DNA of 64,000 nt from a virus (IMGVR_UViG_3300050821_015552:1-64000); one strand, 5' to 3'; shown: positions 1 to 64,000, counted from the first letter of the stretch. Numbers and translations are program-made. Notes: generated from the letters alone by a model not told the origin.

Positions 1-56
1 GAATACCGAGCGACCATCGACCCTGTCCAGCCGCTCTTTCGGTGCGTGACGGCTCG

Positions 57-296
57 TCAGGATGTACTTGTGCCCCGTGTCGGCGCCGACGACGAGAAGT
101 CGTCGAGCTGCTGGCCGGACAGAAACTCCCGCAGCACGCGCGTCTGCGCTCGCGTCAACAGGCCCCTGCCGCTGTTGCCGCAGCCCCAGCAGGTGCACCT
201 GGGATCGTCGAGCTCGTCCACGTTCAGCAGCGTCGATAGCAGGCCGTCGTTGGCTGCGACGATGTCCTCGTGGCGCGTGCGGAGCGCTCGCCTCAT
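57..296 (-). CDS. Small hypothetical protein with CxCxxC motif
   Basis: ATG at 296 overlaps the recombinase stop (ATGA coupling); RCTCWGCG motif. Confidence 0.5.
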   Translation of the reverse strand: MRRALRTRHEDIVAANDGLLSTLLNVDELDDPRCTCWGCGNSGRGLLTRAQTRVLREFLSGQQLDDFSSSAPTRGTSTS

Positions 297-1474
297 CGCC
301 CCAGGATCTTCCTCATCGTCGCCACCTCGTCCTCCAGCCACGGCCGGAGCTTCCCCAGCACCAGCCAGGCCGCCTGGCGGTCGCTCGAGTGGTCGCGCAC
401 GAACGTCGCCACCTCTGCGGCCGTCGCACGCATCGGGTCCGGACGGTCCACCCAGTCGCAGAACGCCTCCCAGTGCGACCCTGACGGCCCCTGCGGGGGC
501 TTCCGTGGTCTCCCGGGCACCGCAGCGGCGGGGACGTGCGGCATGGCGATGAGCTCCGCCATCTCCCCTCCGAAGTCGCGGCGATTGTCGTCGTACTTAC
601 GCAGGGTTTCGAGGTTCTCGTGCCGGCTGAAACCGGCCGCCTTCCGCAGATCGCCGCCATTCCTGTCGAGTACCCCCGTGATCGCCGTGTGCCGAAGGCC
701 GTGGGGGCGCGTCCTGACTCCCACGCGCCTACCTAGCTTGCGGATAATCGAATAGATGGCGGACCCGGTCAAGCGGTGACCGTAGAAGCTGCCGTCGAGC
801 GCGATGAACATGGCGCCGGGCTCATCGCCCCGGATCTGGAGCCAGTCCTCGAGCGCGCGCCGAGCTGCCTGCGGAATCGTCACCCATTCCCGCTGCTTAC
901 GCTTCTTGCCCAGGACGGACAGAGCTCCGCGTTCGGGATCCCAGTGCTCCCGGTCCAGCCCCGTGACCTCCCCCCGTCGAAGTCCCCGGTCGTGCAGCAG
1001 GTGTACGATGGCCCGGTCGCGGATGCCCTTGGCGGTCTGGGGTAGCGCCTCAAGCATGCGCTGTACCGCCAGCTCGCCCGGCCCACGCGTGTCCCTGTAG
1101 GCCCTGGTGTCGATGTCCTTGATCTCGATCTTCCACGTGATCATCCCCAGCATCCGGCCGAGCTTCGTGATGGCTCGCAACGTCGAGATCCGCCGGTTGA
1201 TCGTCGCCGGGCTCAGCTCCTCCTCTACCAGGCTGCCCTGGAAGTTGAGGGCGAGCTCGTTGGCGCGTCCCCCGGAGAGCTGCAGGAGCCTCTCCGCTGC
1301 CTGCTCGCGGCCGGGCAGCTTCATGAACTTGGCCAGGACGTCGAGATCCTTGCCGTAGGCGCGCAGCGTGTGCTCGTTGCGAGCTCGCAGGAAGGCCGCC
1401 AGGAGCCTGCGGGCGGGGTTGTCGCGCTCGATCGACGCATCCGCCGGCTCCGGAGCGACGAGATCAGCGGCCAT
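293..1474 (-). CDS. Tyrosine recombinase/integrase (XerC-like) with C-terminal extension
   Basis: Catalytic set GLRRGE, K (GKKRK), HGLRH, FSRH, RKY; N-terminal core-binding domain. ORF is open to 1555; ATG at 1474 preferred. Confidence 0.92.
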   Translation of the reverse strand: MAADLVAPEPADASIERDNPARRLLAAFLRARNEHTLRAYGKDLDVLAKFMKLPGREQAAERLLQLSGGRANELALNFQGSLVEEELSPATINRRISTLRAITKLGRMLGMITWKIEIKDIDTRAYRDTRGPGELAVQRMLEALPQTAKGIRDRAIVHLLHDRGLRRGEVTGLDREHWDPERGALSVLGKKRKQREWVTIPQAARRALEDWLQIRGDEPGAMFIALDGSFYGHRLTGSAIYSIIRKLGRRVGVRTRPHGLRHTAITGVLDRNGGDLRKAAGFSRHENLETLRKYDDNRRDFGGEMAELIAMPHVPAAAVPGRPRKPPQGPSGSHWEAFCDWVDRPDPMRATAAEVATFVRDHSSDRQAAWLVLGKLRPWLEDEVATMRKILGR

Positions 1475-1736
1475 CCCGGGCCAAACCTGCACGATATTGC
1501 AGTTTTTCGCAACGGATTCGCATGCCTGGAGCTCGATCCGAGTCGTTTTCTCCAATGATTACGAGGATTTGACAATAGTAGAGTCCGCCATGTGCCGTGG
1601 CTTCCGCATTGGGCTCCTGAACAGTCCCCCGCACCCCGTAAACCGCTCCCATCTTCGCCAGCCCCCTCCGATAGCCCCGTCCACCGACGTCTCCCATGGC
1701 CGAAAACAAGCCCTATAGCGCATGAGCCCGCTAGCC

Positions 1737-1771
1737 TACAGATGAGCTAGACGGGTGTACGGATGAGCTAC
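1737..1771 (+). repeat. 13-bp direct repeat TAC(A/G)GATGAGCTA, 21-bp period
   Basis: tacagatgagcta at 1737 and tacggatgagcta at 1758, plus partial atgagc near 1722; lies upstream of the integrase. Confidence 0.55.
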
Positions 1772-1780
1772 GTTTTTCGC

Positions 1781-1809
1781 TGAATAAACGGCGGGTAGGG
1801 CCGTCTAAC
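1781..1809 (+). promoter_or_regulatory. ECF-sigma-type promoter motif TGAATA-N15-CGTCTAAC (copy 1)
   Basis: One of five fixed-spacing copies (1781, 1960, 2266, 22843, 23787). Confidence 0.65.
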
Positions 1810-1959
1810 CTGCTGAGAGCCGAAAGCGGGGCCAGGCGGTCCCGATCGGCTCGGAGGGTTGCCGCCATGGCGTGCATGTTCGTCTACCTCGGAAGCTTCT
1901 GGTACTTCGTGGCCCTTGGCGTGGAGACGTGCGCCCTTGTTTGGATCGATTCGCCGGAG

Positions 1960-1988
1960 TGAATAAACCGGCCCCACGGCCGTCTAAC
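1960..1988 (+). promoter_or_regulatory. ECF-sigma-type promoter motif (copy 2)
   Basis: tgaataaac-cggccccacg-gccgtctaac. Confidence 0.65.
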
Positions 1989-2110
1989 TTGTAGGTCCGA
2001 AACGATCGCCAGCGGGCGACGGTTTCCGGGTGAAAGGTAGGGTAAGCAGAGCGGCTCAACGCCGACGCCAAGGAGTTTGGCACCCTGCAACGCTTCCCCG
2101 TGGTGGTCCC

Positions 2111-2272
2111 GTGATCCGCCTGACCTTCTCCTTCCCCACCCCCGCCCACGCTTCCGACTTCGCAGAGGAGTGCCTGGACAGCTCCACCCAGCATCACCGG
2201 GTGGTCGAGGTCGAGACCACGCAACAGGCCGACGCGAGAGACTTGGCCCGCCGCCACGGCGGGCGTGAATAA
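2111..2272 (+). CDS. Small hypothetical protein
   Basis: GTG start, high-GC3 codons (MIRLTFSFPTP...). Confidence 0.55.
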   Translation: MIRLTFSFPTPAHASDFAEECLDSSTQHHRVVEVETTQQADARDLARRHGGRE

Positions 2273-2294
2273 ACGGCGCCGAGCGCCGTCCAAC
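2266..2294 (+). promoter_or_regulatory. ECF-sigma-type promoter motif (copy 3)
   Basis: tgaataaac-ggcgccgagc-gccgtccaac, upstream of GAAAGG and ATG 2315. Confidence 0.65.
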
Positions 2295-2314
2295 ATCTGA
2301 AAGGTAGAACGACG

Positions 2315-2689
2315 ATGAACGCGACGAGAGAGCAGATGGTGACGGCTGCCGGGGCGATGCTTCGGCAGTACAGGGACGAGGGCGGCAACGGCATCGACCA
2401 AGACGACGCGGCGGGCCTGTGCGAACAGATCCTCGCCCACGAGAGCGCGGCGGACATGGCGGTGCGCGCCTACGACACTGCGCTCGACGGCAGCGAGACG
2501 TTCGAGGGCGACGACCATCTGGGCTCCGCACTCGCGTACCTGATGGGAGCCATCCTCAAGGGCGGACACGTCGACCTGTTCGAGCCGTACACGCAGGACG
2601 CTCACATGGGTCCGCTGTATCACCTGCTCAAGATCCGGCTGCCGCACGGCGACCCGATCCTCGCGTTCTTTCGGGCGGTGACACCGTGA
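2315..2689 (+). CDS. Hypothetical protein
   Basis: 124 aa ORF, SD-like AAAGG, typical codon bias. Confidence 0.75.
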   Translation: MNATREQMVTAAGAMLRQYRDEGGNGIDQDDAAGLCEQILAHESAADMAVRAYDTALDGSETFEGDDHLGSALAYLMGAILKGGHVDLFEPYTQDAHMGPLYHLLKIRLPHGDPILAFFRAVTP

Positions 2690-3069
2690 TCCTCTCCCAC
2701 GGCACCTACAACCCCGGCGCGCGCCCCTTCGCCCCGCAGCCGGTCTGCCGCTTCGACGGCGACAAGAAGATCGGCGACCCCGGCGTCACCTACGAGTTCA
2801 ACGTCAAGATCTACGGCCTCGCGTCCAACGCCGATCAGGTCGACTGGGACGACGAGGTTTCGACGGCCCTGTCGCACTTCAAGCTGCGAGCTCGCCTGCG
2901 CTGGCCGTGGATCGGGAGCATCGAGTTCTCCGGCCGCTCCGGAGGCTGGCTTGCCGTCGAGGATCCGCAGGGCAAGATGACCAAGCGGTCGCTCGAAGCG
3001 ATGCAGAAGGTGGTCGCCAAGGGGCTCGCCGCATTCAAGCGGCACATGATCAGAACGTATCCGAGGTAG
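2686..3069 (+). CDS. Hypothetical phage protein (GRSGGWL motif)
   Basis: GTGA overlap with the upstream stop; FSGRSGGWL motif. Confidence 0.7.
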   Translation: MILSHGTYNPGARPFAPQPVCRFDGDKKIGDPGVTYEFNVKIYGLASNADQVDWDDEVSTALSHFKLRARLRWPWIGSIEFSGRSGGWLAVEDPQGKMTKRSLEAMQKVVAKGLAAFKRHMIRTYPR

Positions 3070-3078
3070 AATCACGCT

Positions 3079-3180
3079 TCACCGCCGAAGCCTGCGCGCC
3101 CTCGGGAGAGCACCCGTTCTACCTTTCGGGCAAGAGCCCTAGAGGGCGCGTGGACTTCGGCGGTGAGCCGAGAAAGGTAG
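3079..3180 (+). ncRNA. Structured leader RNA: long hairpin whose loop is complementary to the downstream RBS region
   Basis: 3079-3090 pairs perfectly with 3155-3166; gcgcgccctc pairs with gagggcgcgt; apical ctacctttc is complementary to gaaaggtag (3172-3180); TAGAAT at 3067. Confidence 0.6.
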
Positions 3181-3187
3181 GAGGACG

Positions 3188-3466
3188 ATGAACGGAGCAG
3201 AGAAGGATCGCATCGAGGACGAGGGCACCGAAACCGTGGACGACGGCGCCCCCAAGAAGACCGCCACCAGCACCGACCGCTTCACCGGAGCCGTCAGCAT
3301 CGGCAGCGAGGACGGCGCCCCCATCCAGCTCGCCACGCGCGGCGGGCAGGTGGTGCTCACGGTGCCTGCCATCGCGGACAGGGGCTACGTGCTGTCCGAG
3401 GAGGAGGCGTGGTGCCTGGCGAGGCAACTTGACCTAGCGTGCCGGCGAGCTCGGAGGGCAGCGTGA
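3188..3466 (+). CDS. Hypothetical protein
   Basis: Strong SD GGAGG before the ATG. Confidence 0.75.
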   Translation: MNGAEKDRIEDEGTETVDDGAPKKTATSTDRFTGAVSIGSEDGAPIQLATRGGQVVLTVPAIADRGYVLSEEEAWCLARQLDLACRRARRAA

Positions 3467-3726
3467 TCGTCCACAACGGTTCCGCCGTCGCCGCACCGCT
3501 ACGAGCGCCCAACGTCCGCGCGGTGCTCCGCACCGTCCGCGACGGCGGCAAGCTCGACGGCCTGCACCTGCCGACGCTCGAGGCGATGACCGAGGCCGTG
3601 AGCAACGGCTGGCTCGAGGTGCTCAACGACCACCGGCCGGTCAAGCAGTGGCGCTATCGTTTGACCGTCGAGGGGAAGAAGCAAGCGGGGCCGGCGCTGC
3701 GGCTCATCGTTGGCGGGCTGCGGTGA
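3463..3726 (+). CDS. Hypothetical protein, possible winged helix
   Basis: GTGA overlap; C-terminal YRLTVEGK wing-like motif. Confidence 0.65.
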   Translation: MIVHNGSAVAAPLRAPNVRAVLRTVRDGGKLDGLHLPTLEAMTEAVSNGWLEVLNDHRPVKQWRYRLTVEGKKQAGPALRLIVGGLR

Positions 3727-3775
3727 AAACGTTGCTTGAGTATGCCCCCGGAGGGTTCCGGGCGCATGTTTCTAC

Positions 3776-3804
3776 TTGACGCAAGTTGCAACAAGCTGCA
3801 TAAC
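3776..3804 (+). promoter_or_regulatory. Sigma70-type promoter of the tRNA
   Basis: TTGACG-17 bp-CATAAC, 8 nt before the tRNA. Confidence 0.6.
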
Positions 3805-3812
3805 ACCACTCG

Positions 3813-3888
3813 ACCCTCGTAGCTCATTGGCAGAGCACCAGTCTACGGAACTGGGGGTAGGCCGTTCGATTCGGCCCGGCGGGTCCCA
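3813..3888 (+). tRNA. tRNA-Arg: tRNA with ACG anticodon (Arg), atypical acceptor stem
   Basis: D arm GCTC/GAGC; anticodon arm CCAGT-CTACGGA-ACTGG; T arm GGCCG-TTCGATT-CGGCC; encoded CCA; acceptor stem pairs only with a 1-nt bulge. Confidence 0.8.
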
Positions 3889-3942
3889 CTTTCGACATTC
3901 CACCACGGCAAGCTCCGTCGCAGCGGAGCGCGGGAGACGACC

Positions 3943-5538
3943 ATGCAGACGTCAACGATGGGGTTCGAGCCACGCGAGGATGACGACTACGCTGCGCTTC
4001 TGAGGCGCCTGCACGAGGCGGCACTGACGCCGCTGCCACTCTTCACGACCGACGCGACGGGGCTCTATGACGCGCTCCTGGGTGGTCTGCCAGCCGACCG
4101 GCGACAGCACTACGTCTGCCGCACGTGCCGGCACTTCGTCGACCGCTACGGCGGCCTCGTGACCATCGACGAGTCGGGCACGGCGACGTCGCCGCTCTGG
4201 GACGGCTGGGCGATCCCGCGGTTCTTCTCGGAGGCGATCCGTGCCATGTCGCGCATCGTGAGCAAGGCGCGCGTGACTGGCGTGTTCCTGGCCGACGAGT
4301 CGGTCCTGGGCAACCCGGCGAACAGTAGCCCCAAGGCGCCGACCGGCACCTGGCACCACATGCACTCGCTGGTCAAGCCGGCGAAGCGCAGCGCGTTGCT
4401 GACGGCCGATCAGACCGCGGCCGAGAAGCGCGAGGACTACGGCACCCTCTGCCGAGGGCTCGCGGAGTTCTCGCCCGAGCTGGTCCGGCAGGCGCACACG
4501 CTGCTCACGACGGGCGGCCTGTACCGTTCGGAGAAGTGCATCGGAACGGCCAAGTGGCTGCTCGATCTGCACGAGGCTCGCGAGGCGACCAAGCACACGA
4601 AGGCGCGCGAGCACCTGACGTGGCGCGCGGTGGCGCTGGCGCCGCCTGGCTTCTGCCACGTGCGATCGACGATGATCGGGACGCTCCTGGAAGACCTGGC
4701 CGCTGGCAAGGACTTCGCAGCGGTCAAGCGCGCCTTCGACGAGAAGATGCACCCGCTCCAGTACCAGCGCCCGACCGCGCAGCCGACCGACGGTCAGCTC
4801 GCGCAGGCCGAGAAGGTCGTCGAGAAGTTGTCTTCTGCCGGTTCGCTCGCGCGCCGGTTCGCGACGCTGGATGACATCGCAGACGACGCGGTGTGGATGC
4901 CAAAGGAACGCGCGGACAAGCCGACCGGCGGCAGCGTCTTCGGGCACCTGAAGGCGGGACGCGGGGCGGCGCCGTTGGATGTGCCGGCGCAGACGATGAC
5001 GTGGGACAAGTTCTGGCGCACGGTGCTCCCCGAGGCCGAGATCGTCGAGTGCTTCGTCCCGACGCACTCCAACTTCTTCGCGTTCGTGACCGCGGCGGAC
5101 GCCGAGTCGCCGCCCATCCTGCAGTGGGACAGCGAGGGCTCGCGCAGCCCGGTGAGCTGGTACGTGTACAACGGCGGCTCGTCGGCGTCGCAGTGGGGCG
5201 TCCCGGGCGGCACCTTCGTCGCCGTGAAGGCCATCACGACGCAGCCTTCCGCGTGGGGCGAGGGTCGCGAGCACCAGGGCAACGGCGTCTACGTCGTGCT
5301 CGACGGCGCGCGCGACAGCCGCAAGTCTGGGCTGGCCCTGTTCCCCGAGATCCTGAAGTCCGACTACCACGGCATCCGTGCGGCCCTGGAGGCGTACTCT
5401 CGCTCGCGCGAGATCGCACCGGTCGACTGCCCGGCCGCCGGCCTGGCGTTCCAGAAGAGCAACGGACGCTGGGACGCGACGCTGCGTGTCACCTCGAAGG
5501 GTACGCGCGTCACCTACAAGCTCGACAGGTGGGACTGA
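3943..5538 (+). CDS. Conserved-looking hypothetical phage protein (531 aa)
   Basis: Long ORF with strong codon bias; CRTCRHF and HPLQYQRP motifs; no function recognised. Confidence 0.85.
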   Translation: MQTSTMGFEPREDDDYAALLRRLHEAALTPLPLFTTDATGLYDALLGGLPADRRQHYVCRTCRHFVDRYGGLVTIDESGTATSPLWDGWAIPRFFSEAIRAMSRIVSKARVTGVFLADESVLGNPANSSPKAPTGTWHHMHSLVKPAKRSALLTADQTAAEKREDYGTLCRGLAEFSPELVRQAHTLLTTGGLYRSEKCIGTAKWLLDLHEAREATKHTKAREHLTWRAVALAPPGFCHVRSTMIGTLLEDLAAGKDFAAVKRAFDEKMHPLQYQRPTAQPTDGQLAQAEKVVEKLSSAGSLARRFATLDDIADDAVWMPKERADKPTGGSVFGHLKAGRGAAPLDVPAQTMTWDKFWRTVLPEAEIVECFVPTHSNFFAFVTAADAESPPILQWDSEGSRSPVSWYVYNGGSSASQWGVPGGTFVAVKAITTQPSAWGEGREHQGNGVYVVLDGARDSRKSGLALFPEILKSDYHGIRAALEAYSRSREIAPVDCPAAGLAFQKSNGRWDATLRVTSKGTRVTYKLDRWD

Positions 5539-5708
5539 TGGAACTCGACCGACCGACCATCATGCGGATCGCCCTTGAGGCTCAGCTCGACCCGCGTACC
5601 GTCAGGCGCGCCATCGACCATGGGATCGACTCGCTCCAGAGCGACCATTCCAAGGCGCGGCTGCGCAGTGCGCTCAAGAGGTTGAAGTGCGAAAACCTCG
5701 TCAAGTAG
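5538..5708 (+). CDS. Small HTH DNA-binding protein
   Basis: TGATG coupling; IMRIALEAQLDPRTVRRAI HTH pattern. Confidence 0.65.
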   Translation: MELDRPTIMRIALEAQLDPRTVRRAIDHGIDSLQSDHSKARLRSALKRLKCENLVK

Positions 5709-5737
5709 ACGAGGAACGATCGTCTAGGAATGCCCCC

Positions 5738-5944
5738 ATGAGCCTCCACCCGTACCGACACTCGACGCCGCCATCCCAACCTCGACGCGCCTCGTGGTGG
5801 CGCCGCCTGGTCGCGTGGCTCCAGGGTCGGCCCCGGTGGGGAACGTGCCCCAACTGTCACCAGCCGTTCCGGTCGTGGGCCGAGTCGAGGGCAAGGATGC
5901 ACCTGCCGGACGCTGGCGCACTTCGCTGGAGTCGCTTCGGATAG
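5738..5944 (+). CDS. Small hypothetical protein (CPNC)
   Basis: ATG directly after the GAATGCCCCC motif. Confidence 0.5.
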   Translation: MSLHPYRHSTPPSQPRRASWWRRLVAWLQGRPRWGTCPNCHQPFRSWAESRARMHLPDAGALRWSRFG

Positions 5945-5974
5945 CTGTCTACGAATGCCCCCGGAGGACCACCG

Positions 5975-6166
5975 ATGAATCACACCCTGGAAGTCACTGA
6001 CGTGTGCGGTCACACCCACCACTACGTCGACCAGTCGACCGACGAAGCCTTCGGCAAGGTCGGACCGAAGTGGCCGGTCAAGCTCGACGGGGTGCCGGGC
6101 GAGTTCCTGCACTTCAAGTCGGGCAAGATCCTGTTCGTGCCCGAGCACACAAGACTCGTGAAGTGA
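5975..6166 (+). CDS. Small hypothetical protein
   Basis: SD GGAGG. Confidence 0.65.
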   Translation: MNHTLEVTDVCGHTHHYVDQSTDEAFGKVGPKWPVKLDGVPGEFLHFKSGKILFVPEHTRLVK

Positions 6167-6194
6167 TCGCCGTAATCTGCCCCTGAGGGTCAAC

Positions 6195-6440
6195 ATGAGG
6201 AATCATGACCGAGCGAAGGCGTACCTGGACGCCCACATGCGCTACATGCGGAGCGACTTGACGGACCTGCGGGTCGTCATCGACGAGGCATGCGCCGAGG
6301 CCGTCGAGGAAGAGAAGGCTGAGCATCGGGAGATGATCCGGTCGCTCCTAGTGACGCTCCAGTACCCCGACCTGTGGGAGAAGCGCGTCACGAAGGCGCT
6401 CGACTACCTGGACTCGCTGTCGAAGAGATACGGGAAGTGA
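6195..6440 (+). CDS. Small hypothetical protein
   Basis: SD GAGG; helical. Confidence 0.7.
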   Translation: MRNHDRAKAYLDAHMRYMRSDLTDLRVVIDEACAEAVEEEKAEHREMIRSLLVTLQYPDLWEKRVTKALDYLDSLSKRYGK

Positions 6441-6502
6441 TCGTCAAGGAATGCCCCTGGAGGTCCGGGCGGCTACGAATTGAGACGAAAGGAACAGGAG
6501 CC

Positions 6503-6874
6503 ATGTCGAAGACGAACGGCAAGATCGCAACGCGCGGAGAGGCTGCGGCGAAGGCGTATGCACAACTCATCGACGCTCTTATTACGTGGGAAGAAGCGGA
6601 AGAGCTGACACCCGCCGAAAAAAAGGAGGTGGTGCGACGGGTCAAGGAACTGGATATGACTCGGGCGGACGCCGAGGCCGAGGTGCGGGAGGAGCGAGAG
6701 GATGCTCAGAAAGACGCGGATAAGGAGGAGAACGAAGAGCGCACCAATCTCGCGGTGCTCCGTCATCGCAGCTACCTGCCGTTCGTGCGCGCCGGTCTCA
6801 TGACAGTGGCCGAGGCCGTTCGCGAGGTGGGGGCGAACCGATCGGCGGACGGCCTGGGGCAGGAGCGTGAGTAG
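6503..6874 (+). CDS. Charged helical hypothetical protein, lower GC
   Basis: SD AGGAG; many A/T-ending codons. Confidence 0.65.
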   Translation: MSKTNGKIATRGEAAAKAYAQLIDALITWEEAEELTPAEKKEVVRRVKELDMTRADAEAEVREEREDAQKDADKEENEERTNLAVLRHRSYLPFVRAGLMTVAEAVREVGANRSADGLGQERE

Positions 6875-7520
6875 TCTACTGACGCGCACGCGGCCAGACA
6901 TCTGGGCGCACGGCATCGCGCTCGCAACGGGCGCGACGGGACTCTCGTTCGTGCCCAAGCTGCCCCTTTCGGATGGCACTATCTACGCGTGCGGCGGCAG
7001 CACCGTGCAGTGGGTGCCTCCGGGCGAGCAAGAGCCGGTACTGAGACGACGTCGGCGCCGCGAGCCGTCGCATGTGCCCGGTCATAGAGAGCCGACACCG
7101 AAGCACATCCGGCCGGACAGCAATGCATCGAGCGTCTTCGTCCCCGAAGGCGCAATGGAGTGGCTGCTTCACGAGGTCGGCCATTACGTCGCCGCCTCTC
7201 CCGAGGAGCGCTTGCTGCGAAACTACGGCGTGAGCGAGTCGGAGTACGGACACGACGGGGAGCGCGAGTGGCAGGCGTGGGCCTTTGAGGAGATTGTGCT
7301 CGCGCCGTTTGGACCGTCGCGCCTCTTCGCCCCGCCATCCCAGCGCGACGGCGCAGCCTACGCCCGTAGCGGCCCGATGCCGGCCGCATGCCTTCGTCAC
7401 GTCGAGCGCCAGATCGAGGCGCTTGGTCTCGACGTCGAGAGGTGGCGGGTCGAGTGGGGAGAGTGGGTGCGATGGGGTACGGCGATGGGCGCAGCCGCTC
7501 CCTGGCGGTCGGTCAACTGA
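6867..7520 (+). CDS. HExxH metallopeptidase-like protein
   Basis: LLHEVGHY followed by a distal Glu motif (EREWQAWAFE). Confidence 0.55.
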   Translation: MSSLLTRTRPDIWAHGIALATGATGLSFVPKLPLSDGTIYACGGSTVQWVPPGEQEPVLRRRRRREPSHVPGHREPTPKHIRPDSNASSVFVPEGAMEWLLHEVGHYVAASPEERLLRNYGVSESEYGHDGEREWQAWAFEEIVLAPFGPSRLFAPPSQRDGAAYARSGPMPAACLRHVERQIEALGLDVERWRVEWGEWVRWGTAMGAAAPWRSVN

Positions 7521-7727
7521 GACGCTCGGGATCGAGCAACGATCCTCTACGAATGCCCCCGGACCTCCACAAACCGGACCTCGCGGGGCAGAAAACGCCG
7601 AATACGCCGAGAATCGTACACCTGAGTATTGACTCCAGCGCGCCCGGTGCCACACTGGATGAAGAACGGCCGGGCGACGCTGCAAACGTCCCCGGCCCTG
7701 GCGCAAGGGCAAAGGAGGCCCTCGCAC

Positions 7728-7937
7728 ATGAGCAACACTAGCACGACCGTCACGGACCTCTGCGCCGACCCGCTCTGCATGGGCGAGGCGACGCACGACA
7801 TGATCTCGCGCGTCCCCGGCTTCCGCACCAAGATGTGCGACGACCACCGCAAGCGCGTGCTGGCCGCTGCCGAGAAGGCTGGGTTCAGCGCCGAGAAGAT
7901 CGCGTCGCTGGACATCAAGCCGCTGCGGGGTACGTGA
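7728..7937 (+). CDS. Small Cys-containing protein
   Basis: SD AGGAGG; CADPLC...CDDH. Confidence 0.65.
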   Translation: MSNTSTTVTDLCADPLCMGEATHDMISRVPGFRTKMCDDHRKRVLAAAEKAGFSAEKIASLDIKPLRGT

Positions 7938-8326
7938 TGGACCACGCGAAAGCTGCGCTGGCGACGCGCAAGTTCACCCGGACGATGTCCGACCCCGAGG
8001 GCACGAAGCTCATCGAGTTGATGTGCCGCGTGGTCATCGAGGCGAAGAAGGCGTGCGCCGAGGCCAGTACCTACGGCGCCATCGGCGGCGAGGAACTGGT
8101 CCCTTTGCAAGAGGCGCTCGACGCGCTCGACGACAGGGCCGTCAAGTCTGCTCTGGAGTCGTACCTCGCCAGCATGCGCTGGGGCGTCTGGATCCACGAC
8201 TCGTCGCCCGGTTGGCTGCTAGACGACAACGAGGAGCCGTGGGCGGGGACCGAGATGGAAGCCCGCCTCAAGGTCAACGAGCGCGCCACGATGCCGGACC
8301 GCTGCGAAGCGCGGGTGCTGCCGTGA
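7937..8326 (+). CDS. Hypothetical protein
   Basis: Coupled start; codon bias. Confidence 0.7.
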   Translation: MDHAKAALATRKFTRTMSDPEGTKLIELMCRVVIEAKKACAEASTYGAIGGEELVPLQEALDALDDRAVKSALESYLASMRWGVWIHDSSPGWLLDDNEEPWAGTEMEARLKVNERATMPDRCEARVLP

Positions 8327-8736
8327 CCGACACGCGAACGGACGCGGAGGTCGCGAAGTCCGCTGAAGCGTACGGGCTGCCCACGACGTACCGTGCTGCC
8401 GTCGAGGAGGTGCACGAGTGGCGCGAGGCGTCGCAGGTCGACGGCTACTTCACGCCGGCCTCGCTGAGGAAGTATCTCGTCAGCCAGGGGCAGCACCACG
8501 ACGAGCATCACGCCCGCGAGAAGCGGCTCCAGGGGCTTGCGCTCAAGGCGCTGAAGCGCCGCAAGAAAGCTGAGACGGATGGCGCAGCCAGCATCGCGTA
8601 CGACTTCGCGGCGGCCGGCTACCTCGACGAGATCCTGACTGCGCTCCTCGTCGATCAGGAAGGCGTCTGCTTCGCCTGCGAGGATGCGCCCACGGGGGCG
8701 GACGGACGCGCATCGTTCTGTCCGCTGCACCGATGA
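8323..8736 (+). CDS. Hypothetical protein with C-terminal zinc-finger-like motif
   Basis: CFAC...CPLH; GTGA overlap. Confidence 0.65.
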   Translation: MTDTRTDAEVAKSAEAYGLPTTYRAAVEEVHEWREASQVDGYFTPASLRKYLVSQGQHHDEHHAREKRLQGLALKALKRRKKAETDGAASIAYDFAAAGYLDEILTALLVDQEGVCFACEDAPTGADGRASFCPLHR

Positions 8737-9770
8737 CCGCCGACCTCGCCCGCCCCGGCCCCTCCCCCGAACTGGTCGAGCGCGTCGCCAGCGTCAAGGC
8801 GTACAGCAAGGCGACGATCACGGAGGGCACGCGGGAGAGCTACAAGCGCCTCTTCCGGGGCTTCACGGCGTGGTGCCAGCAGATGGGCGTCCCGTCGCTG
8901 CCATCGACGCCCGAAGTCATCGCCATGTACCTCGCGGCCCTGGCGGACGGTCAGGTCGTGGTGCGCTGGACGCATCCGAAGACCGGGACCACGCGCGAGG
9001 TCTCGCGCCCACGGAAGGCCGCCTACATCGAGAAGGCGTACTACGCGATTCGCTTCCACCACGCCGAGCACGGCGATGAGCTACCGCAGGCGCACCCCGG
9101 CATCGTGAAGGTGATGAAAGGGATCCGGCGCAAGCTTGGCACCGCGCAGAAGAAGGCGCAGCCGATGACGATCGAGCTGCTGCGGGAGATCCTCACGAAG
9201 TACCACCGGCACCCGCCGGAGAACGAGCTGCGCGACAAGACGATGCTCGCGCTCCAGGTTTGGGGCGGCCTGCGCCGGGGGGAGCTGCTGGCCATCCGCA
9301 TCGAGGACCTGGAGTTCTCGGAACACGGCGTCATCGTCCACCTGCCGCGATCCAAGTGCGACGCCGAGGGCAAGGGCGCCATGGTCCCCATCCCGCGCGT
9401 CAAGGACCCCACCATGTGCCCCGTGGGCTACGTCGAGCGGTGGATCGCCCACCTGGCCGAACTGGACATCCGGTCGGGCTGGCTGTTCCGGCGCGTCAAC
9501 GGCGACGGCCTGATGGGCGCCCAGCGGATGCACCCAGACTCCTGGGGGCCGCTCATCAAGGCCATCGCGGACAACGCCGGGGTCGACGCGAGCCGCATCA
9601 CGACGCACTCGCCCCGGGCGGGGTTCGCGACGAGCGCGGCCCACAAGGGCAAGACGCTGGAGCAGATCATGCGCCACGGGCGGTGGACGAGCGAGCGGCA
9701 GGCGCGGAGCTACATCCGGCCGGCGACGGTGTGGGTCGACAACGCGGCGGAAGGGCTGGCCGATGAGTAG
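8733..9770 (+). CDS. Tyrosine recombinase (Cre-like)
   Basis: GLRRGE, SKCD, HSPRAG, RHGRW, SYIR. Confidence 0.92.
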   Translation: MTADLARPGPSPELVERVASVKAYSKATITEGTRESYKRLFRGFTAWCQQMGVPSLPSTPEVIAMYLAALADGQVVVRWTHPKTGTTREVSRPRKAAYIEKAYYAIRFHHAEHGDELPQAHPGIVKVMKGIRRKLGTAQKKAQPMTIELLREILTKYHRHPPENELRDKTMLALQVWGGLRRGELLAIRIEDLEFSEHGVIVHLPRSKCDAEGKGAMVPIPRVKDPTMCPVGYVERWIAHLAELDIRSGWLFRRVNGDGLMGAQRMHPDSWGPLIKAIADNAGVDASRITTHSPRAGFATSAAHKGKTLEQIMRHGRWTSERQARSYIRPATVWVDNAAEGLADE

Positions 9771-10044
9771 CGAAACGTGGGTCAACGGGCATCTGATCTC
9801 GACCGAAGCGCGCGAGACAACCTCCCACGCGGGCCGCTTCCGCTTCTCGGTGAAGGTGGACGGCAATCCGCTCAGGGACCGCGGTGGACGCGTCCGCACG
9901 TTCGCTACGCGCGTGGGGGCCCACAAGGCTGGCCTCCGCAGTCTCGGCGCGTGGTGGTCGCCAGGTACCACTGGGCCAGGCGGCCTCAGTGTGGAAGCCT
10001 CCGCCGATGACTACAGGCGCGGCGGTGGTACGAAGCGAGACTGA
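9763..10044 (+). CDS. Hypothetical protein
   Basis: Overlapping start. Confidence 0.55.
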   Translation: MSSETWVNGHLISTEARETTSHAGRFRFSVKVDGNPLRDRGGRVRTFATRVGAHKAGLRSLGAWWSPGTTGPGGLSVEASADDYRRGGGTKRD

Positions 10045-10075
10045 ATGAAGTGCCCCCGATGGCGAGGACCAAGAA

Positions 10076-10285
10076 GTGACCGTGATCGCCGCGCCCAGAG
10101 ACGCCTCCTTCTACCGGAGTCCCGACACGCGGTCGACGAAGGTGCGCCATGTGCTCATGCCGGATGGGTACTCTGGGTGCGGCGTCCTGCTCACGGACGG
10201 CGACCTGCATGACGACGCGCGCAACGTCCCAGAGCGAGGCCGGTGCAAGCGCCGTGGATGTGCGGAGCGGTGGCCCGCAAGATAG
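10076..10285 (+). CDS. Small Cys/His protein
   Basis: SD GAGG; H...C...CxxxxC. Confidence 0.6.
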   Translation: MTVIAAPRDASFYRSPDTRSTKVRHVLMPDGYSGCGVLLTDGDLHDDARNVPERGRCKRRGCAERWPAR

Positions 10286-10360
10286 AAAGCGGTGCCCCCT
10301 GTCACGCGCCGCGTCACCTCTTCGGTTGACAGCGGCCCACATCGTCGCCACCCTCGGCCG

Positions 10361-10951
10361 ATGCAAACCCTGATGACCTGGCTGCTGGCATTCATTGCAG
10401 CCCACGCCACCCCGGCCCCCAAGTGCTCCACCGTCAACGCGGAGTGCTCCGCCGCAGTCGCCGACGTCGACAACGTACGCATCGCCGCCGCCCAGCACGC
10501 GCTGGCGGTCGCCATGGACCCCGACGAGGCACCCCTGTTCGCTGGCCCTGACGGGCGCGCCAAGACGGCGCTCGAGCTACTGGCCATTGCGACGCACGAG
10601 AGCGGTCTGCAACCGCGCCTCTGGAACAACGTCTGCCGCCCCCGCGAATGTGACGGCGGCCGGGCGACCGGAGAGCTGCAGCTTCACCTGGGCAAGTACG
10701 GCGTCGAACTCGTGACCGACCGATGGATCCGGCCCTGCACACAGATCGAACAGGCCAACTGCATCGACGCCGCCGACGTGCAGGAAGACCACCGCAAGGC
10801 GTTCATCGTCGCCCTGCACATGCTGCGCGGCGGAGGGCTCGAGGGCTACACGGGGCAGCCGACCGCGGGGCCGGCGCCTACGTGGATCCGCAAGGCCGTC
10901 AGTGACTGGGTCAACGCGCATCCGGTGCCGGTGGCGGTCGGGCTCGACTAG
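10361..10951 (+). CDS. Secreted lysozyme-like/transglycosylase-fold protein
   Basis: Hydrophobic N-terminus; AIATHESG and GELQLH motifs; leaderless promoter TTGACA-17-CACCCT-6-ATG. Confidence 0.6.
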   Translation: MQTLMTWLLAFIAAHATPAPKCSTVNAECSAAVADVDNVRIAAAQHALAVAMDPDEAPLFAGPDGRAKTALELLAIATHESGLQPRLWNNVCRPRECDGGRATGELQLHLGKYGVELVTDRWIRPCTQIEQANCIDAADVQEDHRKAFIVALHMLRGGGLEGYTGQPTAGPAPTWIRKAVSDWVNAHPVPVAVGLD

Positions 10952-11205
10952 ACCGTCAGCCTCGCCCTGCACCCCCTGGGCCCCACGTGCACGGGCCTGG
11001 CAAGGCCCTGGCGCAGCTCCAGGTAGCCGCCGCAGGCGCACGTCTGCACGCGCTCGGCCGGCAGCGGCTGGACGGCGTACGGGGGCAGCGGGGGGCGCCT
11101 GGGGGCGTGCTGGCGGAAGAGGTACCCCACCGGCAGGTACTCCGGACGGCCCAGACGCGCTGCCTCGGCGAACAGCTCGGCGATTTCGGTGGGGGTGACG
11201 ATCAC
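10948..11205 (-). CDS. Hypothetical protein
   Basis: Last gene of a coupled minus-strand operon. Confidence 0.5.
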   Translation of the reverse strand: MIVTPTEIAELFAEAARLGRPEYLPVGYLFRQHAPRRPPLPPYAVQPLPAERVQTCACGGYLELRQGLARPVHVGPRGCRARLTV

Positions 11206-11408
11206 GTGGCTGCCTTGGTGCATCCGTCGGCGCCGCACCCCGCGCACGCGACGCAGCCGACCATCGTGTATCCGAGCGCCGCCATCCGCTCGTCGTTGCA
11301 GTCGCAGTCGAACGACTCCTTGCAGCACTCGCAGACGTGCGTGTGCACCGGGTTGCCGTTGCCCTCGACGTCCCAGTCCTTGATGGTGCGCTCCTCCGGC
11401 GTTCTCAC
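11202..11408 (-). CDS. Small Cys-rich protein
   Basis: HVCECC...CDC...CVACAGC. Confidence 0.6.
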   Translation of the reverse strand: MRTPEERTIKDWDVEGNGNPVHTHVCECCKESFDCDCNDERMAALGYTMVGCVACAGCGADGCTKAAT

Positions 11409-11596
11409 GACTGACTCGCCAAGTCGTCCAGCCGCAGCGCCTCGATGCCGGGCCCCGTGACGTACCAGGAACCCTCGAGCCAGAAGCCCCACCCCATGCG
11501 AACGCACTCCGCGAACGTGGCGTCGCTGACGGGGCCCTCACCGGGTGGGCCCGCCTCGCGCAGGGCGATGCGTTCTTGGTCGGTGAGGCGCCTCAT
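11405..11596 (-). CDS. Small hypothetical protein
   Basis: 4-bp overlaps on both sides. Confidence 0.65.
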   Translation of the reverse strand: MRRLTDQERIALREAGPPGEGPVSDATFAECVRMGWGFWLEGSWYVTGPGIEALRLDDLASQS

Positions 11597-11823
11597 GGCT
11601 GACGCTCGACCATCTCGAAGAACTTGCCGAAGTCGTGCGCGGTGTAGAGCCCGATCGCCTTGATGTTGTCGGCCACGTACGCGCGCCCGAGAGCGACGAC
11701 GTTCTGGCGCGCCTCCGTCCGCACCGCCTCGATCCGCCTCTTCAGCAGCTCGTACGCGTTGAACTCGCCGAGCTCCTGCAAGTCGGCGCGGTGGGCGGCG
11801 ATGAGCTTGTCGATGTCGATCAT
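11593..11823 (-). CDS. Small hypothetical protein
   Basis: Coupled ORF; codon bias. Confidence 0.7.
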   Translation of the reverse strand: MIDIDKLIAAHRADLQELGEFNAYELLKRRIEAVRTEARQNVVALGRAYVADNIKAIGLYTAHDFGKFFEMVERQP

Positions 11824-12167
11824 CGCTTCACCAGTCGAAGGTTGGGACCTGGTGCCGGCGCCTGTCCGGCTACCAGCGCCCTCGACTCACGCGCCAACCG
11901 CTCGATGCGCGCACGCGTTGCGGTCTGCTTGCGGCGAGCCTCCTGAAGTCGCGAGCTACCGTCCCACTTCGGCGGCTTCTTCGACACGCCGTGAGCGTTG
12001 TACCAGGTGCCGGTGGTGCCCTGCAGCTGCATGGTGTGCGCGGCATGCTTGCGGACGAAGGCGCGCAGTGTGCCCTTGTGAAGCACCTTGCCAAACCCGA
12101 CGGCCCGCTTGGCGACGCTGCACGTCTCGCACACGACGACGGCGATTCCAACCTGTGGCCACCTCAT
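11820..12167 (-). CDS. Hypothetical protein (CxxC...HxxH)
   Basis: Coupled ORF. Confidence 0.65.
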   Translation of the reverse strand: MRWPQVGIAVVVCETCSVAKRAVGFGKVLHKGTLRAFVRKHAAHTMQLQGTTGTWYNAHGVSKKPPKWDGSSRLQEARRKQTATRARIERLARESRALVAGQAPAPGPNLRLVKR

Positions 12168-12430
12168 CGACTCAGCGCCTCCCTCGCCGCCAGCACCACC
12201 AGATCCGCGTACGCGAGGCCATCAGCGGCCTCGGTACGCCCCGCCTTGCGCAGCTCGCTCTCGACCATGCAGAGCGTGGCGTGGGCGCGGGAGAGGGAGG
12301 CGGTGTCGAGTCGGGGCGCGACGACGCGCTCGCTTCCAACATCACCCGCGCTGCTTCTCTCGTCGCTCTCAGAGTTGTCGCGCACTTGCATCATCGCCGA
12401 TTGGACGGACCACCATCCTGCCACATTCAA
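12164..12430 (-). CDS. Hypothetical protein
   Basis: First ORF of the minus operon; start uncertain. Confidence 0.5.
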   Translation of the reverse strand: MNVAGWWSVQSAMMQVRDNSESDERSSAGDVGSERVVAPRLDTASLSRAHATLCMVESELRKAGRTEAADGLAYADLVVLAAREALSR

Positions 12431-12503
12431 AACGCCTCCGCCTGTGGCATTTTGCCTTGCAGGATGACGGACGGGGGCGGTAGGGTCGGGTCGTCTGTGA
12501 GGT

Positions 12504-12697
12504 GTAGCAACCGAGCAGACCGCTGCTTCAATCCGGGCCGCGCGATCAGTCTACGGGGCCGGTCCCCCTCCGGCGATTGCTACCGCGTGGTCCTCGAGCG
12601 GTCCGGATTGAAGCAGCGTCGTCCTCTCGCCGAAAAGGGGTCTGTCGATGCAAAGCGCGGCTGCGGTGTCTGCTCTGAACGGTGACGCGGAGGTAGC
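12504..12697 (+). ncRNA. Structured RNA in the primase leader, C4/CI-antisense-like
   Basis: 21-bp stem 12521-12541/12598-12618 (one G-U); outer stem gagcagac/gtctgctc; internal ttgctac complementary to upstream gtagcaa. Confidence 0.55.
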
Positions 12698-12700
12698 GGC

Positions 12701-14896
12701 ATGATGGCCGCGCAGCTGCCGAAGCCTCCCGAGCTTCGCTTCTTTCCGCTGCACGACATCCTCGAAGGCCCCGCTTGCACATGCTCCCAAGGGGCTGCGT
12801 GCGAGCGCATCGGTAAGCACCCGGCCGTGCGCTGGCGCACCTACGACGAGAACACGAAGGCCCAAGGAGGCGGCTACGGCATCCAGACGGGCCACTTCAA
12901 CGGCATCTTCGTCATCGATCTCGACGTCAAGCCAGCCAAAGATGGCAAACCGGCCAAGGACGGCATCGCCGCACTGCTACAGCTCGCAGCCGGGCAACCC
13001 ATCCCCGACACGCTGAGCGTGCTCACGCCCTCGGGCGGCGTGCACCTGTACTTCCGCCTGCCACCCGACGTCTACGTGCCCACCAGCCACAGCGTGCTGG
13101 GCCCCGGAATCGACATCCAGAGCGAGGGCAGCTTCGTCGTCGGACCCGGCTCCCCGCACAAGCTCGGCGGAGTCTACAAGGAGGAGCCTGGCGGCGTCCT
13201 GGCCGATCCACCCGACTGGCTCCTTGAGCTCGTCGTCGGACAGCCCAAGCCTCGACAACCGCTGACGACCGAGCACTACACCGTCGACCCCGAAAGCCCC
13301 CGAGGCGTCCGGGCCATCGCGTGGGCCAAAGAGTACCTGCTCAAGGCCGAGCCGGCCGTGCAGGGGCAGGGAGGCAGCAACAGGTTCTTCGCCGTCTGCT
13401 GCCATCTGATGCTCTCCGCGCTGCCGCTCGACACGCTCAAGCACCTCATCGAGGAATACTACAACCCCCTCTGCCAGCCCGAATGGTCCGAAGAGGAAAT
13501 CGATCACAAACTCGCCGACGCAGACAGAATCGAGACCAGCCCCCGGGGCCTCTGCTCGCCGGACTTTCTCGATCAGATGTACCGCCGGACCAAGAACACG
13601 TCCGCGCGAGAACCCGATCCAACGCACGAGTACAGCTTCGAGCCCGGGATGCGCGGCAACACCGAAACGCGCAAAGCATCGCTGGGCGAAGTCACGGCCG
13701 ATCTCTTCGACCACGAGGATTGGGCGGGCGTCTTGATGTTCGACAGCCTCCGCGACCGCGTTGTTGCCGTCAATCCGCCGATGCGGATGGATGCCGAGAC
13801 GCCTGCAGGTCTATCGAACAACGACGTGCAGCTGGTGCGCGTGTGGCTCGAGTACCACGGCAAGAAGCTCAACGCGCAGGACGTCAGCGCAGCCATCGAA
13901 GCCGTCGCTCGGCGCCGCAAGTTCAACCCCATCCAAGACATGCTCGAGTCACTGCAATGGGATGGCGTGCCGCGTCTGGATCGCGTGCTGCCCGAATACT
14001 TCCAGTCCGCCGACGGTCCTTACGAACGCGGCATCGGACCCCGCTGGTTCATCTCGCTGGTTGCGCGGGCCATGACACCCGGCTGCCAGAGCGACTGCAC
14101 CCTTGTCCTTGAAGGAGAGCAGGGCGATGGCAAGACCCGAGCCTTCCGCACGTTGATGCGCGATCCTTCCTGGTACGCGCTCTGCTCGTGCGGCGTCGAC
14201 AGCAAGGACTTCTTCGAGAACCTGCGCGGCGTCTGGCTGATGGGCTTCGACGAGCTCGACTCCCTGAGTCGCGCGTCGCTGACGAAGGTCAAGACCGTCC
14301 TCACAGCGACAAGCGACAGGTACCGGCAATCGTACGGGCGCAACTCCGCCGACTACCTCCGAGCATGCGGCTTCTGCGGCTCGACCAACGGCGCGCAGTA
14401 CCTCAACGATCCAACCGGGGCTCGGCGATTCTGGCCCGTCAAAGTGCTGCGAGAGATCGACTACCAACGCATCGCCAGCGATCGCGACCAGCTCTGGGCC
14501 GAAGCGTTCGAACGTTGGAGCGAAAGAGAGGCGTGGCACGTCAACACGCCGGAGCTACTCGCGCTCTGCAAGGACGAGCAGGAAGCGCGCCTCGAGATCG
14601 ACGGCTGGGAGGAGAAGATCCAGCGTTGGTTCGACGACCCCACCAAGTTCTCCCGCACCGCCGTCGTCGTCGAACCGGGCAGCGTGTTCAAAGGCGTCAG
14701 GCCCTTCGACGGCTCCCAGGGGGTCACGACCGCCGACGTACTGGAGCACGCCGTCGGCAAGCTTGTCGGTCAGTGGACCACCGGGGACGCGATGCGCGTT
14801 GGAAAAATTCTGCAGCAACGGCTCAAGATGAAACGCACACGAATTAGAACTGGAAAAAATACCCTAGAATGGCGCTACCTGTTTTCAACTACTTAG
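12701..14896 (+). CDS. Primase-helicase: bifunctional Prim-Pol N-terminus plus VirE/VapE-type ATPase
   Basis: GKHP, VIDLD, TPSGGVHLYF, GIDI; Walker A GEQGDGKT, Walker B FDELD, STN and DPTGARRFWPV. Confidence 0.9.
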   Translation: MMAAQLPKPPELRFFPLHDILEGPACTCSQGAACERIGKHPAVRWRTYDENTKAQGGGYGIQTGHFNGIFVIDLDVKPAKDGKPAKDGIAALLQLAAGQPIPDTLSVLTPSGGVHLYFRLPPDVYVPTSHSVLGPGIDIQSEGSFVVGPGSPHKLGGVYKEEPGGVLADPPDWLLELVVGQPKPRQPLTTEHYTVDPESPRGVRAIAWAKEYLLKAEPAVQGQGGSNRFFAVCCHLMLSALPLDTLKHLIEEYYNPLCQPEWSEEEIDHKLADADRIETSPRGLCSPDFLDQMYRRTKNTSAREPDPTHEYSFEPGMRGNTETRKASLGEVTADLFDHEDWAGVLMFDSLRDRVVAVNPPMRMDAETPAGLSNNDVQLVRVWLEYHGKKLNAQDVSAAIEAVARRRKFNPIQDMLESLQWDGVPRLDRVLPEYFQSADGPYERGIGPRWFISLVARAMTPGCQSDCTLVLEGEQGDGKTRAFRTLMRDPSWYALCSCGVDSKDFFENLRGVWLMGFDELDSLSRASLTKVKTVLTATSDRYRQSYGRNSADYLRACGFCGSTNGAQYLNDPTGARRFWPVKVLREIDYQRIASDRDQLWAEAFERWSEREAWHVNTPELLALCKDEQEARLEIDGWEEKIQRWFDDPTKFSRTAVVVEPGSVFKGVRPFDGSQGVTTADVLEHAVGKLVGQWTTGDAMRVGKILQQRLKMKRTRIRTGKNTLEWRYLFSTT

Positions 14897-15076
14897 CTCG
14901 TTTGTTCCCGCCTGATCCCACCTAAAGGGCTACCCCCTGGAGGGGGTGAAACCGTACTGGCTAGCGTGCTGTACCATACCGTACACGTAAGACATACATA
15001 CAGGTAGGAACAGTAGGAACGTTGGAACTAGGAATGAATTTCAATGAGTTGCAAAGTTCCCACTGTTCCTACCTGT
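14897..15076. other. Candidate replication origin
   Basis: AT-rich; 21-bp inverted repeat 15000-15020/15056-15076 (1 mismatch); tandem GGAAC units; directly after the primase. Confidence 0.6.
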
Positions 15077-15424
15077 CCAATCGCGGTTTTCCTGCCGATC
15101 CGCGCCGTTTCCGCGCTCAACGCGAGGGAGCACTGGTCAAAGTACGCTCGCCGGGCGGCCGAGCACCGCGCCCTGGCGAGGATGCTGCTGACGGCACCGC
15201 TGCGCGGCATGTCGCTGCCCGTGCGGGTGACCTTGACGCGCGTGGCGCCCAGGCAGCTTGACGACGACAACAACCAGGGGGCCTGCAAGAACGTGCGCGA
15301 CGGCATCGCCGACGCCCTCGGCGTCGATGACCGCACGCCGCTCGTGATCTGGGTGTACGAGCAGCGTCGGGGCAAACCGCGCGAGTACGGTGTCGAGATC
15401 GTGGTCGAGAAGATTTCGTCTTGA
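15044..15424 (+). CDS. rusA: RusA-like Holliday junction resolvase
   Basis: LDDDN...K...DGIADALGVDD motif; start uncertain. Confidence 0.7.
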   Translation: MSCKVPTVPTCPIAVFLPIRAVSALNAREHWSKYARRAAEHRALARMLLTAPLRGMSLPVRVTLTRVAPRQLDDDNNQGACKNVRDGIADALGVDDRTPLVIWVYEQRRGKPREYGVEIVVEKISS

Positions 15425-15459
15425 CGCCACGCTCGTCCGTCTGTAGAACCTTTTCTCCA

Positions 15460-15639
15460 GTGGCTTTCAAGAGCGTCAAGCTGAGCGAGACGGCGTACAA
15501 CGAGATCGGCGAGCTTCAGGCGCTTCTCGTCAAACACGGAACCGGGGTACTCCCGGTCTCGTTGCGACCCGACAAAACCTCTTTCGACAGCGTCGTGCGG
15601 ATGGCCGTTCGAGCGCTGCGCAAGCGAGTGCGTACGTGA
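15460..15639 (+). CDS. Small ribbon-helix-helix-like DNA-binding protein
   Basis: KSVKLSETAY...SFDSVVRM; promoter TTGACG-17-TAGAAC upstream. Confidence 0.55.
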   Translation: MAFKSVKLSETAYNEIGELQALLVKHGTGVLPVSLRPDKTSFDSVVRMAVRALRKRVRT

Positions 15640-15661
15640 GACCTTCAGCACAGATCCCGCA

Positions 15662-17092
15662 ATGAGGCTCTCCGCCTCCCAGATCCAGACCTTCACCGAG
15701 TGCCAGCGCAAGTGGGCGTGGCGAGTGCTCGATGGCGTCGAGGAGCCGCCCAACAAGGCAGCGGAGCTCGGCGGCCAAGTGCACGCCGAACTCGAGAAGT
15801 ACCTGCGCGGAGAGTCGATCGACTTCACGACCGAGCTTGGCTACATCGCGGCGTCCGGCTTGCAGCACCTGCCCGCACCCGGCACACCGGGGCTTCTCAT
15901 CGAACAAGAGTTTCATTTCGAGGGCCCTTCGGGGCACACCTACCTCGGTTACAAAGATCTCGAAGAACCCGGCATCGTCACCGATCACAAGACCACGAGC
16001 GATCTGCGCTGGCAGAAGACCGAGGACGAGCTGCGCCTGGACATCCAGGCGACGCTCTACGCGGTCGACTACTTTCGCAAACACCCGGAGGAGCCGCATG
16101 TCGGGCTGCGATGGGTCTACTACCAGACCAAGAACACGAGAAAGAGCGCGGTCACGCACATTCGCGTGAGCCAAGCCGAAGTCTGGCAACGTTTCCTCGC
16201 GATCGAACAGATCGCCGAGCAGATGGATGCCGCGACGCAACCGAAGGAAAACGGAGAGCCTGTCCGAGCTCTCGATCTGCCGCCGAACATCAACCATTGC
16301 AGCGCCTACGGTGGGTGCCCTCATCAGGGGCGCTGCAATCTCAGTCCTTTCGACAAAATGAGGTCCCACGTGGAACAGAACAAGCTCACGGCCCTGCTCA
16401 AGAACAAGACCAACGGCGCTGCTCAGCCGGCGCCCGGCGCTGCCCCCGCAGCGGCTCCCGCACCCGCCGCCGTGCCGCTGGCCTTCCAGCCCGGCGGCGC
16501 GCATCACGGGACCGCTGCGGCGAGCGCGCCTCCGAGCGGCGGCAACAAGCTCCTGGCCAAGATGCGTGCAGCCGGGGCTCCTGCGGCAGCGGCCGTCGCC
16601 GTCGTGCCGGCGGCCATCAATCCGCCCGAGTTCCAGCCGCCCCCCGCTGCCGCGCCCACGCCAGCCCCTGCTGCGGCTTTGCCGGCCACCGTCGCCGAGG
16701 CAGGCCAGGAGCTCGCGGCGTCGCTAACGGCCGGAGAGGCCCCCGAGGCCAAGCGCGGTCGCGGACGCCCGTCCAAGGCGTCCCTGCCCTCGACGGGGCT
16801 CGCTCCGAAGATCAAGACGCTCTACATCAACTGCGGCCCCGTCGGCGTCGAGATCGTGGACGCCTCGCAGATCATCGTGCTGGCCAAGCAGCGCGTCACG
16901 GCCGAGCGCGGCCTGGCCGACTACCGCTTTGCCGACTTCGGTCACGGCCCCGGCATGCTTGCCGTCGCGGCGGTCGCGGCGCTCGACGCGCTGCCCGGTG
17001 TGCTGCCGGCGGTGCGCCTCGACACGACGACGCCCGAGGGCGCTGTCATCGCCACGGAGTTGACGGCCCGCGCCGAACTGGTGGTGAGGTGA
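15662..17092 (+). CDS. PD-(D/E)XK exonuclease (RecB/Cas4-like) with Pro/Ala linker and AT-hook
   Basis: LSASQ...C, GYKDL, DHKT, QATLY, C-x5-C-x5-C; KRGRGRP. Confidence 0.8.
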   Translation: MRLSASQIQTFTECQRKWAWRVLDGVEEPPNKAAELGGQVHAELEKYLRGESIDFTTELGYIAASGLQHLPAPGTPGLLIEQEFHFEGPSGHTYLGYKDLEEPGIVTDHKTTSDLRWQKTEDELRLDIQATLYAVDYFRKHPEEPHVGLRWVYYQTKNTRKSAVTHIRVSQAEVWQRFLAIEQIAEQMDAATQPKENGEPVRALDLPPNINHCSAYGGCPHQGRCNLSPFDKMRSHVEQNKLTALLKNKTNGAAQPAPGAAPAAAPAPAAVPLAFQPGGAHHGTAAASAPPSGGNKLLAKMRAAGAPAAAAVAVVPAAINPPEFQPPPAAAPTPAPAAALPATVAEAGQELAASLTAGEAPEAKRGRGRPSKASLPSTGLAPKIKTLYINCGPVGVEIVDASQIIVLAKQRVTAERGLADYRFADFGHGPGMLAVAAVAALDALPGVLPAVRLDTTTPEGAVIATELTARAELVVR

Positions 17093-17346
17093 ACGAGTGC
17101 ACGTGCGAGGGACCGGGCCAGTGCCAGGTCCACGACGTCACGCCCGAGAACACACCCGGTGACGTGCCGGAAGTTCTGCACGACGACAGCCGCCTGTGGG
17201 ACGCGGTCTACGCGGCGGCGTGGGTGTCGGACTTCCGAGCCGCGAGGGCAAACGGAGAAAGCTTCGGTAGCGCGCTGGAGAAGGACCATGCCAAGGCGGC
17301 GCGCAGGATCGCGGACGCAGCGGTGGCGCAGCTCAGGCGACGATGA
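17089..17346 (+). CDS. Small hypothetical protein
   Basis: 4-bp overlaps on both sides. Confidence 0.6.
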   Translation: MNECTCEGPGQCQVHDVTPENTPGDVPEVLHDDSRLWDAVYAAAWVSDFRAARANGESFGSALEKDHAKAARRIADAAVAQLRRR

Positions 17347-19073
17347 ACGCTTCTCCGTTTCGCAGCCTGGTCGTCGAGGACACTCGCGAGGTCGAGCGCA
17401 TCGCGCGGCTGCCCAGGCGCGTGTGGCCCGAGCCGGACGCTGCGCGTCTGGCAGAGATGCTCACGCTGGAGTTCAAGACGCCCGGCGGGACCATGGCGCT
17501 GCGTCCGGTGCAAGCCATCGCACTGTACGAAGCGATGGAGGCTGGGGGCCTGTTCGGACCCATCCGCGTGGGCGGTGGCAAGACGCTCGTGACGCTGCTG
17601 CTGCCTCTGGTGCTCGAGGCCAAGCGGCCGATCTTGCTCTTGCCCGCGGCTCTCGTTCAGAAGACCTGGCACGACTACAAGCTCCTGCGCGAGCACTGGC
17701 GGTTGCCGACCAACATCCAGATCGAGTCCTACGAGATGCTCTCGCTCGTGCAGAGCGCTCGCAAGCTCGACTACGTCAAGCCCGATCTGATCGTGGCCGA
17801 CGAGGTGCACTACCTCAAGAACCATCGCGCGGGACGCACACGTCGCGTCGTGCGGTACATGGCGGCGAATCCCGAGACGCGCTTCGTTGGAGTCTCGGGC
17901 ACGGTGATGAAGGGCTCGATTCGAGACTTCGCTCACATCCTGCGCTGGTGCCTCAAGTCGGGCTCGCCGATCCCGGTCAGCGATGACGAGGTCTCAGCCT
18001 GGGCCGATGCGCTCGACGAGAAGGTCAACCCGCTTGGCCGGCGGCAGGCGGGAGCGCTGCTGTCGATCGGAACGGCTGAAGGCGAAGACGAGCTCGTGCG
18101 CGTGCGACGCATCTTCCAGTCGCGCCTGCTCGAGACGCGCGGTGTCGTGGCTTCGGCCAAGAACGACGGCGTCACCTGCAGCCTGCGCGTCTCGGCGCTC
18201 GAGTACGAGCCCGCGGACGTGACCGTGGAGCACATCCGCCAGATGCGCGAGGGCACCAAGGATTGTCACGGCAAGTACGTCGTGCGGCCGTGGACGACGC
18301 CCGATGGCTGGACGTTTGCGACGCCGCTCGAGTTCCGGATGTACCTGCGGCAGCTCGCTCTGGGTTTCCATTCGGTCTGGGATCCGCGTCCGCCCATCGA
18401 ATGGAGCACCGCCCGGCGCGAGTGGGCGACCTTCGTGCGCGACACGCTCGCCGAGTCCGAAGTGCTCGACACCGAGCTGCAGGTGGCCAACGCCGTGGAT
18501 GCGGGGCGGCTGCACACGCCGACGCTCGATGCGTGGCGCGCGGTGCGCGACTCGTACAAGGTGCAGCCCAAGGACGTCTGGCACGACGACACGGCCCTGC
18601 AGGCGTGCGCGGCGTGGATGGAGCGGCAGAAGGGGATCGTCTGGTGCGAGCACGTCTTCTTCGCTCGCCGCTTGGCGCGCGAGACGGGAGCGGCGTACTA
18701 CGGCGCGCAGGGCTTGAGCGACAGCGGCGAGAGCATCACGCTCGTCAAGCCAGGCAAGGCGATCATCGCCAGCGTGAAGGCCAACAGTGCAGGCCGTAAC
18801 CTGCAGATGTTCTCGACCAATCTCGTGAGCTCCTTCCCGCCCGATGCGCTCACGGCCGAGCAGATGATCGGCCGCACGCACCGCGACGGCCAGGAGGCTG
18901 ACGAGGTCGCGGTCGACTTCCTGCTCGGATGCCGTGAGCACTACGACGCCTTCAACCGGGCGCTTGACGGCGCGCGCGCCGCAGCCGACACGCTGGGCCA
19001 CGATCAGAAACTTCTCTTAGCGGACCTTTGCTTACCCGACATCGACAACCGAAGAGGGCCCCTCTGGGGCTAG
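17343..19073 (+). CDS. SF2 (SNF2/DExH-like) helicase
   Basis: LRPVQ, GGGKT, DEVH, SGT, QMIGRTHRDGQ. Confidence 0.88.
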   Translation: MNASPFRSLVVEDTREVERIARLPRRVWPEPDAARLAEMLTLEFKTPGGTMALRPVQAIALYEAMEAGGLFGPIRVGGGKTLVTLLLPLVLEAKRPILLLPAALVQKTWHDYKLLREHWRLPTNIQIESYEMLSLVQSARKLDYVKPDLIVADEVHYLKNHRAGRTRRVVRYMAANPETRFVGVSGTVMKGSIRDFAHILRWCLKSGSPIPVSDDEVSAWADALDEKVNPLGRRQAGALLSIGTAEGEDELVRVRRIFQSRLLETRGVVASAKNDGVTCSLRVSALEYEPADVTVEHIRQMREGTKDCHGKYVVRPWTTPDGWTFATPLEFRMYLRQLALGFHSVWDPRPPIEWSTARREWATFVRDTLAESEVLDTELQVANAVDAGRLHTPTLDAWRAVRDSYKVQPKDVWHDDTALQACAAWMERQKGIVWCEHVFFARRLARETGAAYYGAQGLSDSGESITLVKPGKAIIASVKANSAGRNLQMFSTNLVSSFPPDALTAEQMIGRTHRDGQEADEVAVDFLLGCREHYDAFNRALDGARAAADTLGHDQKLLLADLCLPDIDNRRGPLWG

Positions 19074-19090
19074 GAAGAAAGAACAAGAAC

Positions 19091-19627
19091 ATGACCACCG
19101 GCAATTTGTTTGCGGGACTGCGCGACGCCAAGACCTTCGACAGGGGCATCTGGCTCAAGGAAGGCAAGTACGAGGTGCGCGTCAAGCGCGCGATCTTCAA
19201 GAAGACGCGCGCCAAGGGTGACGCGTTCATCATGGAGTTCACGGTCGAGAAGTCCGACTACGAGTCGGCCAAGGCAGCGGCCATCAAGTCGTTCAACGGA
19301 CAGCCCTTCGACATGAAGGAACTTGAGAAGCTCCTGCCCAACCAGCAGGGCACCACGGCGTCGTGGTACCAGTCGCTCAAGGACATCGACATCGGCTTCG
19401 GTGCGCTCAAGAGCTTCGCCGCTGGCATTCTCAGCCAGAAGCCGGAGGATCCGGAGTTCATCGAGGCCGTCGAGGGCTTCATGAACTCCGTGGTCAACGA
19501 GGGGGCCATCAACGGTTTCCTCATCCCCGTCGAGGTCGTGACCGTCAAGACGAAGGCGGACACCGACTTCAGCTTGCACAAGTGGGGCGCGATCATCGAT
19601 CAGGGGCCGGCGGCGCAGGCGCAGTAG
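19091..19627 (+). CDS. Putative single-stranded DNA-binding protein
   Basis: EGKYEVRV...FIMEFTV beta pattern; lies between helicase and polymerase. Confidence 0.5.
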   Translation: MTTGNLFAGLRDAKTFDRGIWLKEGKYEVRVKRAIFKKTRAKGDAFIMEFTVEKSDYESAKAAAIKSFNGQPFDMKELEKLLPNQQGTTASWYQSLKDIDIGFGALKSFAAGILSQKPEDPEFIEAVEGFMNSVVNEGAINGFLIPVEVVTVKTKADTDFSLHKWGAIIDQGPAAQAQ

Positions 19628-19633
19628 TGCGCG

Positions 19634-19819
19634 GTGGGTGTGTCGCAGCAGATGCACCCGGAGCTGTGGAGGGCGCTTCGCCGCGTCGGTAGAGGCGAAG
19701 CGCCCGGCAGCCCGGAGCTACGAGATGCGCTTTTCAAGCGCAAGTTGGCGGAGTGGATTCCGGGCGAGAGCGGCTGTCGATTGACGACACGTGGCGAAGC
19801 CGCCTTGAGGGAGCGATGA
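19634..19819 (+). CDS. Small hypothetical protein
   Basis: RLTTRG wing-like motif. Confidence 0.5.
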   Translation: MGVSQQMHPELWRALRRVGRGEAPGSPELRDALFKRKLAEWIPGESGCRLTTRGEAALRER

Positions 19820-20313
19820 AAGTCGGCGAACCAACCAAGCTAGGCACTCCGAGAAAGCCGCGGGGCGCACTAAGCAACCTGCCTCGCGAAGAACGGTTGC
19901 GAGCGAAACGGGCGGCGGACAAGTCCTATTATCTGAAGCGGGCTGAAGAAAATCCGGAAGCGCATCGCCTCAGAAAAGAGAAAATAGCGAAGAGAAAACG
20001 AGACAACTACGCCAAGAACAAGGCAGAGAACTCCGACGCCTACCGCAAGTGGTTGAACGAGCGAGCCGCGCAACTTCGGGATGCGTTGTATGGGCTCGTC
20101 CCAGGCCAATGGGATCGGATGTTGATAGAGCAATCCGGTTGCTGTGGCATCTGCAATGAGCCGATGCTTCGCCCCCATGTTGACCACGACCACGTAACCG
20201 GCAAAGTCAGAGAGCTGCTGTGCAGCAGTTGCAACAGAGGGCTGGGCGGCTTCAAAGACAGACGCAGCATTTTGTTTAGGGCCATCTCATACCTTGCGAG
20301 GCATGGTCGATGA
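19816..20313 (+). CDS. Endonuclease VII-like HNH homing endonuclease
   Basis: CGIC...HVDHDHVTGKVRELLCSSCNRGLG; lower GC. Confidence 0.88.
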   Translation: MKVGEPTKLGTPRKPRGALSNLPREERLRAKRAADKSYYLKRAEENPEAHRLRKEKIAKRKRDNYAKNKAENSDAYRKWLNERAAQLRDALYGLVPGQWDRMLIEQSGCCGICNEPMLRPHVDHDHVTGKVRELLCSSCNRGLGGFKDRRSILFRAISYLARHGR

Positions 20314-21419
20314 ACGTTTTGGCATGGGACTCTGAGACAGCTTTGTTCAGGCCGGGTGTGATGGCTCCGGAAGCGGTTTGTTTCACGTACCAGCGTTTGG
20401 GTGAGGAGCCTCAGATCATCCACGCCGACGATCCGCAGGCGCTGCCGCTCGTCGTGAGCTGGCTCACCGATGTGCAGCTGCTGCTCGTCGGCCACCATGT
20501 CGTCTACGACCTCGCCGTGCTGTGCGCGAAGTGGCCGGAGATCGTGCCCCTGGTGTTCAAGTCGTACGACGACGACCGGATCACCTGCACCAAGCTGCGG
20601 CAGCAGCTGCTCGATATCGCGGCCGGCGAGTTTCGCGGGTACCTGCACAAGTTTCAGAAGCGCGTGTGCAACGAGCACGAGGAATGCGATCCGGATACGT
20701 GCCCGCAGGCTGTCGAGAAGCGCGGCGCGCGGTGGATGCCGCACGACTACACGCTCGACGCGCTCACGTACCGTGCGACGGGGCGCAGGCTCGACAAGGA
20801 CACCTGGCGCCTGCGGTACGGCGAGTTTCTCCACACTCCTCTATCCGAATGGCCCGAAGGCGCGCGGACGTACCCGCTAGAAGACGCGCGGGCGACGCTC
20901 GACGTGTTCCTCAAGCAGGAGGAGCACGTGCAGTACATCCCCGACCAGTTCCGCCAGGCGCGGGCGGCGTGGGCGCTGCACCTGACGAGCGTGTGGGGGT
21001 TGCGCACGCACGCGCCGGGCGTGGACAAACTCGAGCAGGAGACCCTGGGCGCGCTTGCGGCCATCGAGGGCGACCTCAAGGCGGCGGGCCTGGTGCGCGC
21101 GGACGGCTCGCGCGACACCAAGAAGGCCAAGGCGCTCATGGTGCAGGTGTGCGAGCAGCTCGGCAAGCCGGTGCGCCTGACGGCCAAGGGCGGAGTGTCG
21201 CTCGACTCCGACGCGTGCGAAGCCTCCGAGTACGACCTGCTCGAAGACTACGCCGAGCTCACGTCGCTCAAGGCGGTGCTGGCCAAGGACATCCCCGTGC
21301 TCCGGGCGGGGACGCAGTATCCGGTGCACACGACCTTTGGCCTAGCTGCTTCGGGTCGAGCCACGTCGAGTAGACCGAATGTCCAGAACTTCGCGCGGAA
21401 GACGGCAGGCGGTACATGA
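20310..21419 (+). CDS. polA: Family A DNA polymerase, N-terminal fragment (3'-5' exonuclease and thumb)
   Basis: ExoI WDSET, ExoII HVVYDL, ExoIII YPLED; ends with SGRATSSRPNVQN. Confidence 0.88.
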   Translation: MNVLAWDSETALFRPGVMAPEAVCFTYQRLGEEPQIIHADDPQALPLVVSWLTDVQLLLVGHHVVYDLAVLCAKWPEIVPLVFKSYDDDRITCTKLRQQLLDIAAGEFRGYLHKFQKRVCNEHEECDPDTCPQAVEKRGARWMPHDYTLDALTYRATGRRLDKDTWRLRYGEFLHTPLSEWPEGARTYPLEDARATLDVFLKQEEHVQYIPDQFRQARAAWALHLTSVWGLRTHAPGVDKLEQETLGALAAIEGDLKAAGLVRADGSRDTKKAKALMVQVCEQLGKPVRLTAKGGVSLDSDACEASEYDLLEDYAELTSLKAVLAKDIPVLRAGTQYPVHTTFGLAASGRATSSRPNVQNFARKTAGGT

Positions 21420-22015
21420 CTTCCGACAAGCCTTGTAAGGTGTATGGCTCCTTCGAACGTTACGACAACGCTCCGCACAAGTGCGTTCCGTGCAATAGAG
21501 AGCGCGGGCGCAAGTACTATGCTGCTAACCCCGCACGCGGGAAGGCCAACGCCAAGAACTACCGAGAAGCCAACAAGGAGAAGATACGAGAGCAGAAGCG
21601 GTTGGACGTTGATCGCAGAAGAGCGTGGCAGAAAGCTTGGCGCGAACGAAACGCGGAACGCGTTCGGTGCAAGGAGCGCGAGTGGTGCGCCGCTAACGTC
21701 GAACGCGGCATGTTTCGGCGAGCGAAAGAACGTGCCAAGAAACTTGGGTTGGACTTCAATCTGGACGTGTCTGACATCGTCATTCCTAAGATTTGTCCGT
21801 TGCTCGGCATCGTGCTGGAACGCAAGCCCGGAGTGCAGGCCGATAGCACGCCTTCGCTAGATCGTATTGACTCGTCGCTTGGATACGTGAAGGGCAACGT
21901 CTGGGTCATTTCTTGGCGCGCGAACAACATCAAGAGCGACGCAAGTCTTGAAGAGTTGGAGATGCTCTTGGCAGGGCTGGAACGGGCCCGTCGTCTCCGA
22001 TTGGTGGTGGGCTGA
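21416..22015 (+). CDS. HNH endonuclease inserted in the polymerase gene
   Basis: CPLLG...PSLDRIDSSLGYVKGNVWVISWRANNIK; lower GC. Confidence 0.9.
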   Translation: MTSDKPCKVYGSFERYDNAPHKCVPCNRERGRKYYAANPARGKANAKNYREANKEKIREQKRLDVDRRRAWQKAWRERNAERVRCKEREWCAANVERGMFRRAKERAKKLGLDFNLDVSDIVIPKICPLLGIVLERKPGVQADSTPSLDRIDSSLGYVKGNVWVISWRANNIKSDASLEELEMLLAGLERARRLRLVVG

Positions 22016-22845
22016 TGGGCATTCGAGAGTGTTTCATCCCGAGACCCGGCAAGGTCTTCGCCCAGGCGGACTTCTCCGGCCTCGAGCTCCACACCCTGGC
22101 CCAGTGCTGCGTCACGCTCTTCGGGCAGTCGCACCTGGCCGAGGTGCTCAACGCCGGCTTCGACGCGCACACGGCGTTCGCGGCAAGCATCCTCGGGATC
22201 TCGTACGAGGAGGCTGTCGCGCGAAACGAAGCCGGAGACGAGGCGGTCGACAACGCGCGGCAGACGGCCAAGGTCGCCAACTTCGGCTTCCCCGGTGGCC
22301 TCGGCGCAGAGAAGCTGTGCCTCTTCGCTCGCAAGACCTACGGCGTGCATCTGACCGAGGAGCGCGCCAGAGAGCTCAAGGCGCAGTGGCTTGAACGTTG
22401 GCCCGAGTTGAAGCTGTTCTTTCAGCACGTCGGCGACTTGGTCGACGAGGATACGGGCGAGGCTACTGTGCACCAAGTCTTCTCCAACAGGATGCGCGGA
22501 GGGTGCCACTACACGGCCGCGTGCAACACGTACTTTCAGGGTCTGGGTGCAGATGCGGCGAAGCGTGCGACGTACATCGTGTCTCGTGCGTGTTACGCGG
22601 AGTCAGCGAACGTGCTCTACGGATCGCGGATCTGCAACATGATCCACGACGAGTTGATCCTTGAAGTAGACGACGACTTTCGTGCCCACGACAAGGCCAT
22701 CGAGCTTGGTCGTTTGATGGTTGCGGGAGCGAACGAATTTCTTCCGGATGTCCCTGCCCGCGTGAAGCCTCTTCTCGCGCGGTGCTGGTCGAAGAAGTCC
22801 AAGCCGGTTTTCAAGGACGGGAGGCTTGTACCGTGGGCGGCTTGA
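22015..22845 (+). CDS. polA: Family A DNA polymerase, C-terminal fragment (palm and fingers)
   Basis: IRECF; motif A ADFSGLE; motif B RQTAKVANF; motif C IHDE. Confidence 0.9.
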   Translation: MGIRECFIPRPGKVFAQADFSGLELHTLAQCCVTLFGQSHLAEVLNAGFDAHTAFAASILGISYEEAVARNEAGDEAVDNARQTAKVANFGFPGGLGAEKLCLFARKTYGVHLTEERARELKAQWLERWPELKLFFQHVGDLVDEDTGEATVHQVFSNRMRGGCHYTAACNTYFQGLGADAAKRATYIVSRACYAESANVLYGSRICNMIHDELILEVDDDFRAHDKAIELGRLMVAGANEFLPDVPARVKPLLARCWSKKSKPVFKDGRLVPWAA

Positions 22846-22872
22846 ATAACAGCGGGGAGTCCCTCGTCCAAC
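22843..22872 (+). promoter_or_regulatory. ECF-sigma-type promoter motif (copy 4, N16)
   Basis: TGAATA-N16-CGTCCAAC upstream of dam. Confidence 0.55.
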
Positions 22873-22925
22873 CCACCGACCGCGAACTGCGCGGCCACGC
22901 GCGACCGAGGACGGGAGCAGGAGCG

Positions 22926-23789
22926 ATGACAGTGGCGAGACCCTTCACAAAATGGGCAGGCGGGAAAACCCAGCTGCTACCCGAACTGCGCCGCCGCGTC
23001 CCGTCCTACTTCGGCCACTACTGGGAGCCGTTCGTCGGCGGCGGCGCGACGCTCTTCGACGTGCTGCAGCAGGGCCGGACGGCCGATAGCGACAGCGCGG
23101 GTACGACCGGCGACAACGTCACGATCAACGACAGCAACAAGTGGCTCATCGCGACCTACCGCGCCACCCGCGACAACGTGGTGGGCGTCATCGCGTACCT
23201 GCGCGAGTACGAGGCCGGCTACCGCAAGGGCGGCGCCGAGTTCTACTACGAGGTCCGCAGGCGCAACCCGATGCTGCTCGTCGACCAGGCGGCGGCCTTC
23301 ATCTTCCTCAACAAAACAGGGTTCAACGGCCTGTTCCGCGTGAACAAGGCCGGCGACTTCAACGTGCCGCACGGCAAGCGCGCGGGAGAGGTCACCATCT
23401 GCGACGCCGAGAACCTGCACGCGTGCTCGCGCCTCTTGCAGGGGGTCCAGATCCAGCACGGCGACTTCGAAGCGCCGCCGGGGGTCAGTGGCTGCGCGAA
23501 AGAGGGCGACTTCATCTACTTCGACTGCCCGTACTGGCCCGTTAGCGCCTCGTCGGACTTCACGGCCTACACCAAGGAACCCTTCGGGCCCGCTGAGCAA
23601 GAGAGGCTTCGTGACTTGGCGTTGCGACTGAAGGCGCGAGGCTGCCGCGTGCTGCTGTCCAACGCAGACGTGCCGCCCGTGCGGGCGCTGTACGCGAAGG
23701 GCTTCACGATCGAGCGAGTCGAGGCCCGTCGCGCCATCAACTCCGACGCCTCGAAGCGCGGTAACGTCGGTGAGCTACTGATTTGTTGA
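22926..23789 (+). CDS. dam: DNA adenine methyltransferase (Dam/D12 class)
   Basis: KWAGGKTQL, EPFVGGG, FNGLFRVN; catalytic DCPY in place of DPPY. Confidence 0.9.
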   Translation: MTVARPFTKWAGGKTQLLPELRRRVPSYFGHYWEPFVGGGATLFDVLQQGRTADSDSAGTTGDNVTINDSNKWLIATYRATRDNVVGVIAYLREYEAGYRKGGAEFYYEVRRRNPMLLVDQAAAFIFLNKTGFNGLFRVNKAGDFNVPHGKRAGEVTICDAENLHACSRLLQGVQIQHGDFEAPPGVSGCAKEGDFIYFDCPYWPVSASSDFTAYTKEPFGPAEQERLRDLALRLKARGCRVLLSNADVPPVRALYAKGFTIERVEARRAINSDASKRGNVGELLIC

Positions 23790-23815
23790 ATAGGCGCGCA
23801 CCCGCGCCGTCGAAC
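23787..23815 (+). promoter_or_regulatory. ECF-sigma-type promoter motif (copy 5)
   Basis: TGAATA-N15-CGTCGAAC, then GGAGG and ATG 23832. Confidence 0.6.
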
Positions 23816-23831
23816 GTTTCGGAGGTTGAAG

Positions 23832-24077
23832 ATGGCGAAGAAATCTTTGCAGGCGCTGCGCAGAGAAGCGAATCCGGTGGCCGAGCCCAAGACGATCGAG
23901 CTGCCCCTGAAGTACGCTCGGTCGCTGGAGGAGTGCGCGGGCGCGCTGGCGGGACTACTCGACGAGGCTCCGTCGATCGACGGTTTGCGCCGGGCCAAGA
24001 AAGCGCTCAAGCGCAACTGCGACATGCAGAGCAAGCTGGCGAACGACATCAAAGACCTTCTCGACATCTGGGAGTGA
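23832..24077 (+). CDS. Small helical protein
   Basis: SD GGAGG. Confidence 0.7.
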   Translation: MAKKSLQALRREANPVAEPKTIELPLKYARSLEECAGALAGLLDEAPSIDGLRRAKKALKRNCDMQSKLANDIKDLLDIWE

Positions 24078-24079
24078 CC

Positions 24080-24304
24080 ATGGCCTCGAAAGACACCCGC
24101 GCCGCCAACGGCGCCGCCGGCAAGACGGACCTACTGCTGTTCGACCCCACGACGCTCGTCATCGTCGAGGACGAAGGCAGCGCGCTGACGGCGAAGGAGG
24201 CGCACGCCCTCGACGAGGAACTTGACGCTGGCGGCGTGCTGGCGCCAACGAAGAAGCCCGGTGACCTCGCGTGCGTGTGCTGCGCGAAGGGACGGCCGTC
24301 GTGA
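24080..24304 (+). CDS. Small protein; N-terminus resembles phage ParB-like N-termini
   Basis: GAAGKTDLLLFDP; SD GGAG. Confidence 0.5.
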   Translation: MASKDTRAANGAAGKTDLLLFDPTTLVIVEDEGSALTAKEAHALDEELDAGGVLAPTKKPGDLACVCCAKGRPS

Positions 24305-24540
24305 GCCTTCACGAGAAGAAGCGCGCCGAGAACGTGGCGCTCGACGAGCGGGTGCTTGCCGCGATCAGGACCAAGAGCGGCCTCACGCTCCGCGGCGTCT
24401 GCGTCGCCGTCACCCTCTCGAACCCGAGCGGGAGCATCACCGATCGGCAGGTCGATCGCTCTCTGCAGCGTCTGCGCAAGAAGAAGCTCATCAAGTTCGG
24501 CGGCCCCGGGACGACGTTCTCCGGCTGGAGAGCGACGTGA
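24301..24540 (+). CDS. Winged-helix DNA-binding protein
   Basis: VDRSLQRLRKKKLI recognition-helix pattern. Confidence 0.6.
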   Translation: MSLHEKKRAENVALDERVLAAIRTKSGLTLRGVCVAVTLSNPSGSITDRQVDRSLQRLRKKKLIKFGGPGTTFSGWRAT

Positions 24541-24779
24541 CCAAGACCCTCCGCCGCGCCCTGGTCCGCCTCGCCCGCGAGAAGATCATGGCCTCGACCA
24601 GCTCACTGTTCGACGATCTCTGCAAGCTCGGCTTCGCCGAGTCGCTCGGCCTCATCCCGACGCCCGGCGCCGTGCGCTGTACGAGCATGCGCGCCGGCTA
24701 CAAGATCACCGAGGCCGGGGCGGCGCGGGCGAGTCTGTACGACGAGGATGGTAGGCCGAAGATGGTGGAGGAGACATGA
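24537..24779 (+). CDS. Small hypothetical protein
   Basis: Coupled; YKITEAG. Confidence 0.6.
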   Translation: MTKTLRRALVRLAREKIMASTSSLFDDLCKLGFAESLGLIPTPGAVRCTSMRAGYKITEAGAARASLYDEDGRPKMVEET

Positions 24780-25324
24780 AGGCGTACGTGGCGGGTGCGT
24801 GGGTGGAGCAGCATCAGCGGTCGCGGCCGATGATCGCAAAGCTGCGCGAAGCGGGCATCGAGATCACCTGTGACTGGACTCAGGCCGAGGGAGACGTGTG
24901 CGCGTGCGGGCATCACCGCAGCGTGCACTACAACAGCGGCGAGGGCTGCAAGGGCGACGGCCTGACGATCGCGGCGTGCTCCTGTCTGGGTTTCAACGGT
25001 ATCGGTTCCGGCGGCGACAGCCTGCTCACCGACGCCGACCGCCGCAAGTACGCCCAGGCCGATCTCGACGGCGTGCTTGCGGCCGACATCGTCTGGCTGC
25101 TCGCGGCCAACGACAGGGGCGCGTGCGGCAGCTGGGTGGAGTTGGGGGCGGCGCTGGTGGCGCGGCAGATGCGCGCAGGCGAGGATGGGGGACCGTGGCC
25201 GCTCATCGTCGTCTCCGGTCCCAAGTGCAAGTGGACCATCTTCACCGAGCTGGCCGATCGCCTGTTCGAGACGGACGAGGAAGCGTTGGCGTACGTCGTC
25301 GGGCTGCATCGGGGGTCGCCGTGA
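24776..25324 (+). CDS. Nucleoside 2-deoxyribosyltransferase-like protein with Cys/His insertion
   Basis: YVAG, DLDGVLAAD, GSWVELGAA. Confidence 0.7.
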   Translation: MKAYVAGAWVEQHQRSRPMIAKLREAGIEITCDWTQAEGDVCACGHHRSVHYNSGEGCKGDGLTIAACSCLGFNGIGSGGDSLLTDADRRKYAQADLDGVLAADIVWLLAANDRGACGSWVELGAALVARQMRAGEDGGPWPLIVVSGPKCKWTIFTELADRLFETDEEALAYVVGLHRGSP

Positions 25325-25587
25325 CTCCGATCGCGAAGGGCGAAGCTACGGCCTATCGCGAACGCTGGCCGTCGTGGGTGCACGAGGCGTTCAAGATCGA
25401 GCCCGTCGTCAACGAGCAGGGCAGTCACTTCGTGGAGATCGCCTGCACGATCGAGCTGAAGTGCCTGCTCGTGACGCTGCCCATCGATCTCCGGCACGAT
25501 CCGCCACCCGCGCTGCTGCGCGAGATGCGCGTGCACATGAAGGGGCACGCGTTCGAGCCGCAGTGCGAGAAGGGAAACAAAGCGTGA
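25321..25587 (+). CDS. Hypothetical protein
   Basis: Coupled ORF. Confidence 0.6.
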   Translation: MTPIAKGEATAYRERWPSWVHEAFKIEPVVNEQGSHFVEIACTIELKCLLVTLPIDLRHDPPPALLREMRVHMKGHAFEPQCEKGNKA

Positions 25588-25811
25588 CCCTCGACGCCCG
25601 TCTCGCCATCGCCGAGGAGATCATCAGCCCGCACCAGCTCAACGGGCGGGTGGCGATCGACGCCATCCGCGAGGCACGGCAGGCGCTCAAGGACGTGCTG
25701 CTGCCGGGGTGGTTCTGTCAGGCAACGATGCCGGATGGGAAGAAGTGCTTGGTGTGGACCGGCACGGAGAAGGGTGCGACGAGCTGCCGCGCGTGCGGAG
25801 CGTCCCGATGA
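25584..25811 (+). CDS. Zinc-ribbon protein
   Basis: WFC...C...CRACG. Confidence 0.6.
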   Translation: MTLDARLAIAEEIISPHQLNGRVAIDAIREARQALKDVLLPGWFCQATMPDGKKCLVWTGTEKGATSCRACGASR

Positions 25812-26089
25812 CCCACCACTGCCACGCCCTCGGCTGCAAGTCGCCCTGCCCGCCGCGCTGGCTCATGTGCCGCGCGTGCTGGTCGAAGGTGCCACCCGAT
25901 CTGCAGGCGGAGGTCTACCGCACCGTATCGCTGCGAGGCCCGCACGCGGACGCCTCGTGGGCTCCGTGGTGGCGCGCGCAGGCTCGAGCGATTGCGCACG
26001 TCGCCATGCTGCGGGAGCCGAACGAGGCGCGGCGCGATGCGTACCTCGCGCGGGAGCTGGCGTTCGCGGATACGCTGGAGGCGCGATGA
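25808..26089 (+). CDS. Cys/His-rich phage protein
   Basis: HHCHALGC...MCRACW. Confidence 0.7.
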   Translation: MTHHCHALGCKSPCPPRWLMCRACWSKVPPDLQAEVYRTVSLRGPHADASWAPWWRAQARAIAHVAMLREPNEARRDAYLARELAFADTLEAR

Positions 26090-26289
26090 AAGCAGAGCGA
26101 CACAAGTTCAAGCGATGCGTCCTGCCACCGGGACAGGATACCTGCTGCATCTGCAATCGCGGCATGCGCGAGGCGGTCATGGCGCGCGTGGTGGGCGAGC
26201 CGCCCATCTACGAGTACGGCTACTGCCTGCGGTGCGTGAGGGCACTGCACAAGGCGGCGTGTGCGCCGTCGAAGAAGTCCAAGCGATGA
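26086..26289 (+). CDS. Small zinc-binding protein
   Basis: CCIC...CLRC. Confidence 0.6.
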   Translation: MKAERHKFKRCVLPPGQDTCCICNRGMREAVMARVVGEPPIYEYGYCLRCVRALHKAACAPSKKSKR

Positions 26290-26630
26290 TCTCCGATGCC
26301 GAACTGCTCGCCGGCCTGGCCTTCCTGCAGATCCACGCCCACCCCGCCTACCACGGGGCGCTGCACATGGCCGAGGGAGCGTGCAAGCAGATCCGCGCCG
26401 ACATCCAGCGGGGCGAGTTGCGGATGCGCGCGGCGGACGAACTGGAACTGTCGGTGCGCGCGGCGCTGGCCATCCGGCAGCTCGGGGTCAAGACGGTGGG
26501 CGACTTGGAGCAGCTGCTGGACAAGATCGATCTGTCGTCGCGCGACGCCAAGCGGGCAGGCTTCGGCAAGAAGTGTCTCAAGGAGTGCCGCGAGGTGCTC
26601 AAGAATCTCGGGCTGGAGCTGAGACGATGA
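26286..26630 (+). CDS. RNA polymerase alpha-subunit CTD-like protein
   Basis: ELELSVRA...LGVKTVGDL...FGKKCLKECREVLKNLGL follows the alpha-CTD pattern. Confidence 0.8.
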   Translation: MISDAELLAGLAFLQIHAHPAYHGALHMAEGACKQIRADIQRGELRMRAADELELSVRAALAIRQLGVKTVGDLEQLLDKIDLSSRDAKRAGFGKKCLKECREVLKNLGLELRR

Positions 26631-26884
26631 ACCTCGACGAGATGGCGAAGACCGACGGCCAGGGGCGCGACGTGCTGGAGCGACGCATCGCGGAGCTGGT
26701 CGCCGAATGCCGCGAGCTGCGCGAGAAGAACGCCGCACACGTCGGCGTCTGCCTCATCTTGGCGCGCGACAACCAGCAGATGCTCGACAACCTCACCGCG
26801 ACGCAGACCCGCTGCACCGAGCTGCTCGAGCAGTACCGCACGGCGCTGGCGTGCGGGTACGGCGGCGGACTGGAGAAGAAATGA
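26627..26884 (+). CDS. Coiled-coil hypothetical protein
   Basis: TQTRCTELLEQYR. Confidence 0.65.
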   Translation: MNLDEMAKTDGQGRDVLERRIAELVAECRELREKNAAHVGVCLILARDNQQMLDNLTATQTRCTELLEQYRTALACGYGGGLEKK

Positions 26885-27225
26885 CGACCAGCCTTCACGT
26901 CTGCACCGGCCGGCGTCACTTCGCTGGGCGACGTGTTCCAACTTCGCGTCTCGCGCAGCCCAAGTGCACCACATGCCGCAGGACGCTCGTGTGGAACCTG
27001 ACGCCGTGGAAACGCGTCAAGGGCACGGTGCGCTCGCGAAGCAACCGGATGCGCACCGAGGAGCGAAAGGTCGCCATCCGGTGCGCGTGGTGTCTGCAGC
27101 TACTCTGCCCGAAGTGCGCGAGGCTGCATTTCGCGCCGATCATGAAGGCGCAGATCGCTGTCGACAAGCGGCTGGCCAAGGCGGCGGCGCTGGCGCTCGA
27201 CATCATGCTCGATGGGCACAAGTGA
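26881..27225 (+). CDS. Cys-rich zinc-binding protein
   Basis: CTTC, CAWC, CPKC. Confidence 0.6.
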   Translation: MTTSLHVCTGRRHFAGRRVPTSRLAQPKCTTCRRTLVWNLTPWKRVKGTVRSRSNRMRTEERKVAIRCAWCLQLLCPKCARLHFAPIMKAQIAVDKRLAKAAALALDIMLDGHK

Positions 27226-27527
27226 TGGACCACCTGAGCCAAGACGACGCCCGCCTGCTGCGCGCCACCGTCGCGGCCCTGCGCGATCTCGGAGACCTCG
27301 ACGAGAATCAAGAGCGCCACCTCGCGGCGTTTGACGGCATGCTGGACAAGTACCGACCGCTGACGCCCCGGCAGCGCGACTACGTCAAGGGCGTGGCGCA
27401 GCGGCTGGAGGTCGACGTCGAGGCGCCGCTGCTCGCCAAGGACGTGCCGGTGGGCGAGAAGCTGCGGACGCCTGTGCCGGCCGTCTTGCTGATGCCTTTG
27501 CCGAAACGGCCGCCTGGGAGGAAGTGA
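27225..27527 (+). CDS. Hypothetical protein
   Basis: Coupled ORF. Confidence 0.65.
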   Translation: MDHLSQDDARLLRATVAALRDLGDLDENQERHLAAFDGMLDKYRPLTPRQRDYVKGVAQRLEVDVEAPLLAKDVPVGEKLRTPVPAVLLMPLPKRPPGRK

Positions 27528-27811
27528 TGCGAGGAGACATCGGAAATCCGAACGCGGTCCTGTGCGAACTGCGTCCCGCCGACGACAGCCGCAGGCGCCT
27601 CGTGCTGGAGACGCGCGGCGTCAAGCTCAAGATCGACCTGCGCATGACCGAGGTCTTCAGCCTGATGGACGAGTGCCTCGATGCGCTCGTGCAGCAGGAC
27701 GACGTCGAAGATAAGTGCCCGAGCTGCAACAGCGATCCGCACACCCACGACTGCGTGCTGGTGTGCAGCCTGCAGAATGCGCTGCGGGAGTTGCGTAGGC
27801 GCGGCGCCTGA
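27524..27811 (+). CDS. Hypothetical protein
   Basis: CPSC...HxxxC. Confidence 0.65.
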   Translation: MMRGDIGNPNAVLCELRPADDSRRRLVLETRGVKLKIDLRMTEVFSLMDECLDALVQQDDVEDKCPSCNSDPHTHDCVLVCSLQNALRELRRRGA

Positions 27812-27970
27812 GTCGTTGTAGACTGGCCGCCGTGGACCCCGATCAGACACTGCCGCCAGATGGGCCGCCGACGATTCCGGCGCCGCCGCCGAGCGGCGCG
27901 TACGAGTTCGACTGGGCAGTGCTGGCTGCGCCGCCGTCGTGGGACGGCTTCGCCTCCGAGGAGCTCGACG

Positions 27971-28267
27971 ATGAAACCTAGAGAGCTCGGCGGCGCCGTC
28001 ACACGCGCGAGCGAGGTCCGCGTCTTCGTGGCCTACGCCAGCCACCCGGAGGGCGGCATGTACCTCTCGATCTCCGGCCCCCAGGCGCGGAGCATCGTCG
28101 AGGACGCCAAGAGCAAGGGTGTCGAGGACATCGACGTCACCATCAACGCGCGTGGCGACGTGTTCATCGGCGACGAGCACATCGTGGAGGAGGACGAGGA
28201 AGCGAACGAGTCGCACCCGGTCTGTTCGGAATGCGGCGAAGCGTGGGAAGACGGGCACGCTTGCTGA
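27971..28267 (+). CDS. Acidic hypothetical protein
   Basis: SD GAGGAG; C-terminal CSEC...HAC. Confidence 0.65.
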   Translation: MKPRELGGAVTRASEVRVFVAYASHPEGGMYLSISGPQARSIVEDAKSKGVEDIDVTINARGDVFIGDEHIVEEDEEANESHPVCSECGEAWEDGHAC

Positions 28268-28548
28268 TGCTCGCCGCGATCGACATCGCCTTACTCGCAT
28301 CGGAATGGGCCCACGGAAGCCGGTGGCCCGCATGTCCCGTGTGTGAGGGTCCGCAGCCCGGCGGCGGTCACGAGAAGTACCTGGCGAAAGGACACGAGGA
28401 CTACAAGGGCGGCCATCAAGTCGGCTGCGCCATGGACCAGGCCCTGTCCGAGCGCGGCTGGTCGACCGCGCAAGAGCGTGACGCCGCCCGCAAGCGGCTG
28501 CACGAGGCCACGAGCGCGACGGAGCCGCCGCCTGTGGGGGCGACGTGA
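28267..28548 (+). CDS. Hypothetical protein (CPVC...HxxxC)
   Basis: TGATG coupling. Confidence 0.65.
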   Translation: MLAAIDIALLASEWAHGSRWPACPVCEGPQPGGGHEKYLAKGHEDYKGGHQVGCAMDQALSERGWSTAQERDAARKRLHEATSATEPPPVGAT

Positions 28549-28654
28549 AGGGTCGCTATCTGTTCCTGCTCGCGAAGGTCAGGGTTCGGCGAGGTCGACT
28601 GCTGCGTCTCAAGCAGCATCTCGTGATCGGCATGACGGCGGGGCGGAGGCGCTC

Positions 28655-29101
28655 GTGAGCTGCGTCCAAGAGTCGGTACCTCTCGGGTGGCGCGTGTGGA
28701 GGCAAGCCGCCGTTCCCGATCCGCTCGCGCAGTTCGCCATCGACGTACGCGACCACGTCCGCAGCTACCCGTACGGCAGCATCGCGAAGACCATCGTCTA
28801 CAACGGGCAGACGGTCGGCGCGTTCGTGAGCCATCACTCATGGACCTACCGCAATGGCGTCCTCGTGACGGGCATCTGCATTCCGGGCGTGTCGCTGGTT
28901 ACGCAGGCCACGCAGGGCGTCGGCGCCACCGAGGCCGACAACCTCGACACGCCCGACCCCACGGCCGCCGTCTACTCGCTCGACGAGCCTCCGCCGGGCA
29001 TCAGCTGGCCGATCGTCGCCTTCACGGGCGCCGCCATGCTGCTGGTCGTCGGCGGCTTCTGGGCAGCCATCCAGCTCGCCGGCCGACCGCGCCTACCCTA
29101 G
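28655..29101 (+). CDS. Protein with C-terminal transmembrane helix
   Basis: SD GGAGG; WPIVAFTGAAMLLVVGGFWAAI. Confidence 0.7.
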   Translation: MSCVQESVPLGWRVWRQAAVPDPLAQFAIDVRDHVRSYPYGSIAKTIVYNGQTVGAFVSHHSWTYRNGVLVTGICIPGVSLVTQATQGVGATEADNLDTPDPTAAVYSLDEPPPGISWPIVAFTGAAMLLVVGGFWAAIQLAGRPRLP

Positions 29102-29574
29102 TGATGCAAGAGCCGCCAGAGCTCCGCGGCTCCCGCGGCCAGAGCCGCGATGACGGCCCATTCGAGCGCCTTGGCAGCCGCCTTGCGCGCCGCCCACGAG
29201 GGGAATGCCTTGATCTTGCGCCAGGTGCCCACCTCGGCCCGGAGACGCATTTCTTCGGTCACGCGCTCCACCGCGGTACGCAGGTCGTTGGGGCCGAACG
29301 GGCTGGAGGGGTCTGACGCGAGCGCCTTGAGCTGGGCGTACGTTTCGCGCAGATCGTGCGAGCCAGTGTCGTCGGTCCGGTGCGGAAAGCCGCCCTCGAT
29401 GAGCACTCGCCGCAGCTCGTCGTCGGCCTTGCGCAGGCCCGAGACCTCGGCGGCGAGCTTGCCGATGGACTGCATGATCGCGCCGATGTCGTTGGCGCGC
29501 TCGACGCGCACGGCGCGAAACTCGTTCTCGACGTCTTCGAACGACTCGAGATGCCCGCTTCCGCTGTTCATCAC
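29098..29574 (-). CDS. Coiled-coil protein with C-terminal TM helix (possibly holin-like)
   Basis: Helical N-terminus, hydrophobic C-terminus. Confidence 0.6.
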   Translation of the reverse strand: MMNSGSGHLESFEDVENEFRAVRVERANDIGAIMQSIGKLAAEVSGLRKADDELRRVLIEGGFPHRTDDTGSHDLRETYAQLKALASDPSSPFGPNDLRTAVERVTEEMRLRAEVGTWRKIKAFPSWAARKAAAKALEWAVIAALAAGAAELWRLLHH

Positions 29575-29813
29575 GACGCCAGGAGATTCTTCGAGGAGGC
29601 GTAGGAGGCGATGCCAGCTCCGGCCGCTGCACCGCCGACGCTGGTTGCAAGCACAATGTTGGCGCGCGTTTCAGCGCTGGCCATGCCGCGCGTCGCCAGC
29701 CGCCCTCCAACGAGACCCACGAGCAGACCCCCGACCGCTCCTGCCGCCGTCGTCCATGCGCTACCTGCTCGAGTCATGGGGATCATCTTGCCATGGGTTC
29801 GGCTGGGGACCAA
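29571..29813 (-). CDS. Small two-TM glycine-zipper membrane protein
   Basis: AAGAVGGLLVGLVGG; start may be later. Confidence 0.55.
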   Translation of the reverse strand: MVPSRTHGKMIPMTRAGSAWTTAAGAVGGLLVGLVGGRLATRGMASAETRANIVLATSVGGAAAGAGIASYASSKNLLAS

Positions 29814-29833
29814 AAGCGCGGTAGGCTCGGGTC

Positions 29834-30376
29834 GTGATCCGCTACTACCCGATCGCGGGAGCGCCGCGGAACATCTGCGCCGGCTACGGCAATCGCACGA
29901 CCAACGGCGTCACCAAGCTCCACGACGCCTGCGATCTCTGCGCTCCGACAGGGACGCCTGTCGTGGCGTGCGACGATGGCACCGTCTCGTACGGCGTCGA
30001 TCCGACGGGCGGCAACGTAGCGATTTTGCACATCGCTGACGGGACCGCTTACTTCCACGCCCACCTGCTCGACGTGCAGACTGGGCAGCGCAAGGTCTCC
30101 GCGGGTCAGCAGATCGCTCGGGTGGACACCACGGGCAATGCGGCGCTCGTCGGCATCCCACATTGCCACTGGCAGATCTGGCCGGGCGGCACTTTCCAGC
30201 CGGGCACCGTTCACCCCGATCCGACGGCGGCACTACTGGCCGCCGAGGTGCTCTCGGCTCCGCTCAGCGGCGGCATCGGCGTCGCGTCCAAGGCGCTGCT
30301 CTACGCCCTCGGCTTCGCGACAGCGGTAGGACTCACGTACGGGGCGCTGTATGCTTGGGATCGGCGACAAGCATGA
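29834..30376 (+). CDS. M23 family peptidase with C-terminal TM anchor
   Basis: HDACD (HxxxD), GTPVVA, YFHAHL, TGN...PHCHW (HxH). Confidence 0.85.
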   Translation: MIRYYPIAGAPRNICAGYGNRTTNGVTKLHDACDLCAPTGTPVVACDDGTVSYGVDPTGGNVAILHIADGTAYFHAHLLDVQTGQRKVSAGQQIARVDTTGNAALVGIPHCHWQIWPGGTFQPGTVHPDPTAALLAAEVLSAPLSGGIGVASKALLYALGFATAVGLTYGALYAWDRRQA

Positions 30377-31095
30377 AGACCCGCTTCATCATCTACTGCC
30401 ACACCTGTCGCGTGAACGGGAAGCAGTACATCGGTCAGACGCGACAGACGATGGAGAAGCGTTGGAGCGACCATGTGAAGCTGGCCAAGCGGAGCGTTCG
30501 TGTCGGCTGCCGGGCCCTTGCCTCCGCGATCATGAAGTACGGCGCCGACGCGTTCGACCACGAGATTCTCGATGTCGTGACCTCGCAAGAGGGCGCGAAC
30601 ATCGCAGAGCGGGTATGGATCGAGAAGCGCAGAACGACGTGTCCGAACGGGTACAACATCGCGCCCGTGGGGAACGCGGCGCCGCTGCATCCCGAAACGA
30701 TCCGTCGAGCGAGTGAGGCTCAGAAGAGGCGCTGGGCGAACGCGTCGGAAGAGCAGCGGGCGCCGATGCTGGAGAATCTCCGACGGGGACGCGAAGGCCT
30801 ATCGTTCGAGCAGTTGAGCGATCGCAGTCTGCGCGCACATGCAGCCCAGACGCCGGAGCAGCGCAGCCAGCGGCAGAAGAAGGCCTGGGCCTCGGTACCT
30901 GCCGCACGAAGACTCGAAATCGTTGCGCAGTTACTCAAGAACAAGGCCTCGGATCCGGAGATGTCTCGGAAAATCTCTGACGGCAAGAAGCGCGACTGGG
31001 CGCGCCTGACCCCAGAGCAGAAGGCGGAGCGTGTGCGGCGCATTGCCGAAGCATCTTGGAGCCCCGAAGCTCGACGCAAGCGGGGGCTCTCGTGA
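30373..31095 (+). CDS. GIY-YIG homing endonuclease
   Basis: IIYCHT...KQYIGQT...RW, E, PNGYN; TPEQ repeats. Confidence 0.88.
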   Translation: MKTRFIIYCHTCRVNGKQYIGQTRQTMEKRWSDHVKLAKRSVRVGCRALASAIMKYGADAFDHEILDVVTSQEGANIAERVWIEKRRTTCPNGYNIAPVGNAAPLHPETIRRASEAQKRRWANASEEQRAPMLENLRRGREGLSFEQLSDRSLRAHAAQTPEQRSQRQKKAWASVPAARRLEIVAQLLKNKASDPEMSRKISDGKKRDWARLTPEQKAERVRRIAEASWSPEARRKRGLS

Positions 31096-31793
31096 GCCTC
31101 GACTTCCCCGCCACCGCCAACGCTCTCTGGTCCGGCTTCACGGCCGGCAAGCTGCCACGCCCCGAGTACATCCTGCCGGTCTTCTTCTCGGAGAGCGGTT
31201 TCTCGACGAGCGTGACCAACAGCATAGGTTGCATCGGATTGAATCAGTTGTGCCCCTTCGCGTGGCCCATCCCCGCTGGCTACGCGTCGTGGTCCGCATC
31301 GCAACAGATCGCGGGGCCCATCACCTCGATGTTCGCGCAGCTCATCGCGCGCTACGGCCCCATCAACTCGGGCACGCGCGCTTACCTCGCCAACTTCCTG
31401 CCGGCCGATCTCGCGACGGCCAAGGATCTGTCGAGCGTGCTGGCGACCCGTGGTGGAGCCGTCTACTCGGCCAACTCGGGTCTCGACTACCAGAGCAAGG
31501 GGACCATCACCGTCGGCGACCTGGCGCACTTCATCGCGAAGGCTGCCGGCAACGCTGCGGTGAAGTCGGCCATCCAGCAGACCTACGCGCTCGCGCCCTC
31601 GGGCGTGGGGCCGCAGCAGGACCCCGTCTACGGTACCGACTTCTCGTCCTCGTCGCCGATCTCCTCCATCCCAGTAGCCGACATCGCCCTCGCCGCCGCC
31701 GCCGCCCTGTCGCTCGCGGGCTTAGGGTACCTGGCGTGGAAAGAGTACAAGCAGCCGGGCTACCTGCTGCCTTTCCGAGCGGCTACGGCCTAG
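31092..31793 (+). CDS. Lytic transglycosylase (SLT-like) with C-terminal TM anchor
   Basis: SESG, GLNQ, YLANFLPA, NSGLD...GTIT. Confidence 0.75.
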   Translation: MSLDFPATANALWSGFTAGKLPRPEYILPVFFSESGFSTSVTNSIGCIGLNQLCPFAWPIPAGYASWSASQQIAGPITSMFAQLIARYGPINSGTRAYLANFLPADLATAKDLSSVLATRGGAVYSANSGLDYQSKGTITVGDLAHFIAKAAGNAAVKSAIQQTYALAPSGVGPQQDPVYGTDFSSSSPISSIPVADIALAAAAALSLAGLGYLAWKEYKQPGYLLPFRAATA

Positions 31794-31845
31794 TTTTCGC
31801 GCGCTGCCCGTTCCGGGGTAAGCTCGCACGCGTGGAGGCTGCTTC

Positions 31846-32358
31846 ATGCCGGATGGCTCGGGTACAGGGGCTGCGCAGGACGCCACCCTGCAGGCCATCA
31901 TCGCAGCGCTCGGGGGACCGATAGTCGGCATGCCCAACGGTAGCGGCACTGGCCAAGCGCAGGACGCGTCGCTGCAGCAGATCCTGGCGCTGCTGGGCGG
32001 TGGAGGCTTGGTCCCGGGCAACTACAGCTCCATCGAGGTGCCCATTGGCCTGGTCACCGCGTCGTCCACGAACAAGATCCCCAAGAACGCCATCATCAAC
32101 GCCGTCTTCTTCGACAACTCGCGCGCCGGGGACGCCGCGTACTCGCCGGGCACGACGATTCAGGTCGGCATCGCGGGCAACGTCGCGCTCTTCATGAACG
32201 CAGGGCAGTCGATCCCAAACGTCCAGAGCCTCTACAGCTTCTTCGGCCTCGACATCAGCGTGGGTGCTGCGGCGGCGCCGCTGCTGGTGACCGTGGGTGG
32301 CTCTCCCGCAGTGGGCAGCGGAGTGGTCGTGGTTTATTTCTCGGTGCCTCTGACGTAG
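31846..32358 (+). CDS. Putative structural beta-rich protein with N-terminal repeat
   Basis: MP(D/N)GSGTG.AQDA.LQ occurs twice; promoter TTCGCG-17-TAAGCT and SD. Confidence 0.7.
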   Translation: MPDGSGTGAAQDATLQAIIAALGGPIVGMPNGSGTGQAQDASLQQILALLGGGGLVPGNYSSIEVPIGLVTASSTNKIPKNAIINAVFFDNSRAGDAAYSPGTTIQVGIAGNVALFMNAGQSIPNVQSLYSFFGLDISVGAAAAPLLVTVGGSPAVGSGVVVVYFSVPLT

Positions 32359-32370
32359 CAGGAGATCGAC

Positions 32371-32751
32371 ATGAGCGACGACTTCGCATGGTGGAGAGAT
32401 CGCGATTGGATCCTGCTGCTCATCCGGCAGCTCCAGCAGGGGCTGGCGATCATCATCAACAACGGCGGCGTACCGAAGACCGCCGCCGTCATCGGATCCG
32501 GAATCGCCTACACCGTCAAGCCCACCGACGCCGTGATCGCCTTCGACTCGTCGATCGGATCGCAGGCGCAGCCGGTCGCGACGCTCAACGCAGGCACGTA
32601 CATCGGCGAAGCGCACTCCTTCGTCTGGTACGGATGGGGAGGCAACCAGACGCCGCCGCTCATCCAGGGCGCGGCGGCGGGCGTGCTGATGATGCCGTAC
32701 GCGGGCATGCAGACCGAGGGGATCGGGGGCCTTTCGCGCCCTTGTCGATAG
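32371..32751 (+). CDS. Putative structural/fibre-associated protein
   Basis: SD AGGAG; stop codon lies inside the left 12-bp inverted repeat. Confidence 0.7.
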   Translation: MSDDFAWWRDRDWILLLIRQLQQGLAIIINNGGVPKTAAVIGSGIAYTVKPTDAVIAFDSSIGSQAQPVATLNAGTYIGEAHSFVWYGWGGNQTPPLIQGAAAGVLMMPYAGMQTEGIGGLSRPCR

Positions 32752-35241
32752 TGAACGGAGAACGAGAATGAAGACCATCCGCTACGTTGCCCTCGTACTC
32801 TTCGCGCTCGTGGCGTGCTCGCATTCGGGTACCCCGTCTCCGCCCCAGGCCGCAGTCGATGCTGCCGTCGCGCAGATGCCGACCCGTCTCGCTTTTGACG
32901 AGCCAGATGCGGGGATCGTTCGGCCGCAGGCTCAGCCGATCAAGCCGGTTGCGCCGAAGAAGGTAGACACGCGCACCGCGGCGCAAAGGCTCGCCGACGC
33001 CAAGCGTGATGCGATGTCTGCGTGCCGAGGCAGCGACGGCAAGTGGTACTGCGGAGACCTGAGCAACAAGAACGGGCAGGTCCCAGCGCCGCTCATGGCG
33101 TCCGGGAATGCGACTGCCGCTCAATGCGGCCCCGCTTGCACCGTTCCGACTTGGTACATCGACGTCAGCAACACGTCGGGATGTGCGTCAGATTCGAACT
33201 CCTGTACGAGTGCCGGATGCAGCGGTGCAGGCATCGGTCCATGCCTGTCGCTCAACCAAGTCGTCGCGCGCACCGGATCGTCCACGCCGATCTATCCACG
33301 CGGACAGAGCGTCACGATCAACTTTGTCTCCGCGCCCGCGGCCAACTACGGCCCGTACTACTTCGCTCCGCAGCTCTCTGGCGGTGGCACGCTGTCATTC
33401 GTAAGCGGCGTATCGACGTCCGAGTATTACGGCCTCGCGCAGGTCGACGGCGTCAACGTGGTCTCCGCGTTCGGCGTCGACAACACGGGCGCCACGGACG
33501 TCTGCGTCACGACCCTTCCCAATGCGTTCAATACGCTCGCCGCGAACGGTCAAGCCGCATGGATCCCGGGCGGGACCTACAAGTGCTCGACGCAGATCGA
33601 GCTTCCCAGTCTGACCATCAATCAGTCACCAGACGCGACGTTCATCGGCGGCCTCGATGGTCCGTCGACCATCATTCCCGGCACGCTCTTCTACGCTCCG
33701 TTGCCGGGGACCACGAGCACGACGACACTCAATGGGAATCCCACCGTCAGTCCGTACTCCAACACCATCGTCACGACCGTGGCGTTGACAGCGGGCACGT
33801 ACATCCAGATCGTGAGCGTGGCAGCCCCGACGCTCGCCGCGGTCTATCACGTCGAGTCGACCAGCACGTTCACGGCGACGCTCGATCACGCAATGCTCTA
33901 CCCGTTCGTGTCGGGTGACACGGTGAACACACTATCCGGACCTCCTGTGAGCGTCACATGGCGGGGAAACGGTGGCCAGATCACGGGCAAGGCGGTCGGG
34001 TTCATCGGTGGCGCGTTCTGGAACTCGAACATCAGCGGCCTGAAGTTTAGCGGGATCAACGGCACGCACGCCGACTACCTGACGCTCTTGTCTTACGGCT
34101 CGTACAACTCCACGATGCGCGACCTGTCAGCCGACGTGACAGGCGTACGCACCGGGTTCAACGCGGGCTTCGTCGATGCTGGGCAGAGCGATCTGCTCGA
34201 CAACGACTCGATCGTCGGTCCTACGTCCGTCACCGCGTCGGGGATCAAGATCGTCGATGCTCGCGCCGGCACGGCGCAGAATTGCCAGAGTCAAGGTCTG
34301 GAGTGGGGCCTCATCCTCGCGAGCGATGCCACGATCACTCCAGGCGTCGAGTGGTACCACGTTCACGGCGGCAACTTCCTGTACGGCTCGCAGTACGGCC
34401 TGTACGTCGGAGCGGGCAGCGCGAACAACGGATTCTCTGGCTCTATCGTGGCAACAGGGACGCAAGGTGGTGCTCGGCTTGATGGCACCGGCAGCGGCTC
34501 GATGGTGTCGAACACCTTCGAGCGTCTCGACGTCAGCGGGACGGCTGGCGATGGTCTGACGATCAGCGCGGGCACCAAGGGCACACGGATCGACACGCTC
34601 ATCACGGACAATCCGGCTGGTGTCTGCGTACAGGCGCACGATGAGCTATGGGTCGGCTACCACCACGCGTTCACGGCGGTGACGGCTTCATCGCCGAACA
34701 TCCTCAACATCGACACGTCGGGCATTGACGTCCACATCGGAGCACTCGACTGGAACTGCAGCTCCGCGAGCGGCGCCTTCACTAGCCAGGTCAACGCGGC
34801 TTCCCGCGCGACCTTCGGCAAAGGGCAGATCGTGCTGTCCACCAACAGCATCGGTCCTGCTGCGCAGCACTCCGGCTCGGTCGTCGTAGCGGACGAACTG
34901 CAAGTCGTACCGGCTGGCGGCGCTACGGGAACGATCGGCTTCTACGCACCGTCCGGCACACTGCGACTCGGTCTCGGTACGGATTCGAGCACGTGCGCGA
35001 CACCGATCGATGTGACGAGCGGCTTCTCGAACCGTGGACAGACGGCGGCGGGGACTGCTGGCGGCGCAGCCATCGCGTGGCCGGATCTCAAGTCGACAGA
35101 CGTCATCATCCTTACGCCTACGGCCGCGACGTTCACCGGCTGGATCAGCGCGACGTCGCCCGGGACGGGCTTCACGCTGAAGGACTCCGCGGGCGGGACG
35201 TACGGCTACTACATCCCCTGACGAATTAGCTATCGACAAGG
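32740..35241. repeat. 12-bp inverted repeats flanking the spike gene
   Basis: ccttgtcgatag (32740-32751) and ctatcgacaagg (35230-35241) are exact reverse complements. Confidence 0.7.
32768..35221 (+). CDS. Beta-helix (pectin-lyase-like) spike/depolymerase with lipoprotein signal peptide
   Basis: MKTIRYVALVLFALVAC lipobox; FGVDNTGATD...WIPGGTY cap motif; G/S/T-rich beta repeats. Confidence 0.75.
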   Translation: MKTIRYVALVLFALVACSHSGTPSPPQAAVDAAVAQMPTRLAFDEPDAGIVRPQAQPIKPVAPKKVDTRTAAQRLADAKRDAMSACRGSDGKWYCGDLSNKNGQVPAPLMASGNATAAQCGPACTVPTWYIDVSNTSGCASDSNSCTSAGCSGAGIGPCLSLNQVVARTGSSTPIYPRGQSVTINFVSAPAANYGPYYFAPQLSGGGTLSFVSGVSTSEYYGLAQVDGVNVVSAFGVDNTGATDVCVTTLPNAFNTLAANGQAAWIPGGTYKCSTQIELPSLTINQSPDATFIGGLDGPSTIIPGTLFYAPLPGTTSTTTLNGNPTVSPYSNTIVTTVALTAGTYIQIVSVAAPTLAAVYHVESTSTFTATLDHAMLYPFVSGDTVNTLSGPPVSVTWRGNGGQITGKAVGFIGGAFWNSNISGLKFSGINGTHADYLTLLSYGSYNSTMRDLSADVTGVRTGFNAGFVDAGQSDLLDNDSIVGPTSVTASGIKIVDARAGTAQNCQSQGLEWGLILASDATITPGVEWYHVHGGNFLYGSQYGLYVGAGSANNGFSGSIVATGTQGGARLDGTGSGSMVSNTFERLDVSGTAGDGLTISAGTKGTRIDTLITDNPAGVCVQAHDELWVGYHHAFTAVTASSPNILNIDTSGIDVHIGALDWNCSSASGAFTSQVNAASRATFGKGQIVLSTNSIGPAAQHSGSVVVADELQVVPAGGATGTIGFYAPSGTLRLGLGTDSSTCATPIDVTSGFSNRGQTAAGTAGGAAIAWPDLKSTDVIILTPTAATFTGWISATSPGTGFTLKDSAGGTYGYYIP

Positions 35242-35268
35242 CACACGGAATCGGCTAGCTTCGGGTTC

Positions 35269-36300
35269 GTGGCCAAGCCTACCGCTGCGCTCGCGCGGCT
35301 CGCGGAGCTCTCTGTCGAGGTCGACATCACCGAAGGGGTACGCAGGGCCGTATCCTACGCGCAGGACGTCATCTCGGAGCGAACCCGCAAGGGCTACGCG
35401 AACGAGTTCGCGCGCTTCGCAGCCTGGGCGGACGAGCAGAAGCTGCCCTCACTCCCGACCTCGCCCGAGATCGTGGCGGTCTACTTGGCCGCGCTGGCGG
35501 ACGGTAAGGTCCGCATGCGCTGGGTTGGGCGCGGATCCATAGAGCGCGAAACGCAGACCAAGAAGACGCCCGCGACGATCGAACGGGCCTTCATAGGGAT
35601 CATCCATGCGCAGCGCGAGGCGGGTCACGAGTGGCCGCGCGCTCATCCACTTCTGGCGCGAGTGATGCGCGGCATCCGGCGCAAGCTCGGGACCAAACAG
35701 AAGCGCGTTGCAGCTATCGGCCTGGCGGACCTGCGCGCACTGATCGAGCAGTGCCCCAAGACGCTCGCCGGGGCACGCGATCGGGCGATGCTATCGATCG
35801 GCTTCTTCGCGGCGTTGAGGCGCTCGGAACTGGTCGCGCTCGACGCGGCCGACATCAAGGCGACCCCCAAGGGACTCCTCGTGACCATCCGCAAGGCGAA
35901 GGAAGATCAGACGGCCAACGGTCGAACCGTTGCGCTCCCGCGAACGGAGGACGAGAGCATCTGCCCCGTGCGCCTCCTGCGGGCATGGCTCAAGGCGAGC
36001 AAGATCGAGTTGGGACCGCTATTCCGTCGCATCGACCGTGGAGGCAACCTGGGAAGCAGCGCGCTTTCGTCGCAGGTCGTAGGCATGATCATCAAGCAGC
36101 TCGCAGATGCTGCGGGCCTTGACGCCTCGAAGTTCTCGGGGCACTCGCTGCGCGCGGGCTTCGTCACCAGCGCCGCGCAGGCTGGCAAGTCATTCATGAG
36201 CATCATGAACCAGACTGGGCATCGAGACATTCGTACTGCGATGACGTACATCCGGCCCGCGACGGTCTGGGACGACAACGCCGCCGACGGTCTCGCCTGA
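35269..36300 (+). CDS. Tyrosine recombinase (Cre-like), paralog of 8733..9770
   Basis: ALRRSE, AKED, HSLRAG, QTGH, TYIR. Confidence 0.93.
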   Translation: MAKPTAALARLAELSVEVDITEGVRRAVSYAQDVISERTRKGYANEFARFAAWADEQKLPSLPTSPEIVAVYLAALADGKVRMRWVGRGSIERETQTKKTPATIERAFIGIIHAQREAGHEWPRAHPLLARVMRGIRRKLGTKQKRVAAIGLADLRALIEQCPKTLAGARDRAMLSIGFFAALRRSELVALDAADIKATPKGLLVTIRKAKEDQTANGRTVALPRTEDESICPVRLLRAWLKASKIELGPLFRRIDRGGNLGSSALSSQVVGMIIKQLADAAGLDASKFSGHSLRAGFVTSAAQAGKSFMSIMNQTGHRDIRTAMTYIRPATVWDDNAADGLA

Positions 36301-36306
36301 TCGGTT

Positions 36307-36360
36307 CCCGGCGGCGCCCGACCCGGACCGAATGCCCGAGCCGGGACGCCGCCTACCGGG
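36307..36360 (+). terminator. GC-rich hairpin after the recombinase
   Basis: ggcggcg/cgccgcc and cccgg/ccggg stems; no U-tract. Confidence 0.35.
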
Positions 36361-36421
36361 CCCAATCAACCTTGCCGGCCGCCGAAGAGACTACACCGCC
36401 GTCCTGCGGTAGTCTGCGGCC

Positions 36422-38017
36422 ATGGCCCGAGTTCAAGTAGCGTACGAGCAAGCGCACGAGTGCAAGGAAGGCTGCAACTGCGCGAAGGACAGCGGCTACC
36501 TCGACGCCGTCCAGCAATCGCTCGCCGATCTCGGCTCGGACGATCCGTCTGGCGACGTCGCCCGCCACGCCAAGTACGTCCGCGGCGCCCAGAAGGCTAG
36601 GCTCGAGCCCAAGCAGGCCGCCGCGATGATCCTCGCGATGAGCCGGCCCGACGAGGGCTACCAGCCCAGGTACAGGTTCGAGGACGTGGCGGAAACGGCG
36701 GCGCACGAGTACATCGCCGTCGACAGCCGGGGGAAGAAGGTGTTTGGGCCGACGCGGGACTACGGGGAGGCGAAGCTGCACGCAGATCGAAGCGGCGGCA
36801 CGGTGCGCTTCGAGATGAGCGCCAGCGAGAGTGCGGCCGAGAAGTCGGTGCTTTACTGGCGACACGAGAACGGTCAGTGGTACGGCAGTCCGCATCGTGC
36901 TCCGTACGCGAGGGGCGACTGGTTCGCGAACGTCTTTCAGGAGCTCGGCGGCAAGTGGGTCGCGCTCGCCAAGACGGACGTCGAGCGAGAGCTGCCCGAG
37001 AACGTCGGCTCCTTTCCTTCGGAGAAGACCGCCAAGCTGGGGAGTGAGAAGGCGTACCTGGAGTTCCTGCTCAAGAACCCGGAGTACCTTCCGCTGACGT
37101 CTTCCGCCGCGCCGCCATCACCCTCCGGCCTCCAACCCGGCTCCCGCGTCACCATCGAGCTCCCACTGCGCCCCGCCGGCTCCGGCGGCAGTGGCCATCC
37201 GAAGCTCGGCTACGTCGTCAAGCTCGGCAAGCGCGGCGCGCTGGTGGCGACCGCGGACGGCGAGGAGTGGTACCCGATCGACCGACTGACGTCCGACGGG
37301 TATGTCTCGCCAGACTACGCGCGGGAGCTGCCGTACGAGAAGCCGATCCGGTTCCATCGGGGGAGGCGTGAAGGGACGTACGAGGCGAGCGCTGGACACA
37401 TGGGTACGATGGTTTGCAGCCAGCGGTCACCGAATCGTCGCGCGAATCCTCCGGTGCTGCCGTGGGTGGTCATGATCAAGAAGGTCGAGATCGTTCAAGC
37501 GGCAAGCAAGCGCGAAGTTTTCCTGCTGGCTCAGGAATGGGCCAAGAGCCCAAAGCCGGCGGAGGAGCCTCCAGCAGCCGCCGAATGTACGCCGGTCATT
37601 CGTAACGGCCGGGTGGAGCGCTCGCCCGACTGCGGTTCGACAGGCGTTCGTCTCGCCTCGGCGAAGGACGTGTGGCTCATCACCAAGGACAAGTACGCGC
37701 GGCAGGGACACGAAACCTTTGAGGTGCTTGGCGCCAACCTGAACAACGAGATGGTCGACGGCCCGGTCACGGTCGCCGTCGGCCAGACGTCGGGCGTTCG
37801 CGTCGAGCCGGAGGCGATCATCATCGCGGCGCTCGGCCTGAAGAACGGTGGCAGCACCCAGATCTGGTGCTGTCACCCGCACCCAGGCGGTAGTCCGAAC
37901 CCGAGCGCGGCCGACAGAAACCTCGACAAGGCGATCCGTGAAGCGTTCGGGACGCTCAAGTCGCTCGAGTACAAGGGGCAAGTGGTCTGCACGCGAACGA
38001 CGTTCAAGCGCGTTTGA
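36422..38017 (+). CDS. Multidomain protein with C-terminal JAB/RadC domain
   Basis: ETFEVL...HPHPGGSPNPSAAD. Confidence 0.75.
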   Translation: MARVQVAYEQAHECKEGCNCAKDSGYLDAVQQSLADLGSDDPSGDVARHAKYVRGAQKARLEPKQAAAMILAMSRPDEGYQPRYRFEDVAETAAHEYIAVDSRGKKVFGPTRDYGEAKLHADRSGGTVRFEMSASESAAEKSVLYWRHENGQWYGSPHRAPYARGDWFANVFQELGGKWVALAKTDVERELPENVGSFPSEKTAKLGSEKAYLEFLLKNPEYLPLTSSAAPPSPSGLQPGSRVTIELPLRPAGSGGSGHPKLGYVVKLGKRGALVATADGEEWYPIDRLTSDGYVSPDYARELPYEKPIRFHRGRREGTYEASAGHMGTMVCSQRSPNRRANPPVLPWVVMIKKVEIVQAASKREVFLLAQEWAKSPKPAEEPPAAAECTPVIRNGRVERSPDCGSTGVRLASAKDVWLITKDKYARQGHETFEVLGANLNNEMVDGPVTVAVGQTSGVRVEPEAIIIAALGLKNGGSTQIWCCHPHPGGSPNPSAADRNLDKAIREAFGTLKSLEYKGQVVCTRTTFKRV

Positions 38018-38056
38018 CTCTTGCGCTCGGCAGGCAGAAAGCATTATTAGTGCTTC

Positions 38057-38665
38057 ATGCCCGTCTCAGTGCAGCAGCGCGTGAAGCAGATCCGCGACGA
38101 GGTCCAGTCCCGCCTCGATCTCACCGACGACCAGATGAAGGCTCTAGCGAGCCACGCCGCGATGAAGATCTCCCACGCCTCGGGCGACTGGGAGGCGGGC
38201 CGGCATGTTCCCTCGCAAGGCAAGGAAGCGTGGATCATCGTCGCGGCGTTCGATCACTCGCCGGCCGAGTACGATCACGGCGAGCAGGGCGAAGAGTGGA
38301 CGTATGGCGAGTCGCGCGTGTACGTGCTCTGCCCCGCCGACGTCTTCGGGCCGCTTCGTGATCAGATCGTCGCGCCGGGCAGCGAAATGGTCTGCATGCT
38401 CTACCGCCTGTTTCAGAACGGCCTGCTCATCGCCAAGCCCAAGAGCGAGCCGGCGTTCGTCGACTGCTTGTGCGACGAGTTCGAGGTTTTGAAAAACATG
38501 GCCGGAATCGGCGACGAGGACGATGAAGAAGAGACGTGGGAGTGCCCTGGCTGCGGCGCCGAGAACGACGACGACATGGGCGACGGGGACGACGAGACCG
38601 AGGCGACCAAGGTCAGCTTCTGCGCGAAGTGTGGCGCAGCCCGCGTGGAAGTCGTCCCTCAGTAG
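38057..38665 (+). CDS. Acidic protein with zinc ribbon
   Basis: CPGC...CAKC. Confidence 0.7.
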   Translation: MPVSVQQRVKQIRDEVQSRLDLTDDQMKALASHAAMKISHASGDWEAGRHVPSQGKEAWIIVAAFDHSPAEYDHGEQGEEWTYGESRVYVLCPADVFGPLRDQIVAPGSEMVCMLYRLFQNGLLIAKPKSEPAFVDCLCDEFEVLKNMAGIGDEDDEEETWECPGCGAENDDDMGDGDDETEATKVSFCAKCGAARVEVVPQ

Positions 38666-38690
38666 CGCCTCCTGGGCTATCCTCTGAGCC

Positions 38691-40241
38691 ATGACCACGT
38701 CCGTCCCGTTCGATCTTCCGCCCGACGATCCGCCCGCCGAAGCCAATGGGGCTTCGGTCGAGGACGACGGTCGACGCAAGCGTTCACCGCCGAGCGGTGG
38801 CGGCAGGGGCGGCCAGCAGGAGATCCGTCGACAGCCCCCGGCTGCCGGCGCTCCCAAGCCGCCCAACCCGGCCCTGGTGCGCGCTGCCTCCGAAGACCCC
38901 GGCGATCTCGAAGCCTGGCCGCGCGACGCCTTCAAGCTCTGGCCGCGCATCATCGACCACATCGGCAAGACGAATCCCCCGCTGCAGCCCGAGGAGGTCA
39001 CGATCAGCGTGACGCGAGCGCCCCTGGGGCCGTCCATCCGCGGGCCCAAGGACGACGAGGCAGCGGGCTACATCAACATGGGCGAGATCAACGGCGGAGC
39101 GGTCGCGGGCTTCGGCGGGATGACCGCGAGCGACTCGCTTCGCTACCACCTCGTCAGCCAGTTCCACTCCATCGGTCCCAACGGTAGCACCAAGGGCGCG
39201 GGGCCGTCGCACTACAAGCTCGAGTTCTCCTACGTGCGCAACGGCGCGCCCATCAAAACCGGGCACGTCGATCTGGACAGCTACTCGACGCTCGTCATGG
39301 TCCGCGAGCGCGGCGAGCAGCTAGCCGAGCAGATCCGCAAGGCGCAGGAGATCGGCGAGAGCGGCGAAGCGGGCAGACTACCGCCGCTCGGCACGCTGCC
39401 CGGCATGCCAGGACGCGTCGCCCAGACGCACGTGAGCACCATGTCGCCGGAGATGGCGATCGAGTGGGGCAAGATGCAGGCTCGCGAGGAGATGCGCGCC
39501 GAGCAGGAGAACCGACCCGTGCGCGAGGTGCCGCCTCCTACGGGCGTACCGAACAACGACGCGGCCATCGCGTGGGAACGCGAGAAGGCGCAGATGCAGC
39601 TTGCGGCGGAGAAGGACAAGAAGGAGCTCGAGCTTCGCATCAGAGACATGGAGATGAAGCAGGCAGCCGATGCTGCTGCTCGCGAGCGCGACGCTCTCCT
39701 GAACCGTCTTGCCTCCCTCGAAGCCCGCATCAATTCGCCCGGCGAGAGCGACGAAGCGAAGATGCTCAAGCACCTGATCGCCCTGGGCGTCCTGCAGGTC
39801 GGCCCCGACGGCAAACCGGTGCCCGTGGGCGCGGGAGCGTCGTACACGCCTCCGGGTAAGGCCCAGACCCCCGAGCAGCAGCTGCTCGAGGCGGCGCGCG
39901 TCATCGCCGAGGGGCAGAAGGCCAGCGAGCAGACGCGCGAGACGCTGCGCAAGACGTTCAACCTCGAGAACCCGACGACGGAGATCGTCAAGGACGAGCC
40001 GGAGGACAAGAAGGAGCCCACCTGGTTCGACAAGGTCATCGGCGTGGCCGGTGGCATTCTCGAAGGCGCCGTGAAGAACCCCGAGGGGCCGCTGACGGCG
40101 CTGGCGACGTTCACCAAGGGCTCGCAGGCCGGGCAGATGTTCGAGGGGCTCGCGCAGGCTGCAGCGGCGGGCAAGGCGGCCGTCAACGCTTCGCGGGTGT
40201 CGCCGCCTTCTGGGGGCGCCGGGTTCAAGTCGAACGCGTGA
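38691..40241 (+). CDS. Large coiled-coil protein, possibly structural or membrane-associated
   Basis: Central coiled coil; amphipathic C-terminus; VGAG motif. Confidence 0.8.
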   Translation: MTTSVPFDLPPDDPPAEANGASVEDDGRRKRSPPSGGGRGGQQEIRRQPPAAGAPKPPNPALVRAASEDPGDLEAWPRDAFKLWPRIIDHIGKTNPPLQPEEVTISVTRAPLGPSIRGPKDDEAAGYINMGEINGGAVAGFGGMTASDSLRYHLVSQFHSIGPNGSTKGAGPSHYKLEFSYVRNGAPIKTGHVDLDSYSTLVMVRERGEQLAEQIRKAQEIGESGEAGRLPPLGTLPGMPGRVAQTHVSTMSPEMAIEWGKMQAREEMRAEQENRPVREVPPPTGVPNNDAAIAWEREKAQMQLAAEKDKKELELRIRDMEMKQAADAAARERDALLNRLASLEARINSPGESDEAKMLKHLIALGVLQVGPDGKPVPVGAGASYTPPGKAQTPEQQLLEAARVIAEGQKASEQTRETLRKTFNLENPTTEIVKDEPEDKKEPTWFDKVIGVAGGILEGAVKNPEGPLTALATFTKGSQAGQMFEGLAQAAAAGKAAVNASRVSPPSGGAGFKSNA

Positions 40242-40489
40242 AACCGCGCGTCCCGATCACGGCCGAAGCCGTGCGAGCCCATGGGCGACGCACGGTCTGC
40301 GCAGCGACGGAAGCGTGTCGCATCTGTGGCCTGCTCAATCGGGTGTTCCTTGATGAGATCCGGCTGTCGATCGGCAAGGAGCGCATGCCACGGGGGCCCA
40401 GGAGCGAAAGGGGCGCAGGGCCGCAGAACTTCGGGCAGAGCCACGCGTGGCGGCAGGATGGCCGAGTTTCGGTCTTCCGGCACGAGTGA
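40238..40489 (+). CDS. Small basic protein (CRIC)
   Basis: Coupled start. Confidence 0.5.
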   Translation: MKPRVPITAEAVRAHGRRTVCAATEACRICGLLNRVFLDEIRLSIGKERMPRGPRSERGAGPQNFGQSHAWRQDGRVSVFRHE

Positions 40490-40504
40490 GGTAGACTGCT
40501 TCGC

Positions 40505-40753
40505 ATGCGCTGCTCCTGCGGCCAGCACGACTTGCCCGAGGGCCGTCAGACCCCGTGTCACTTCTGCGGGCACCCCACGCTGTCGGAGCCGGTCGTCATG
40601 TGGGACATGGGGCTGTTCTGGTACCCCATTTGTCATGCCTGCACGCAGACGGTCCCCTTCGAGCAGCAGAGGGTGACGGTGCACCTCGCGCCTCCGGAGC
40701 TGGTCGCTCGCGCGCACGCTCATGGGCCGCCCTGTGTCGAGCGGAGGGCCTGA
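40505..40753 (+). CDS. Small zinc-binding protein
   Basis: SD GAGG; CSC, CHFC, CHAC. Confidence 0.6.
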   Translation: MRCSCGQHDLPEGRQTPCHFCGHPTLSEPVVMWDMGLFWYPICHACTQTVPFEQQRVTVHLAPPELVARAHAHGPPCVERRA

Positions 40754-40756
40754 GCG

Positions 40757-41743
40757 ATGGGCGACGAGAAGCGCGTCTGGACGATCTACTGCCACACCTC
40801 TCCGAGCGGGAAGAGGTACGTGGGTCAGACGCGCAAGACGATGGAACAGCGATGGAATGAGCATGTGTCTGTATCGCGCTGCCCCTCGCGGCGACGCCTG
40901 TACACCGTCTTCCACGCTGCCATCAGAAAATATGGGCCCGAAGCATTCCAGCATGAAGTGCTGGCGGTATCCGGTACGCGAGAAGAGGCGAACGCTGTCG
41001 AGGCAGACTGGATCAAGAGACTCAATACGCTGCTCCCTCATGGCTACAACGTTGATCCTGGGGCGGTAGGGTATGTCGAGCGCGGTGACGAGACGCGCCG
41101 TCGTATGCGTGAGACTCAGATGTCCAAGACGCCCGAAGAGCGCCGAGATTTGTCACTTCGTGCAGCCGCTGCACAAACACCAGAAGAACGTCGTCAGAAG
41201 GCGCTCAAGGGTGCAGCGGCCCAGACCCCGGAGCAGCGTCGGGAGAAGGCGCTCAAGGCAGCGGCGGCGCAGACGCCTGAACAGCGGAGCGCGAAAGCGC
41301 AAAAACGTTGGGACAACGCAACACCGGAGCAACGAGCACATCACGCCCAAAAGGTACGTGAGTCCAAGCGTGAGGCTGCGACGGTACGGCGAGAAGAAAA
41401 GGCCAAACTCCACGCGTCTCCTGAATGGCAGGCCAAGATCGCAGCGGAAAGAGAGGCCAGCCGTATCGCCGCGATCGAGAAGCAACGTACGGCGCGGTTG
41501 GAGTGGTGGGCCAAGAGGACGCCTGAGCAGCGACACACGCACGGTTTGACGGTGGCCGCTACAGCGCGCGCAAACGGACGCGTTCGAAAGCCGAAGCGGA
41601 AGCCGCCGCTGAAGCCACGTGGTCATATCGCATTGAAAGCGTGGGTCACCCGTCGTCGCAGGCAACGCGAGCGTGAGTTCTCGAAGCTGGTGACAGAGAT
41701 CGCCGCGCAACCGATTGCGACCGATCTTGGGTACGGGTGCTGA
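40757..41743 (+). CDS. GIY-YIG homing endonuclease with tandem helical repeats
   Basis: TIYCHT...RYVGQT...RW, HGYN; repeated AAAQTPEQR. Confidence 0.88.
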   Translation: MGDEKRVWTIYCHTSPSGKRYVGQTRKTMEQRWNEHVSVSRCPSRRRLYTVFHAAIRKYGPEAFQHEVLAVSGTREEANAVEADWIKRLNTLLPHGYNVDPGAVGYVERGDETRRRMRETQMSKTPEERRDLSLRAAAAQTPEERRQKALKGAAAQTPEQRREKALKAAAAQTPEQRSAKAQKRWDNATPEQRAHHAQKVRESKREAATVRREEKAKLHASPEWQAKIAAEREASRIAAIEKQRTARLEWWAKRTPEQRHTHGLTVAATARANGRVRKPKRKPPLKPRGHIALKAWVTRRRRQREREFSKLVTEIAAQPIATDLGYGC

Positions 41744-41746
41744 TCC

Positions 41747-42898
41747 ATGACGCCTCTTCTGTCGTACCTGACGCCGACGCTCAATCGGCCGCAGACGCAT
41801 CAATCGCTCTACGAGGGCTACGCCGCCGACACCTGGCCCAACAAAGAGCTCGTGGTGCTCGACGAGAGCGCGCAGCCGTCGCCTTTCTTCTCGCGTCTGA
41901 CGGACGCGACCGTCCGCTACTTCCACGAGCCAGGCAAACCTCGCGTTGAAGGAGTCACGCGCATTGGGGCTGCACGCAACAGACTAACAAGGTTGTCGCG
42001 TGGCGCTTACCTTGCTGCCAGGGACGACGACGATTCATACGATCCTGCGTGGGGCACATTCGCCATCGGGCGTCTAGGGAACGCAGACGCGCTTAAATTG
42101 ACGACGTACAAGCTGCTTCATCAGGCAACCGGACTTCTGTTCCTCTGGCGGTCGACTGAGGTCGCGAGCAAACATTGGGCGCTGCTCGGCGATCGGATCA
42201 AGCGTGTCGAGGTCGCAGCGGGCGAGATGCCCGCTGACTTCATCGAGAAGATGAAGTTGTGGTACGGCTTCTCGCTCGTCGCGCCCAGGCGTACGTTCGA
42301 ACGCTTCCCGTTCCCCGAGGAGGGGACCGAAGACATCAAGTTCTTGGAGGATGTTCTCGAAGGAGGCGGGCGCATCGTATTCGTGGACGACGCGCCCGAC
42401 ATGATCCTTCACGTCATCGGCAGTTCCCAATCGCAACACGCCTATCCGGCGACCCTCATCGGCGCCGCAGGAGCCGATACTTCGCTCGCCGAGATGCTGC
42501 AGGGCATGATCTCCCTACCCGATGGGCAGTCGATCCAGATCACACCTGCAGCCAAGTTCGCCGTCCTGGCAGCTATCGACGAAAAATACTCGCTCCGGAA
42601 CATCGGCATCCGCGCCAAGGACGGCGGCCTGGTCATCGACTCGATCCGGGACAACGTCCCGCCGGGTGAGTTCGGCGCTGCCGCTCCGCCAGACGGGATG
42701 CGCCTTGTGCTCGCCGTCGGAGAGGGGACCAAGGCCAAGACGCTGCCGTGGAAGGCCCCCGGTTTCCTGTCGGCGTTCGAGAAGAGCCACGTCGTCAAGG
42801 CCTGGTCGTCGGCTCCTTTTGTGGGGGCGGGCGAAGCGTGCGACACTCTGCCCATGCACGGGTACGCAGCGGCCATCTTCGGACGGAGGGTGCGATGA
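41747..42898 (+). CDS. GT2-family glycosyltransferase with extra C-terminal domain
   Basis: SYLTPTLNRP, ELVVLDES, IGAARN, RDDDD. Confidence 0.8.
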   Translation: MTPLLSYLTPTLNRPQTHQSLYEGYAADTWPNKELVVLDESAQPSPFFSRLTDATVRYFHEPGKPRVEGVTRIGAARNRLTRLSRGAYLAARDDDDSYDPAWGTFAIGRLGNADALKLTTYKLLHQATGLLFLWRSTEVASKHWALLGDRIKRVEVAAGEMPADFIEKMKLWYGFSLVAPRRTFERFPFPEEGTEDIKFLEDVLEGGGRIVFVDDAPDMILHVIGSSQSQHAYPATLIGAAGADTSLAEMLQGMISLPDGQSIQITPAAKFAVLAAIDEKYSLRNIGIRAKDGGLVIDSIRDNVPPGEFGAAAPPDGMRLVLAVGEGTKAKTLPWKAPGFLSAFEKSHVVKAWSSAPFVGAGEACDTLPMHGYAAAIFGRRVR

Positions 42899-43461
42899 GT
42901 CCAGAGGCGGCCAGCACGGCCAAAACAGCCATCTACGTCGTCGGCGGGCTCGTCGTGTTCACGACAATCGTCGGCGTTGCCATCTTCGCGGTCGGTGCGA
43001 AGGCGGTGAGTAACGCCGCCAACAACAACAACAACGGCAAGACGCTCGCAACCGGCTCGACCTCGGCGCCCTTCGTCGTTCCGCAGAACGACTTCATCGT
43101 CATCTCCTACGTCAACGGGCCGTATCCGTTGCCAACAGTTGCCCAGGCGCAGGCAGCGCTCGACGCTGTGTCGCCTGGCATGTGGCAGGTGCAGAACGTT
43201 CAGGAGGGGGCCGCGGGTACCTGGCAGCACCAGGGCGCGTTCGATGTGAGCGCGATCTATCTCGGTGGTCCATCCACGTACGTGACCAACGACGCGCTAC
43301 TGAGCGGGTGGACGACCGTCGTGGCGCAGCCGAACTCGGGTCTGTCGTGGACGCCCAACACTCCGGCCTTCGCACTTACTGCCGTGCAGGACTTCGGCCC
43401 GTCGGGCACCGGGTCTGGTGCGGCACAAGGCTATGCCGCCGCCATCGGGGTCGGACGATGA
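42895..43461 (+). CDS. Membrane-anchored putative virion protein
   Basis: N-terminal TM; ends GYAAAIGVGR. Confidence 0.75.
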   Translation: MSPEAASTAKTAIYVVGGLVVFTTIVGVAIFAVGAKAVSNAANNNNNGKTLATGSTSAPFVVPQNDFIVISYVNGPYPLPTVAQAQAALDAVSPGMWQVQNVQEGAAGTWQHQGAFDVSAIYLGGPSTYVTNDALLSGWTTVVAQPNSGLSWTPNTPAFALTAVQDFGPSGTGSGAAQGYAAAIGVGR

Positions 43462-43826
43462 GCTACGCAGACGCCATCTTCGGGGCCGGCAAACACACTT
43501 CGACGCTCGGCCCGCGTGGCGAGCCGCTCGGAGCCGCCGAGGTCGTCGAGCGCTACGATCCGAAGCGGTACGCCGGTCGTGAGCCGCCGCATCGGTGCAC
43601 GGTCGCATCGGCGACAGCGATTGCGCAGCAGCTACCGGGGGCGCCGTGGAAGTTCCAAGGTGAGCTGCCCGTGGGATCGGCGCTGCCGTGGCCGACGACC
43701 GAGCACGTCTACCCAGTCGTGACCCCGATGGGGAAGAAGAACATCCCCGTGCAGGTGACCGCCGACGGTCAGCACATCTCGACAACCTGCCCGTACACCG
43801 GGGCCGTCTGGACCTTCGGGAAGTAG
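43458..43826 (+). CDS. Hypothetical protein with N-terminal YADAIFGAG motif
   Basis: ATGA coupling. Confidence 0.7.
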   Translation: MSYADAIFGAGKHTSTLGPRGEPLGAAEVVERYDPKRYAGREPPHRCTVASATAIAQQLPGAPWKFQGELPVGSALPWPTTEHVYPVVTPMGKKNIPVQVTADGQHISTTCPYTGAVWTFGK

Positions 43827-43832
43827 TCCACC

Positions 43833-44522
43833 ATGCCGGCCAAGTTTCTTCCGCGGGAGCAGCCGCCCGAGCATAGATGCTCGTGTTGCCGCGAGTTGAA
43901 GCCCAGAGAGTCGTTCAACAAAAACCACCGGACGCCTAGCGGCCTGCAGTACGTGTGCAAAGAGTGTCTTCGTACGAATCGTGTCCCATACCGAAAGAAG
44001 CGCCTAGAGAAGGAAAAGCGCATGCGTGCGGAACGGATGGGGACCGAGGAGCACGTACGCTTCTTGCGCAAGCATCGAGGCTTCAAGTACCACGTTGACG
44101 TTGAAGCGTTGTGGGTCGAGCAGGGCGGACTTTGCGGCCTGTGTGGGGAACCCATGCTGCCGGCCGGCAATTCGTTGGATGCCGTTGCCGTGGATCATGA
44201 TCGTGCGTGCTGTCCCACAAACAAATTCTCGTGCGGACAATGCGTGCGTGATTTGATCCACAAGCGATGCAATGTTTTGCTGGGGCACGCAAAAGACAAC
44301 CCCGTCACGTTGCGTCGCGCGGTCGGCTATATCGAGCGCTGGAGCGGCCGAAAGCGTGGCGTGATGAAGTGGAGAAAGAAAGACGTTGGGGTGCGGGCAC
44401 CACAGATTCGGGCGGAGAACGCCAAGTTGTTTCGCCAGCAGTCGCATGACTGGTTCTCGGCGATCCTCTTAGACCGCACCCTCGATCAGTTCGTCGCAGA
44501 AGATGTCGGGACGCTCCAATGA
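43833..44522 (+). CDS. Endonuclease VII-like HNH endonuclease
   Basis: CSCC...CKEC N-terminus; CGLC...VDHD...VRDLIHKRCN; lower GC. Confidence 0.85.
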   Translation: MPAKFLPREQPPEHRCSCCRELKPRESFNKNHRTPSGLQYVCKECLRTNRVPYRKKRLEKEKRMRAERMGTEEHVRFLRKHRGFKYHVDVEALWVEQGGLCGLCGEPMLPAGNSLDAVAVDHDRACCPTNKFSCGQCVRDLIHKRCNVLLGHAKDNPVTLRRAVGYIERWSGRKRGVMKWRKKDVGVRAPQIRAENAKLFRQQSHDWFSAILLDRTLDQFVAEDVGTLQ

Positions 44523-45097
44523 ACAACACCGCCCGCTACGCCGTGTGGATGGCCAGCCTCGGAGTCCTGGGGGCCGGCGGCGGCTATCTCCTGCGCAAGG
44601 ACGCCAAGAGAAACGCCATCGTCGGCGGCGCGGTCGGCGGCCTGGTCTCTGGTCTCGGCCTGGGTGTCGTGCTCGCGTACCTGACGGAGCCGAGCCCCGC
44701 CAGCAAGATCGCTGGCTCCAAGTCTCCGCCCGCTGGCGGCTGCCCCGCGGGGACGTACTGGAACGGCAACGCGTGCATCCATCAGGTCGTCTTCCAGGGG
44801 CCGCAGCCGCCGCAGCAGATGACGAGCCTGACGCTCGACGCCGGCAACCTGAGCCCGCCGCCGATCAAGACCTACTCCGGCATCTTCAACGTCTACTCGC
44901 CCCCGGTGCAGGGAAACACGGGTGGCGGCTGGATCAACTCAGCGTCGTCCAACCCGGCTATCTGGACCCCGCTGGTCAACTACCAATCGAGCTCGCTGCA
45001 GGTTCTGTTGACGGATGTCGCGGGTACGGTCTCGGTCGTCTGGTACGACGCGGCCAGCGGCCGGACGCTCACGACGAACCTGCGGTTCGTGGCGTAG
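44519..45097 (+). CDS. Two-TM membrane protein with beta-rich ectodomain
   Basis: Two N-terminal hydrophobic helices; CPAGTYWNGNAC. Confidence 0.75.
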   Translation: MNNTARYAVWMASLGVLGAGGGYLLRKDAKRNAIVGGAVGGLVSGLGLGVVLAYLTEPSPASKIAGSKSPPAGGCPAGTYWNGNACIHQVVFQGPQPPQQMTSLTLDAGNLSPPPIKTYSGIFNVYSPPVQGNTGGGWINSASSNPAIWTPLVNYQSSSLQVLLTDVAGTVSVVWYDAASGRTLTTNLRFVA

Positions 45098-45135
45098 ATT
45101 CGACCCCGGCCAGGAAGCGGCGTAGTCTCAGCGAC

Positions 45136-45864
45136 ATGACTCGTGGAGAGAAGATCCTCGCCTGGGGCGCCGCCGGCATCACCGCGGTCCTGGTGACTTT
45201 CGGCATCATCGAGGCGGTCAAGTCCAAGCCCTCTTTGTCGACCCCTACGACGACCGGCACCACGATGTCGATCCTGCTGACCGCCCCCTCGGGCGCTCAG
45301 AACCTCGGCATCGTCGCGCTGCCCGCAGGAGCCACGCTCATCTTGGGCGCTCCGCAGGGAGGCAGCGTCGGCAACGTGTCGTTCACCGGTACGGCCGCGA
45401 AGGTTGCTGCTCAGACCGGGACCGCTGTTTCGATCCAGTGGACCAGCCAGAGCCCCACGGGCCCCTCGCAGGCCACGATTACGTGGACCGACGCCGCCAA
45501 CGCCTCGCACACGTCCACCGTGCAGATCGTGCCCGAGCTGTCCTCGACGGTCATCGGCCTGGCCGTCGGCACGATGCCCGATCTCTGGCTGCCGGCGTCG
45601 AGCTCCACGGTCACCGGAGAGATGCTCTTCGTGCCGCCCGCGCAACAGTCCACCGACAGGCAGCTGCCGGTCATCAACAACGGATCGGTGACCACGGGCA
45701 CGAGCGTTACCGGAACGTTCATGCCCGGCACCACAGCGTCTCCCGGGGGCAGCTTCGGCGTCGTGGCCGCAGCCAACGGGACGAGCAACGTGGCGATCAA
45801 CTGGACCGACGGCTCGGGCAACTCGCAGGTGTCGAACTTCGCCGTGACCGTGCTGCCGAACTGA
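45136..45864 (+). CDS. N-terminally anchored beta-rich protein
   Basis: EKILAWG TM anchor; two similar beta domains (ITWTDA / INWTDG). Confidence 0.75.
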   Translation: MTRGEKILAWGAAGITAVLVTFGIIEAVKSKPSLSTPTTTGTTMSILLTAPSGAQNLGIVALPAGATLILGAPQGGSVGNVSFTGTAAKVAAQTGTAVSIQWTSQSPTGPSQATITWTDAANASHTSTVQIVPELSSTVIGLAVGTMPDLWLPASSSTVTGEMLFVPPAQQSTDRQLPVINNGSVTTGTSVTGTFMPGTTASPGGSFGVVAAANGTSNVAINWTDGSGNSQVSNFAVTVLPN

Positions 45865-45866
45865 CG

Positions 45867-46133
45867 ATGGTCTGGACGGCCATCCTCGCCGCCTGGATCA
45901 CGCTCGGCTTGGGCCGGATGCCGTACGTGTGGGCCGAGATGCTCTCGGGCATGCGCAAGAAGTACCCGGAGCTATACGAGCACGTGAACTGCCCCCATTG
46001 CCGCCGCAAGAGGGCCTGGACCCGTTGGCACTCGTACATCGTCGCGACACTCATCCTGCTTCCCATCGCGGCGCTGGTGGGCCCCTTTGGGTGGTGGTTC
46101 GGTCGTCTTGGCCAAGGGACGAAGTTGTCGTGA
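45867..46133 (+). CDS. Small two-TM protein
   Basis: Two hydrophobic stretches around CPHC. Confidence 0.6.
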   Translation: MVWTAILAAWITLGLGRMPYVWAEMLSGMRKKYPELYEHVNCPHCRRKRAWTRWHSYIVATLILLPIAALVGPFGWWFGRLGQGTKLS

Positions 46134-47683
46134 GACCGCAGCACGTCAGAGGCCTTCTCGGCGCAGGCGACGCCGCCTCTGCTGGCCAGCAGTATCTCGC
46201 CAACCTCAAGACGAGCTACACGCGGCAGGGCGACGAGTACGTCCTGAACACCGCGCAGGCCACGGCCGGCGTGAGCTTCCAGGGTCTGGACTTCTCAGCC
46301 ACCGTCGCGGCTCTGGCGCGCGGGGATATCCCGGGCGCGGTCGAGGCGGCCGATTCGGCCATCGTGGCCTACGCCTCGCTGTCGGTGCCGGTGGCAGGTC
46401 TGGTCGTGGCCGGATTCACTGCGCTCGTCGCGGCAGCATGGAGTGGGCAGTCGCCTCCTTGCACCGCCGTCGGATGCGGCTCCACGTTCGGCATGGGCGA
46501 GTGTCCCACCGACAGCACCCTGGACTTCACCTGGGCCGGCATCGCGAGCTCGCAGGTCGCGCCCGTGCCGCCCGCGCAGCCATACCACTTCAGCGGCGGT
46601 CCGGACACGGGCCCCTCCAACCTCATCGACTGGGGCAGCTACGACTGGCAGGACTCGACGCCGCTGGATCCCACCAAGCCAGGCGGCCCCGGATCGTTCG
46701 AGCAGGCCCTCGAGCTTGTGGTGATGCAGGTCTGGGATCGCCTCGCGAGCGCGCCGCAGATTTGCGACATCATCCGGGCCTCGGGCCTCAATCCGAGCCT
46801 GACCGATATCGCGACCGGACAGCAGCTGCAGGCCACCATCTGGGGGACGCTCGCGACCAACATCGGCGCGCTGGTGCCCGTGTTCCTCGCCGGCTGGAAC
46901 GCCGCTCACGGCACCGGCACCATCACGACCAACGTGCCGTGCACGCAGGCGAGCTGCGAGGCAGCCGGCGGTATCTGGATCGCGAGCGACAGCCAGTGCG
47001 GGCGCGGTGGCGTTGCGGTGCCGTGCACCACGACCACGCTCGCGCCGCAGCGGCAGATTTCGCACGTGGTCGGCAGCAGGCAGTGGAACGATCCGCTCTC
47101 CGTGGCGCTCGAGGCGCTCGCGCAGATCCAGGGACTGCCGGTCGGCTCGACGCTGGTGCTCATGGTCAACAGCGGTCCCCCGGGTGGACAGATCAGCGGC
47201 TGGGATCCGCACATCGGCAACCACCCGCCGTCGAAGACGAGCGGCCTGGCTATCGTCGGTGGCGCCATCGCCGTCGTCGCTGTCGCCGCCGGAGGCTTCT
47301 CGCTCTGGGCCTACTTGACGGGCCAGGCGCAGAGCGAGGCGTGGAAGAAGCTCGGGCGCACCGTCTGGGACGAGGCGGCCAAGAGCGGCGAGCCGTTGGT
47401 GTCGGCGAATCCTTTGAAGGGGGCGAAGCTGCTGGGGGCAGGGGAGGCGGCGGAGGAGCCGAAGAGGAGCGGGCACTCGCGACCGCAGTCGCTGCTCTTC
47501 CCGCGCGATCGCTTCACGAAGCGAGAAGCGCTCGCATGGTCCCGCAGCCATGGCTTCAAGGCATCGAAGGCCGACCCGACCGCGAACTATTGGCGCGTAC
47601 GCCAATTCAGCCCGGCAAAGGGGACCGTCGTCGCGACCATCCCGTTCGGGAGCGGTGGAATCAAGGCGACAATCGCCCGCTGA
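46130..47683 (+). CDS. Large membrane protein with LLGAG motifs and basic C-terminal domain
   Basis: Two hydrophobic segments; LLGAG occurs twice. Confidence 0.8.
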   Translation: MRPQHVRGLLGAGDAASAGQQYLANLKTSYTRQGDEYVLNTAQATAGVSFQGLDFSATVAALARGDIPGAVEAADSAIVAYASLSVPVAGLVVAGFTALVAAAWSGQSPPCTAVGCGSTFGMGECPTDSTLDFTWAGIASSQVAPVPPAQPYHFSGGPDTGPSNLIDWGSYDWQDSTPLDPTKPGGPGSFEQALELVVMQVWDRLASAPQICDIIRASGLNPSLTDIATGQQLQATIWGTLATNIGALVPVFLAGWNAAHGTGTITTNVPCTQASCEAAGGIWIASDSQCGRGGVAVPCTTTTLAPQRQISHVVGSRQWNDPLSVALEALAQIQGLPVGSTLVLMVNSGPPGGQISGWDPHIGNHPPSKTSGLAIVGGAIAVVAVAAGGFSLWAYLTGQAQSEAWKKLGRTVWDEAAKSGEPLVSANPLKGAKLLGAGEAAEEPKRSGHSRPQSLLFPRDRFTKREALAWSRSHGFKASKADPTANYWRVRQFSPAKGTVVATIPFGSGGIKATIAR

Positions 47684-47721
47684 TTTTCGCGCCCTGACGA
47701 GGCGGTGGTACGCTGCTCCTC

Positions 47722-48957
47722 GTGGCCGACTCGCCTACCATCGCGTCCGACATCGCCGCGGGCGTGAAGGTCGACCATCGGCCCTGGCCCGGCACCAAGC
47801 CGGGCTTGCGGATCACCCGTGAGCAGATGGCCAAGAAGATCCGCGAGGGCATGCACACACCCAGCGTGCGCGCCCTCGCCGGGCAGATCCTGCGCGACGC
47901 GGGCTTCCCGACGACGATCCGCGCGAAAGCCGAGGCCCTGCGCAGCTACGTGAAGAAGAACGTCGGCTACGCGCCTGACCCGATATTTTCGGAGATGGTC
48001 GTCGCGGCGCCTGTGACTCTTTGTTTGGACGATGGGATCATGTGCATGCCCATTGGAGATTGCGACGACGCCACCGTGGCGTGCCAGTCGCTCATCGGCG
48101 CGGCCGGCATGGACGCGCGGTTCTTCCACATCGACTACGGCTCCGGCGTGCAGACGCACATGATGGGTGCCGTACGCGATGAGACGGGCAAGTGGCTCGA
48201 GGTCGACGCGACGACCGATCGCCCGGTCGGCTACGAGACCAGCTGCACGCGCAAGGTGCTGGTCGATCCGTTCGACGACAAGACCTTCGATCTGATGGGC
48301 GCCGCAGGGGGCAGTTTCATCGGCGTGGGCAAGGCTTTTGTCGGCGCGGGCAAAGCGTGGGATGCTCTCCCCATGCACGGCTACGCCTCAGCCATCCTCG
48401 GCCGCTCGGTCGGCGCTGGGGCTGCACTGCCGACGCTTCAGCCGTGCTACCAGTTCGTGCTCTACATCGATCTGCAGGGCGCGACCGCCGACGATCTGGT
48501 GGCCTCGTTTCCGTGGACCTCGTCGGTACAGAACCTCGCAGTGAACACGAACGAGACGCCCAACTCGGTGTCTGGTACGTGGATTGGCTCGTCGCCCCTT
48601 GCGGTGCCCGCGAGCATTCCTGTGGCGCACGACTTCGGTGGCAACACGGGGTATCAGACGGTGCAGGTGCTCGTCCAGAGCGGCATCATCGGCGCCAGGG
48701 ACACGTCGGGAGCGTGCGCTCCGATTCAGATCCATCTTCCGCCGGGTCACACGAGCGGTGGCAACACGGGTGGCGCCCCGATCCACACGGGCAGCACTTA
48801 CCATGGTGGAACCGCCACAGGCGGCACGGGCGGCACGCAGTCCAGCACCGGCCTGTCGACGGGCGCCAAGGTCGGCCTCACGCTGGGCGCCGTCGCGCTG
48901 CTCGGTGGCGGCGCGTTCGCGGCGTACAAGGCCGGATGGTTCGGGAGAGCAGCATGA
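47722..48957 (+). CDS. Transglutaminase-like cysteine protease with C-terminal TM anchor
   Basis: GDCDD (Cys), QTHM (His), WLEVDAT (Asp) triad in canonical order. Confidence 0.85.
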   Translation: MADSPTIASDIAAGVKVDHRPWPGTKPGLRITREQMAKKIREGMHTPSVRALAGQILRDAGFPTTIRAKAEALRSYVKKNVGYAPDPIFSEMVVAAPVTLCLDDGIMCMPIGDCDDATVACQSLIGAAGMDARFFHIDYGSGVQTHMMGAVRDETGKWLEVDATTDRPVGYETSCTRKVLVDPFDDKTFDLMGAAGGSFIGVGKAFVGAGKAWDALPMHGYASAILGRSVGAGAALPTLQPCYQFVLYIDLQGATADDLVASFPWTSSVQNLAVNTNETPNSVSGTWIGSSPLAVPASIPVAHDFGGNTGYQTVQVLVQSGIIGARDTSGACAPIQIHLPPGHTSGGNTGGAPIHTGSTYHGGTATGGTGGTQSSTGLSTGAKVGLTLGAVALLGGGAFAAYKAGWFGRAA

Positions 48958-49652
48958 CCAGCCTCGAGAAAGCGTTGGCGTGGGGCCTCGGGATCGTGAC
49001 GACTGGGCTCGTCATCCTCGGCATCTACGAGGAGACCAAGAGCAAGCCGGCCAACTCGAACACCGTCACGACGACCCTCACCCCCGGCCACCGCTACAGC
49101 TTCCAGGCTTCCTGCCCGACCGCGTTCCCCGCGCTGCCGCCCGCCGGGTCGACGACCGCTGTAGCGGCGCTGCTCGGCCTGACCGGTGTCTCGATCCTGA
49201 CCTACCTGCCCGCCGCCGACGGCAAGAGCTTCACGGTCACGTTCGACTACACGGGGCTCGCGATGACGCTGCCGCCTATTCAGTCGGGCGGCGCGACGTC
49301 GTGCACCTCGCAGCTGGTCGATCTGGGCGTCTCGCCTAGCACGGGCGGCACGCAGCAGGGTGGTGTCGCCAGTCAAGGGGGCCTCAATCTCGTCAACCAG
49401 GGGCAGCTGCCCGCCGCCCAGAACCTCGACCTGACGTCCGGCTCCACGGGCGTCGCCCACGCCACGACCAATGGCGCACTACAGGTCATCGCGCCGTGGA
49501 GCATCGCAAGCGTTTCGCCCTCGCCCGCCTACCAGGGCGCCGCGGCGATCTCGGGCAACACCGCACGCATGGTGCTGACGGGAACGCCCGCGCTCTTCGA
49601 CATCACTGGGCCGCCGCCGGCCTCGCCGATCGTCACGGTGAGGGTGCAGTGA
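48954..49652 (+). CDS. N-terminally anchored beta-rich protein, anchor paralogous to 45136
   Basis: MTSLEKALAWG...KSKP. Confidence 0.75.
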   Translation: MTSLEKALAWGLGIVTTGLVILGIYEETKSKPANSNTVTTTLTPGHRYSFQASCPTAFPALPPAGSTTAVAALLGLTGVSILTYLPAADGKSFTVTFDYTGLAMTLPPIQSGGATSCTSQLVDLGVSPSTGGTQQGGVASQGGLNLVNQGQLPAAQNLDLTSGSTGVAHATTNGALQVIAPWSIASVSPSPAYQGAAAISGNTARMVLTGTPALFDITGPPPASPIVTVRVQ

Positions 49653-50452
49653 GCTACGAGCGGGCCATCTACGGAGCGGGCGCCGCCTCCCCCGGCGACG
49701 TCCTGTCGTACCGCGCGCTGTGGGACGACTACGTGCTGCAGACGGTGTGCGCCTACAACGCGCTCGCTTGGGCCCTGGGCTTTCTCATCCAGGGCCAGTC
49801 CCCTCCGAACACCATCGACGTTACGGCGACCGGGATCGCCGGCATCCCCTACTGCGTGCGGACGATCCCGACGTGGAACTACCAGCTGCCGCTGGTCGAC
49901 ACGACGCAGTTCGGAGACAACCCGCCCACGGTGGCGGAGCTGACGAGCGTGCAGACCGCCGCGATCGGTTCAGCATCGGCGCTGCTCGACAGATGGAACG
50001 TGTGGAGCGGCCTGTCCGACTACGAGATCGTGCAGGACGCGGCGCAGATCCTCACGTCCATGCAGGGCGTCGTCAGCGACACGGGCAACACCGAGCGTCC
50101 CTACCTGTCCAAGTACAGCCCCGCGCTCGGCGCGGCGATCGTGCAGGGCCCCAGCCAGAGCAAGCAGGCGCAGATCATCGCGCAGCTCGAGGGCGCCAAG
50201 ATCGTGGCGGGCGGAGTGCTAACCGTCTTCGGCTTCGGCCTGCAGGGAGCCATCGACTCCACCGCGACTCTTGGCCAGTGGACCGCGCAGCACGTCAAGG
50301 ATCTCGGGGAGGGCGCGACGGGTCTGGCGGCCTTCCTGCTCAACCCGTGGACCATCGGCATCGCGGCGGTGCTCATCGTGGGCGGCGCCGGGCTCGCCGT
50401 CTACAACGCCGAGAAGGTGGCGAAACTCACTGCGGCTTTCAGGCCGATTTAG
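49649..50452 (+). CDS. Helical protein with C-terminal TM and N-terminal YERAIYGAG
   Basis: GTGA coupling. Confidence 0.75.
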   Translation: MSYERAIYGAGAASPGDVLSYRALWDDYVLQTVCAYNALAWALGFLIQGQSPPNTIDVTATGIAGIPYCVRTIPTWNYQLPLVDTTQFGDNPPTVAELTSVQTAAIGSASALLDRWNVWSGLSDYEIVQDAAQILTSMQGVVSDTGNTERPYLSKYSPALGAAIVQGPSQSKQAQIIAQLEGAKIVAGGVLTVFGFGLQGAIDSTATLGQWTAQHVKDLGEGATGLAAFLLNPWTIGIAAVLIVGGAGLAVYNAEKVAKLTAAFRPI

Positions 50453-50461
50453 GAGCAGCAA

Positions 50462-50704
50462 ATGAACGATCGACTTCTGGGCGCTGGCGTCGTCAGCAGC
50501 AAGACCATCAGCAACACGAGCATCGCGGCCCTGGGGCTCGAGACCGCGGGGGCAGCCGGCGTCGTCGTCGGAGGTGCAACGCTCGCCTTCGGCGGCAGTC
50601 CGAGGGCGGCGGGGATCGCGGCGGTCATCGGTGCGGTGCTCGGCGGGGCGTTCGGCAGCTGGCTGGGCTACGAGATCAAGGCGAGCTTCCCTAGCGCGCC
50701 CTGA
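50462..50704 (+). CDS. Small glycine-zipper membrane protein
   Basis: SD AGGAG; LLGAG followed by two TMs. Confidence 0.7.
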   Translation: MNDRLLGAGVVSSKTISNTSIAALGLETAGAAGVVVGGATLAFGGSPRAAGIAAVIGAVLGGAFGSWLGYEIKASFPSAP

Positions 50705-50741
50705 ATTTGCACGTCGGGCCGTTCTGTAGGACTCTGGAGCC

Positions 50742-51116
50742 ATGAGCCCAGCAGGGAACGTCGCGGCGGCTTCAGGGTTGGGCGCGGCTGGCGGCGCGTT
50801 CGCCGGGTTCATGCTCGCCTTCGTCGGCGGCAAGATCGCTGGCGCCGGACCGAAGCATGCCGGGATCGCGGCGCTTCTCGGAACGGTTGTCGGAGCGGTC
50901 ATCGGCGCAGCCTCCGTCGGCGCTTACGAGGAGAAGCGCGTGCTGGGCGCCGGCAAGACTGCCGTCGACAAGGCCATCGGCGCGGGCGCCTTCTCGTTCC
51001 TGGCGGACGGCGACTACCCGATCCCCGATCCGTTCCACCACGGCTGCACGATCACCCTGCACTGCACGACCGTCAACGGCAAGCAGGTCTGCACCTCGAC
51101 GTCGAGCTGCCCGTGA
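50742..51116 (+). CDS. Glycine-zipper membrane protein
   Basis: Two TMs; VLGAG and AIGAG. Confidence 0.7.
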   Translation: MSPAGNVAAASGLGAAGGAFAGFMLAFVGGKIAGAGPKHAGIAALLGTVVGAVIGAASVGAYEEKRVLGAGKTAVDKAIGAGAFSFLADGDYPIPDPFHHGCTITLHCTTVNGKQVCTSTSSCP

Positions 51117-51295
51117 ACAGCGCCGCCTGGTACGTGTCCGCCGTCATCGGCGCCCTGATGGGCGCCGGCATCGGCGCGCTGTCCCTGCACACCGAGCGCG
51201 CGAAGGGCGCCGCCATCGGGGGCATCTTGGGCGCGGGACTGGGTGTCGCGATGCGAGCCACGATTCGGCACGAATTGCCGGGAGGTGCATCGTGA
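51113..51295 (+). CDS. Small glycine-zipper membrane protein
   Basis: GxxxG repeats. Confidence 0.65.
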   Translation: MNSAAWYVSAVIGALMGAGIGALSLHTERAKGAAIGGILGAGLGVAMRATIRHELPGGAS

Positions 51296-51555
51296 AATGG
51301 TACTGGGGTCTCGCGTGGCTTGCAGGCGGAGCTTCCGTTGGAGCTCTTGCCGGCGCAGCCTTCACGCCCGGCGGTGGTGACCGCAAGCACGCTGCGGCGA
51401 TGGGTGCGGCCGGTGGTGTCACGCTGGTCGGGATCGCCGCGCTCGGGGCGACCATCTCGCCGGACACGCGAGCTGCGGGGCTGACCGCCGTGCTTCCTGT
51501 TGCGGGGCTGGTCGTGCTCGGCGCCGTCAGCGGCGCTCACCAGCAGCTCACGTGA
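51292..51555 (+). CDS. Small three-TM membrane protein
   Basis: SD GGAGG; three hydrophobic stretches. Confidence 0.65.
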   Translation: MKWYWGLAWLAGGASVGALAGAAFTPGGGDRKHAAAMGAAGGVTLVGIAALGATISPDTRAAGLTAVLPVAGLVVLGAVSGAHQQLT

Positions 51556-51998
51556 TAATCGCTCGAGGGCACTCCGTCTCTCTGGAGCTCGCCGACGGCC
51601 GCACCATCTACGGCCCCCGCGGCAGCGAGATCCTGCACGACGAGACGGGTAAGCAGATCCCCAAGGACGTCGCGCTCGTCATGCGCTTCGAGCACACGGG
51701 CCGCAAGCTCGAGGAGCCACTGCCGAAGTATGTCGGGCAGCACTTCGGCGACTACCAGCCGCGTGATGGTCGAGCGGAGCTGCCGCCGCTGACGCGCGGG
51801 TGGACCGAGGTTGGGCAGATCAGCAAGATCGAGTACACGCGGCGGGGGGAGCTACATCACGGCCAGCAGCGGCGAGAGAAGACGCACGACTTCGGTGAGG
51901 GGGGCTTCCTCTTCGGCAGCAAGATGCCGACGCTCTACAGGCGCGGTGAGGCGCTGATGATTCGGCCGGTTCGTTGGAGCTGGAAGGGCGTCCACTAG
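51552..51998 (+). CDS. Soluble hypothetical protein
   Basis: Coupled start; VGQISKIEY...HDFGE. Confidence 0.7.
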   Translation: MIIARGHSVSLELADGRTIYGPRGSEILHDETGKQIPKDVALVMRFEHTGRKLEEPLPKYVGQHFGDYQPRDGRAELPPLTRGWTEVGQISKIEYTRRGELHHGQQRREKTHDFGEGGFLFGSKMPTLYRRGEALMIRPVRWSWKGVH

Positions 51999-52303
51999 GA
52001 CGCGCGAGCCGCCTTCACCGCCACGCGCCAACTCTTCTGCCCCATGCTCCGCGTGAGTCGGCCCGTCGACAGACCGCGCCGGAACGATGCAGCGATGCGG
52101 TAGTACGCCGCGCTCGGCCCGCTGCTACCGGGCGACGTGGACCGTGTCTCGATGCCCAGGCTCATCATGAAGCCCGAGATGCTCTGCGGCTCGATCGCCG
52201 TGAGCTTGCGGCAGATGAACTCGACGTCGTCTTCGGGGTAGCGCGGCAGACCGTCGACCATCTCGATCGAGGGCTGCTGCTCGTTCCTGGTGCGTTTGGC
52301 CAC
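51995..52303 (-). CDS. Small protein divergent from the structural operon, possible regulator
   Basis: Leaderless promoter TTGACG-17-CAGAAT-6-GTG on the minus strand. Confidence 0.6.
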   Translation of the reverse strand: MAKRTRNEQQPSIEMVDGLPRYPEDDVEFICRKLTAIEPQSISGFMMSLGIETRSTSPGSSGPSAAYYRIAASFRRGLSTGRLTRSMGQKSWRVAVKAARAS

Positions 52304-52451
52304 GAGCCCATTCTGCCCTGCGACAAATTCCCCGTCAACTTCGACTGCTCTGACAAATGCCACGATTCGCAAGGTCGCGATCGTTGGCGCACTCTTCTCC
52401 TCGTCAGGTCGCGCACCACGTTCGCAGCGGCCCCCACGGAGAGAAAAATCG

Positions 52452-53876
52452 ATGGCCTCGAAGAAGCGTAAGAAGGCGAAGAAGAAGACGGGCCGAAAAG
52501 GTCGCCGTGGCGCCTCGCGCAAGACCGAGAAGAAGACGCGCAAGCGCAAGGCTCGCAAGTCGAGCAAGAGAAGCAGGGCTGCACGCAAGGCTGCGAGAAC
52601 GCGGATGGCCAAGAAGGAGGCGCGCCGCGCCGCCGCTCGGAAGGCTGCGCGATCGCGCAAGCGCAAGGGCGGCGGCAAGCGCAAGGCTCGCAAGTCTGGC
52701 AAGCGCAAGAGCGCGAAGCGTTCCGCGGCGGCCCGCAAGGGCGCCAGGACGCGCAAGGCACGCAAGAGCGGCAAGACCCGTCGGCGCGCGCGTCGCGCGT
52801 CCCCCGAGCGCATCTACAAGAAGGCGCTGGTCGAGGGCAACCGCCACGAGCGCGCCGCCTCGCGACTGCGCACGCAGTACGAGAAGGCCCTGAAGGCCAA
52901 CAAGAACCGCTCGGCCGCGCAGGTCGAGAAGCTGCGCAAGCAGCAGGAGCGCCTCAAGGCCCGCCTGCAGTACCACGAGGGCATGGCGGCCGAAGCGCGC
53001 AAGCGCAAGGGCAAGCGTCGCGGCGGCAAGCGTCGCGAGCGCAACCCCATCGGCTCCGGCGGCATGCAGGAGTACGCGGCCGTCGGCGGCGGCGTGCTCA
53101 CGGCCATCGCGCTGACCATCGGCCCCTACCGGATGATCCGCAGCCACGCGCTCGGCTCCGGCGGCGGCCAGGGCAACGTCGACGCTCCCGTGCAGGGCGA
53201 CGTCCCGAACCTGCTGACCGGGCAGCTGCCGCTCTGGTCGCGCCTCAAGTGGAAGGGCGCCATCGCCCTCGGTGTCGTGCTCGTCGGCGACATCGCGCTG
53301 CCCCTCTTCGTCGCCTCGCGCATCAAGACGAGCGACGGCTGGAAGACCTTCTTCCAACTCTGGGGCTGGACGTCGGTGGCGCTCGCCAGCACCAAGCTGG
53401 TGGTCGACACGCTGGCGCTGGCGACCAAGAGCACCTCGCTCGGCCAGCGCCTCTTCGCCCCCGAGAACACGGCGCGCGACGTGCGCACGATGAGCGCTGC
53501 CACTAAGCTGCCGCCCATCACCGTCGCCCCGGGCGTCGGTCTGCCGGGTCTGACCGGCTACGGCAGCCCGCCTCCCGATCCGAAGCGCCACACGGGCGCG
53601 GCTGGATGCGGCTGCAGCGCGTGCGAGGCCCAGCGCAAGCAGGCCAACCCGAACCAGCCGGGCACCCACCAGCCGATCACGGGCACCACGCCGATGCCGG
53701 CGCAGCCCGGAGCGGTGCAGCCTCCCGGCGGCAACCCGCTCAACTCGAACACCGTCGTGACCGGCCTGCCCGGCAACGGCGTGACCGCTCCCACGGGCGC
53801 CGGCAGCGTGACGCCCATCAACAAGTTCGCCCCGAAGCCCCGCTTCGACGGCAAGAGCCGATTCGGCACCCGGTAA
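52452..53876 (+). CDS. Histone/protamine-like K/R-rich protein with TM segments
   Basis: About 200 aa extremely basic N-terminus, then hydrophobic helices and a Pro/Gly tail. Confidence 0.8.
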   Translation: MASKKRKKAKKKTGRKGRRGASRKTEKKTRKRKARKSSKRSRAARKAARTRMAKKEARRAAARKAARSRKRKGGGKRKARKSGKRKSAKRSAAARKGARTRKARKSGKTRRRARRASPERIYKKALVEGNRHERAASRLRTQYEKALKANKNRSAAQVEKLRKQQERLKARLQYHEGMAAEARKRKGKRRGGKRRERNPIGSGGMQEYAAVGGGVLTAIALTIGPYRMIRSHALGSGGGQGNVDAPVQGDVPNLLTGQLPLWSRLKWKGAIALGVVLVGDIALPLFVASRIKTSDGWKTFFQLWGWTSVALASTKLVVDTLALATKSTSLGQRLFAPENTARDVRTMSAATKLPPITVAPGVGLPGLTGYGSPPPDPKRHTGAAGCGCSACEAQRKQANPNQPGTHQPITGTTPMPAQPGAVQPPGGNPLNSNTVVTGLPGNGVTAPTGAGSVTPINKFAPKPRFDGKSRFGTR

Positions 53877-53959
53877 CCCTCTTTTTCGCGGCGCCGCACG
53901 GCGCTCCGCGAGCCCGCGATTCCCCCCCATCCCAAGCAACGCAGGAGCGACAGACGATC

Positions 53960-55327
53960 ATGGCCAAGTATTCGAAGACCGACGAAGGCAGGAAGTCCCA
54001 CAGCCGCACCCTGGACGAGCGCAGCGGCGCGATGCTCGACAGGTTCGTCGACGACCGGGTCCGGCGCTCCGAAGGGGCGATCGGGGGTCGTCATCTCGGC
54101 GCCGGCAAGGCCTGCGATGATCCCTCGCAGATCGCCGCCTCCATCGTCGATGGCCTCAATTGCGGCATCGAGGATCTCGAGGTCGTGGCCGAAAACCGCG
54201 CCTTCTTCGAGGGGCCGCTGACCCCGGCGCAGGCCGGAAACTTCTTCCTTCCGCAGGTCAACCCCTTCGGCATCGGCACCGCGCAGGGCGCCGTGGACCA
54301 GGCGCAGATCAACATCGACGGCAGCGAGATGGACTGCAACGTCCTCATCACGCACGTCTACTTCCACATGGTGCCGCCCAAGCACACCATGACGGTCGAA
54401 GGCGGCTACTGGTCCCCGTCGCCCACCGCCGCCGGCAACGGGCCGGTCGTGCCGGACGCATGGTCGAACGTCGACCAGGCGACCGACGGCACGGGCACCC
54501 TGGGCCTGGGCGCCGGTCAGACCCTGACCAAGGCTTCGCTCGACACGGGCGAGTGGGCCTGCGACTTCTTCTACGACTTCTGCCGCGCCTACGAGTGGAT
54601 CTGGAAGATCGGCAACAACATCCTGATGGAGGCGCCGCTCACCAAGATCGCCTCCATCCGCGGCGCCTCGCAGCCGTGGACCAGCGGTCAGCACCTCAAG
54701 CCCTTCGCCCAGGACGTCGCCGACGCCAACGCGTTTTTCCGCGCCAACGGTGCCAATGGCATCTTCATGCCGCGCAACGCCACGCGCGACGGCTCGGCCA
54801 ACATCACCAGCGGCAAGGCCAACTCGAGCTACTTCTCGCCCTACGGCTACTTCCGCGAGCAGGCCACCATCGGTGGCCCCGGCGTGCAGGAGCTGTGCAT
54901 GAACCCCACGGTCTACGAGCTGTGCACCGCGCAGCTCTTCCCCCGCGGCGTCAAGCTCGGCATGCACTTCGACCTGATCGACGAGTACGCGCAGGCGCGC
55001 TCGGCACGTTCGGCGACCATGAACCAGCTGACCGGCGGCGGCGGGATCGGCCAGATCAACCCGGACGTCAACGTCACGGGGATCGGCTCGGGCGTCGCGC
55101 CCGTGTTCACCGAGCTCACCCAGGCGGCGGCGGACGTGCTCATCCAGGAGCCCGTCGGCCGGGTGCTCTGCAAGATCGGCGACTTCTACCTCGTCGCTGG
55201 CCTGATGGGTCACCGCGTCAGTCAGACGCTCTACAGCAAGATCATCGCCAACGAGTCGGCGGTGTGCGACGCGGTCACGGCGGGCACCTTCGGCCGCCGG
55301 TCGCTGTCGATGATGGCGAGCAAGTAA
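53960..55327 (+). CDS. Candidate major capsid protein (455 aa) with possible propeptide ending in LGAG
   Basis: SD AGGAG; very strong codon bias; flanking hairpins; soluble, beta-rich. Fold not recognised. Confidence 0.5.
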   Translation: MAKYSKTDEGRKSHSRTLDERSGAMLDRFVDDRVRRSEGAIGGRHLGAGKACDDPSQIAASIVDGLNCGIEDLEVVAENRAFFEGPLTPAQAGNFFLPQVNPFGIGTAQGAVDQAQINIDGSEMDCNVLITHVYFHMVPPKHTMTVEGGYWSPSPTAAGNGPVVPDAWSNVDQATDGTGTLGLGAGQTLTKASLDTGEWACDFFYDFCRAYEWIWKIGNNILMEAPLTKIASIRGASQPWTSGQHLKPFAQDVADANAFFRANGANGIFMPRNATRDGSANITSGKANSSYFSPYGYFREQATIGGPGVQELCMNPTVYELCTAQLFPRGVKLGMHFDLIDEYAQARSARSATMNQLTGGGGIGQINPDVNVTGIGSGVAPVFTELTQAAADVLIQEPVGRVLCKIGDFYLVAGLMGHRVSQTLYSKIIANESAVCDAVTAGTFGRRSLSMMASK

Positions 55328-55341
55328 CCGGGCAGCCACGC

Positions 55342-55373
55342 GCAGGCGGGGCGGCGCCCTCGGCCGCCCGCTG
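55342..55373 (+). terminator. GC-rich hairpin after the capsid candidate
   Basis: gcgg-gcggc pairs with gccgc-ccgc; no U-tract. Confidence 0.4.
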
Positions 55374-55399
55374 CATCCACCCCCTGACCGGAGACTGCC

Positions 55400-55999
55400 A
55401 TGGGCGCCTACGTCGTCGATCCGTACATCCAATGGCTGCTCATGAAGAGTCCCGCGCTGGCCTACGGCGTGGTGCTCTACGGACCGCTGGTCCCGTACCC
55501 GTTCACGATCACGGCCGCCTTCACGGCCGCCGGCAGCCCGTCGCCGATCCTGAACCAAGTGAGCGGCGACGATCCTCTCGACCGGGACATCCTCATCCCG
55601 GCCATCGACGTCGACATCCAGACCAAGGACTTCAACACGGCGAGCATCTTCAAGCCGGAAGCGGACCTGGCCTACGATGAGACGTCGGGCCTGCAGGTGA
55701 CGATCACCCAGCGCGGCGCCTTCGGCAAGCAGTACGACCAGATCCCGCTCAAGGCCGTTCCCAAGACGGTCTCGCGCCTCGATCCGATGTGTCTGCTCGA
55801 GGAGCAGAAGCTCCTGATGTCGTTCTTCGTCACGACGCCCCTGCCGAGCGACAGCACGGTGGTCACCGTGACGATGCTGGGCCTCACGTCCCAGAAGGAC
55901 GCCGTCTTCCGGATGGACACCAACGTCATTTTCGACAAGCTCGAGGCGCTCGGCTATTGGGTCGACCAGGCTCGGTGCTTCTGGCTGAGCGCGAACTAG
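55400..55999 (+). CDS. Beta-rich putative structural protein
   Basis: SD GGAG; alternating hydrophobic pattern. Confidence 0.7.
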   Translation: MGAYVVDPYIQWLLMKSPALAYGVVLYGPLVPYPFTITAAFTAAGSPSPILNQVSGDDPLDRDILIPAIDVDIQTKDFNTASIFKPEADLAYDETSGLQVTITQRGAFGKQYDQIPLKAVPKTVSRLDPMCLLEEQKLLMSFFVTTPLPSDSTVVTVTMLGLTSQKDAVFRMDTNVIFDKLEALGYWVDQARCFWLSAN

Positions 56000-56006
56000 G
56001 AGCGCT

Positions 56007-56942
56007 ATGGGCGCCGCCCTCGCCGAGCATCGAACCCGCCAGCGAGTCTCCTCGCGCGGCTTCGATCCGCTCCTGGGCGGCATCGGCCTGCTGGGCAACC
56101 CGAGCGCCGATCTGCTCGCCGCCGGCCTGCGCGTGCCGTACCAGTACACCGGAGCCTTCCGGTCGACGGTGCCCGGCGGGGGCCTCGTGCAGCGCTACCT
56201 TTTTCAGCTCTGCTCCATCGGCATCGGCTCGGGGCTGTGGTTGACCGATCTCGGGCAAATGTCGGTGCTGGGCAGCGAGCAGATGTCTGGCACGACGGGC
56301 GGCGACGCGCCCTCGCCGACCAACCCCATCTTCCCCAACGTCATCGAGCAGACCTCGGCGGCCTTCCGCTTTGCCGACTGCCATCCCATTCGCTGGGGCG
56401 TACGCCGGGTGCACAAGCCTCGCGCCCTGCTCAGTGGTCAGGATCCGCTGTCCACGAGCAGCTTCTCCCGCGGCTGGACCGACAACTCGGGCCTGATCTT
56501 CGAGACAGCGGCGTTTCCGAAGGCCAACCTCGACTGGAAGGGCACGCCGGACAACTATCTCACCCTGGCTGGCTACACCGCCCCCGGCGGGGGCGGGATC
56601 TTCCCGGGTGAGCCGGTCGGCGGGGAGCTCGGGTGCTTCGACTCGCTCGACTTCCGCCAGAACGATCCGAATCGGCGCGCCTTCGAGCCTGTGTGGGTCA
56701 AGCCCGGCGGGCAGCTGGTCTTCTACGCGCTCGTGGACCAGACCAACCCGTCCAGCCGCGCGGTCATCCAGGTGCTCGCGCAGTTCCCGCTGCCGACGAC
56801 AGGCATGCCCGAGAACGCGTTCATCGGCGACTGGCCCGCGACCATCCAGTTCGCCGTCGGCGGCAGCATGACCGTCGAGATGCGCGAATCGGATGGCGGA
56901 CCCATCCCCCGCAGGCGCTACTTCACGGGGGCGCCGTCATGA
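56007..56942 (+). CDS. Putative structural protein
   Basis: SD AGGAG; G/P-rich beta pattern. Confidence 0.7.
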   Translation: MGAALAEHRTRQRVSSRGFDPLLGGIGLLGNPSADLLAAGLRVPYQYTGAFRSTVPGGGLVQRYLFQLCSIGIGSGLWLTDLGQMSVLGSEQMSGTTGGDAPSPTNPIFPNVIEQTSAAFRFADCHPIRWGVRRVHKPRALLSGQDPLSTSSFSRGWTDNSGLIFETAAFPKANLDWKGTPDNYLTLAGYTAPGGGGIFPGEPVGGELGCFDSLDFRQNDPNRRAFEPVWVKPGGQLVFYALVDQTNPSSRAVIQVLAQFPLPTTGMPENAFIGDWPATIQFAVGGSMTVEMRESDGGPIPRRRYFTGAPS

Positions 56943-57262
56943 GCTTCTCCACCGTCACCTGCGCCTACACGATCAACGCGTCCGGACAGATGACGCCCGC
57001 GCAGCTCGCGGCGTCCATGGCTGCGGCCGACATCCCCATCCCCGTGGAGTTCCTCGAGCTGACGGGCGCCACGGTCACCAGCGACACGACGGCCGCGGGC
57101 GCGACCTCGGCGGCGCGCACGGTCGTCTTCAACATCACCGCGGCGCAGTTCCAGTCGCAGTTCCCCGACGATCCGCTCGGGCCGTTCTGGGGGCTTCTGA
57201 CGCTGCCCATCGCGGAGTACGTCAACGCGCCCGTGCTCGAAGCCTTGCCGGTGGCGGCCTGA
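56939..57262 (+). CDS. Small putative structural protein
   Basis: ATGA coupling. Confidence 0.7.
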   Translation: MSFSTVTCAYTINASGQMTPAQLAASMAAADIPIPVEFLELTGATVTSDTTAAGATSAARTVVFNITAAQFQSQFPDDPLGPFWGLLTLPIAEYVNAPVLEALPVAA

Positions 57263-57264
57263 TC

Positions 57265-57849
57265 ATGGACAAGTCGACCAAGGTTGTAATCGGTATCGGT
57301 GGGGGCGTCGTGGCCGCCGTCGTCGTGGCTGCGATCTTCGAGCACTACGCGCACGCTTCGCCGTCACCCCCCGCCCCCGGCACGCTCCTCTGCCCGGACG
57401 GCACTCCCGCGCCCGGCGGCGTCATCACCAACTGCCCTCCGCCGGCCCCCGGCCAGAACCCCTACTCGCCGCCGGGCGGCTGGGTGTACTCGGGCAACCC
57501 CACGACCGACTACCTGCCGAGCGCTCACCTGCTCCTGCAGGTGGACCCCTGCGCCTGCTCGAGCGTGGGTCTGGTGCGTCGCTTCCAGGCCGCTGCGGGC
57601 CTGGTGCAGTCCGGGCAGTCCGACGGCCGCTACGGACCCGACGTCGCCGAAGCGTTGGCGAACGCGATCCAGGACATGGCGTCGCAGGGCTACAACGTCA
57701 GCGGCCTGTCCGCCCCGGTGGCGTGCGAGACGAGCAACGCGCCGCGCCCCTCCTGGTGGGGCCCCACGAACACGGCGTGGCCGGCGAGCGGCCCCAACCC
57801 CTACGAGAATCCCAACTGCCCCGGCGATCCAGGGCCGACGTACGCGTGA
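57265..57849 (+). CDS. Membrane-anchored peptidoglycan-binding protein
   Basis: N-terminal TM; VRRFQAAAGL...DGRYGPDVAEAL (PG_binding_1 pattern). Confidence 0.7.
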   Translation: MDKSTKVVIGIGGGVVAAVVVAAIFEHYAHASPSPPAPGTLLCPDGTPAPGGVITNCPPPAPGQNPYSPPGGWVYSGNPTTDYLPSAHLLLQVDPCACSSVGLVRRFQAAAGLVQSGQSDGRYGPDVAEALANAIQDMASQGYNVSGLSAPVACETSNAPRPSWWGPTNTAWPASGPNPYENPNCPGDPGPTYA

Positions 57850-57859
57850 GGAGACGACG

Positions 57860-58222
57860 ATGAACTGGACAGCACTCTCAGGTGGACTCGTCGGCGCCCT
57901 CGCAGGCGCCCTGGCTGGCGGTGGCATCGCCTACGCAGCGACCGACGAGGGCAAGCACGCGACGCCCACGCTGGTCGCTGGCGCGCTCGGTGGCGCGGTG
58001 GTGGGCCTCGGCGGAGCGATGCTCGGCAAGAAGGCCAAGTACAACCGTTGGAACGCGGCCAACCAGGCGTGCCCCGCGGGCCAGGTCGCCGACTACGGGA
58101 CGCTGCAGTGCGTGGCTGCGTGCCCGGACGACAGCATCCCCACCAACGGCGCGTGCACGGGCCTGGTCCCGAGTTCGAGCCTGTTCGGCGCGGGCGGGGC
58201 GCCCGAGCGGCTGGCGGGGTGA
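57860..58222 (+). CDS. Glycine-zipper membrane protein with Cys-rich tail
   Basis: Two TMs; four Cys; LFGAG near the C-terminus. Confidence 0.7.
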   Translation: MNWTALSGGLVGALAGALAGGGIAYAATDEGKHATPTLVAGALGGAVVGLGGAMLGKKAKYNRWNAANQACPAGQVADYGTLQCVAACPDDSIPTNGACTGLVPSSSLFGAGGAPERLAG

Positions 58223-58234
58223 TAGAAGGAAGCC

Positions 58235-58786
58235 ATGGAAACCGAAGACAAGAGCGAGCCGCAGGAGCAGCGGCAGGTCGGTGCTGGCGCAACGCTTCCG
58301 GGCACCGCCGAGGCGCAGGCGCTGGTGGCGGCCTACCCGGCCGGCGGCTGCACCAACCCGCTGACGGGCGGGGCGTTCTACGACACCGTCAAGGCCTTCA
58401 AGGTCGCCTACAACATCGGCATCAACCTGGGCGACACCTCGGGGCCCAACGGCGACGGTCCCTCGACGACGGCCGGCTACCTGCAGCACAACGGCGACTA
58501 CGACCAGGCGACGGCGGACGCAGTCACTGCGGCCCTGGGGTCGGCGCCGGCACCGTGCGCGGCGAGCGGCGGAGGGGGCGGCGGCAATGTGACGCCTCCG
58601 GCCAACAACAACGTGCCGGCGACCACGGGCGGAATGAGCGGGTGGGTGAAGGCGATCCTATGGGTGATCGCTCTCGCGGGTGCCGTCGGCCTGGGCCTCT
58701 GGCTCTGGAAGACGTTCGGCAGCTCGAGGCCGATGGCGGCGGAGAGCAAGAAGAAGCGCGGCAAGAGGACAGGTAGAAAGCGTTAA
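58235..58786 (+). CDS. Protein with PG-binding-like domain, C-terminal TM and basic tail
   Basis: VKAFKVAYN...GDYDQATADAV; QVGAG near the N-terminus. Confidence 0.7.
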   Translation: METEDKSEPQEQRQVGAGATLPGTAEAQALVAAYPAGGCTNPLTGGAFYDTVKAFKVAYNIGINLGDTSGPNGDGPSTTAGYLQHNGDYDQATADAVTAALGSAPAPCAASGGGGGGNVTPPANNNVPATTGGMSGWVKAILWVIALAGAVGLGLWLWKTFGSSRPMAAESKKKRGKRTGRKR

Positions 58787-58810
58787 TGCGTTTGTGGTAG
58801 GGTCGTTCGC

Positions 58811-60703
58811 GTGGACGACTACCAGAACGGGCTGCCACGTCAGCGCAGGGGCCCAGGCCCCCAGCAGCGCGCACAGCGTGTCCAGCAGCGCAAGGAGTTC
58901 GAAGCGTCGCGCCCAGGCCCGCCCACGCCGCACATCGCCCGCTTGACGGCGATGATCCATGAGCTCGAGGTCCCAGAGGACGTCAAGCTCGTGGCCGGCG
59001 CCCACGCCTTCAACCCCTCGGTGTGCGTCTTCAAGGGCGAGTTGCGGGTGGCGATCCGCCTCTGGGCTCGCGACGTGCCACACTACGCGATCGGTCGCAT
59101 CGACGAGCAATGGCGCCTGGTGGGGGCCCGAACGATGCACGGCGGGCAGTTCGAAGACCTGCGACTGTTCGATCTCGGTGGCAAGCTCGGCGCAACCGCC
59201 ACGGTGGTGGAGCCGCAGTCGACGCGGGTAGCCGTCTTGGAGCTCAACGACCACGGCGACGTCGTCTCGTCGCGCGCGCAGCCGTCGAGCCATGCCGAGA
59301 AGAACTGGATGCCGGCGGTGACCGGGGAGGACCACCTGCGGATCGTCTACAGGACGCAGCCGCCTGTCATCATGGACTACGCCGACGGAAAGGTGTGGCC
59401 CAGCCCACCGGACACGGCCGACTACCAACTCCACGGCGCGATGCGGGGCGGCAGTCAACTCCTGCCGTTCGAGGACGGATGGATCGCGGTCGTTCACGAG
59501 CGCCTGGAGGGCAGCCTCTACGCCCATCGCTTCGTGCGCTTCTCGCAGGATCTGTCGCGCGTGTCGGCCGGTCCCCAGTTTGTCTTCGAGCACGTCGGGA
59601 TCGAGTTCGCCTGCGGCCTGGCCCAGTGGCGTGGGCGATGGATCGTCTCGTTCGGCTCCGAGGACCGGCGCGCACGGATTGCCGTGCTGACGAGCGACGA
59701 GCTCGCAGCCTGGCTACCCGGTAAGCCGTCCACTGCCCTGGCGAAGGGTCGGCGCGTACTGGTCTGCCACAGCTCGCTCGAGCGGTGCGGCGTGCGCGAG
59801 TACGGCCGGCAGCTCGACGCGTCCCTCGTCAAGGCGGGAACCAACCTCTTGCCGTTCACCTACGGCAACGTCCAGGCGATACCCCAGGTCTGCTCAGCCG
59901 GCGACACCCTGCTCGTCCACTACGAGCCGCAACTGTTGCCGCCCGATTTCCTCCATACGCTGGGCGAAATCAAGAAGCGCGGTACCCGCATCGTTCTGTG
60001 CTGCCACTGGTACTCGGAAGGCGCCTTGCGCGATCTGCGTCCCCTGGTGGACGAGGTTGTGGTGCACCGCAGCTACCCCGACGCGGGCCGCGCGACCGTG
60101 ATCCCGCTGGGCTGCCCCGTATACGAGCCGGGAGACCGGGAGGCACTCCGCAGGCGCCTGGGCCTGTCAGGTGTGGTCGTCACGACGATAGGTCTCTTGG
60201 CAGGGTGGAAGCGCATCCCCGAGACGGTGGCGGCCATCGCGCGTCAGGCGCCTGCAGGAGTGACGATCGTAGTGCAGACGCCCCCACCGTCACCGAACTC
60301 GGGCGAAGAGGACCGCTTGCGGTCGGCCATCGCTCCGTTCGGTGACAAGGCCCGCCTGTCCACGCGCTTCCTGCCCGAGACCGATCTACTGGATCTGGTG
60401 CACGCCTCGGACGTGGGCTTCGTGTTTCACGGCGTCCACACCCAGAGCGTTTCGGCCGCGACCAAACAGTTCGTCTCGGCGAGAACGCCGCTGGTCACCA
60501 CCAGCTCCACGCACTCCTCCGATCTGAACGGCGTCCACCGCGTCGACTCGTTCGATCCAGATGTCTTCGCCCGCGAGGTACTCCGGGTGGCCGCAGACGC
60601 GCCACTGTGCGAACGAATGCGAGGGGAAATGGCCGCCGAGTACACGCGACTGAACATGGACGCGGTTGCGGCCCACTACATGGGGGTGCTGTGGTGCAAG
60701 TGA
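58811..60703 (+). CDS. Fusion of a glycosidase/phosphorylase-like beta-propeller and a GT-B glycosyltransferase
   Basis: FNPS, EDLRLF, EKNWMP, RGGSQ, GIEFACGL; C-terminal CGVREYG, IPLG, GWKRIPE. Confidence 0.75.
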   Translation: MDDYQNGLPRQRRGPGPQQRAQRVQQRKEFEASRPGPPTPHIARLTAMIHELEVPEDVKLVAGAHAFNPSVCVFKGELRVAIRLWARDVPHYAIGRIDEQWRLVGARTMHGGQFEDLRLFDLGGKLGATATVVEPQSTRVAVLELNDHGDVVSSRAQPSSHAEKNWMPAVTGEDHLRIVYRTQPPVIMDYADGKVWPSPPDTADYQLHGAMRGGSQLLPFEDGWIAVVHERLEGSLYAHRFVRFSQDLSRVSAGPQFVFEHVGIEFACGLAQWRGRWIVSFGSEDRRARIAVLTSDELAAWLPGKPSTALAKGRRVLVCHSSLERCGVREYGRQLDASLVKAGTNLLPFTYGNVQAIPQVCSAGDTLLVHYEPQLLPPDFLHTLGEIKKRGTRIVLCCHWYSEGALRDLRPLVDEVVVHRSYPDAGRATVIPLGCPVYEPGDREALRRRLGLSGVVVTTIGLLAGWKRIPETVAAIARQAPAGVTIVVQTPPPSPNSGEEDRLRSAIAPFGDKARLSTRFLPETDLLDLVHASDVGFVFHGVHTQSVSAATKQFVSARTPLVTTSSTHSSDLNGVHRVDSFDPDVFAREVLRVAADAPLCERMRGEMAAEYTRLNMDAVAAHYMGVLWCK

Positions 60704-61512
60704 CCATCGGCATTCCGACCCTCAACGGCCCCGACAGGCTCTTTCGCTGCCTGCGTTCGATCGGTCAGCACACCTCGTGGGGCTCATGCGGCGACGTCAA
60801 GGTGCTCGTCGTCGATGACGGCTCGACTGAAGAGCTGCTCAAGACGAACAAGGACATGGTGCACATCGCCAGCGGCCTGTACCCGCAGATGGGCCTCGAG
60901 ATGCTCATGCACAACGAGCGGCGCGGCATCGCAAGAGGGTGGAACGCGCTCACGCGTCACCGCGGCAGCGAGGTCGTGGCGCTCATGAACGACGACATCG
61001 AAGTGGTCGACGACTGGCTCGATGTGCTCGTCTATTCCGTCACGAAGAACGGGCATGCCGGCATGGTGGGGCTCAACTCGTACGTCGGCGTGACCAAGGC
61101 CTCCGTGCCGTTCCCGCCACCGCGCGTCGACTACTGCGAGGGCAGGCTCCTGGGCGGCGGCAGCAACGGCCTGGTGTCGTCACAGGGCCCGCTCTTCGCG
61201 TTCCGGCGCGAAATGTTCGATCGCGTCGGCGGGTTCGACGAGCGCTACTTCTGCTTCTACGAGGAGGTCGACTTCGGGATCGCGCTCAGGCAGGCCGGCT
61301 TCCACCACTACATGGCCGACTACCCGCGCGTGTTCCACATGGGCGGAGCGACCAACTCGAAGCCCGAAAACCTGGACGCGGCCAAGCACATGGCCGAGAG
61401 CGCGGAGAAGTTCCGGCAGAAGTGGGGTGCGACGCTCGGCGATCTGCGGGCGGGATTTGGACCGTCGCCCGGGTGCGACGAGTGGAACACGCAGATCAAG
61501 AACTGGAGATGA
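60691..61512 (+). CDS. GT2 glycosyltransferase
   Basis: IGIPTLN, VVDDGS, MNDD, GGFDERY, EEVD. Confidence 0.88.
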   Translation: MVQVTIGIPTLNGPDRLFRCLRSIGQHTSWGSCGDVKVLVVDDGSTEELLKTNKDMVHIASGLYPQMGLEMLMHNERRGIARGWNALTRHRGSEVVALMNDDIEVVDDWLDVLVYSVTKNGHAGMVGLNSYVGVTKASVPFPPPRVDYCEGRLLGGGSNGLVSSQGPLFAFRREMFDRVGGFDERYFCFYEEVDFGIALRQAGFHHYMADYPRVFHMGGATNSKPENLDAAKHMAESAEKFRQKWGATLGDLRAGFGPSPGCDEWNTQIKNWR

Positions 61513-62231
61513 CGTCTGTGGAGTTTTCGATCTGCATCCCGACCTATCGGGGCGCCGCGCGCCTGGCGCGATTGTTCGAATCGCTGCCCAGAAATCTTGA
61601 CGCCGAGGTGCTCGTCTGGGACGACGGCTCGCCGCCACAAGACGCAAGCGCGATCGAGCGGGTCGTCCCGGCAAACGCTCAGGTACGCCACTCGCTCCGT
61701 AACCGAGGTGCCGTCGCTGCGCTCGAGGAGATGGCGAGCCTAGCGGCTGGCCGGTTCATCCTGCAGCTTGATGACGACGTGCGCTTGCCGCCCGGGTTCT
61801 TCGAGGCGGCCAGGCAACTGCTGGCACTGCCGAACATCGGCGTCCTGTCGTGGCGCAGCTGCGGCATCGACGAGGACCGGCCAGGCGTCGCCGGTTTGCT
61901 CGAGCCGGCGACGGAGCTGGCTGGCTACTGCATGGCCTATCCGACCGAGCTGCGCGACGCGATCGGCGGCATCGACACCCGCTACAAGATGTACTGCTCC
62001 GACAGCGACTTCACACTGCGGGCCATGATGTCGGGGCGGCCATGTTACCGCGTGGGCTGGCCGCTCGTACCGCACGAGGAGCACGGCGTCTACAAAGACC
62101 CCGACAACGAGGGCCTTCGCCGAACGCGTGACGAGGTAGCCCCGCTCGACATGAAGGCGTTTGTCGACAAGTGGGGTGCGGACGGTCAAGAGATGCAGCG
62201 GCGCGCCATCGCGCGTCTGATGGGGGCCTGA
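61509..62231 (+). CDS. GT2 glycosyltransferase
   Basis: SICIPTY, WDDGS, LDDD, GGID. Confidence 0.85.
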   Translation: MTSVEFSICIPTYRGAARLARLFESLPRNLDAEVLVWDDGSPPQDASAIERVVPANAQVRHSLRNRGAVAALEEMASLAAGRFILQLDDDVRLPPGFFEAARQLLALPNIGVLSWRSCGIDEDRPGVAGLLEPATELAGYCMAYPTELRDAIGGIDTRYKMYCSDSDFTLRAMMSGRPCYRVGWPLVPHEEHGVYKDPDNEGLRRTRDEVAPLDMKAFVDKWGADGQEMQRRAIARLMGA

Positions 62232-62232
62232 C

Positions 62233-63162
62233 ATGCCGCGGATCGTGATTGGTGTGCCGACGTACAACGGGGCCGAGCGCCTCGGCTGGCTGCTCAAGTC
62301 GATGGCGATGCGAACGCCCATGCTGGCGACCGGCGACGTGCGGATCGTCGTGGTCGACGACGGCTCGCCGATGGTCGGCGCAACCGTTTCGGCCTACCGC
62401 ATGTGGGAGGCGCAGCTACCCATCGATCTCGTCCAGCACGGCGGCAACCGTGGCATCTCGGCCGGGTGGAACACAGCGGCGCGGCACCACGACTGCGAGT
62501 ACGTGGTGCCCATCAACGACGACGTCATCGTGCCGAGCGGCGGATGGCTCGAGTCGCTCATTCACACGCTCGAGCATTCGCCGGGCGTCGGCGTGGTCGG
62601 CGCCAGCTGGCATGCGTTTACGCCCGAGGACGCGCCGGCCCTGCTCGCGGGGCCCGAGTCGGACAGGGACGTCATTCCGCGTGAGCCTCGCAACGAGCAC
62701 GGCCTGGTGCGCCAGAACGCGGCTCGCCGAACCCAGTACGAGGACGTGTGGCCTGGACGCGTCATGTGTCCGACCGGAGAGCTGTTCGCGTTCCGCAGGA
62801 AAGACTTCGACCGCATCGGCGGCTTCGATGAGAACTACAAGTCGTTCTACGAGGAGAGCGACTTCGGCACGAGCATGGCCGCTGCCGGCCTGATAGGCGT
62901 GCAGCTCACGTGGCCGTTTTGCTACCACCTGTGGAGCGCCACATTCGGGGCGAGCCCAGAGCTGCGCGCGGATGAGCGGATGACGGCGTCGCGCGCGTAC
63001 TACCGACGCAAGTGGGCCGTGCCCGACGGCGTCGCCGAGTTCGACTTCACCAACCCGAAGTTCTTCGGCGCCATCGGCGATGTGCCCGTCGAGTTTCTAC
63101 GCAAGTCGGGGCCGTGCAAGGGTGTGCTCCGGCAAGACGGCGCATTCGTCGAGGGGGTTTGA
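62233..63162 (+). CDS. GT2 glycosyltransferase
   Basis: IGVPTYN, VVDDGS, INDD, GGFDENY. Confidence 0.88.
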   Translation: MPRIVIGVPTYNGAERLGWLLKSMAMRTPMLATGDVRIVVVDDGSPMVGATVSAYRMWEAQLPIDLVQHGGNRGISAGWNTAARHHDCEYVVPINDDVIVPSGGWLESLIHTLEHSPGVGVVGASWHAFTPEDAPALLAGPESDRDVIPREPRNEHGLVRQNAARRTQYEDVWPGRVMCPTGELFAFRRKDFDRIGGFDENYKSFYEESDFGTSMAAAGLIGVQLTWPFCYHLWSATFGASPELRADERMTASRAYYRRKWAVPDGVAEFDFTNPKFFGAIGDVPVEFLRKSGPCKGVLRQDGAFVEGV

Positions 63163-63164
63163 CC

Positions 63165-63809
63165 ATGGACCATCCGTTTCACGCAGAGGCGCAGAAGTTC
63201 TTCCCGGACTTCGACTACAAGCGCCCGGCCGGAGATCGCAACGTCCTCTGCGACATGCGCAACCCAGGCAACATGGTGGGCCATCAGCAGCGGGCGTTCT
63301 CATGCTTCTGGGCCCTTCGCACATGCGGGCCTACCGATCTCGGGCTCGACCTGGGCAGCCCACGGGGTCTGACGCCCTACTGCGTCCACGTCGACATCTT
63401 CGGCGACGGGCGCGTGCACCCGTTCTACGGAGGCGGGGAGTACCGATCGGACGTCGTCTGGGACGCCGCCGACGTGTCGAAGGTCTTCCCAGACAAGACC
63501 TTTCCGTTCGTCGGCTCCAATCACTCGCTCGAGCACATGGCGGCGCCTGGAGATGGCGGGATCGTCGAGGTGCTCTGCGGATGGCTGCGGCTGCTGCGGC
63601 CCGGAGGGATCTTGGCGATGATCGTGCCGGACAACGCGCACTTCGACGTCATGGCCTCCGACAAGGACCACCGTCACGCCTGGAGTCACGACGACTTTCG
63701 GCCGCGGGTGCTCGACCATGTGCTCGCGCGCGGCGGCGTGGACCTGATCGAGTACGACACGCTCGACAACCACTTCAGCTTCGACGTCGTGCTGCGGAAG
63801 ACGTCGTGA
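63165..63809 (+). CDS. SAM-dependent methyltransferase (type 11-like)
   Basis: GLDLGS, SNHSLEH, RLLRPGG, IVPD. Confidence 0.85.
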   Translation: MDHPFHAEAQKFFPDFDYKRPAGDRNVLCDMRNPGNMVGHQQRAFSCFWALRTCGPTDLGLDLGSPRGLTPYCVHVDIFGDGRVHPFYGGGEYRSDVVWDAADVSKVFPDKTFPFVGSNHSLEHMAAPGDGGIVEVLCGWLRLLRPGGILAMIVPDNAHFDVMASDKDHRHAWSHDDFRPRVLDHVLARGGVDLIEYDTLDNHFSFDVVLRKTS

Positions 63810-64000
63810 GGGTCCTTTTCATCGATCACGTCGAGCCGGACTTCCTGGCCGCCGTGACCTACATGGGCCTCTGCCAGGAGCTCGGCGCTGAAAACGTCGT
63901 CGACTGGCCGTGGAAGCACTCCTATCACGGGCAGACCTACAAGGGTCCGATCCCCTACCCGCCACCCATGGATCGGGGATCGACGGCGCCATTTCCGTGG
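63806..64000 (+). CDS. Partial ORF, probably a further glycan-related enzyme
   Basis: GTGA coupling; MRVLFIDH...; runs off the window. Confidence 0.5.
   Translation, partial: MRVLFIDHVEPDFLAAVTYMGLCQELGAENVVDWPWKHSYHGQTYKGPIPYPPPMDRGSTAPFPW

Follow-up and report, generated by a model that had tools for sequence, protein, structure and literature searches.

Gene content of a putative particle-building module, rich in membrane proteins, on a closed 80-kb element of probable viral origin

Genes of the late-type block and the glycan island

The stretch of DNA analysed here (64,000 nt; the window) lies within a 79,854-bp contig, C104, whose last 141 bases repeat its first 141. Because the ends overlap by these 141 bp, the contig is taken as a closed ring of ~79.7 kb. 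Its left half is a phage-type early/replication module, positions 28.6–58.8 kb form a morphogenesis module, and a glycan-synthesis island makes up the remainder. The part from 28655 to 64000, in which all genes described below lie on the plus strand, is most likely that half of a complete 80-kb genome which encodes particle building. In a crude hydropathy scan of the region from 28.6 to 58.8 kb, 21 of the ~38 called genes gave a predicted TM or signal segment, in agreement with the ~20 TM proteins counted in a first-pass annotation of the window; by hydropathy, membrane-protein genes make up 55% of the module's genes.

The late-type block opens with a 148-aa protein with two predicted TM segments and no Pfam family (28655..29101; codon-model gene call, hydropathy). 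Downstream lies a peptidase M23 (29834..30376; Pfam PF01551, E 7e-15), a peptidoglycan endopeptidase with C-terminal hydrophobic segments and a homolog in the related contig G076:C20, which probably acts in lysis or entry. Three small genes at 31092..32751 encode proteins of 233, 170 and 126 aa, two of them tail-anchored via a C-terminal TM segment; none has a Pfam family, and G076:C20 encodes a homolog of the 170-aa protein. The first-pass annotation had proposed two TM-anchored wall hydrolases: the M23 enzyme bears out one, while the label given to 31092–31793 was not reproduced, because that gene has no Pfam family. It had also listed two peptidoglycan-binding proteins, of which we recovered a single sub-threshold PG_binding_1 trace (57265–57849, E 0.31).

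The lipoprotein of the earlier annotation was recovered as an 817-aa predicted lipoprotein (32768..35221), whose N-terminus reads as a lipobox, L-V-A-C. It gives a weak right-handed beta-helix signal under the cut-off (Beta_helix, E 0.017), its gene is flanked by a perfect 12-nt inverted repeat (I6; 32740–32751/35230–35241), and it is a candidate spike or depolymerase. There follow a tyrosine recombinase (35269..36300; Phage_integrase, E 8.6e-16; phrog_1, E 7e-24), one of three on the element, and a 531-aa protein (36422..38017) with a C-terminal RadC-like JAB domain (PF04002, E 8e-10) that is common to two relatives, G076 and G453, in phmmer pairs. The 516-aa product of 38691..40241 is soluble, low-complexity, Pro- and charge-rich, with three G-A-G sites and no Pfam, PHROG or phage match; G076 and G453 have mutually related genes at this position, and the 516-aa protein may be a scaffold or internal protein. 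GIY-YIG homing-endonuclease-like genes are found at 30373..31095 (PF01541, E 1.6e-8) and 40757..41743 (PF01541, E 1.8e-8), and an Endonuclease VII/HNH-type endonuclease at 43896..44522 (PF02945, E 7e-12).

Most of the remaining small genes are predicted to encode membrane proteins. Four at 44519..47683 (192, 242, 88 and 517 aa; gene calls, hydropathy) have no family match, and in the 192- and 517-aa products the N-terminal leader ends in hydrophobic-G-A-G. Such sites recur in several of the six Gly/Ala-rich membrane proteins at 48936..51555 (238, 267, 80, 112, 60 and 87 aa). Three of the four small proteins at 56939..58786 (107, 194, 120 and 183 aa) are membrane-anchored, and G453 encodes a homolog of the 183-aa protein.

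The glycosylation cluster noted at first pass is the start of a ~14-kb glycan-synthesis island, which within the window (58811..64000) encodes a 630-aa protein, three GT2 enzymes and a methyltransferase, and which continues past it with methyltransferases, a B12 radical-SAM enzyme, an epimerase and gmd. G453 likewise has gmd, glycosyltransferases and sugar methyltransferases, and G076 has a radical-SAM enzyme.

Coat-like protein, conserved neighbours and a probable protease

Two distant relatives of the element, G076:C20 and G453:C433, come from the same bacterial family, and the latter is also a closed ring (73,663 bp). Gene order in G076:C20 is as here: protease, 148-aa protein, basic TM protein, coat-like protein, 199-aa protein and 311-aa protein. 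G453:C433 keeps the protease, 148-aa, coat, 199-aa and 311-aa genes in that order, with an unmatched 414-aa gene replacing that of the basic protein. The 148-aa protein (51552..51998) is a soluble core protein conserved in both relatives. The membrane-anchored basic protein reported earlier is confirmed at 52452..53876: its 474 residues comprise ~200 Lys/Arg-rich N-terminal residues (net charge +93) followed by hydrophobic segments, and it is a candidate membrane-anchored DNA-condensing protein. Its counterpart in G076:C20 lies directly upstream of the coat-like gene in a collinear architecture, and at metagenome locus L005 a 496-aa ORF takes its position, followed by the coat gene and a 200-aa ORF.

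The products of 53960, 55400 and 56007, which the first-pass annotation had singled out as soluble and beta-rich, form a conserved, co-occurring trio. The 455-aa protein (53960..55327) is soluble, is the best-conserved protein of its family, and has 26 close relatives (53–87% identity) and at least 79 clusters at 50% identity. Structure modelling here covered this one protein. The model, a confident one (pLDDT 83.5, pTM 0.79), contains one jelly roll over residues 62–432 with large insertions, and no fold pointing to HK97 was found; residues 1–45 are disordered and end at a conserved R-x-hydrophobic-G-x-G motif. The best VIA matches were MCPs of two membrane-containing viruses, HCIV-1 (Z 5.0 over 131 aa) and SPV1 (Z 4.9 over 142/178 aa), all fold matches being weak (Z ≤5 vs 7–8 typical of unrelated models). 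The best Foldseek rows were capsid proteins, those of papillomavirus (L1, E 3e-3), FLiP, PRD1, PBCV-1, STIV and picornaviruses, and the nearest clusters in language-model space are all viral capsids (0.84–0.86). BclA-like and lectin folds score close behind. Since the scores of lectin, C1q and discoidin jelly rolls nearly equal those of the capsids, the designation as capsid protein rests on context, from which the 455-aa protein is the probable major capsid protein.

The 199-aa protein (55400..55999; 29 homologs) always adjoins the coat-like gene and is a candidate second capsid or vertex protein. The third member, of 311 aa (56007..56942), has 27 homologs on the same contigs and no PDB sequence match; both proteins occur in G076 and G453. 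Near-identical RNA contigs (0–2 differences) from three soil metatranscriptome studies span 52.4–56.7 kb, a weak hint of expression.

A transglutaminase-fold Cys-His-Asp enzyme with a C-terminal TM anchor (47722..48957; Transglut_core, E 6e-4) is the probable maturation protease. C114, H146 and D162 are invariant across three homologs. Its profile (A5) matches gp34 of phage SSIP-1 at E 2.5e-16, and hhalign aligns the two over 146 columns (97.3%, E 1.9e-11) with the catalytic triad retained, the first link from the element to a real particle. An F-V-G-A-G...LPMHGY stretch of the protease gene is repeated in the C-terminus of a 383-aa GT2-like protein (41747..42898; weak GT2 match, E 0.004). Within the module we counted 18 hydrophobic-G-A-G sites where 3.4 are expected (1000 shuffles, maximum 11), a ~5-fold enrichment and a density ten-fold that of host ORFs; outside the module, 18,083 aa carry 4. 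In the coat family the equivalent glycines are nearly invariant (G47 in 63 of 64 sequences, G49 in 65 of 65), directly following a variable N-terminal segment of 0–86 residues.

Packaging genes and the nature of the element

Searches for tailed-phage hallmarks bore out the earlier description of a morphogenesis module devoid of them. Neither Pfam, applied to nearly all ORFs of at least 150 aa, nor PHROGs, applied to just the 20 proteins that were largest or best conserved, returned any family of terminase, portal, HK97 capsid, tape-measure or tail proteins. Six-frame scans of G000, G076 and G453 gave no TerL_ATPase, Terminase_6N, Phage_capsid or Pox_A32, with matches obtained in the named control genomes and FtsK matches confined to chromosomal contigs. 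An all-vs-all comparison of the three elements found no large ATPase-like or portal-sized protein in common. The flanks outside the window (L001, L002) did not refute the first-pass reading: they contain no terminase, portal, capsid or tail genes. Genes for sugar modification were found there, together with small ORFs and a gene for a glycoside-hydrolase-like protein. No FtsK/HerA or A32 ATPase was detected on the whole 79,854-bp contig, and in all six frames the only Walker-A proteins are the primase-helicase and the DEAD helicase. Owing to the circular closure of the genome, the missing packaging ATPase, first noted for the window, applies to the entire ~79.7-kb ring.

The viral character of the element is supported by PrimPol-VapE, a PD-(D/E)XK nuclease, a DEAD helicase, an ORF-interrupted PolA and Dam; the PolA/helicase/primase module of the first-pass annotation was thus found. 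Three further genes are of homing-endonuclease type, four being counted altogether. Replication modules vary among members and the structural core is constant, which is the usual pattern of virus families. The family occurs on metagenome contigs of 55–94 kb and was found neither in IMG/VR nor among cultured phages. Assignment of the element to its bacterial genome was by binning alone; an att site and a spacer match were both looked for, and neither was found.

The DNA-metabolism genes are of a tailed-phage kind (PolA, Dam, helicase, and a 531-aa protein whose family, phrog_1735, is present in 535 tailed-phage genomes). Together with the several homing endonucleases, they fit a very divergent Caudoviricetes phage whose terminase, portal, HK97 capsid and tail genes lie beyond the reach of Pfam and PHROGs, and whose jelly roll is a decoration, fibre or receptor-binding protein. 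Such a phage would also account for a weak tape-measure-like match at 49649–50452 (E 0.004), for tail-fibre jelly rolls among the fold rows (e.g. 9rkv, Z 4.4) and for the Atlas model of the 199-aa protein, which matches three clusters of ~170-aa uncharacterised virus proteins labelled Uroviricota (TM 0.57–0.71). We nevertheless consider this reading decidedly unlikely. Every protein of at least 400 aa is otherwise assigned, TM-bearing or low-complexity, leaving no TerL candidate; Walker A is restricted to the two replication proteins; and the six-frame scans were negative in three genomes where controls were positive. TerL, portal and HK97 capsid genes, normally the best conserved in phages, are absent from the genes common to the three elements, and over half of the module's genes encode membrane proteins.

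A plasmid or integrative cell-envelope system, in which the transglutaminase-fold enzyme would sort or cleave secreted and membrane proteins at the G-x-G signal and the jelly roll would be a glycosylated, S-layer-like protein, appears unlikely. The element lacks partition, relaxase, T4SS and other secretion-ATPase genes and any extra P-loop protein, and none of 72,556 plasmid records matches it. A closed ring with three tyrosine recombinases, a large glycan-synthesis cluster, many membrane or leader-bearing proteins, absence of the family from IMG/VR and cultured phages, and near-equal scores of lectin and BclA-like jelly rolls would all suit such a system, but four homing-endonuclease-type genes, a PolA/primase/helicase set and the phage-wide phrog_1735 speak against it. 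Against it stand also the homology of its protease to a protein identified in SSIP-1 virions, the +93-charged protein gene adjoining the jelly-roll gene in two distant elements, and the constancy of the structural core. An enveloped or pleomorphic virus (plasmavirus-like, pleolipovirus-like or of new shape), in which the jelly roll would be a spike, matrix or nucleocapsid protein and the genome would be held at an outer envelope by the basic protein, is rather unlikely. Particles formed by budding or wrapping would be expected to lack a packaging ATPase; the abundance of membrane proteins and the membrane anchor of the basic protein also suit this reading, and the fold matches leave room for a role other than capsid. 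The coat-like protein, however, is soluble, best conserved and ~450 aa long, typical of major capsid proteins, and capsid proteins that form shells are its closest neighbours both in structure and in language-model space. The peptidoglycan hydrolases suggest lytic entry or exit through a wall, and SSIP-1, the sole cultured virus with a common virion protein, is icosahedral with an internal membrane (PMC6260650).

On balance, we regard it as reasonably probable that C104 represents a complete genome of ~79.7 kb, circular or circularly permuted, from an uncultivated bacterial virus of soil, whose particle is built motorless and whose family is undescribed yet widespread. The first-pass annotation had proposed a new lineage of large tailless, membrane-containing viruses; what it observed is thus confirmed in part, and its interpretation is partly supported.

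Proposed particle and comparison with known viruses

Membrane, tailless icosahedral shell, cleavage, DNA condensation and host are read here from gene content alone. Assembly would proceed without a packaging motor. The +93-charged membrane-anchored protein would condense DNA at a virus-modified membrane occupied by the ~20 small membrane proteins, and the outer shell would consist of the 455-aa jelly-roll protein with its 199- and 311-aa partners. During maturation, the membrane-anchored gp34 homolog may cut N-terminal leaders at hydrophobic-G-x-G sites. As a spike, the 817-aa lipoprotein is likely to bind the receptor; entry or lysis is the probable function of both the M23 peptidase and the glycoside-hydrolase-like protein, and the glycan island probably decorates virion proteins. 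A coat-like jelly roll, a protamine-like membrane protein and ~20 membrane proteins together represent a build otherwise known only from much smaller viruses.

The size contrast with membrane phages of 10–15 kb, drawn at first pass, was overstated: it overlooked SSIP-1, a cultured tailless membrane phage of 44 kb with an icosahedral, T=49, 100-nm particle and an internal membrane (PMC6260650). SSIP-1 and the element, the latter known here from its genes alone, both have circular dsDNA, a genome large for a non-tailed phage and a long run of small structural/membrane genes, and gp34, a structural protein of the SSIP-1 virion, and the enzyme at 47722–48957 are homologs, Cys/His/Asp triad included. 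In contrast, no SSIP-1 protein matches the 455-, 199- or 311-aa profiles, and the P-loop proteins of its virion module, gp40, the predicted packaging ATPase, and gp41 (PMC4124505), have no counterpart in the element. The element's genome is 1.8 times larger, with a PolA-type replication module and a 14-kb glycan island, and its habitat is soil rather than hypersaline water.

The analogy with PRD1 and PM2 (Tectiviridae, Corticoviridae) holds for the many small membrane proteins, the wall-degrading enzymes and the jelly-roll building block, but fails for the FtsK/HerA-type packaging ATPase, which is missing here. The element's genome is also 5–8 times larger, and it shows a single jelly roll (62–432), to which PRD1 P3 aligns at Z 3.6–3.8 with an rmsd of 6–7.4 Å. 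Vertical single-jelly-roll viruses of the sphaerolipovirus type (HCIV-1, HHIV-2, SH1, Thermus P23-77/IN93) are tailless with an internal membrane, as would be the case here. Their large and small coat proteins are encoded side by side, a feature that the element would share. In VIA the HCIV-1 coat ranks first, at an rmsd of 3.7 Å, with P23-77 VP16 at Z 3.9 and VP17 at Z 3.8. These viruses differ in their conserved A32/FtsK-type packaging ATPase, undetected in the element, and in their 17–31-kb genomes, and no sequence-level relation was found.

In the portoglobovirus SPV1 (Sulfolobus polyhedral virus 1), the DNA is presumably compacted by a basic protein and enclosed in a membrane within the jelly-roll shell. 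A packaging ATPase is missing there too, and the SPV1 coat (PDB 6OJ0) is among the best structural neighbours (Z 4.7–4.9, rmsd 4.0–4.1 Å, 139–142 of 178 residues), although the match is weak and core-only, the element's protein being 2.5 times longer with large insertions. The host of SPV1 is archaeal, its genome measures 20 kb and no sequence similarity was detected; the element also differs in that its basic protein is membrane-anchored. Papilloma- and polyomavirus capsids form around protein-condensed DNA without a motor. L1 rows top the Foldseek results, and a polyomavirus VP1 cluster is among the language-model neighbours, but 3-D superposition is poor (Z ≤3.0) and these are membrane-free eukaryotic viruses of 5–8 kb, so that the likeness would be an analogy of mechanism only. 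As functional analogies, SPV1 and the papilloma/polyoma type appear better than PRD1 and PM2.

Gene content of the C104 ring

The window corresponds to bases 7623–71622 of C104, a contig of 79,854 bp in a 5.35-Mb, 104-contig soil metagenome bin. The first 141 bases of C104 are repeated as its last 141, as expected when an assembler has closed a ring, and C104 is therefore a complete genome of ~79.7 kb, circular or circularly permuted. The 15.7 kb lying outside the window (L001 and L002) were analysed as well. Because GC content is 67%, genes were called with a codon-usage model trained on the long ORFs of the contig, giving ~126 genes, nearly all on the + strand. The PolA/helicase/primase module described in the first-pass annotation was found in the left half of the ring, where PrimPol-VapE, a PD-(D/E)XK nuclease, a helicase, PolA in two pieces and Dam are encoded. 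The two family A polymerase ORFs, at 20343–21419 and 22015–22845, match positions 38–135 and 141–380 of Pfam DNA_pol_A, and the gap between them is filled exactly by a basic 199-residue ORF (21416–22015) with no Pfam match at E ≤ 1. Two GIY-YIG genes (30373–31095 and 40757–41743) and an Endonuclease VII/HNH-type gene (43896–44522) are interspersed in the structural module; counting the ORF inside PolA, homing-endonuclease-like genes total four.

The ring also carries three tyrosine recombinase genes [293–1555 (−), 8733–9770 (+) and 35269–36300 (+)] and a tRNA-Arg(ACG) (3812–3888). A 531-aa protein encoded at 3943–5538 matches phrog_1735, a family of unknown function (E 1.4e-106), with homologs at 36–46% identity in 535 tailed-phage genomes from very diverse hosts (Salmonella, Klebsiella, Bacillus, Caulobacter, Pseudomonas, Rhizobium); a gene widespread among phages is thus found here in a genome that lacks tailed-phage morphogenesis genes. 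Host assignment of C104 rests on binning. C104 has bacterial- or phage-type genes, as exemplified by an M23 peptidase, PolA and a lipobox, and the bin encodes RecA. Comparison of C104 with the rest of the bin revealed no att-like or spacer-like identity, the sole match being gmd at 70%, and searching 400 genomes from the bacterial family with 20 kb of DNA returned nothing beyond short, GC-rich matches attributable to chance. The top one (34 nt, G096) falls within a Pro/Gly-coding repeat rather than a CRISPR array. The unpublished genomes G588, G573 and G427 contribute to no claim made here.

Neither Pfam, run on essentially all ORFs of at least 150 aa on the ring, nor PHROGs, run on the 20 proteins that are largest or most conserved, returned any terminase, portal, HK97 capsid, tape-measure, baseplate or tail family. 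Six-frame family scans were extended to the whole bin of C104 (G000) and to those of two distant relatives from the same bacterial family, G076:C20 and G453:C433. TerL_ATPase, Terminase_6N, Phage_capsid and Pox_A32 were absent from all three bins, with matches in the named control genomes, and FtsK_SpoIIIE matches fell on chromosomal contigs only. In a six-frame scan of C104 the Walker-A motif occurred in two real genes only, the PrimPol-VapE primase-helicase and a DEAD helicase, and no Walker-A protein was found on G453:C433. BLASTP and phmmer comparison of the three elements likewise showed no shared terminase-, portal-sized or ATPase-like protein; the search for a packaging ATPase covers these three elements. 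Late genes devoid of recognisable terminase, portal, HK97 capsid, tape-measure or tail functions, as first annotated, were thus seen again by Pfam, PHROGs and six-frame scans. The lack of a packaging ATPase, originally noted for the window, holds for the whole ring; neither FtsK/HerA nor terminase or portal genes were found on the flanking parts of C104.

The structural module and its coat-like protein

Within the structural module (28.6–58.8 kb), 21 of ~38 genes have predicted TM or signal segments by hydropathy, in agreement with the earlier estimate of about 20 TM proteins. The membrane-anchored basic protein (52452–53876) was also recovered, with a net charge of +93 followed by hydrophobic segments, as was the glycosylation cluster, which comprises three GT2 genes and methyltransferases and is joined beyond the window by gmd, an epimerase and a B12 radical-SAM enzyme. 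Of two TM-anchored wall hydrolases originally listed, one is an M23 peptidase with C-terminal TM segments and the second was not reproduced, and the PG-binding domains assigned to two further proteins are unsupported by the Pfam scan. The candidate lipoprotein spike is an 817-aa protein with a lipobox, and its beta-helix signal is only sub-threshold. An Rv2525c-like glycoside-hydrolase-like protein is encoded just upstream of the window.

Two features of these genes deserve separate mention. The gene for the 817-aa lipoprotein is flanked by a perfect 12-nt inverted repeat (32740–32751/35230–35241) and immediately precedes a tyrosine recombinase gene. The arrangement could represent an inversion switch, although chance alone would give ~0.2 pairs of this kind in 2.8 kb. 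The B12-binding radical-SAM enzyme, encoded at L002:2579–4117 (−) and at G076:C20 12203–14824, where it is duplicated or fused, is an unusual chemistry for a virus-encoded sugar pathway and is common to two distant members.

The coat-like protein (53960–55327, 455 aa) has the top coding score of the C104 genes, and 26 relatives, 53–87% identical, are encoded on contigs as long as 94 kb. An exhaustive profile search identified 79 family representatives at 50% identity, mostly of 415–490 aa. An AlphaFold2 model built with a 67-sequence alignment (pLDDT 83.5, pTM 0.79), superseding an earlier shallow-alignment model (pLDDT 61), has a disordered segment at residues 1–45 followed by a beta-rich body. 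Foldseek returned no significant match for this model; its ranking consists mostly of jelly-roll capsid proteins, including papillomavirus L1 (E 3e-3) and FLiP, and the BFVD ranking is led by RNA-virus, CRESS-virus and papillomavirus capsids. Compared with 48,161 chains in VIA-align, the model gave Z values lower than the level separating relatives from common folds, with lectin, C1q and discoidin jelly rolls close behind: the best row was the HCIV-1 coat protein (Z 5.0, rmsd 3.7 Å, 131 aa), next came the SPV1 coat protein (6oj0; Z 4.7–4.9, rmsd 4.0–4.1 Å, 139–142 of 178 residues), and P23-77 VP16 (Z 3.9), VP17 (Z 3.8) and PRD1 P3 (3.8–3.9 range) ranked lower. On re-examination, the top 1000 Foldseek chains included SPV1, PR772/PRD1, PBCV-1, Faustovirus, STIV, FLiP, iridovirus, L1 and picornavirus VP1, with the double-jelly-roll rows (PRD1 P3, PBCV-1, STIV and Faustovirus) at Z 3.5–4.2 and rmsd 4.8–9 Å.

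Since small capsid jelly rolls align over residues 62–432, the model is best read as one jelly roll, with ~230 residues of insertions, rather than a tandem double. The nearest language-model clusters are viral capsids throughout (0.84–0.86, lead level). The jelly-roll fold for which a structural search had been proposed is therefore shown as a core of the predicted model, through weak matches and with no row toward HK97, and genomic context points to a capsid role. No match was obtained in profile searches of the coat, 199-aa (55400–55999) and 311-aa (56007–56942) families against PDB sequences, in hhalign comparisons between the three families, or with PHROGs on 67 family members. Complex prediction for residues 45–455 of the coat-like protein with the 199-aa protein scored 0.00, which carries no weight either way.

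The source is a soil metagenome, and soil metatranscriptome contigs from three studies, with 0–2 differences, cover parts of 52.4–56.7 kb that hold the basic protein, coat, 199-aa and 311-aa genes. Because the runs were found with this very stretch and the contigs cannot rank genes, they suggest no more than weakly that transcription of the structural genes takes place under field conditions.

A conserved core and a candidate cleavage motif

An HMM scan of 400 genomes from the phylum and 400 from the family yielded two more coat-gene carriers, both from the same family as C104. The gene is present in 3 of ~490 genomes of that family versus none of 307 genomes in the phylum's other families, numbers too small to define host range. 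G076:C20 is 54.6 kb and not closed, and G453:C433 is 73,663 bp with the same 141-bp closure. By BLASTP and phmmer, the three elements have a collinear core composed of a transglutaminase-fold enzyme (47722–48957 on C104), a 148–195-aa protein, and homologs of the coat-like, 199-aa and 311-aa proteins; in C104 and G076 the Lys/Arg-rich protein with TM segments also lies within it. The M23 peptidase, a RadC-like domain, gmd, the radical-SAM enzyme and an integrase are each common to at least two elements. The same gene order is found in metagenome locus L005, and one named GenBank record has the core genes consecutively (KGI71_04775 to 04785). Replication modules differ within the family: G076 has its own set, and G453:C433 lacks the PolA/primase/helicase set and has only a weak ORF2/G2P-like Rep match (23805–25334, equivalent to L015:3805–5334; E 4e-4), with no helicase. 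A structural core that stays constant while replication modules are exchanged is typical of virus families. G453:C433 also encodes five proteins of 126–555 aa (1908–2528, 53506–54084, 58833–59213, 59525–61192 and 61195–62853) that open with the same ~25-residue N-terminal motif (…D-A-L-K-…-Q-L-Q-L-x-S-P-x-G-x-W…) and resemble interchangeable spikes with one common anchoring domain.

A short motif, hydrophobic-G-A-G, is concentrated in the structural module. There are 18 copies among the 6,216 residues encoded at 38.7–58.8 kb, where composition-preserving shuffles predict 3.4 (maximum 11 in 1000 shuffles), as opposed to 4 in the remaining 18,083 residues; in long host ORFs its density is a tenth of that in the module. 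Eight module proteins carry the motif inside their first 60 residues. In the 67-member coat alignment, R-x-(L/I/F/V)-G-x-G is the only strongly conserved N-terminal feature, with G47 in 63 of 64 sequences and G49 in 65 of 65. It directly follows a variable segment of 0–86 residues, at the edge of the disordered part of the model. Related leaders are found in G076 and G453 proteins (e.g. …L-G-A-G… and …V-L-G-A…), and the transglutaminase-fold protein has the motif just past its own catalytic domain. Proteases of adenovirus, poxvirus and ASFV cut at Gly-containing sites, and the simplest reading of the pattern is that leaders may be removed by the transglutaminase-fold enzyme during maturation. 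A near-identical peptide, F-V-G-A-G-x-A-x-D-x-L-P-M-H-G-Y-A, is encoded at the C-terminus of a GT2-like protein (42800–42898) and in the stretch following the protease domain (48330–48420); it could be a duplicated cassette, or a common processing or docking signal.

Proposed assembly, alternatives and known systems

We class C104 as a probable member of the tailless membrane-type jelly-roll phages. In the scheme we propose there is no motor, and condensation of the genome would probably fall to the +93 protein, with its hydrophobic half embedded in a membrane. Small Gly/Ala-rich membrane proteins would populate that membrane, a shell formed by the jelly-roll protein with its 199-aa and 311-aa partners would close around it, and the membrane-anchored protease would trim leaders. 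The lipoprotein would serve as a spike and the peptidoglycan hydrolases in entry or exit, and the glycan island would decorate virion proteins. That C104 is a motor-free tailless membrane virus of this kind, with particle, lipid and cleavage deduced from its genes, is in our judgement reasonably probable.

Other explanations were weighed against the same data. A non-icosahedral enveloped virus would share the abundance of membrane proteins, and we regard it as unlikely, the nearest structural and language-model neighbours of the coat-like protein being shell-forming capsid proteins. Marginally less plausible is a plasmid bearing a non-viral envelope system, which would accommodate the membrane-protein and glycan genes; Pfam scans found no relaxase or T4SS/T4CP ATPase family among the scanned proteins and there is no further P-loop on the ring, and the coat protein had no tblastn match in 72,556 plasmids. 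Slightly less likely again, we think, is a hyper-divergent tailed phage. Phage-type replication genes would suit such an origin, yet terminase, portal and ATPase are normally the best-conserved genes of tailed phages, and none is shared by the three elements. Tblastn and megablast searches of 50,697 phage records gave no match for the coat, 199-aa or protease sequences, a 516-aa protein or 24 kb of DNA.

A motor-free tailless membrane virus would have several implications. If motor-free packaging of 55–95-kb genomes is real, it would define a new lineage, and we advance tentatively, as an idea that may well prove wrong, that these elements form a deep and hitherto unrecognised one: motor-free dsDNA bacterial viruses of 55–95 kb with a membrane-anchored protamine-like condenser, an elaborated single-jelly-roll shell and a G-x-G-cutting protease, the SSIP-1 gp34-type protease being the only cultured link. 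Non-tailed membrane-containing phages are generally regarded as small; the largest in culture, to our knowledge, is SSIP-1 at 44 kb, and in the literature on membrane-containing and jelly-roll phages we found no larger non-tailed phage. A widespread 55–95-kb soil family would approximately double this size ceiling. Large dsDNA genomes would then be packaged in bacteria without a terminase or FtsK-type motor, with consequences for the relation between capsid size, genome size and packaging mechanism. Pattern scans for the coat-like family in IMG/VR and in GTDB representative genomes gave no match, and a metagenome scan gave two short loci only; as the family is invisible to marker-based virus detection, soil viromes may systematically miss it. 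Parts amenable to direct testing are a conserved coat-like protein that closely resembles no known structure, a protease for which a cleavage code can be proposed, the membrane-anchored protamine-like protein and the virus-encoded glycan pathway.

At the level of sequence, SSIP-1, a cultured tailless membrane phage, is the only demonstrable link by descent. The transglutaminase-fold profile detects gp34 of SSIP-1 (JN880423), annotated as a structural protein, at E 2.5e-16 (hmmsearch), and single sequences do so at E ~1e-9. hhalign of the protease with gp34 gives 97.3% probability (E 1.9e-11, 146 columns) with Cys, His and Asp aligned, residues that are invariant in the homologs of all three elements. 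Profiles of the coat, 199-aa and 311-aa families found nothing in SSIP-1 at E < 0.3, nor did phmmer with all proteins, except for 49649–50452 with ORF39 (16 bits). Through gp34, this orphan phage would gain its first relatives. SSIP-1 is an icosahedral phage of 44 kb, T=49 and ~100 nm that contains an internal membrane and has coat proteins of two types (PMC6260650, PMC6356626, PMC4958249). Its gp40 and gp41 carry Walker A, and gp40 is its predicted packaging ATPase (PMC4124505). These P-loop proteins lie in the SSIP-1 virion module, whereas the three elements have no counterpart.

Similar differences separate C104 from other membrane-containing viruses. PRD1 and PM2 (Varidnaviria) have an FtsK/HerA (A32-like) packaging ATPase, in contrast to C104, which has neither Pox_A32 nor a Walker A protein of this kind. 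Viruses of the HCIV-1/P23-77 type pair two single-jelly-roll coat proteins side by side, and on C104 the 455-aa protein, with its predicted jelly-roll core, adjoins the 199-aa protein, a candidate second capsid or vertex protein; that group retains a conserved packaging ATPase, and none was found on C104. In mechanism the proposed scheme resembles SPV1, which is built from a membrane, a basic protein and a jelly-roll shell with no ATPase, and papilloma and polyoma viruses, which assemble around condensed DNA; we know of motor-free condensation otherwise only in these small eukaryotic and archaeal viruses. Like SPV1, C104 lacks a packaging ATPase; its +93 protein, a candidate DNA-condensing protein, is encoded beside the coat gene, an architecture kept in G076. 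The fold similarity of the 455-aa protein to the SPV1 coat proteins (VP4/VP10) stays under the level that marks relatives off from common folds. Portogloboviridae, however, have archaeal hosts and ~20-kb genomes, whereas C104 is a 79.7-kb genome with bacterial and phage-type genes.
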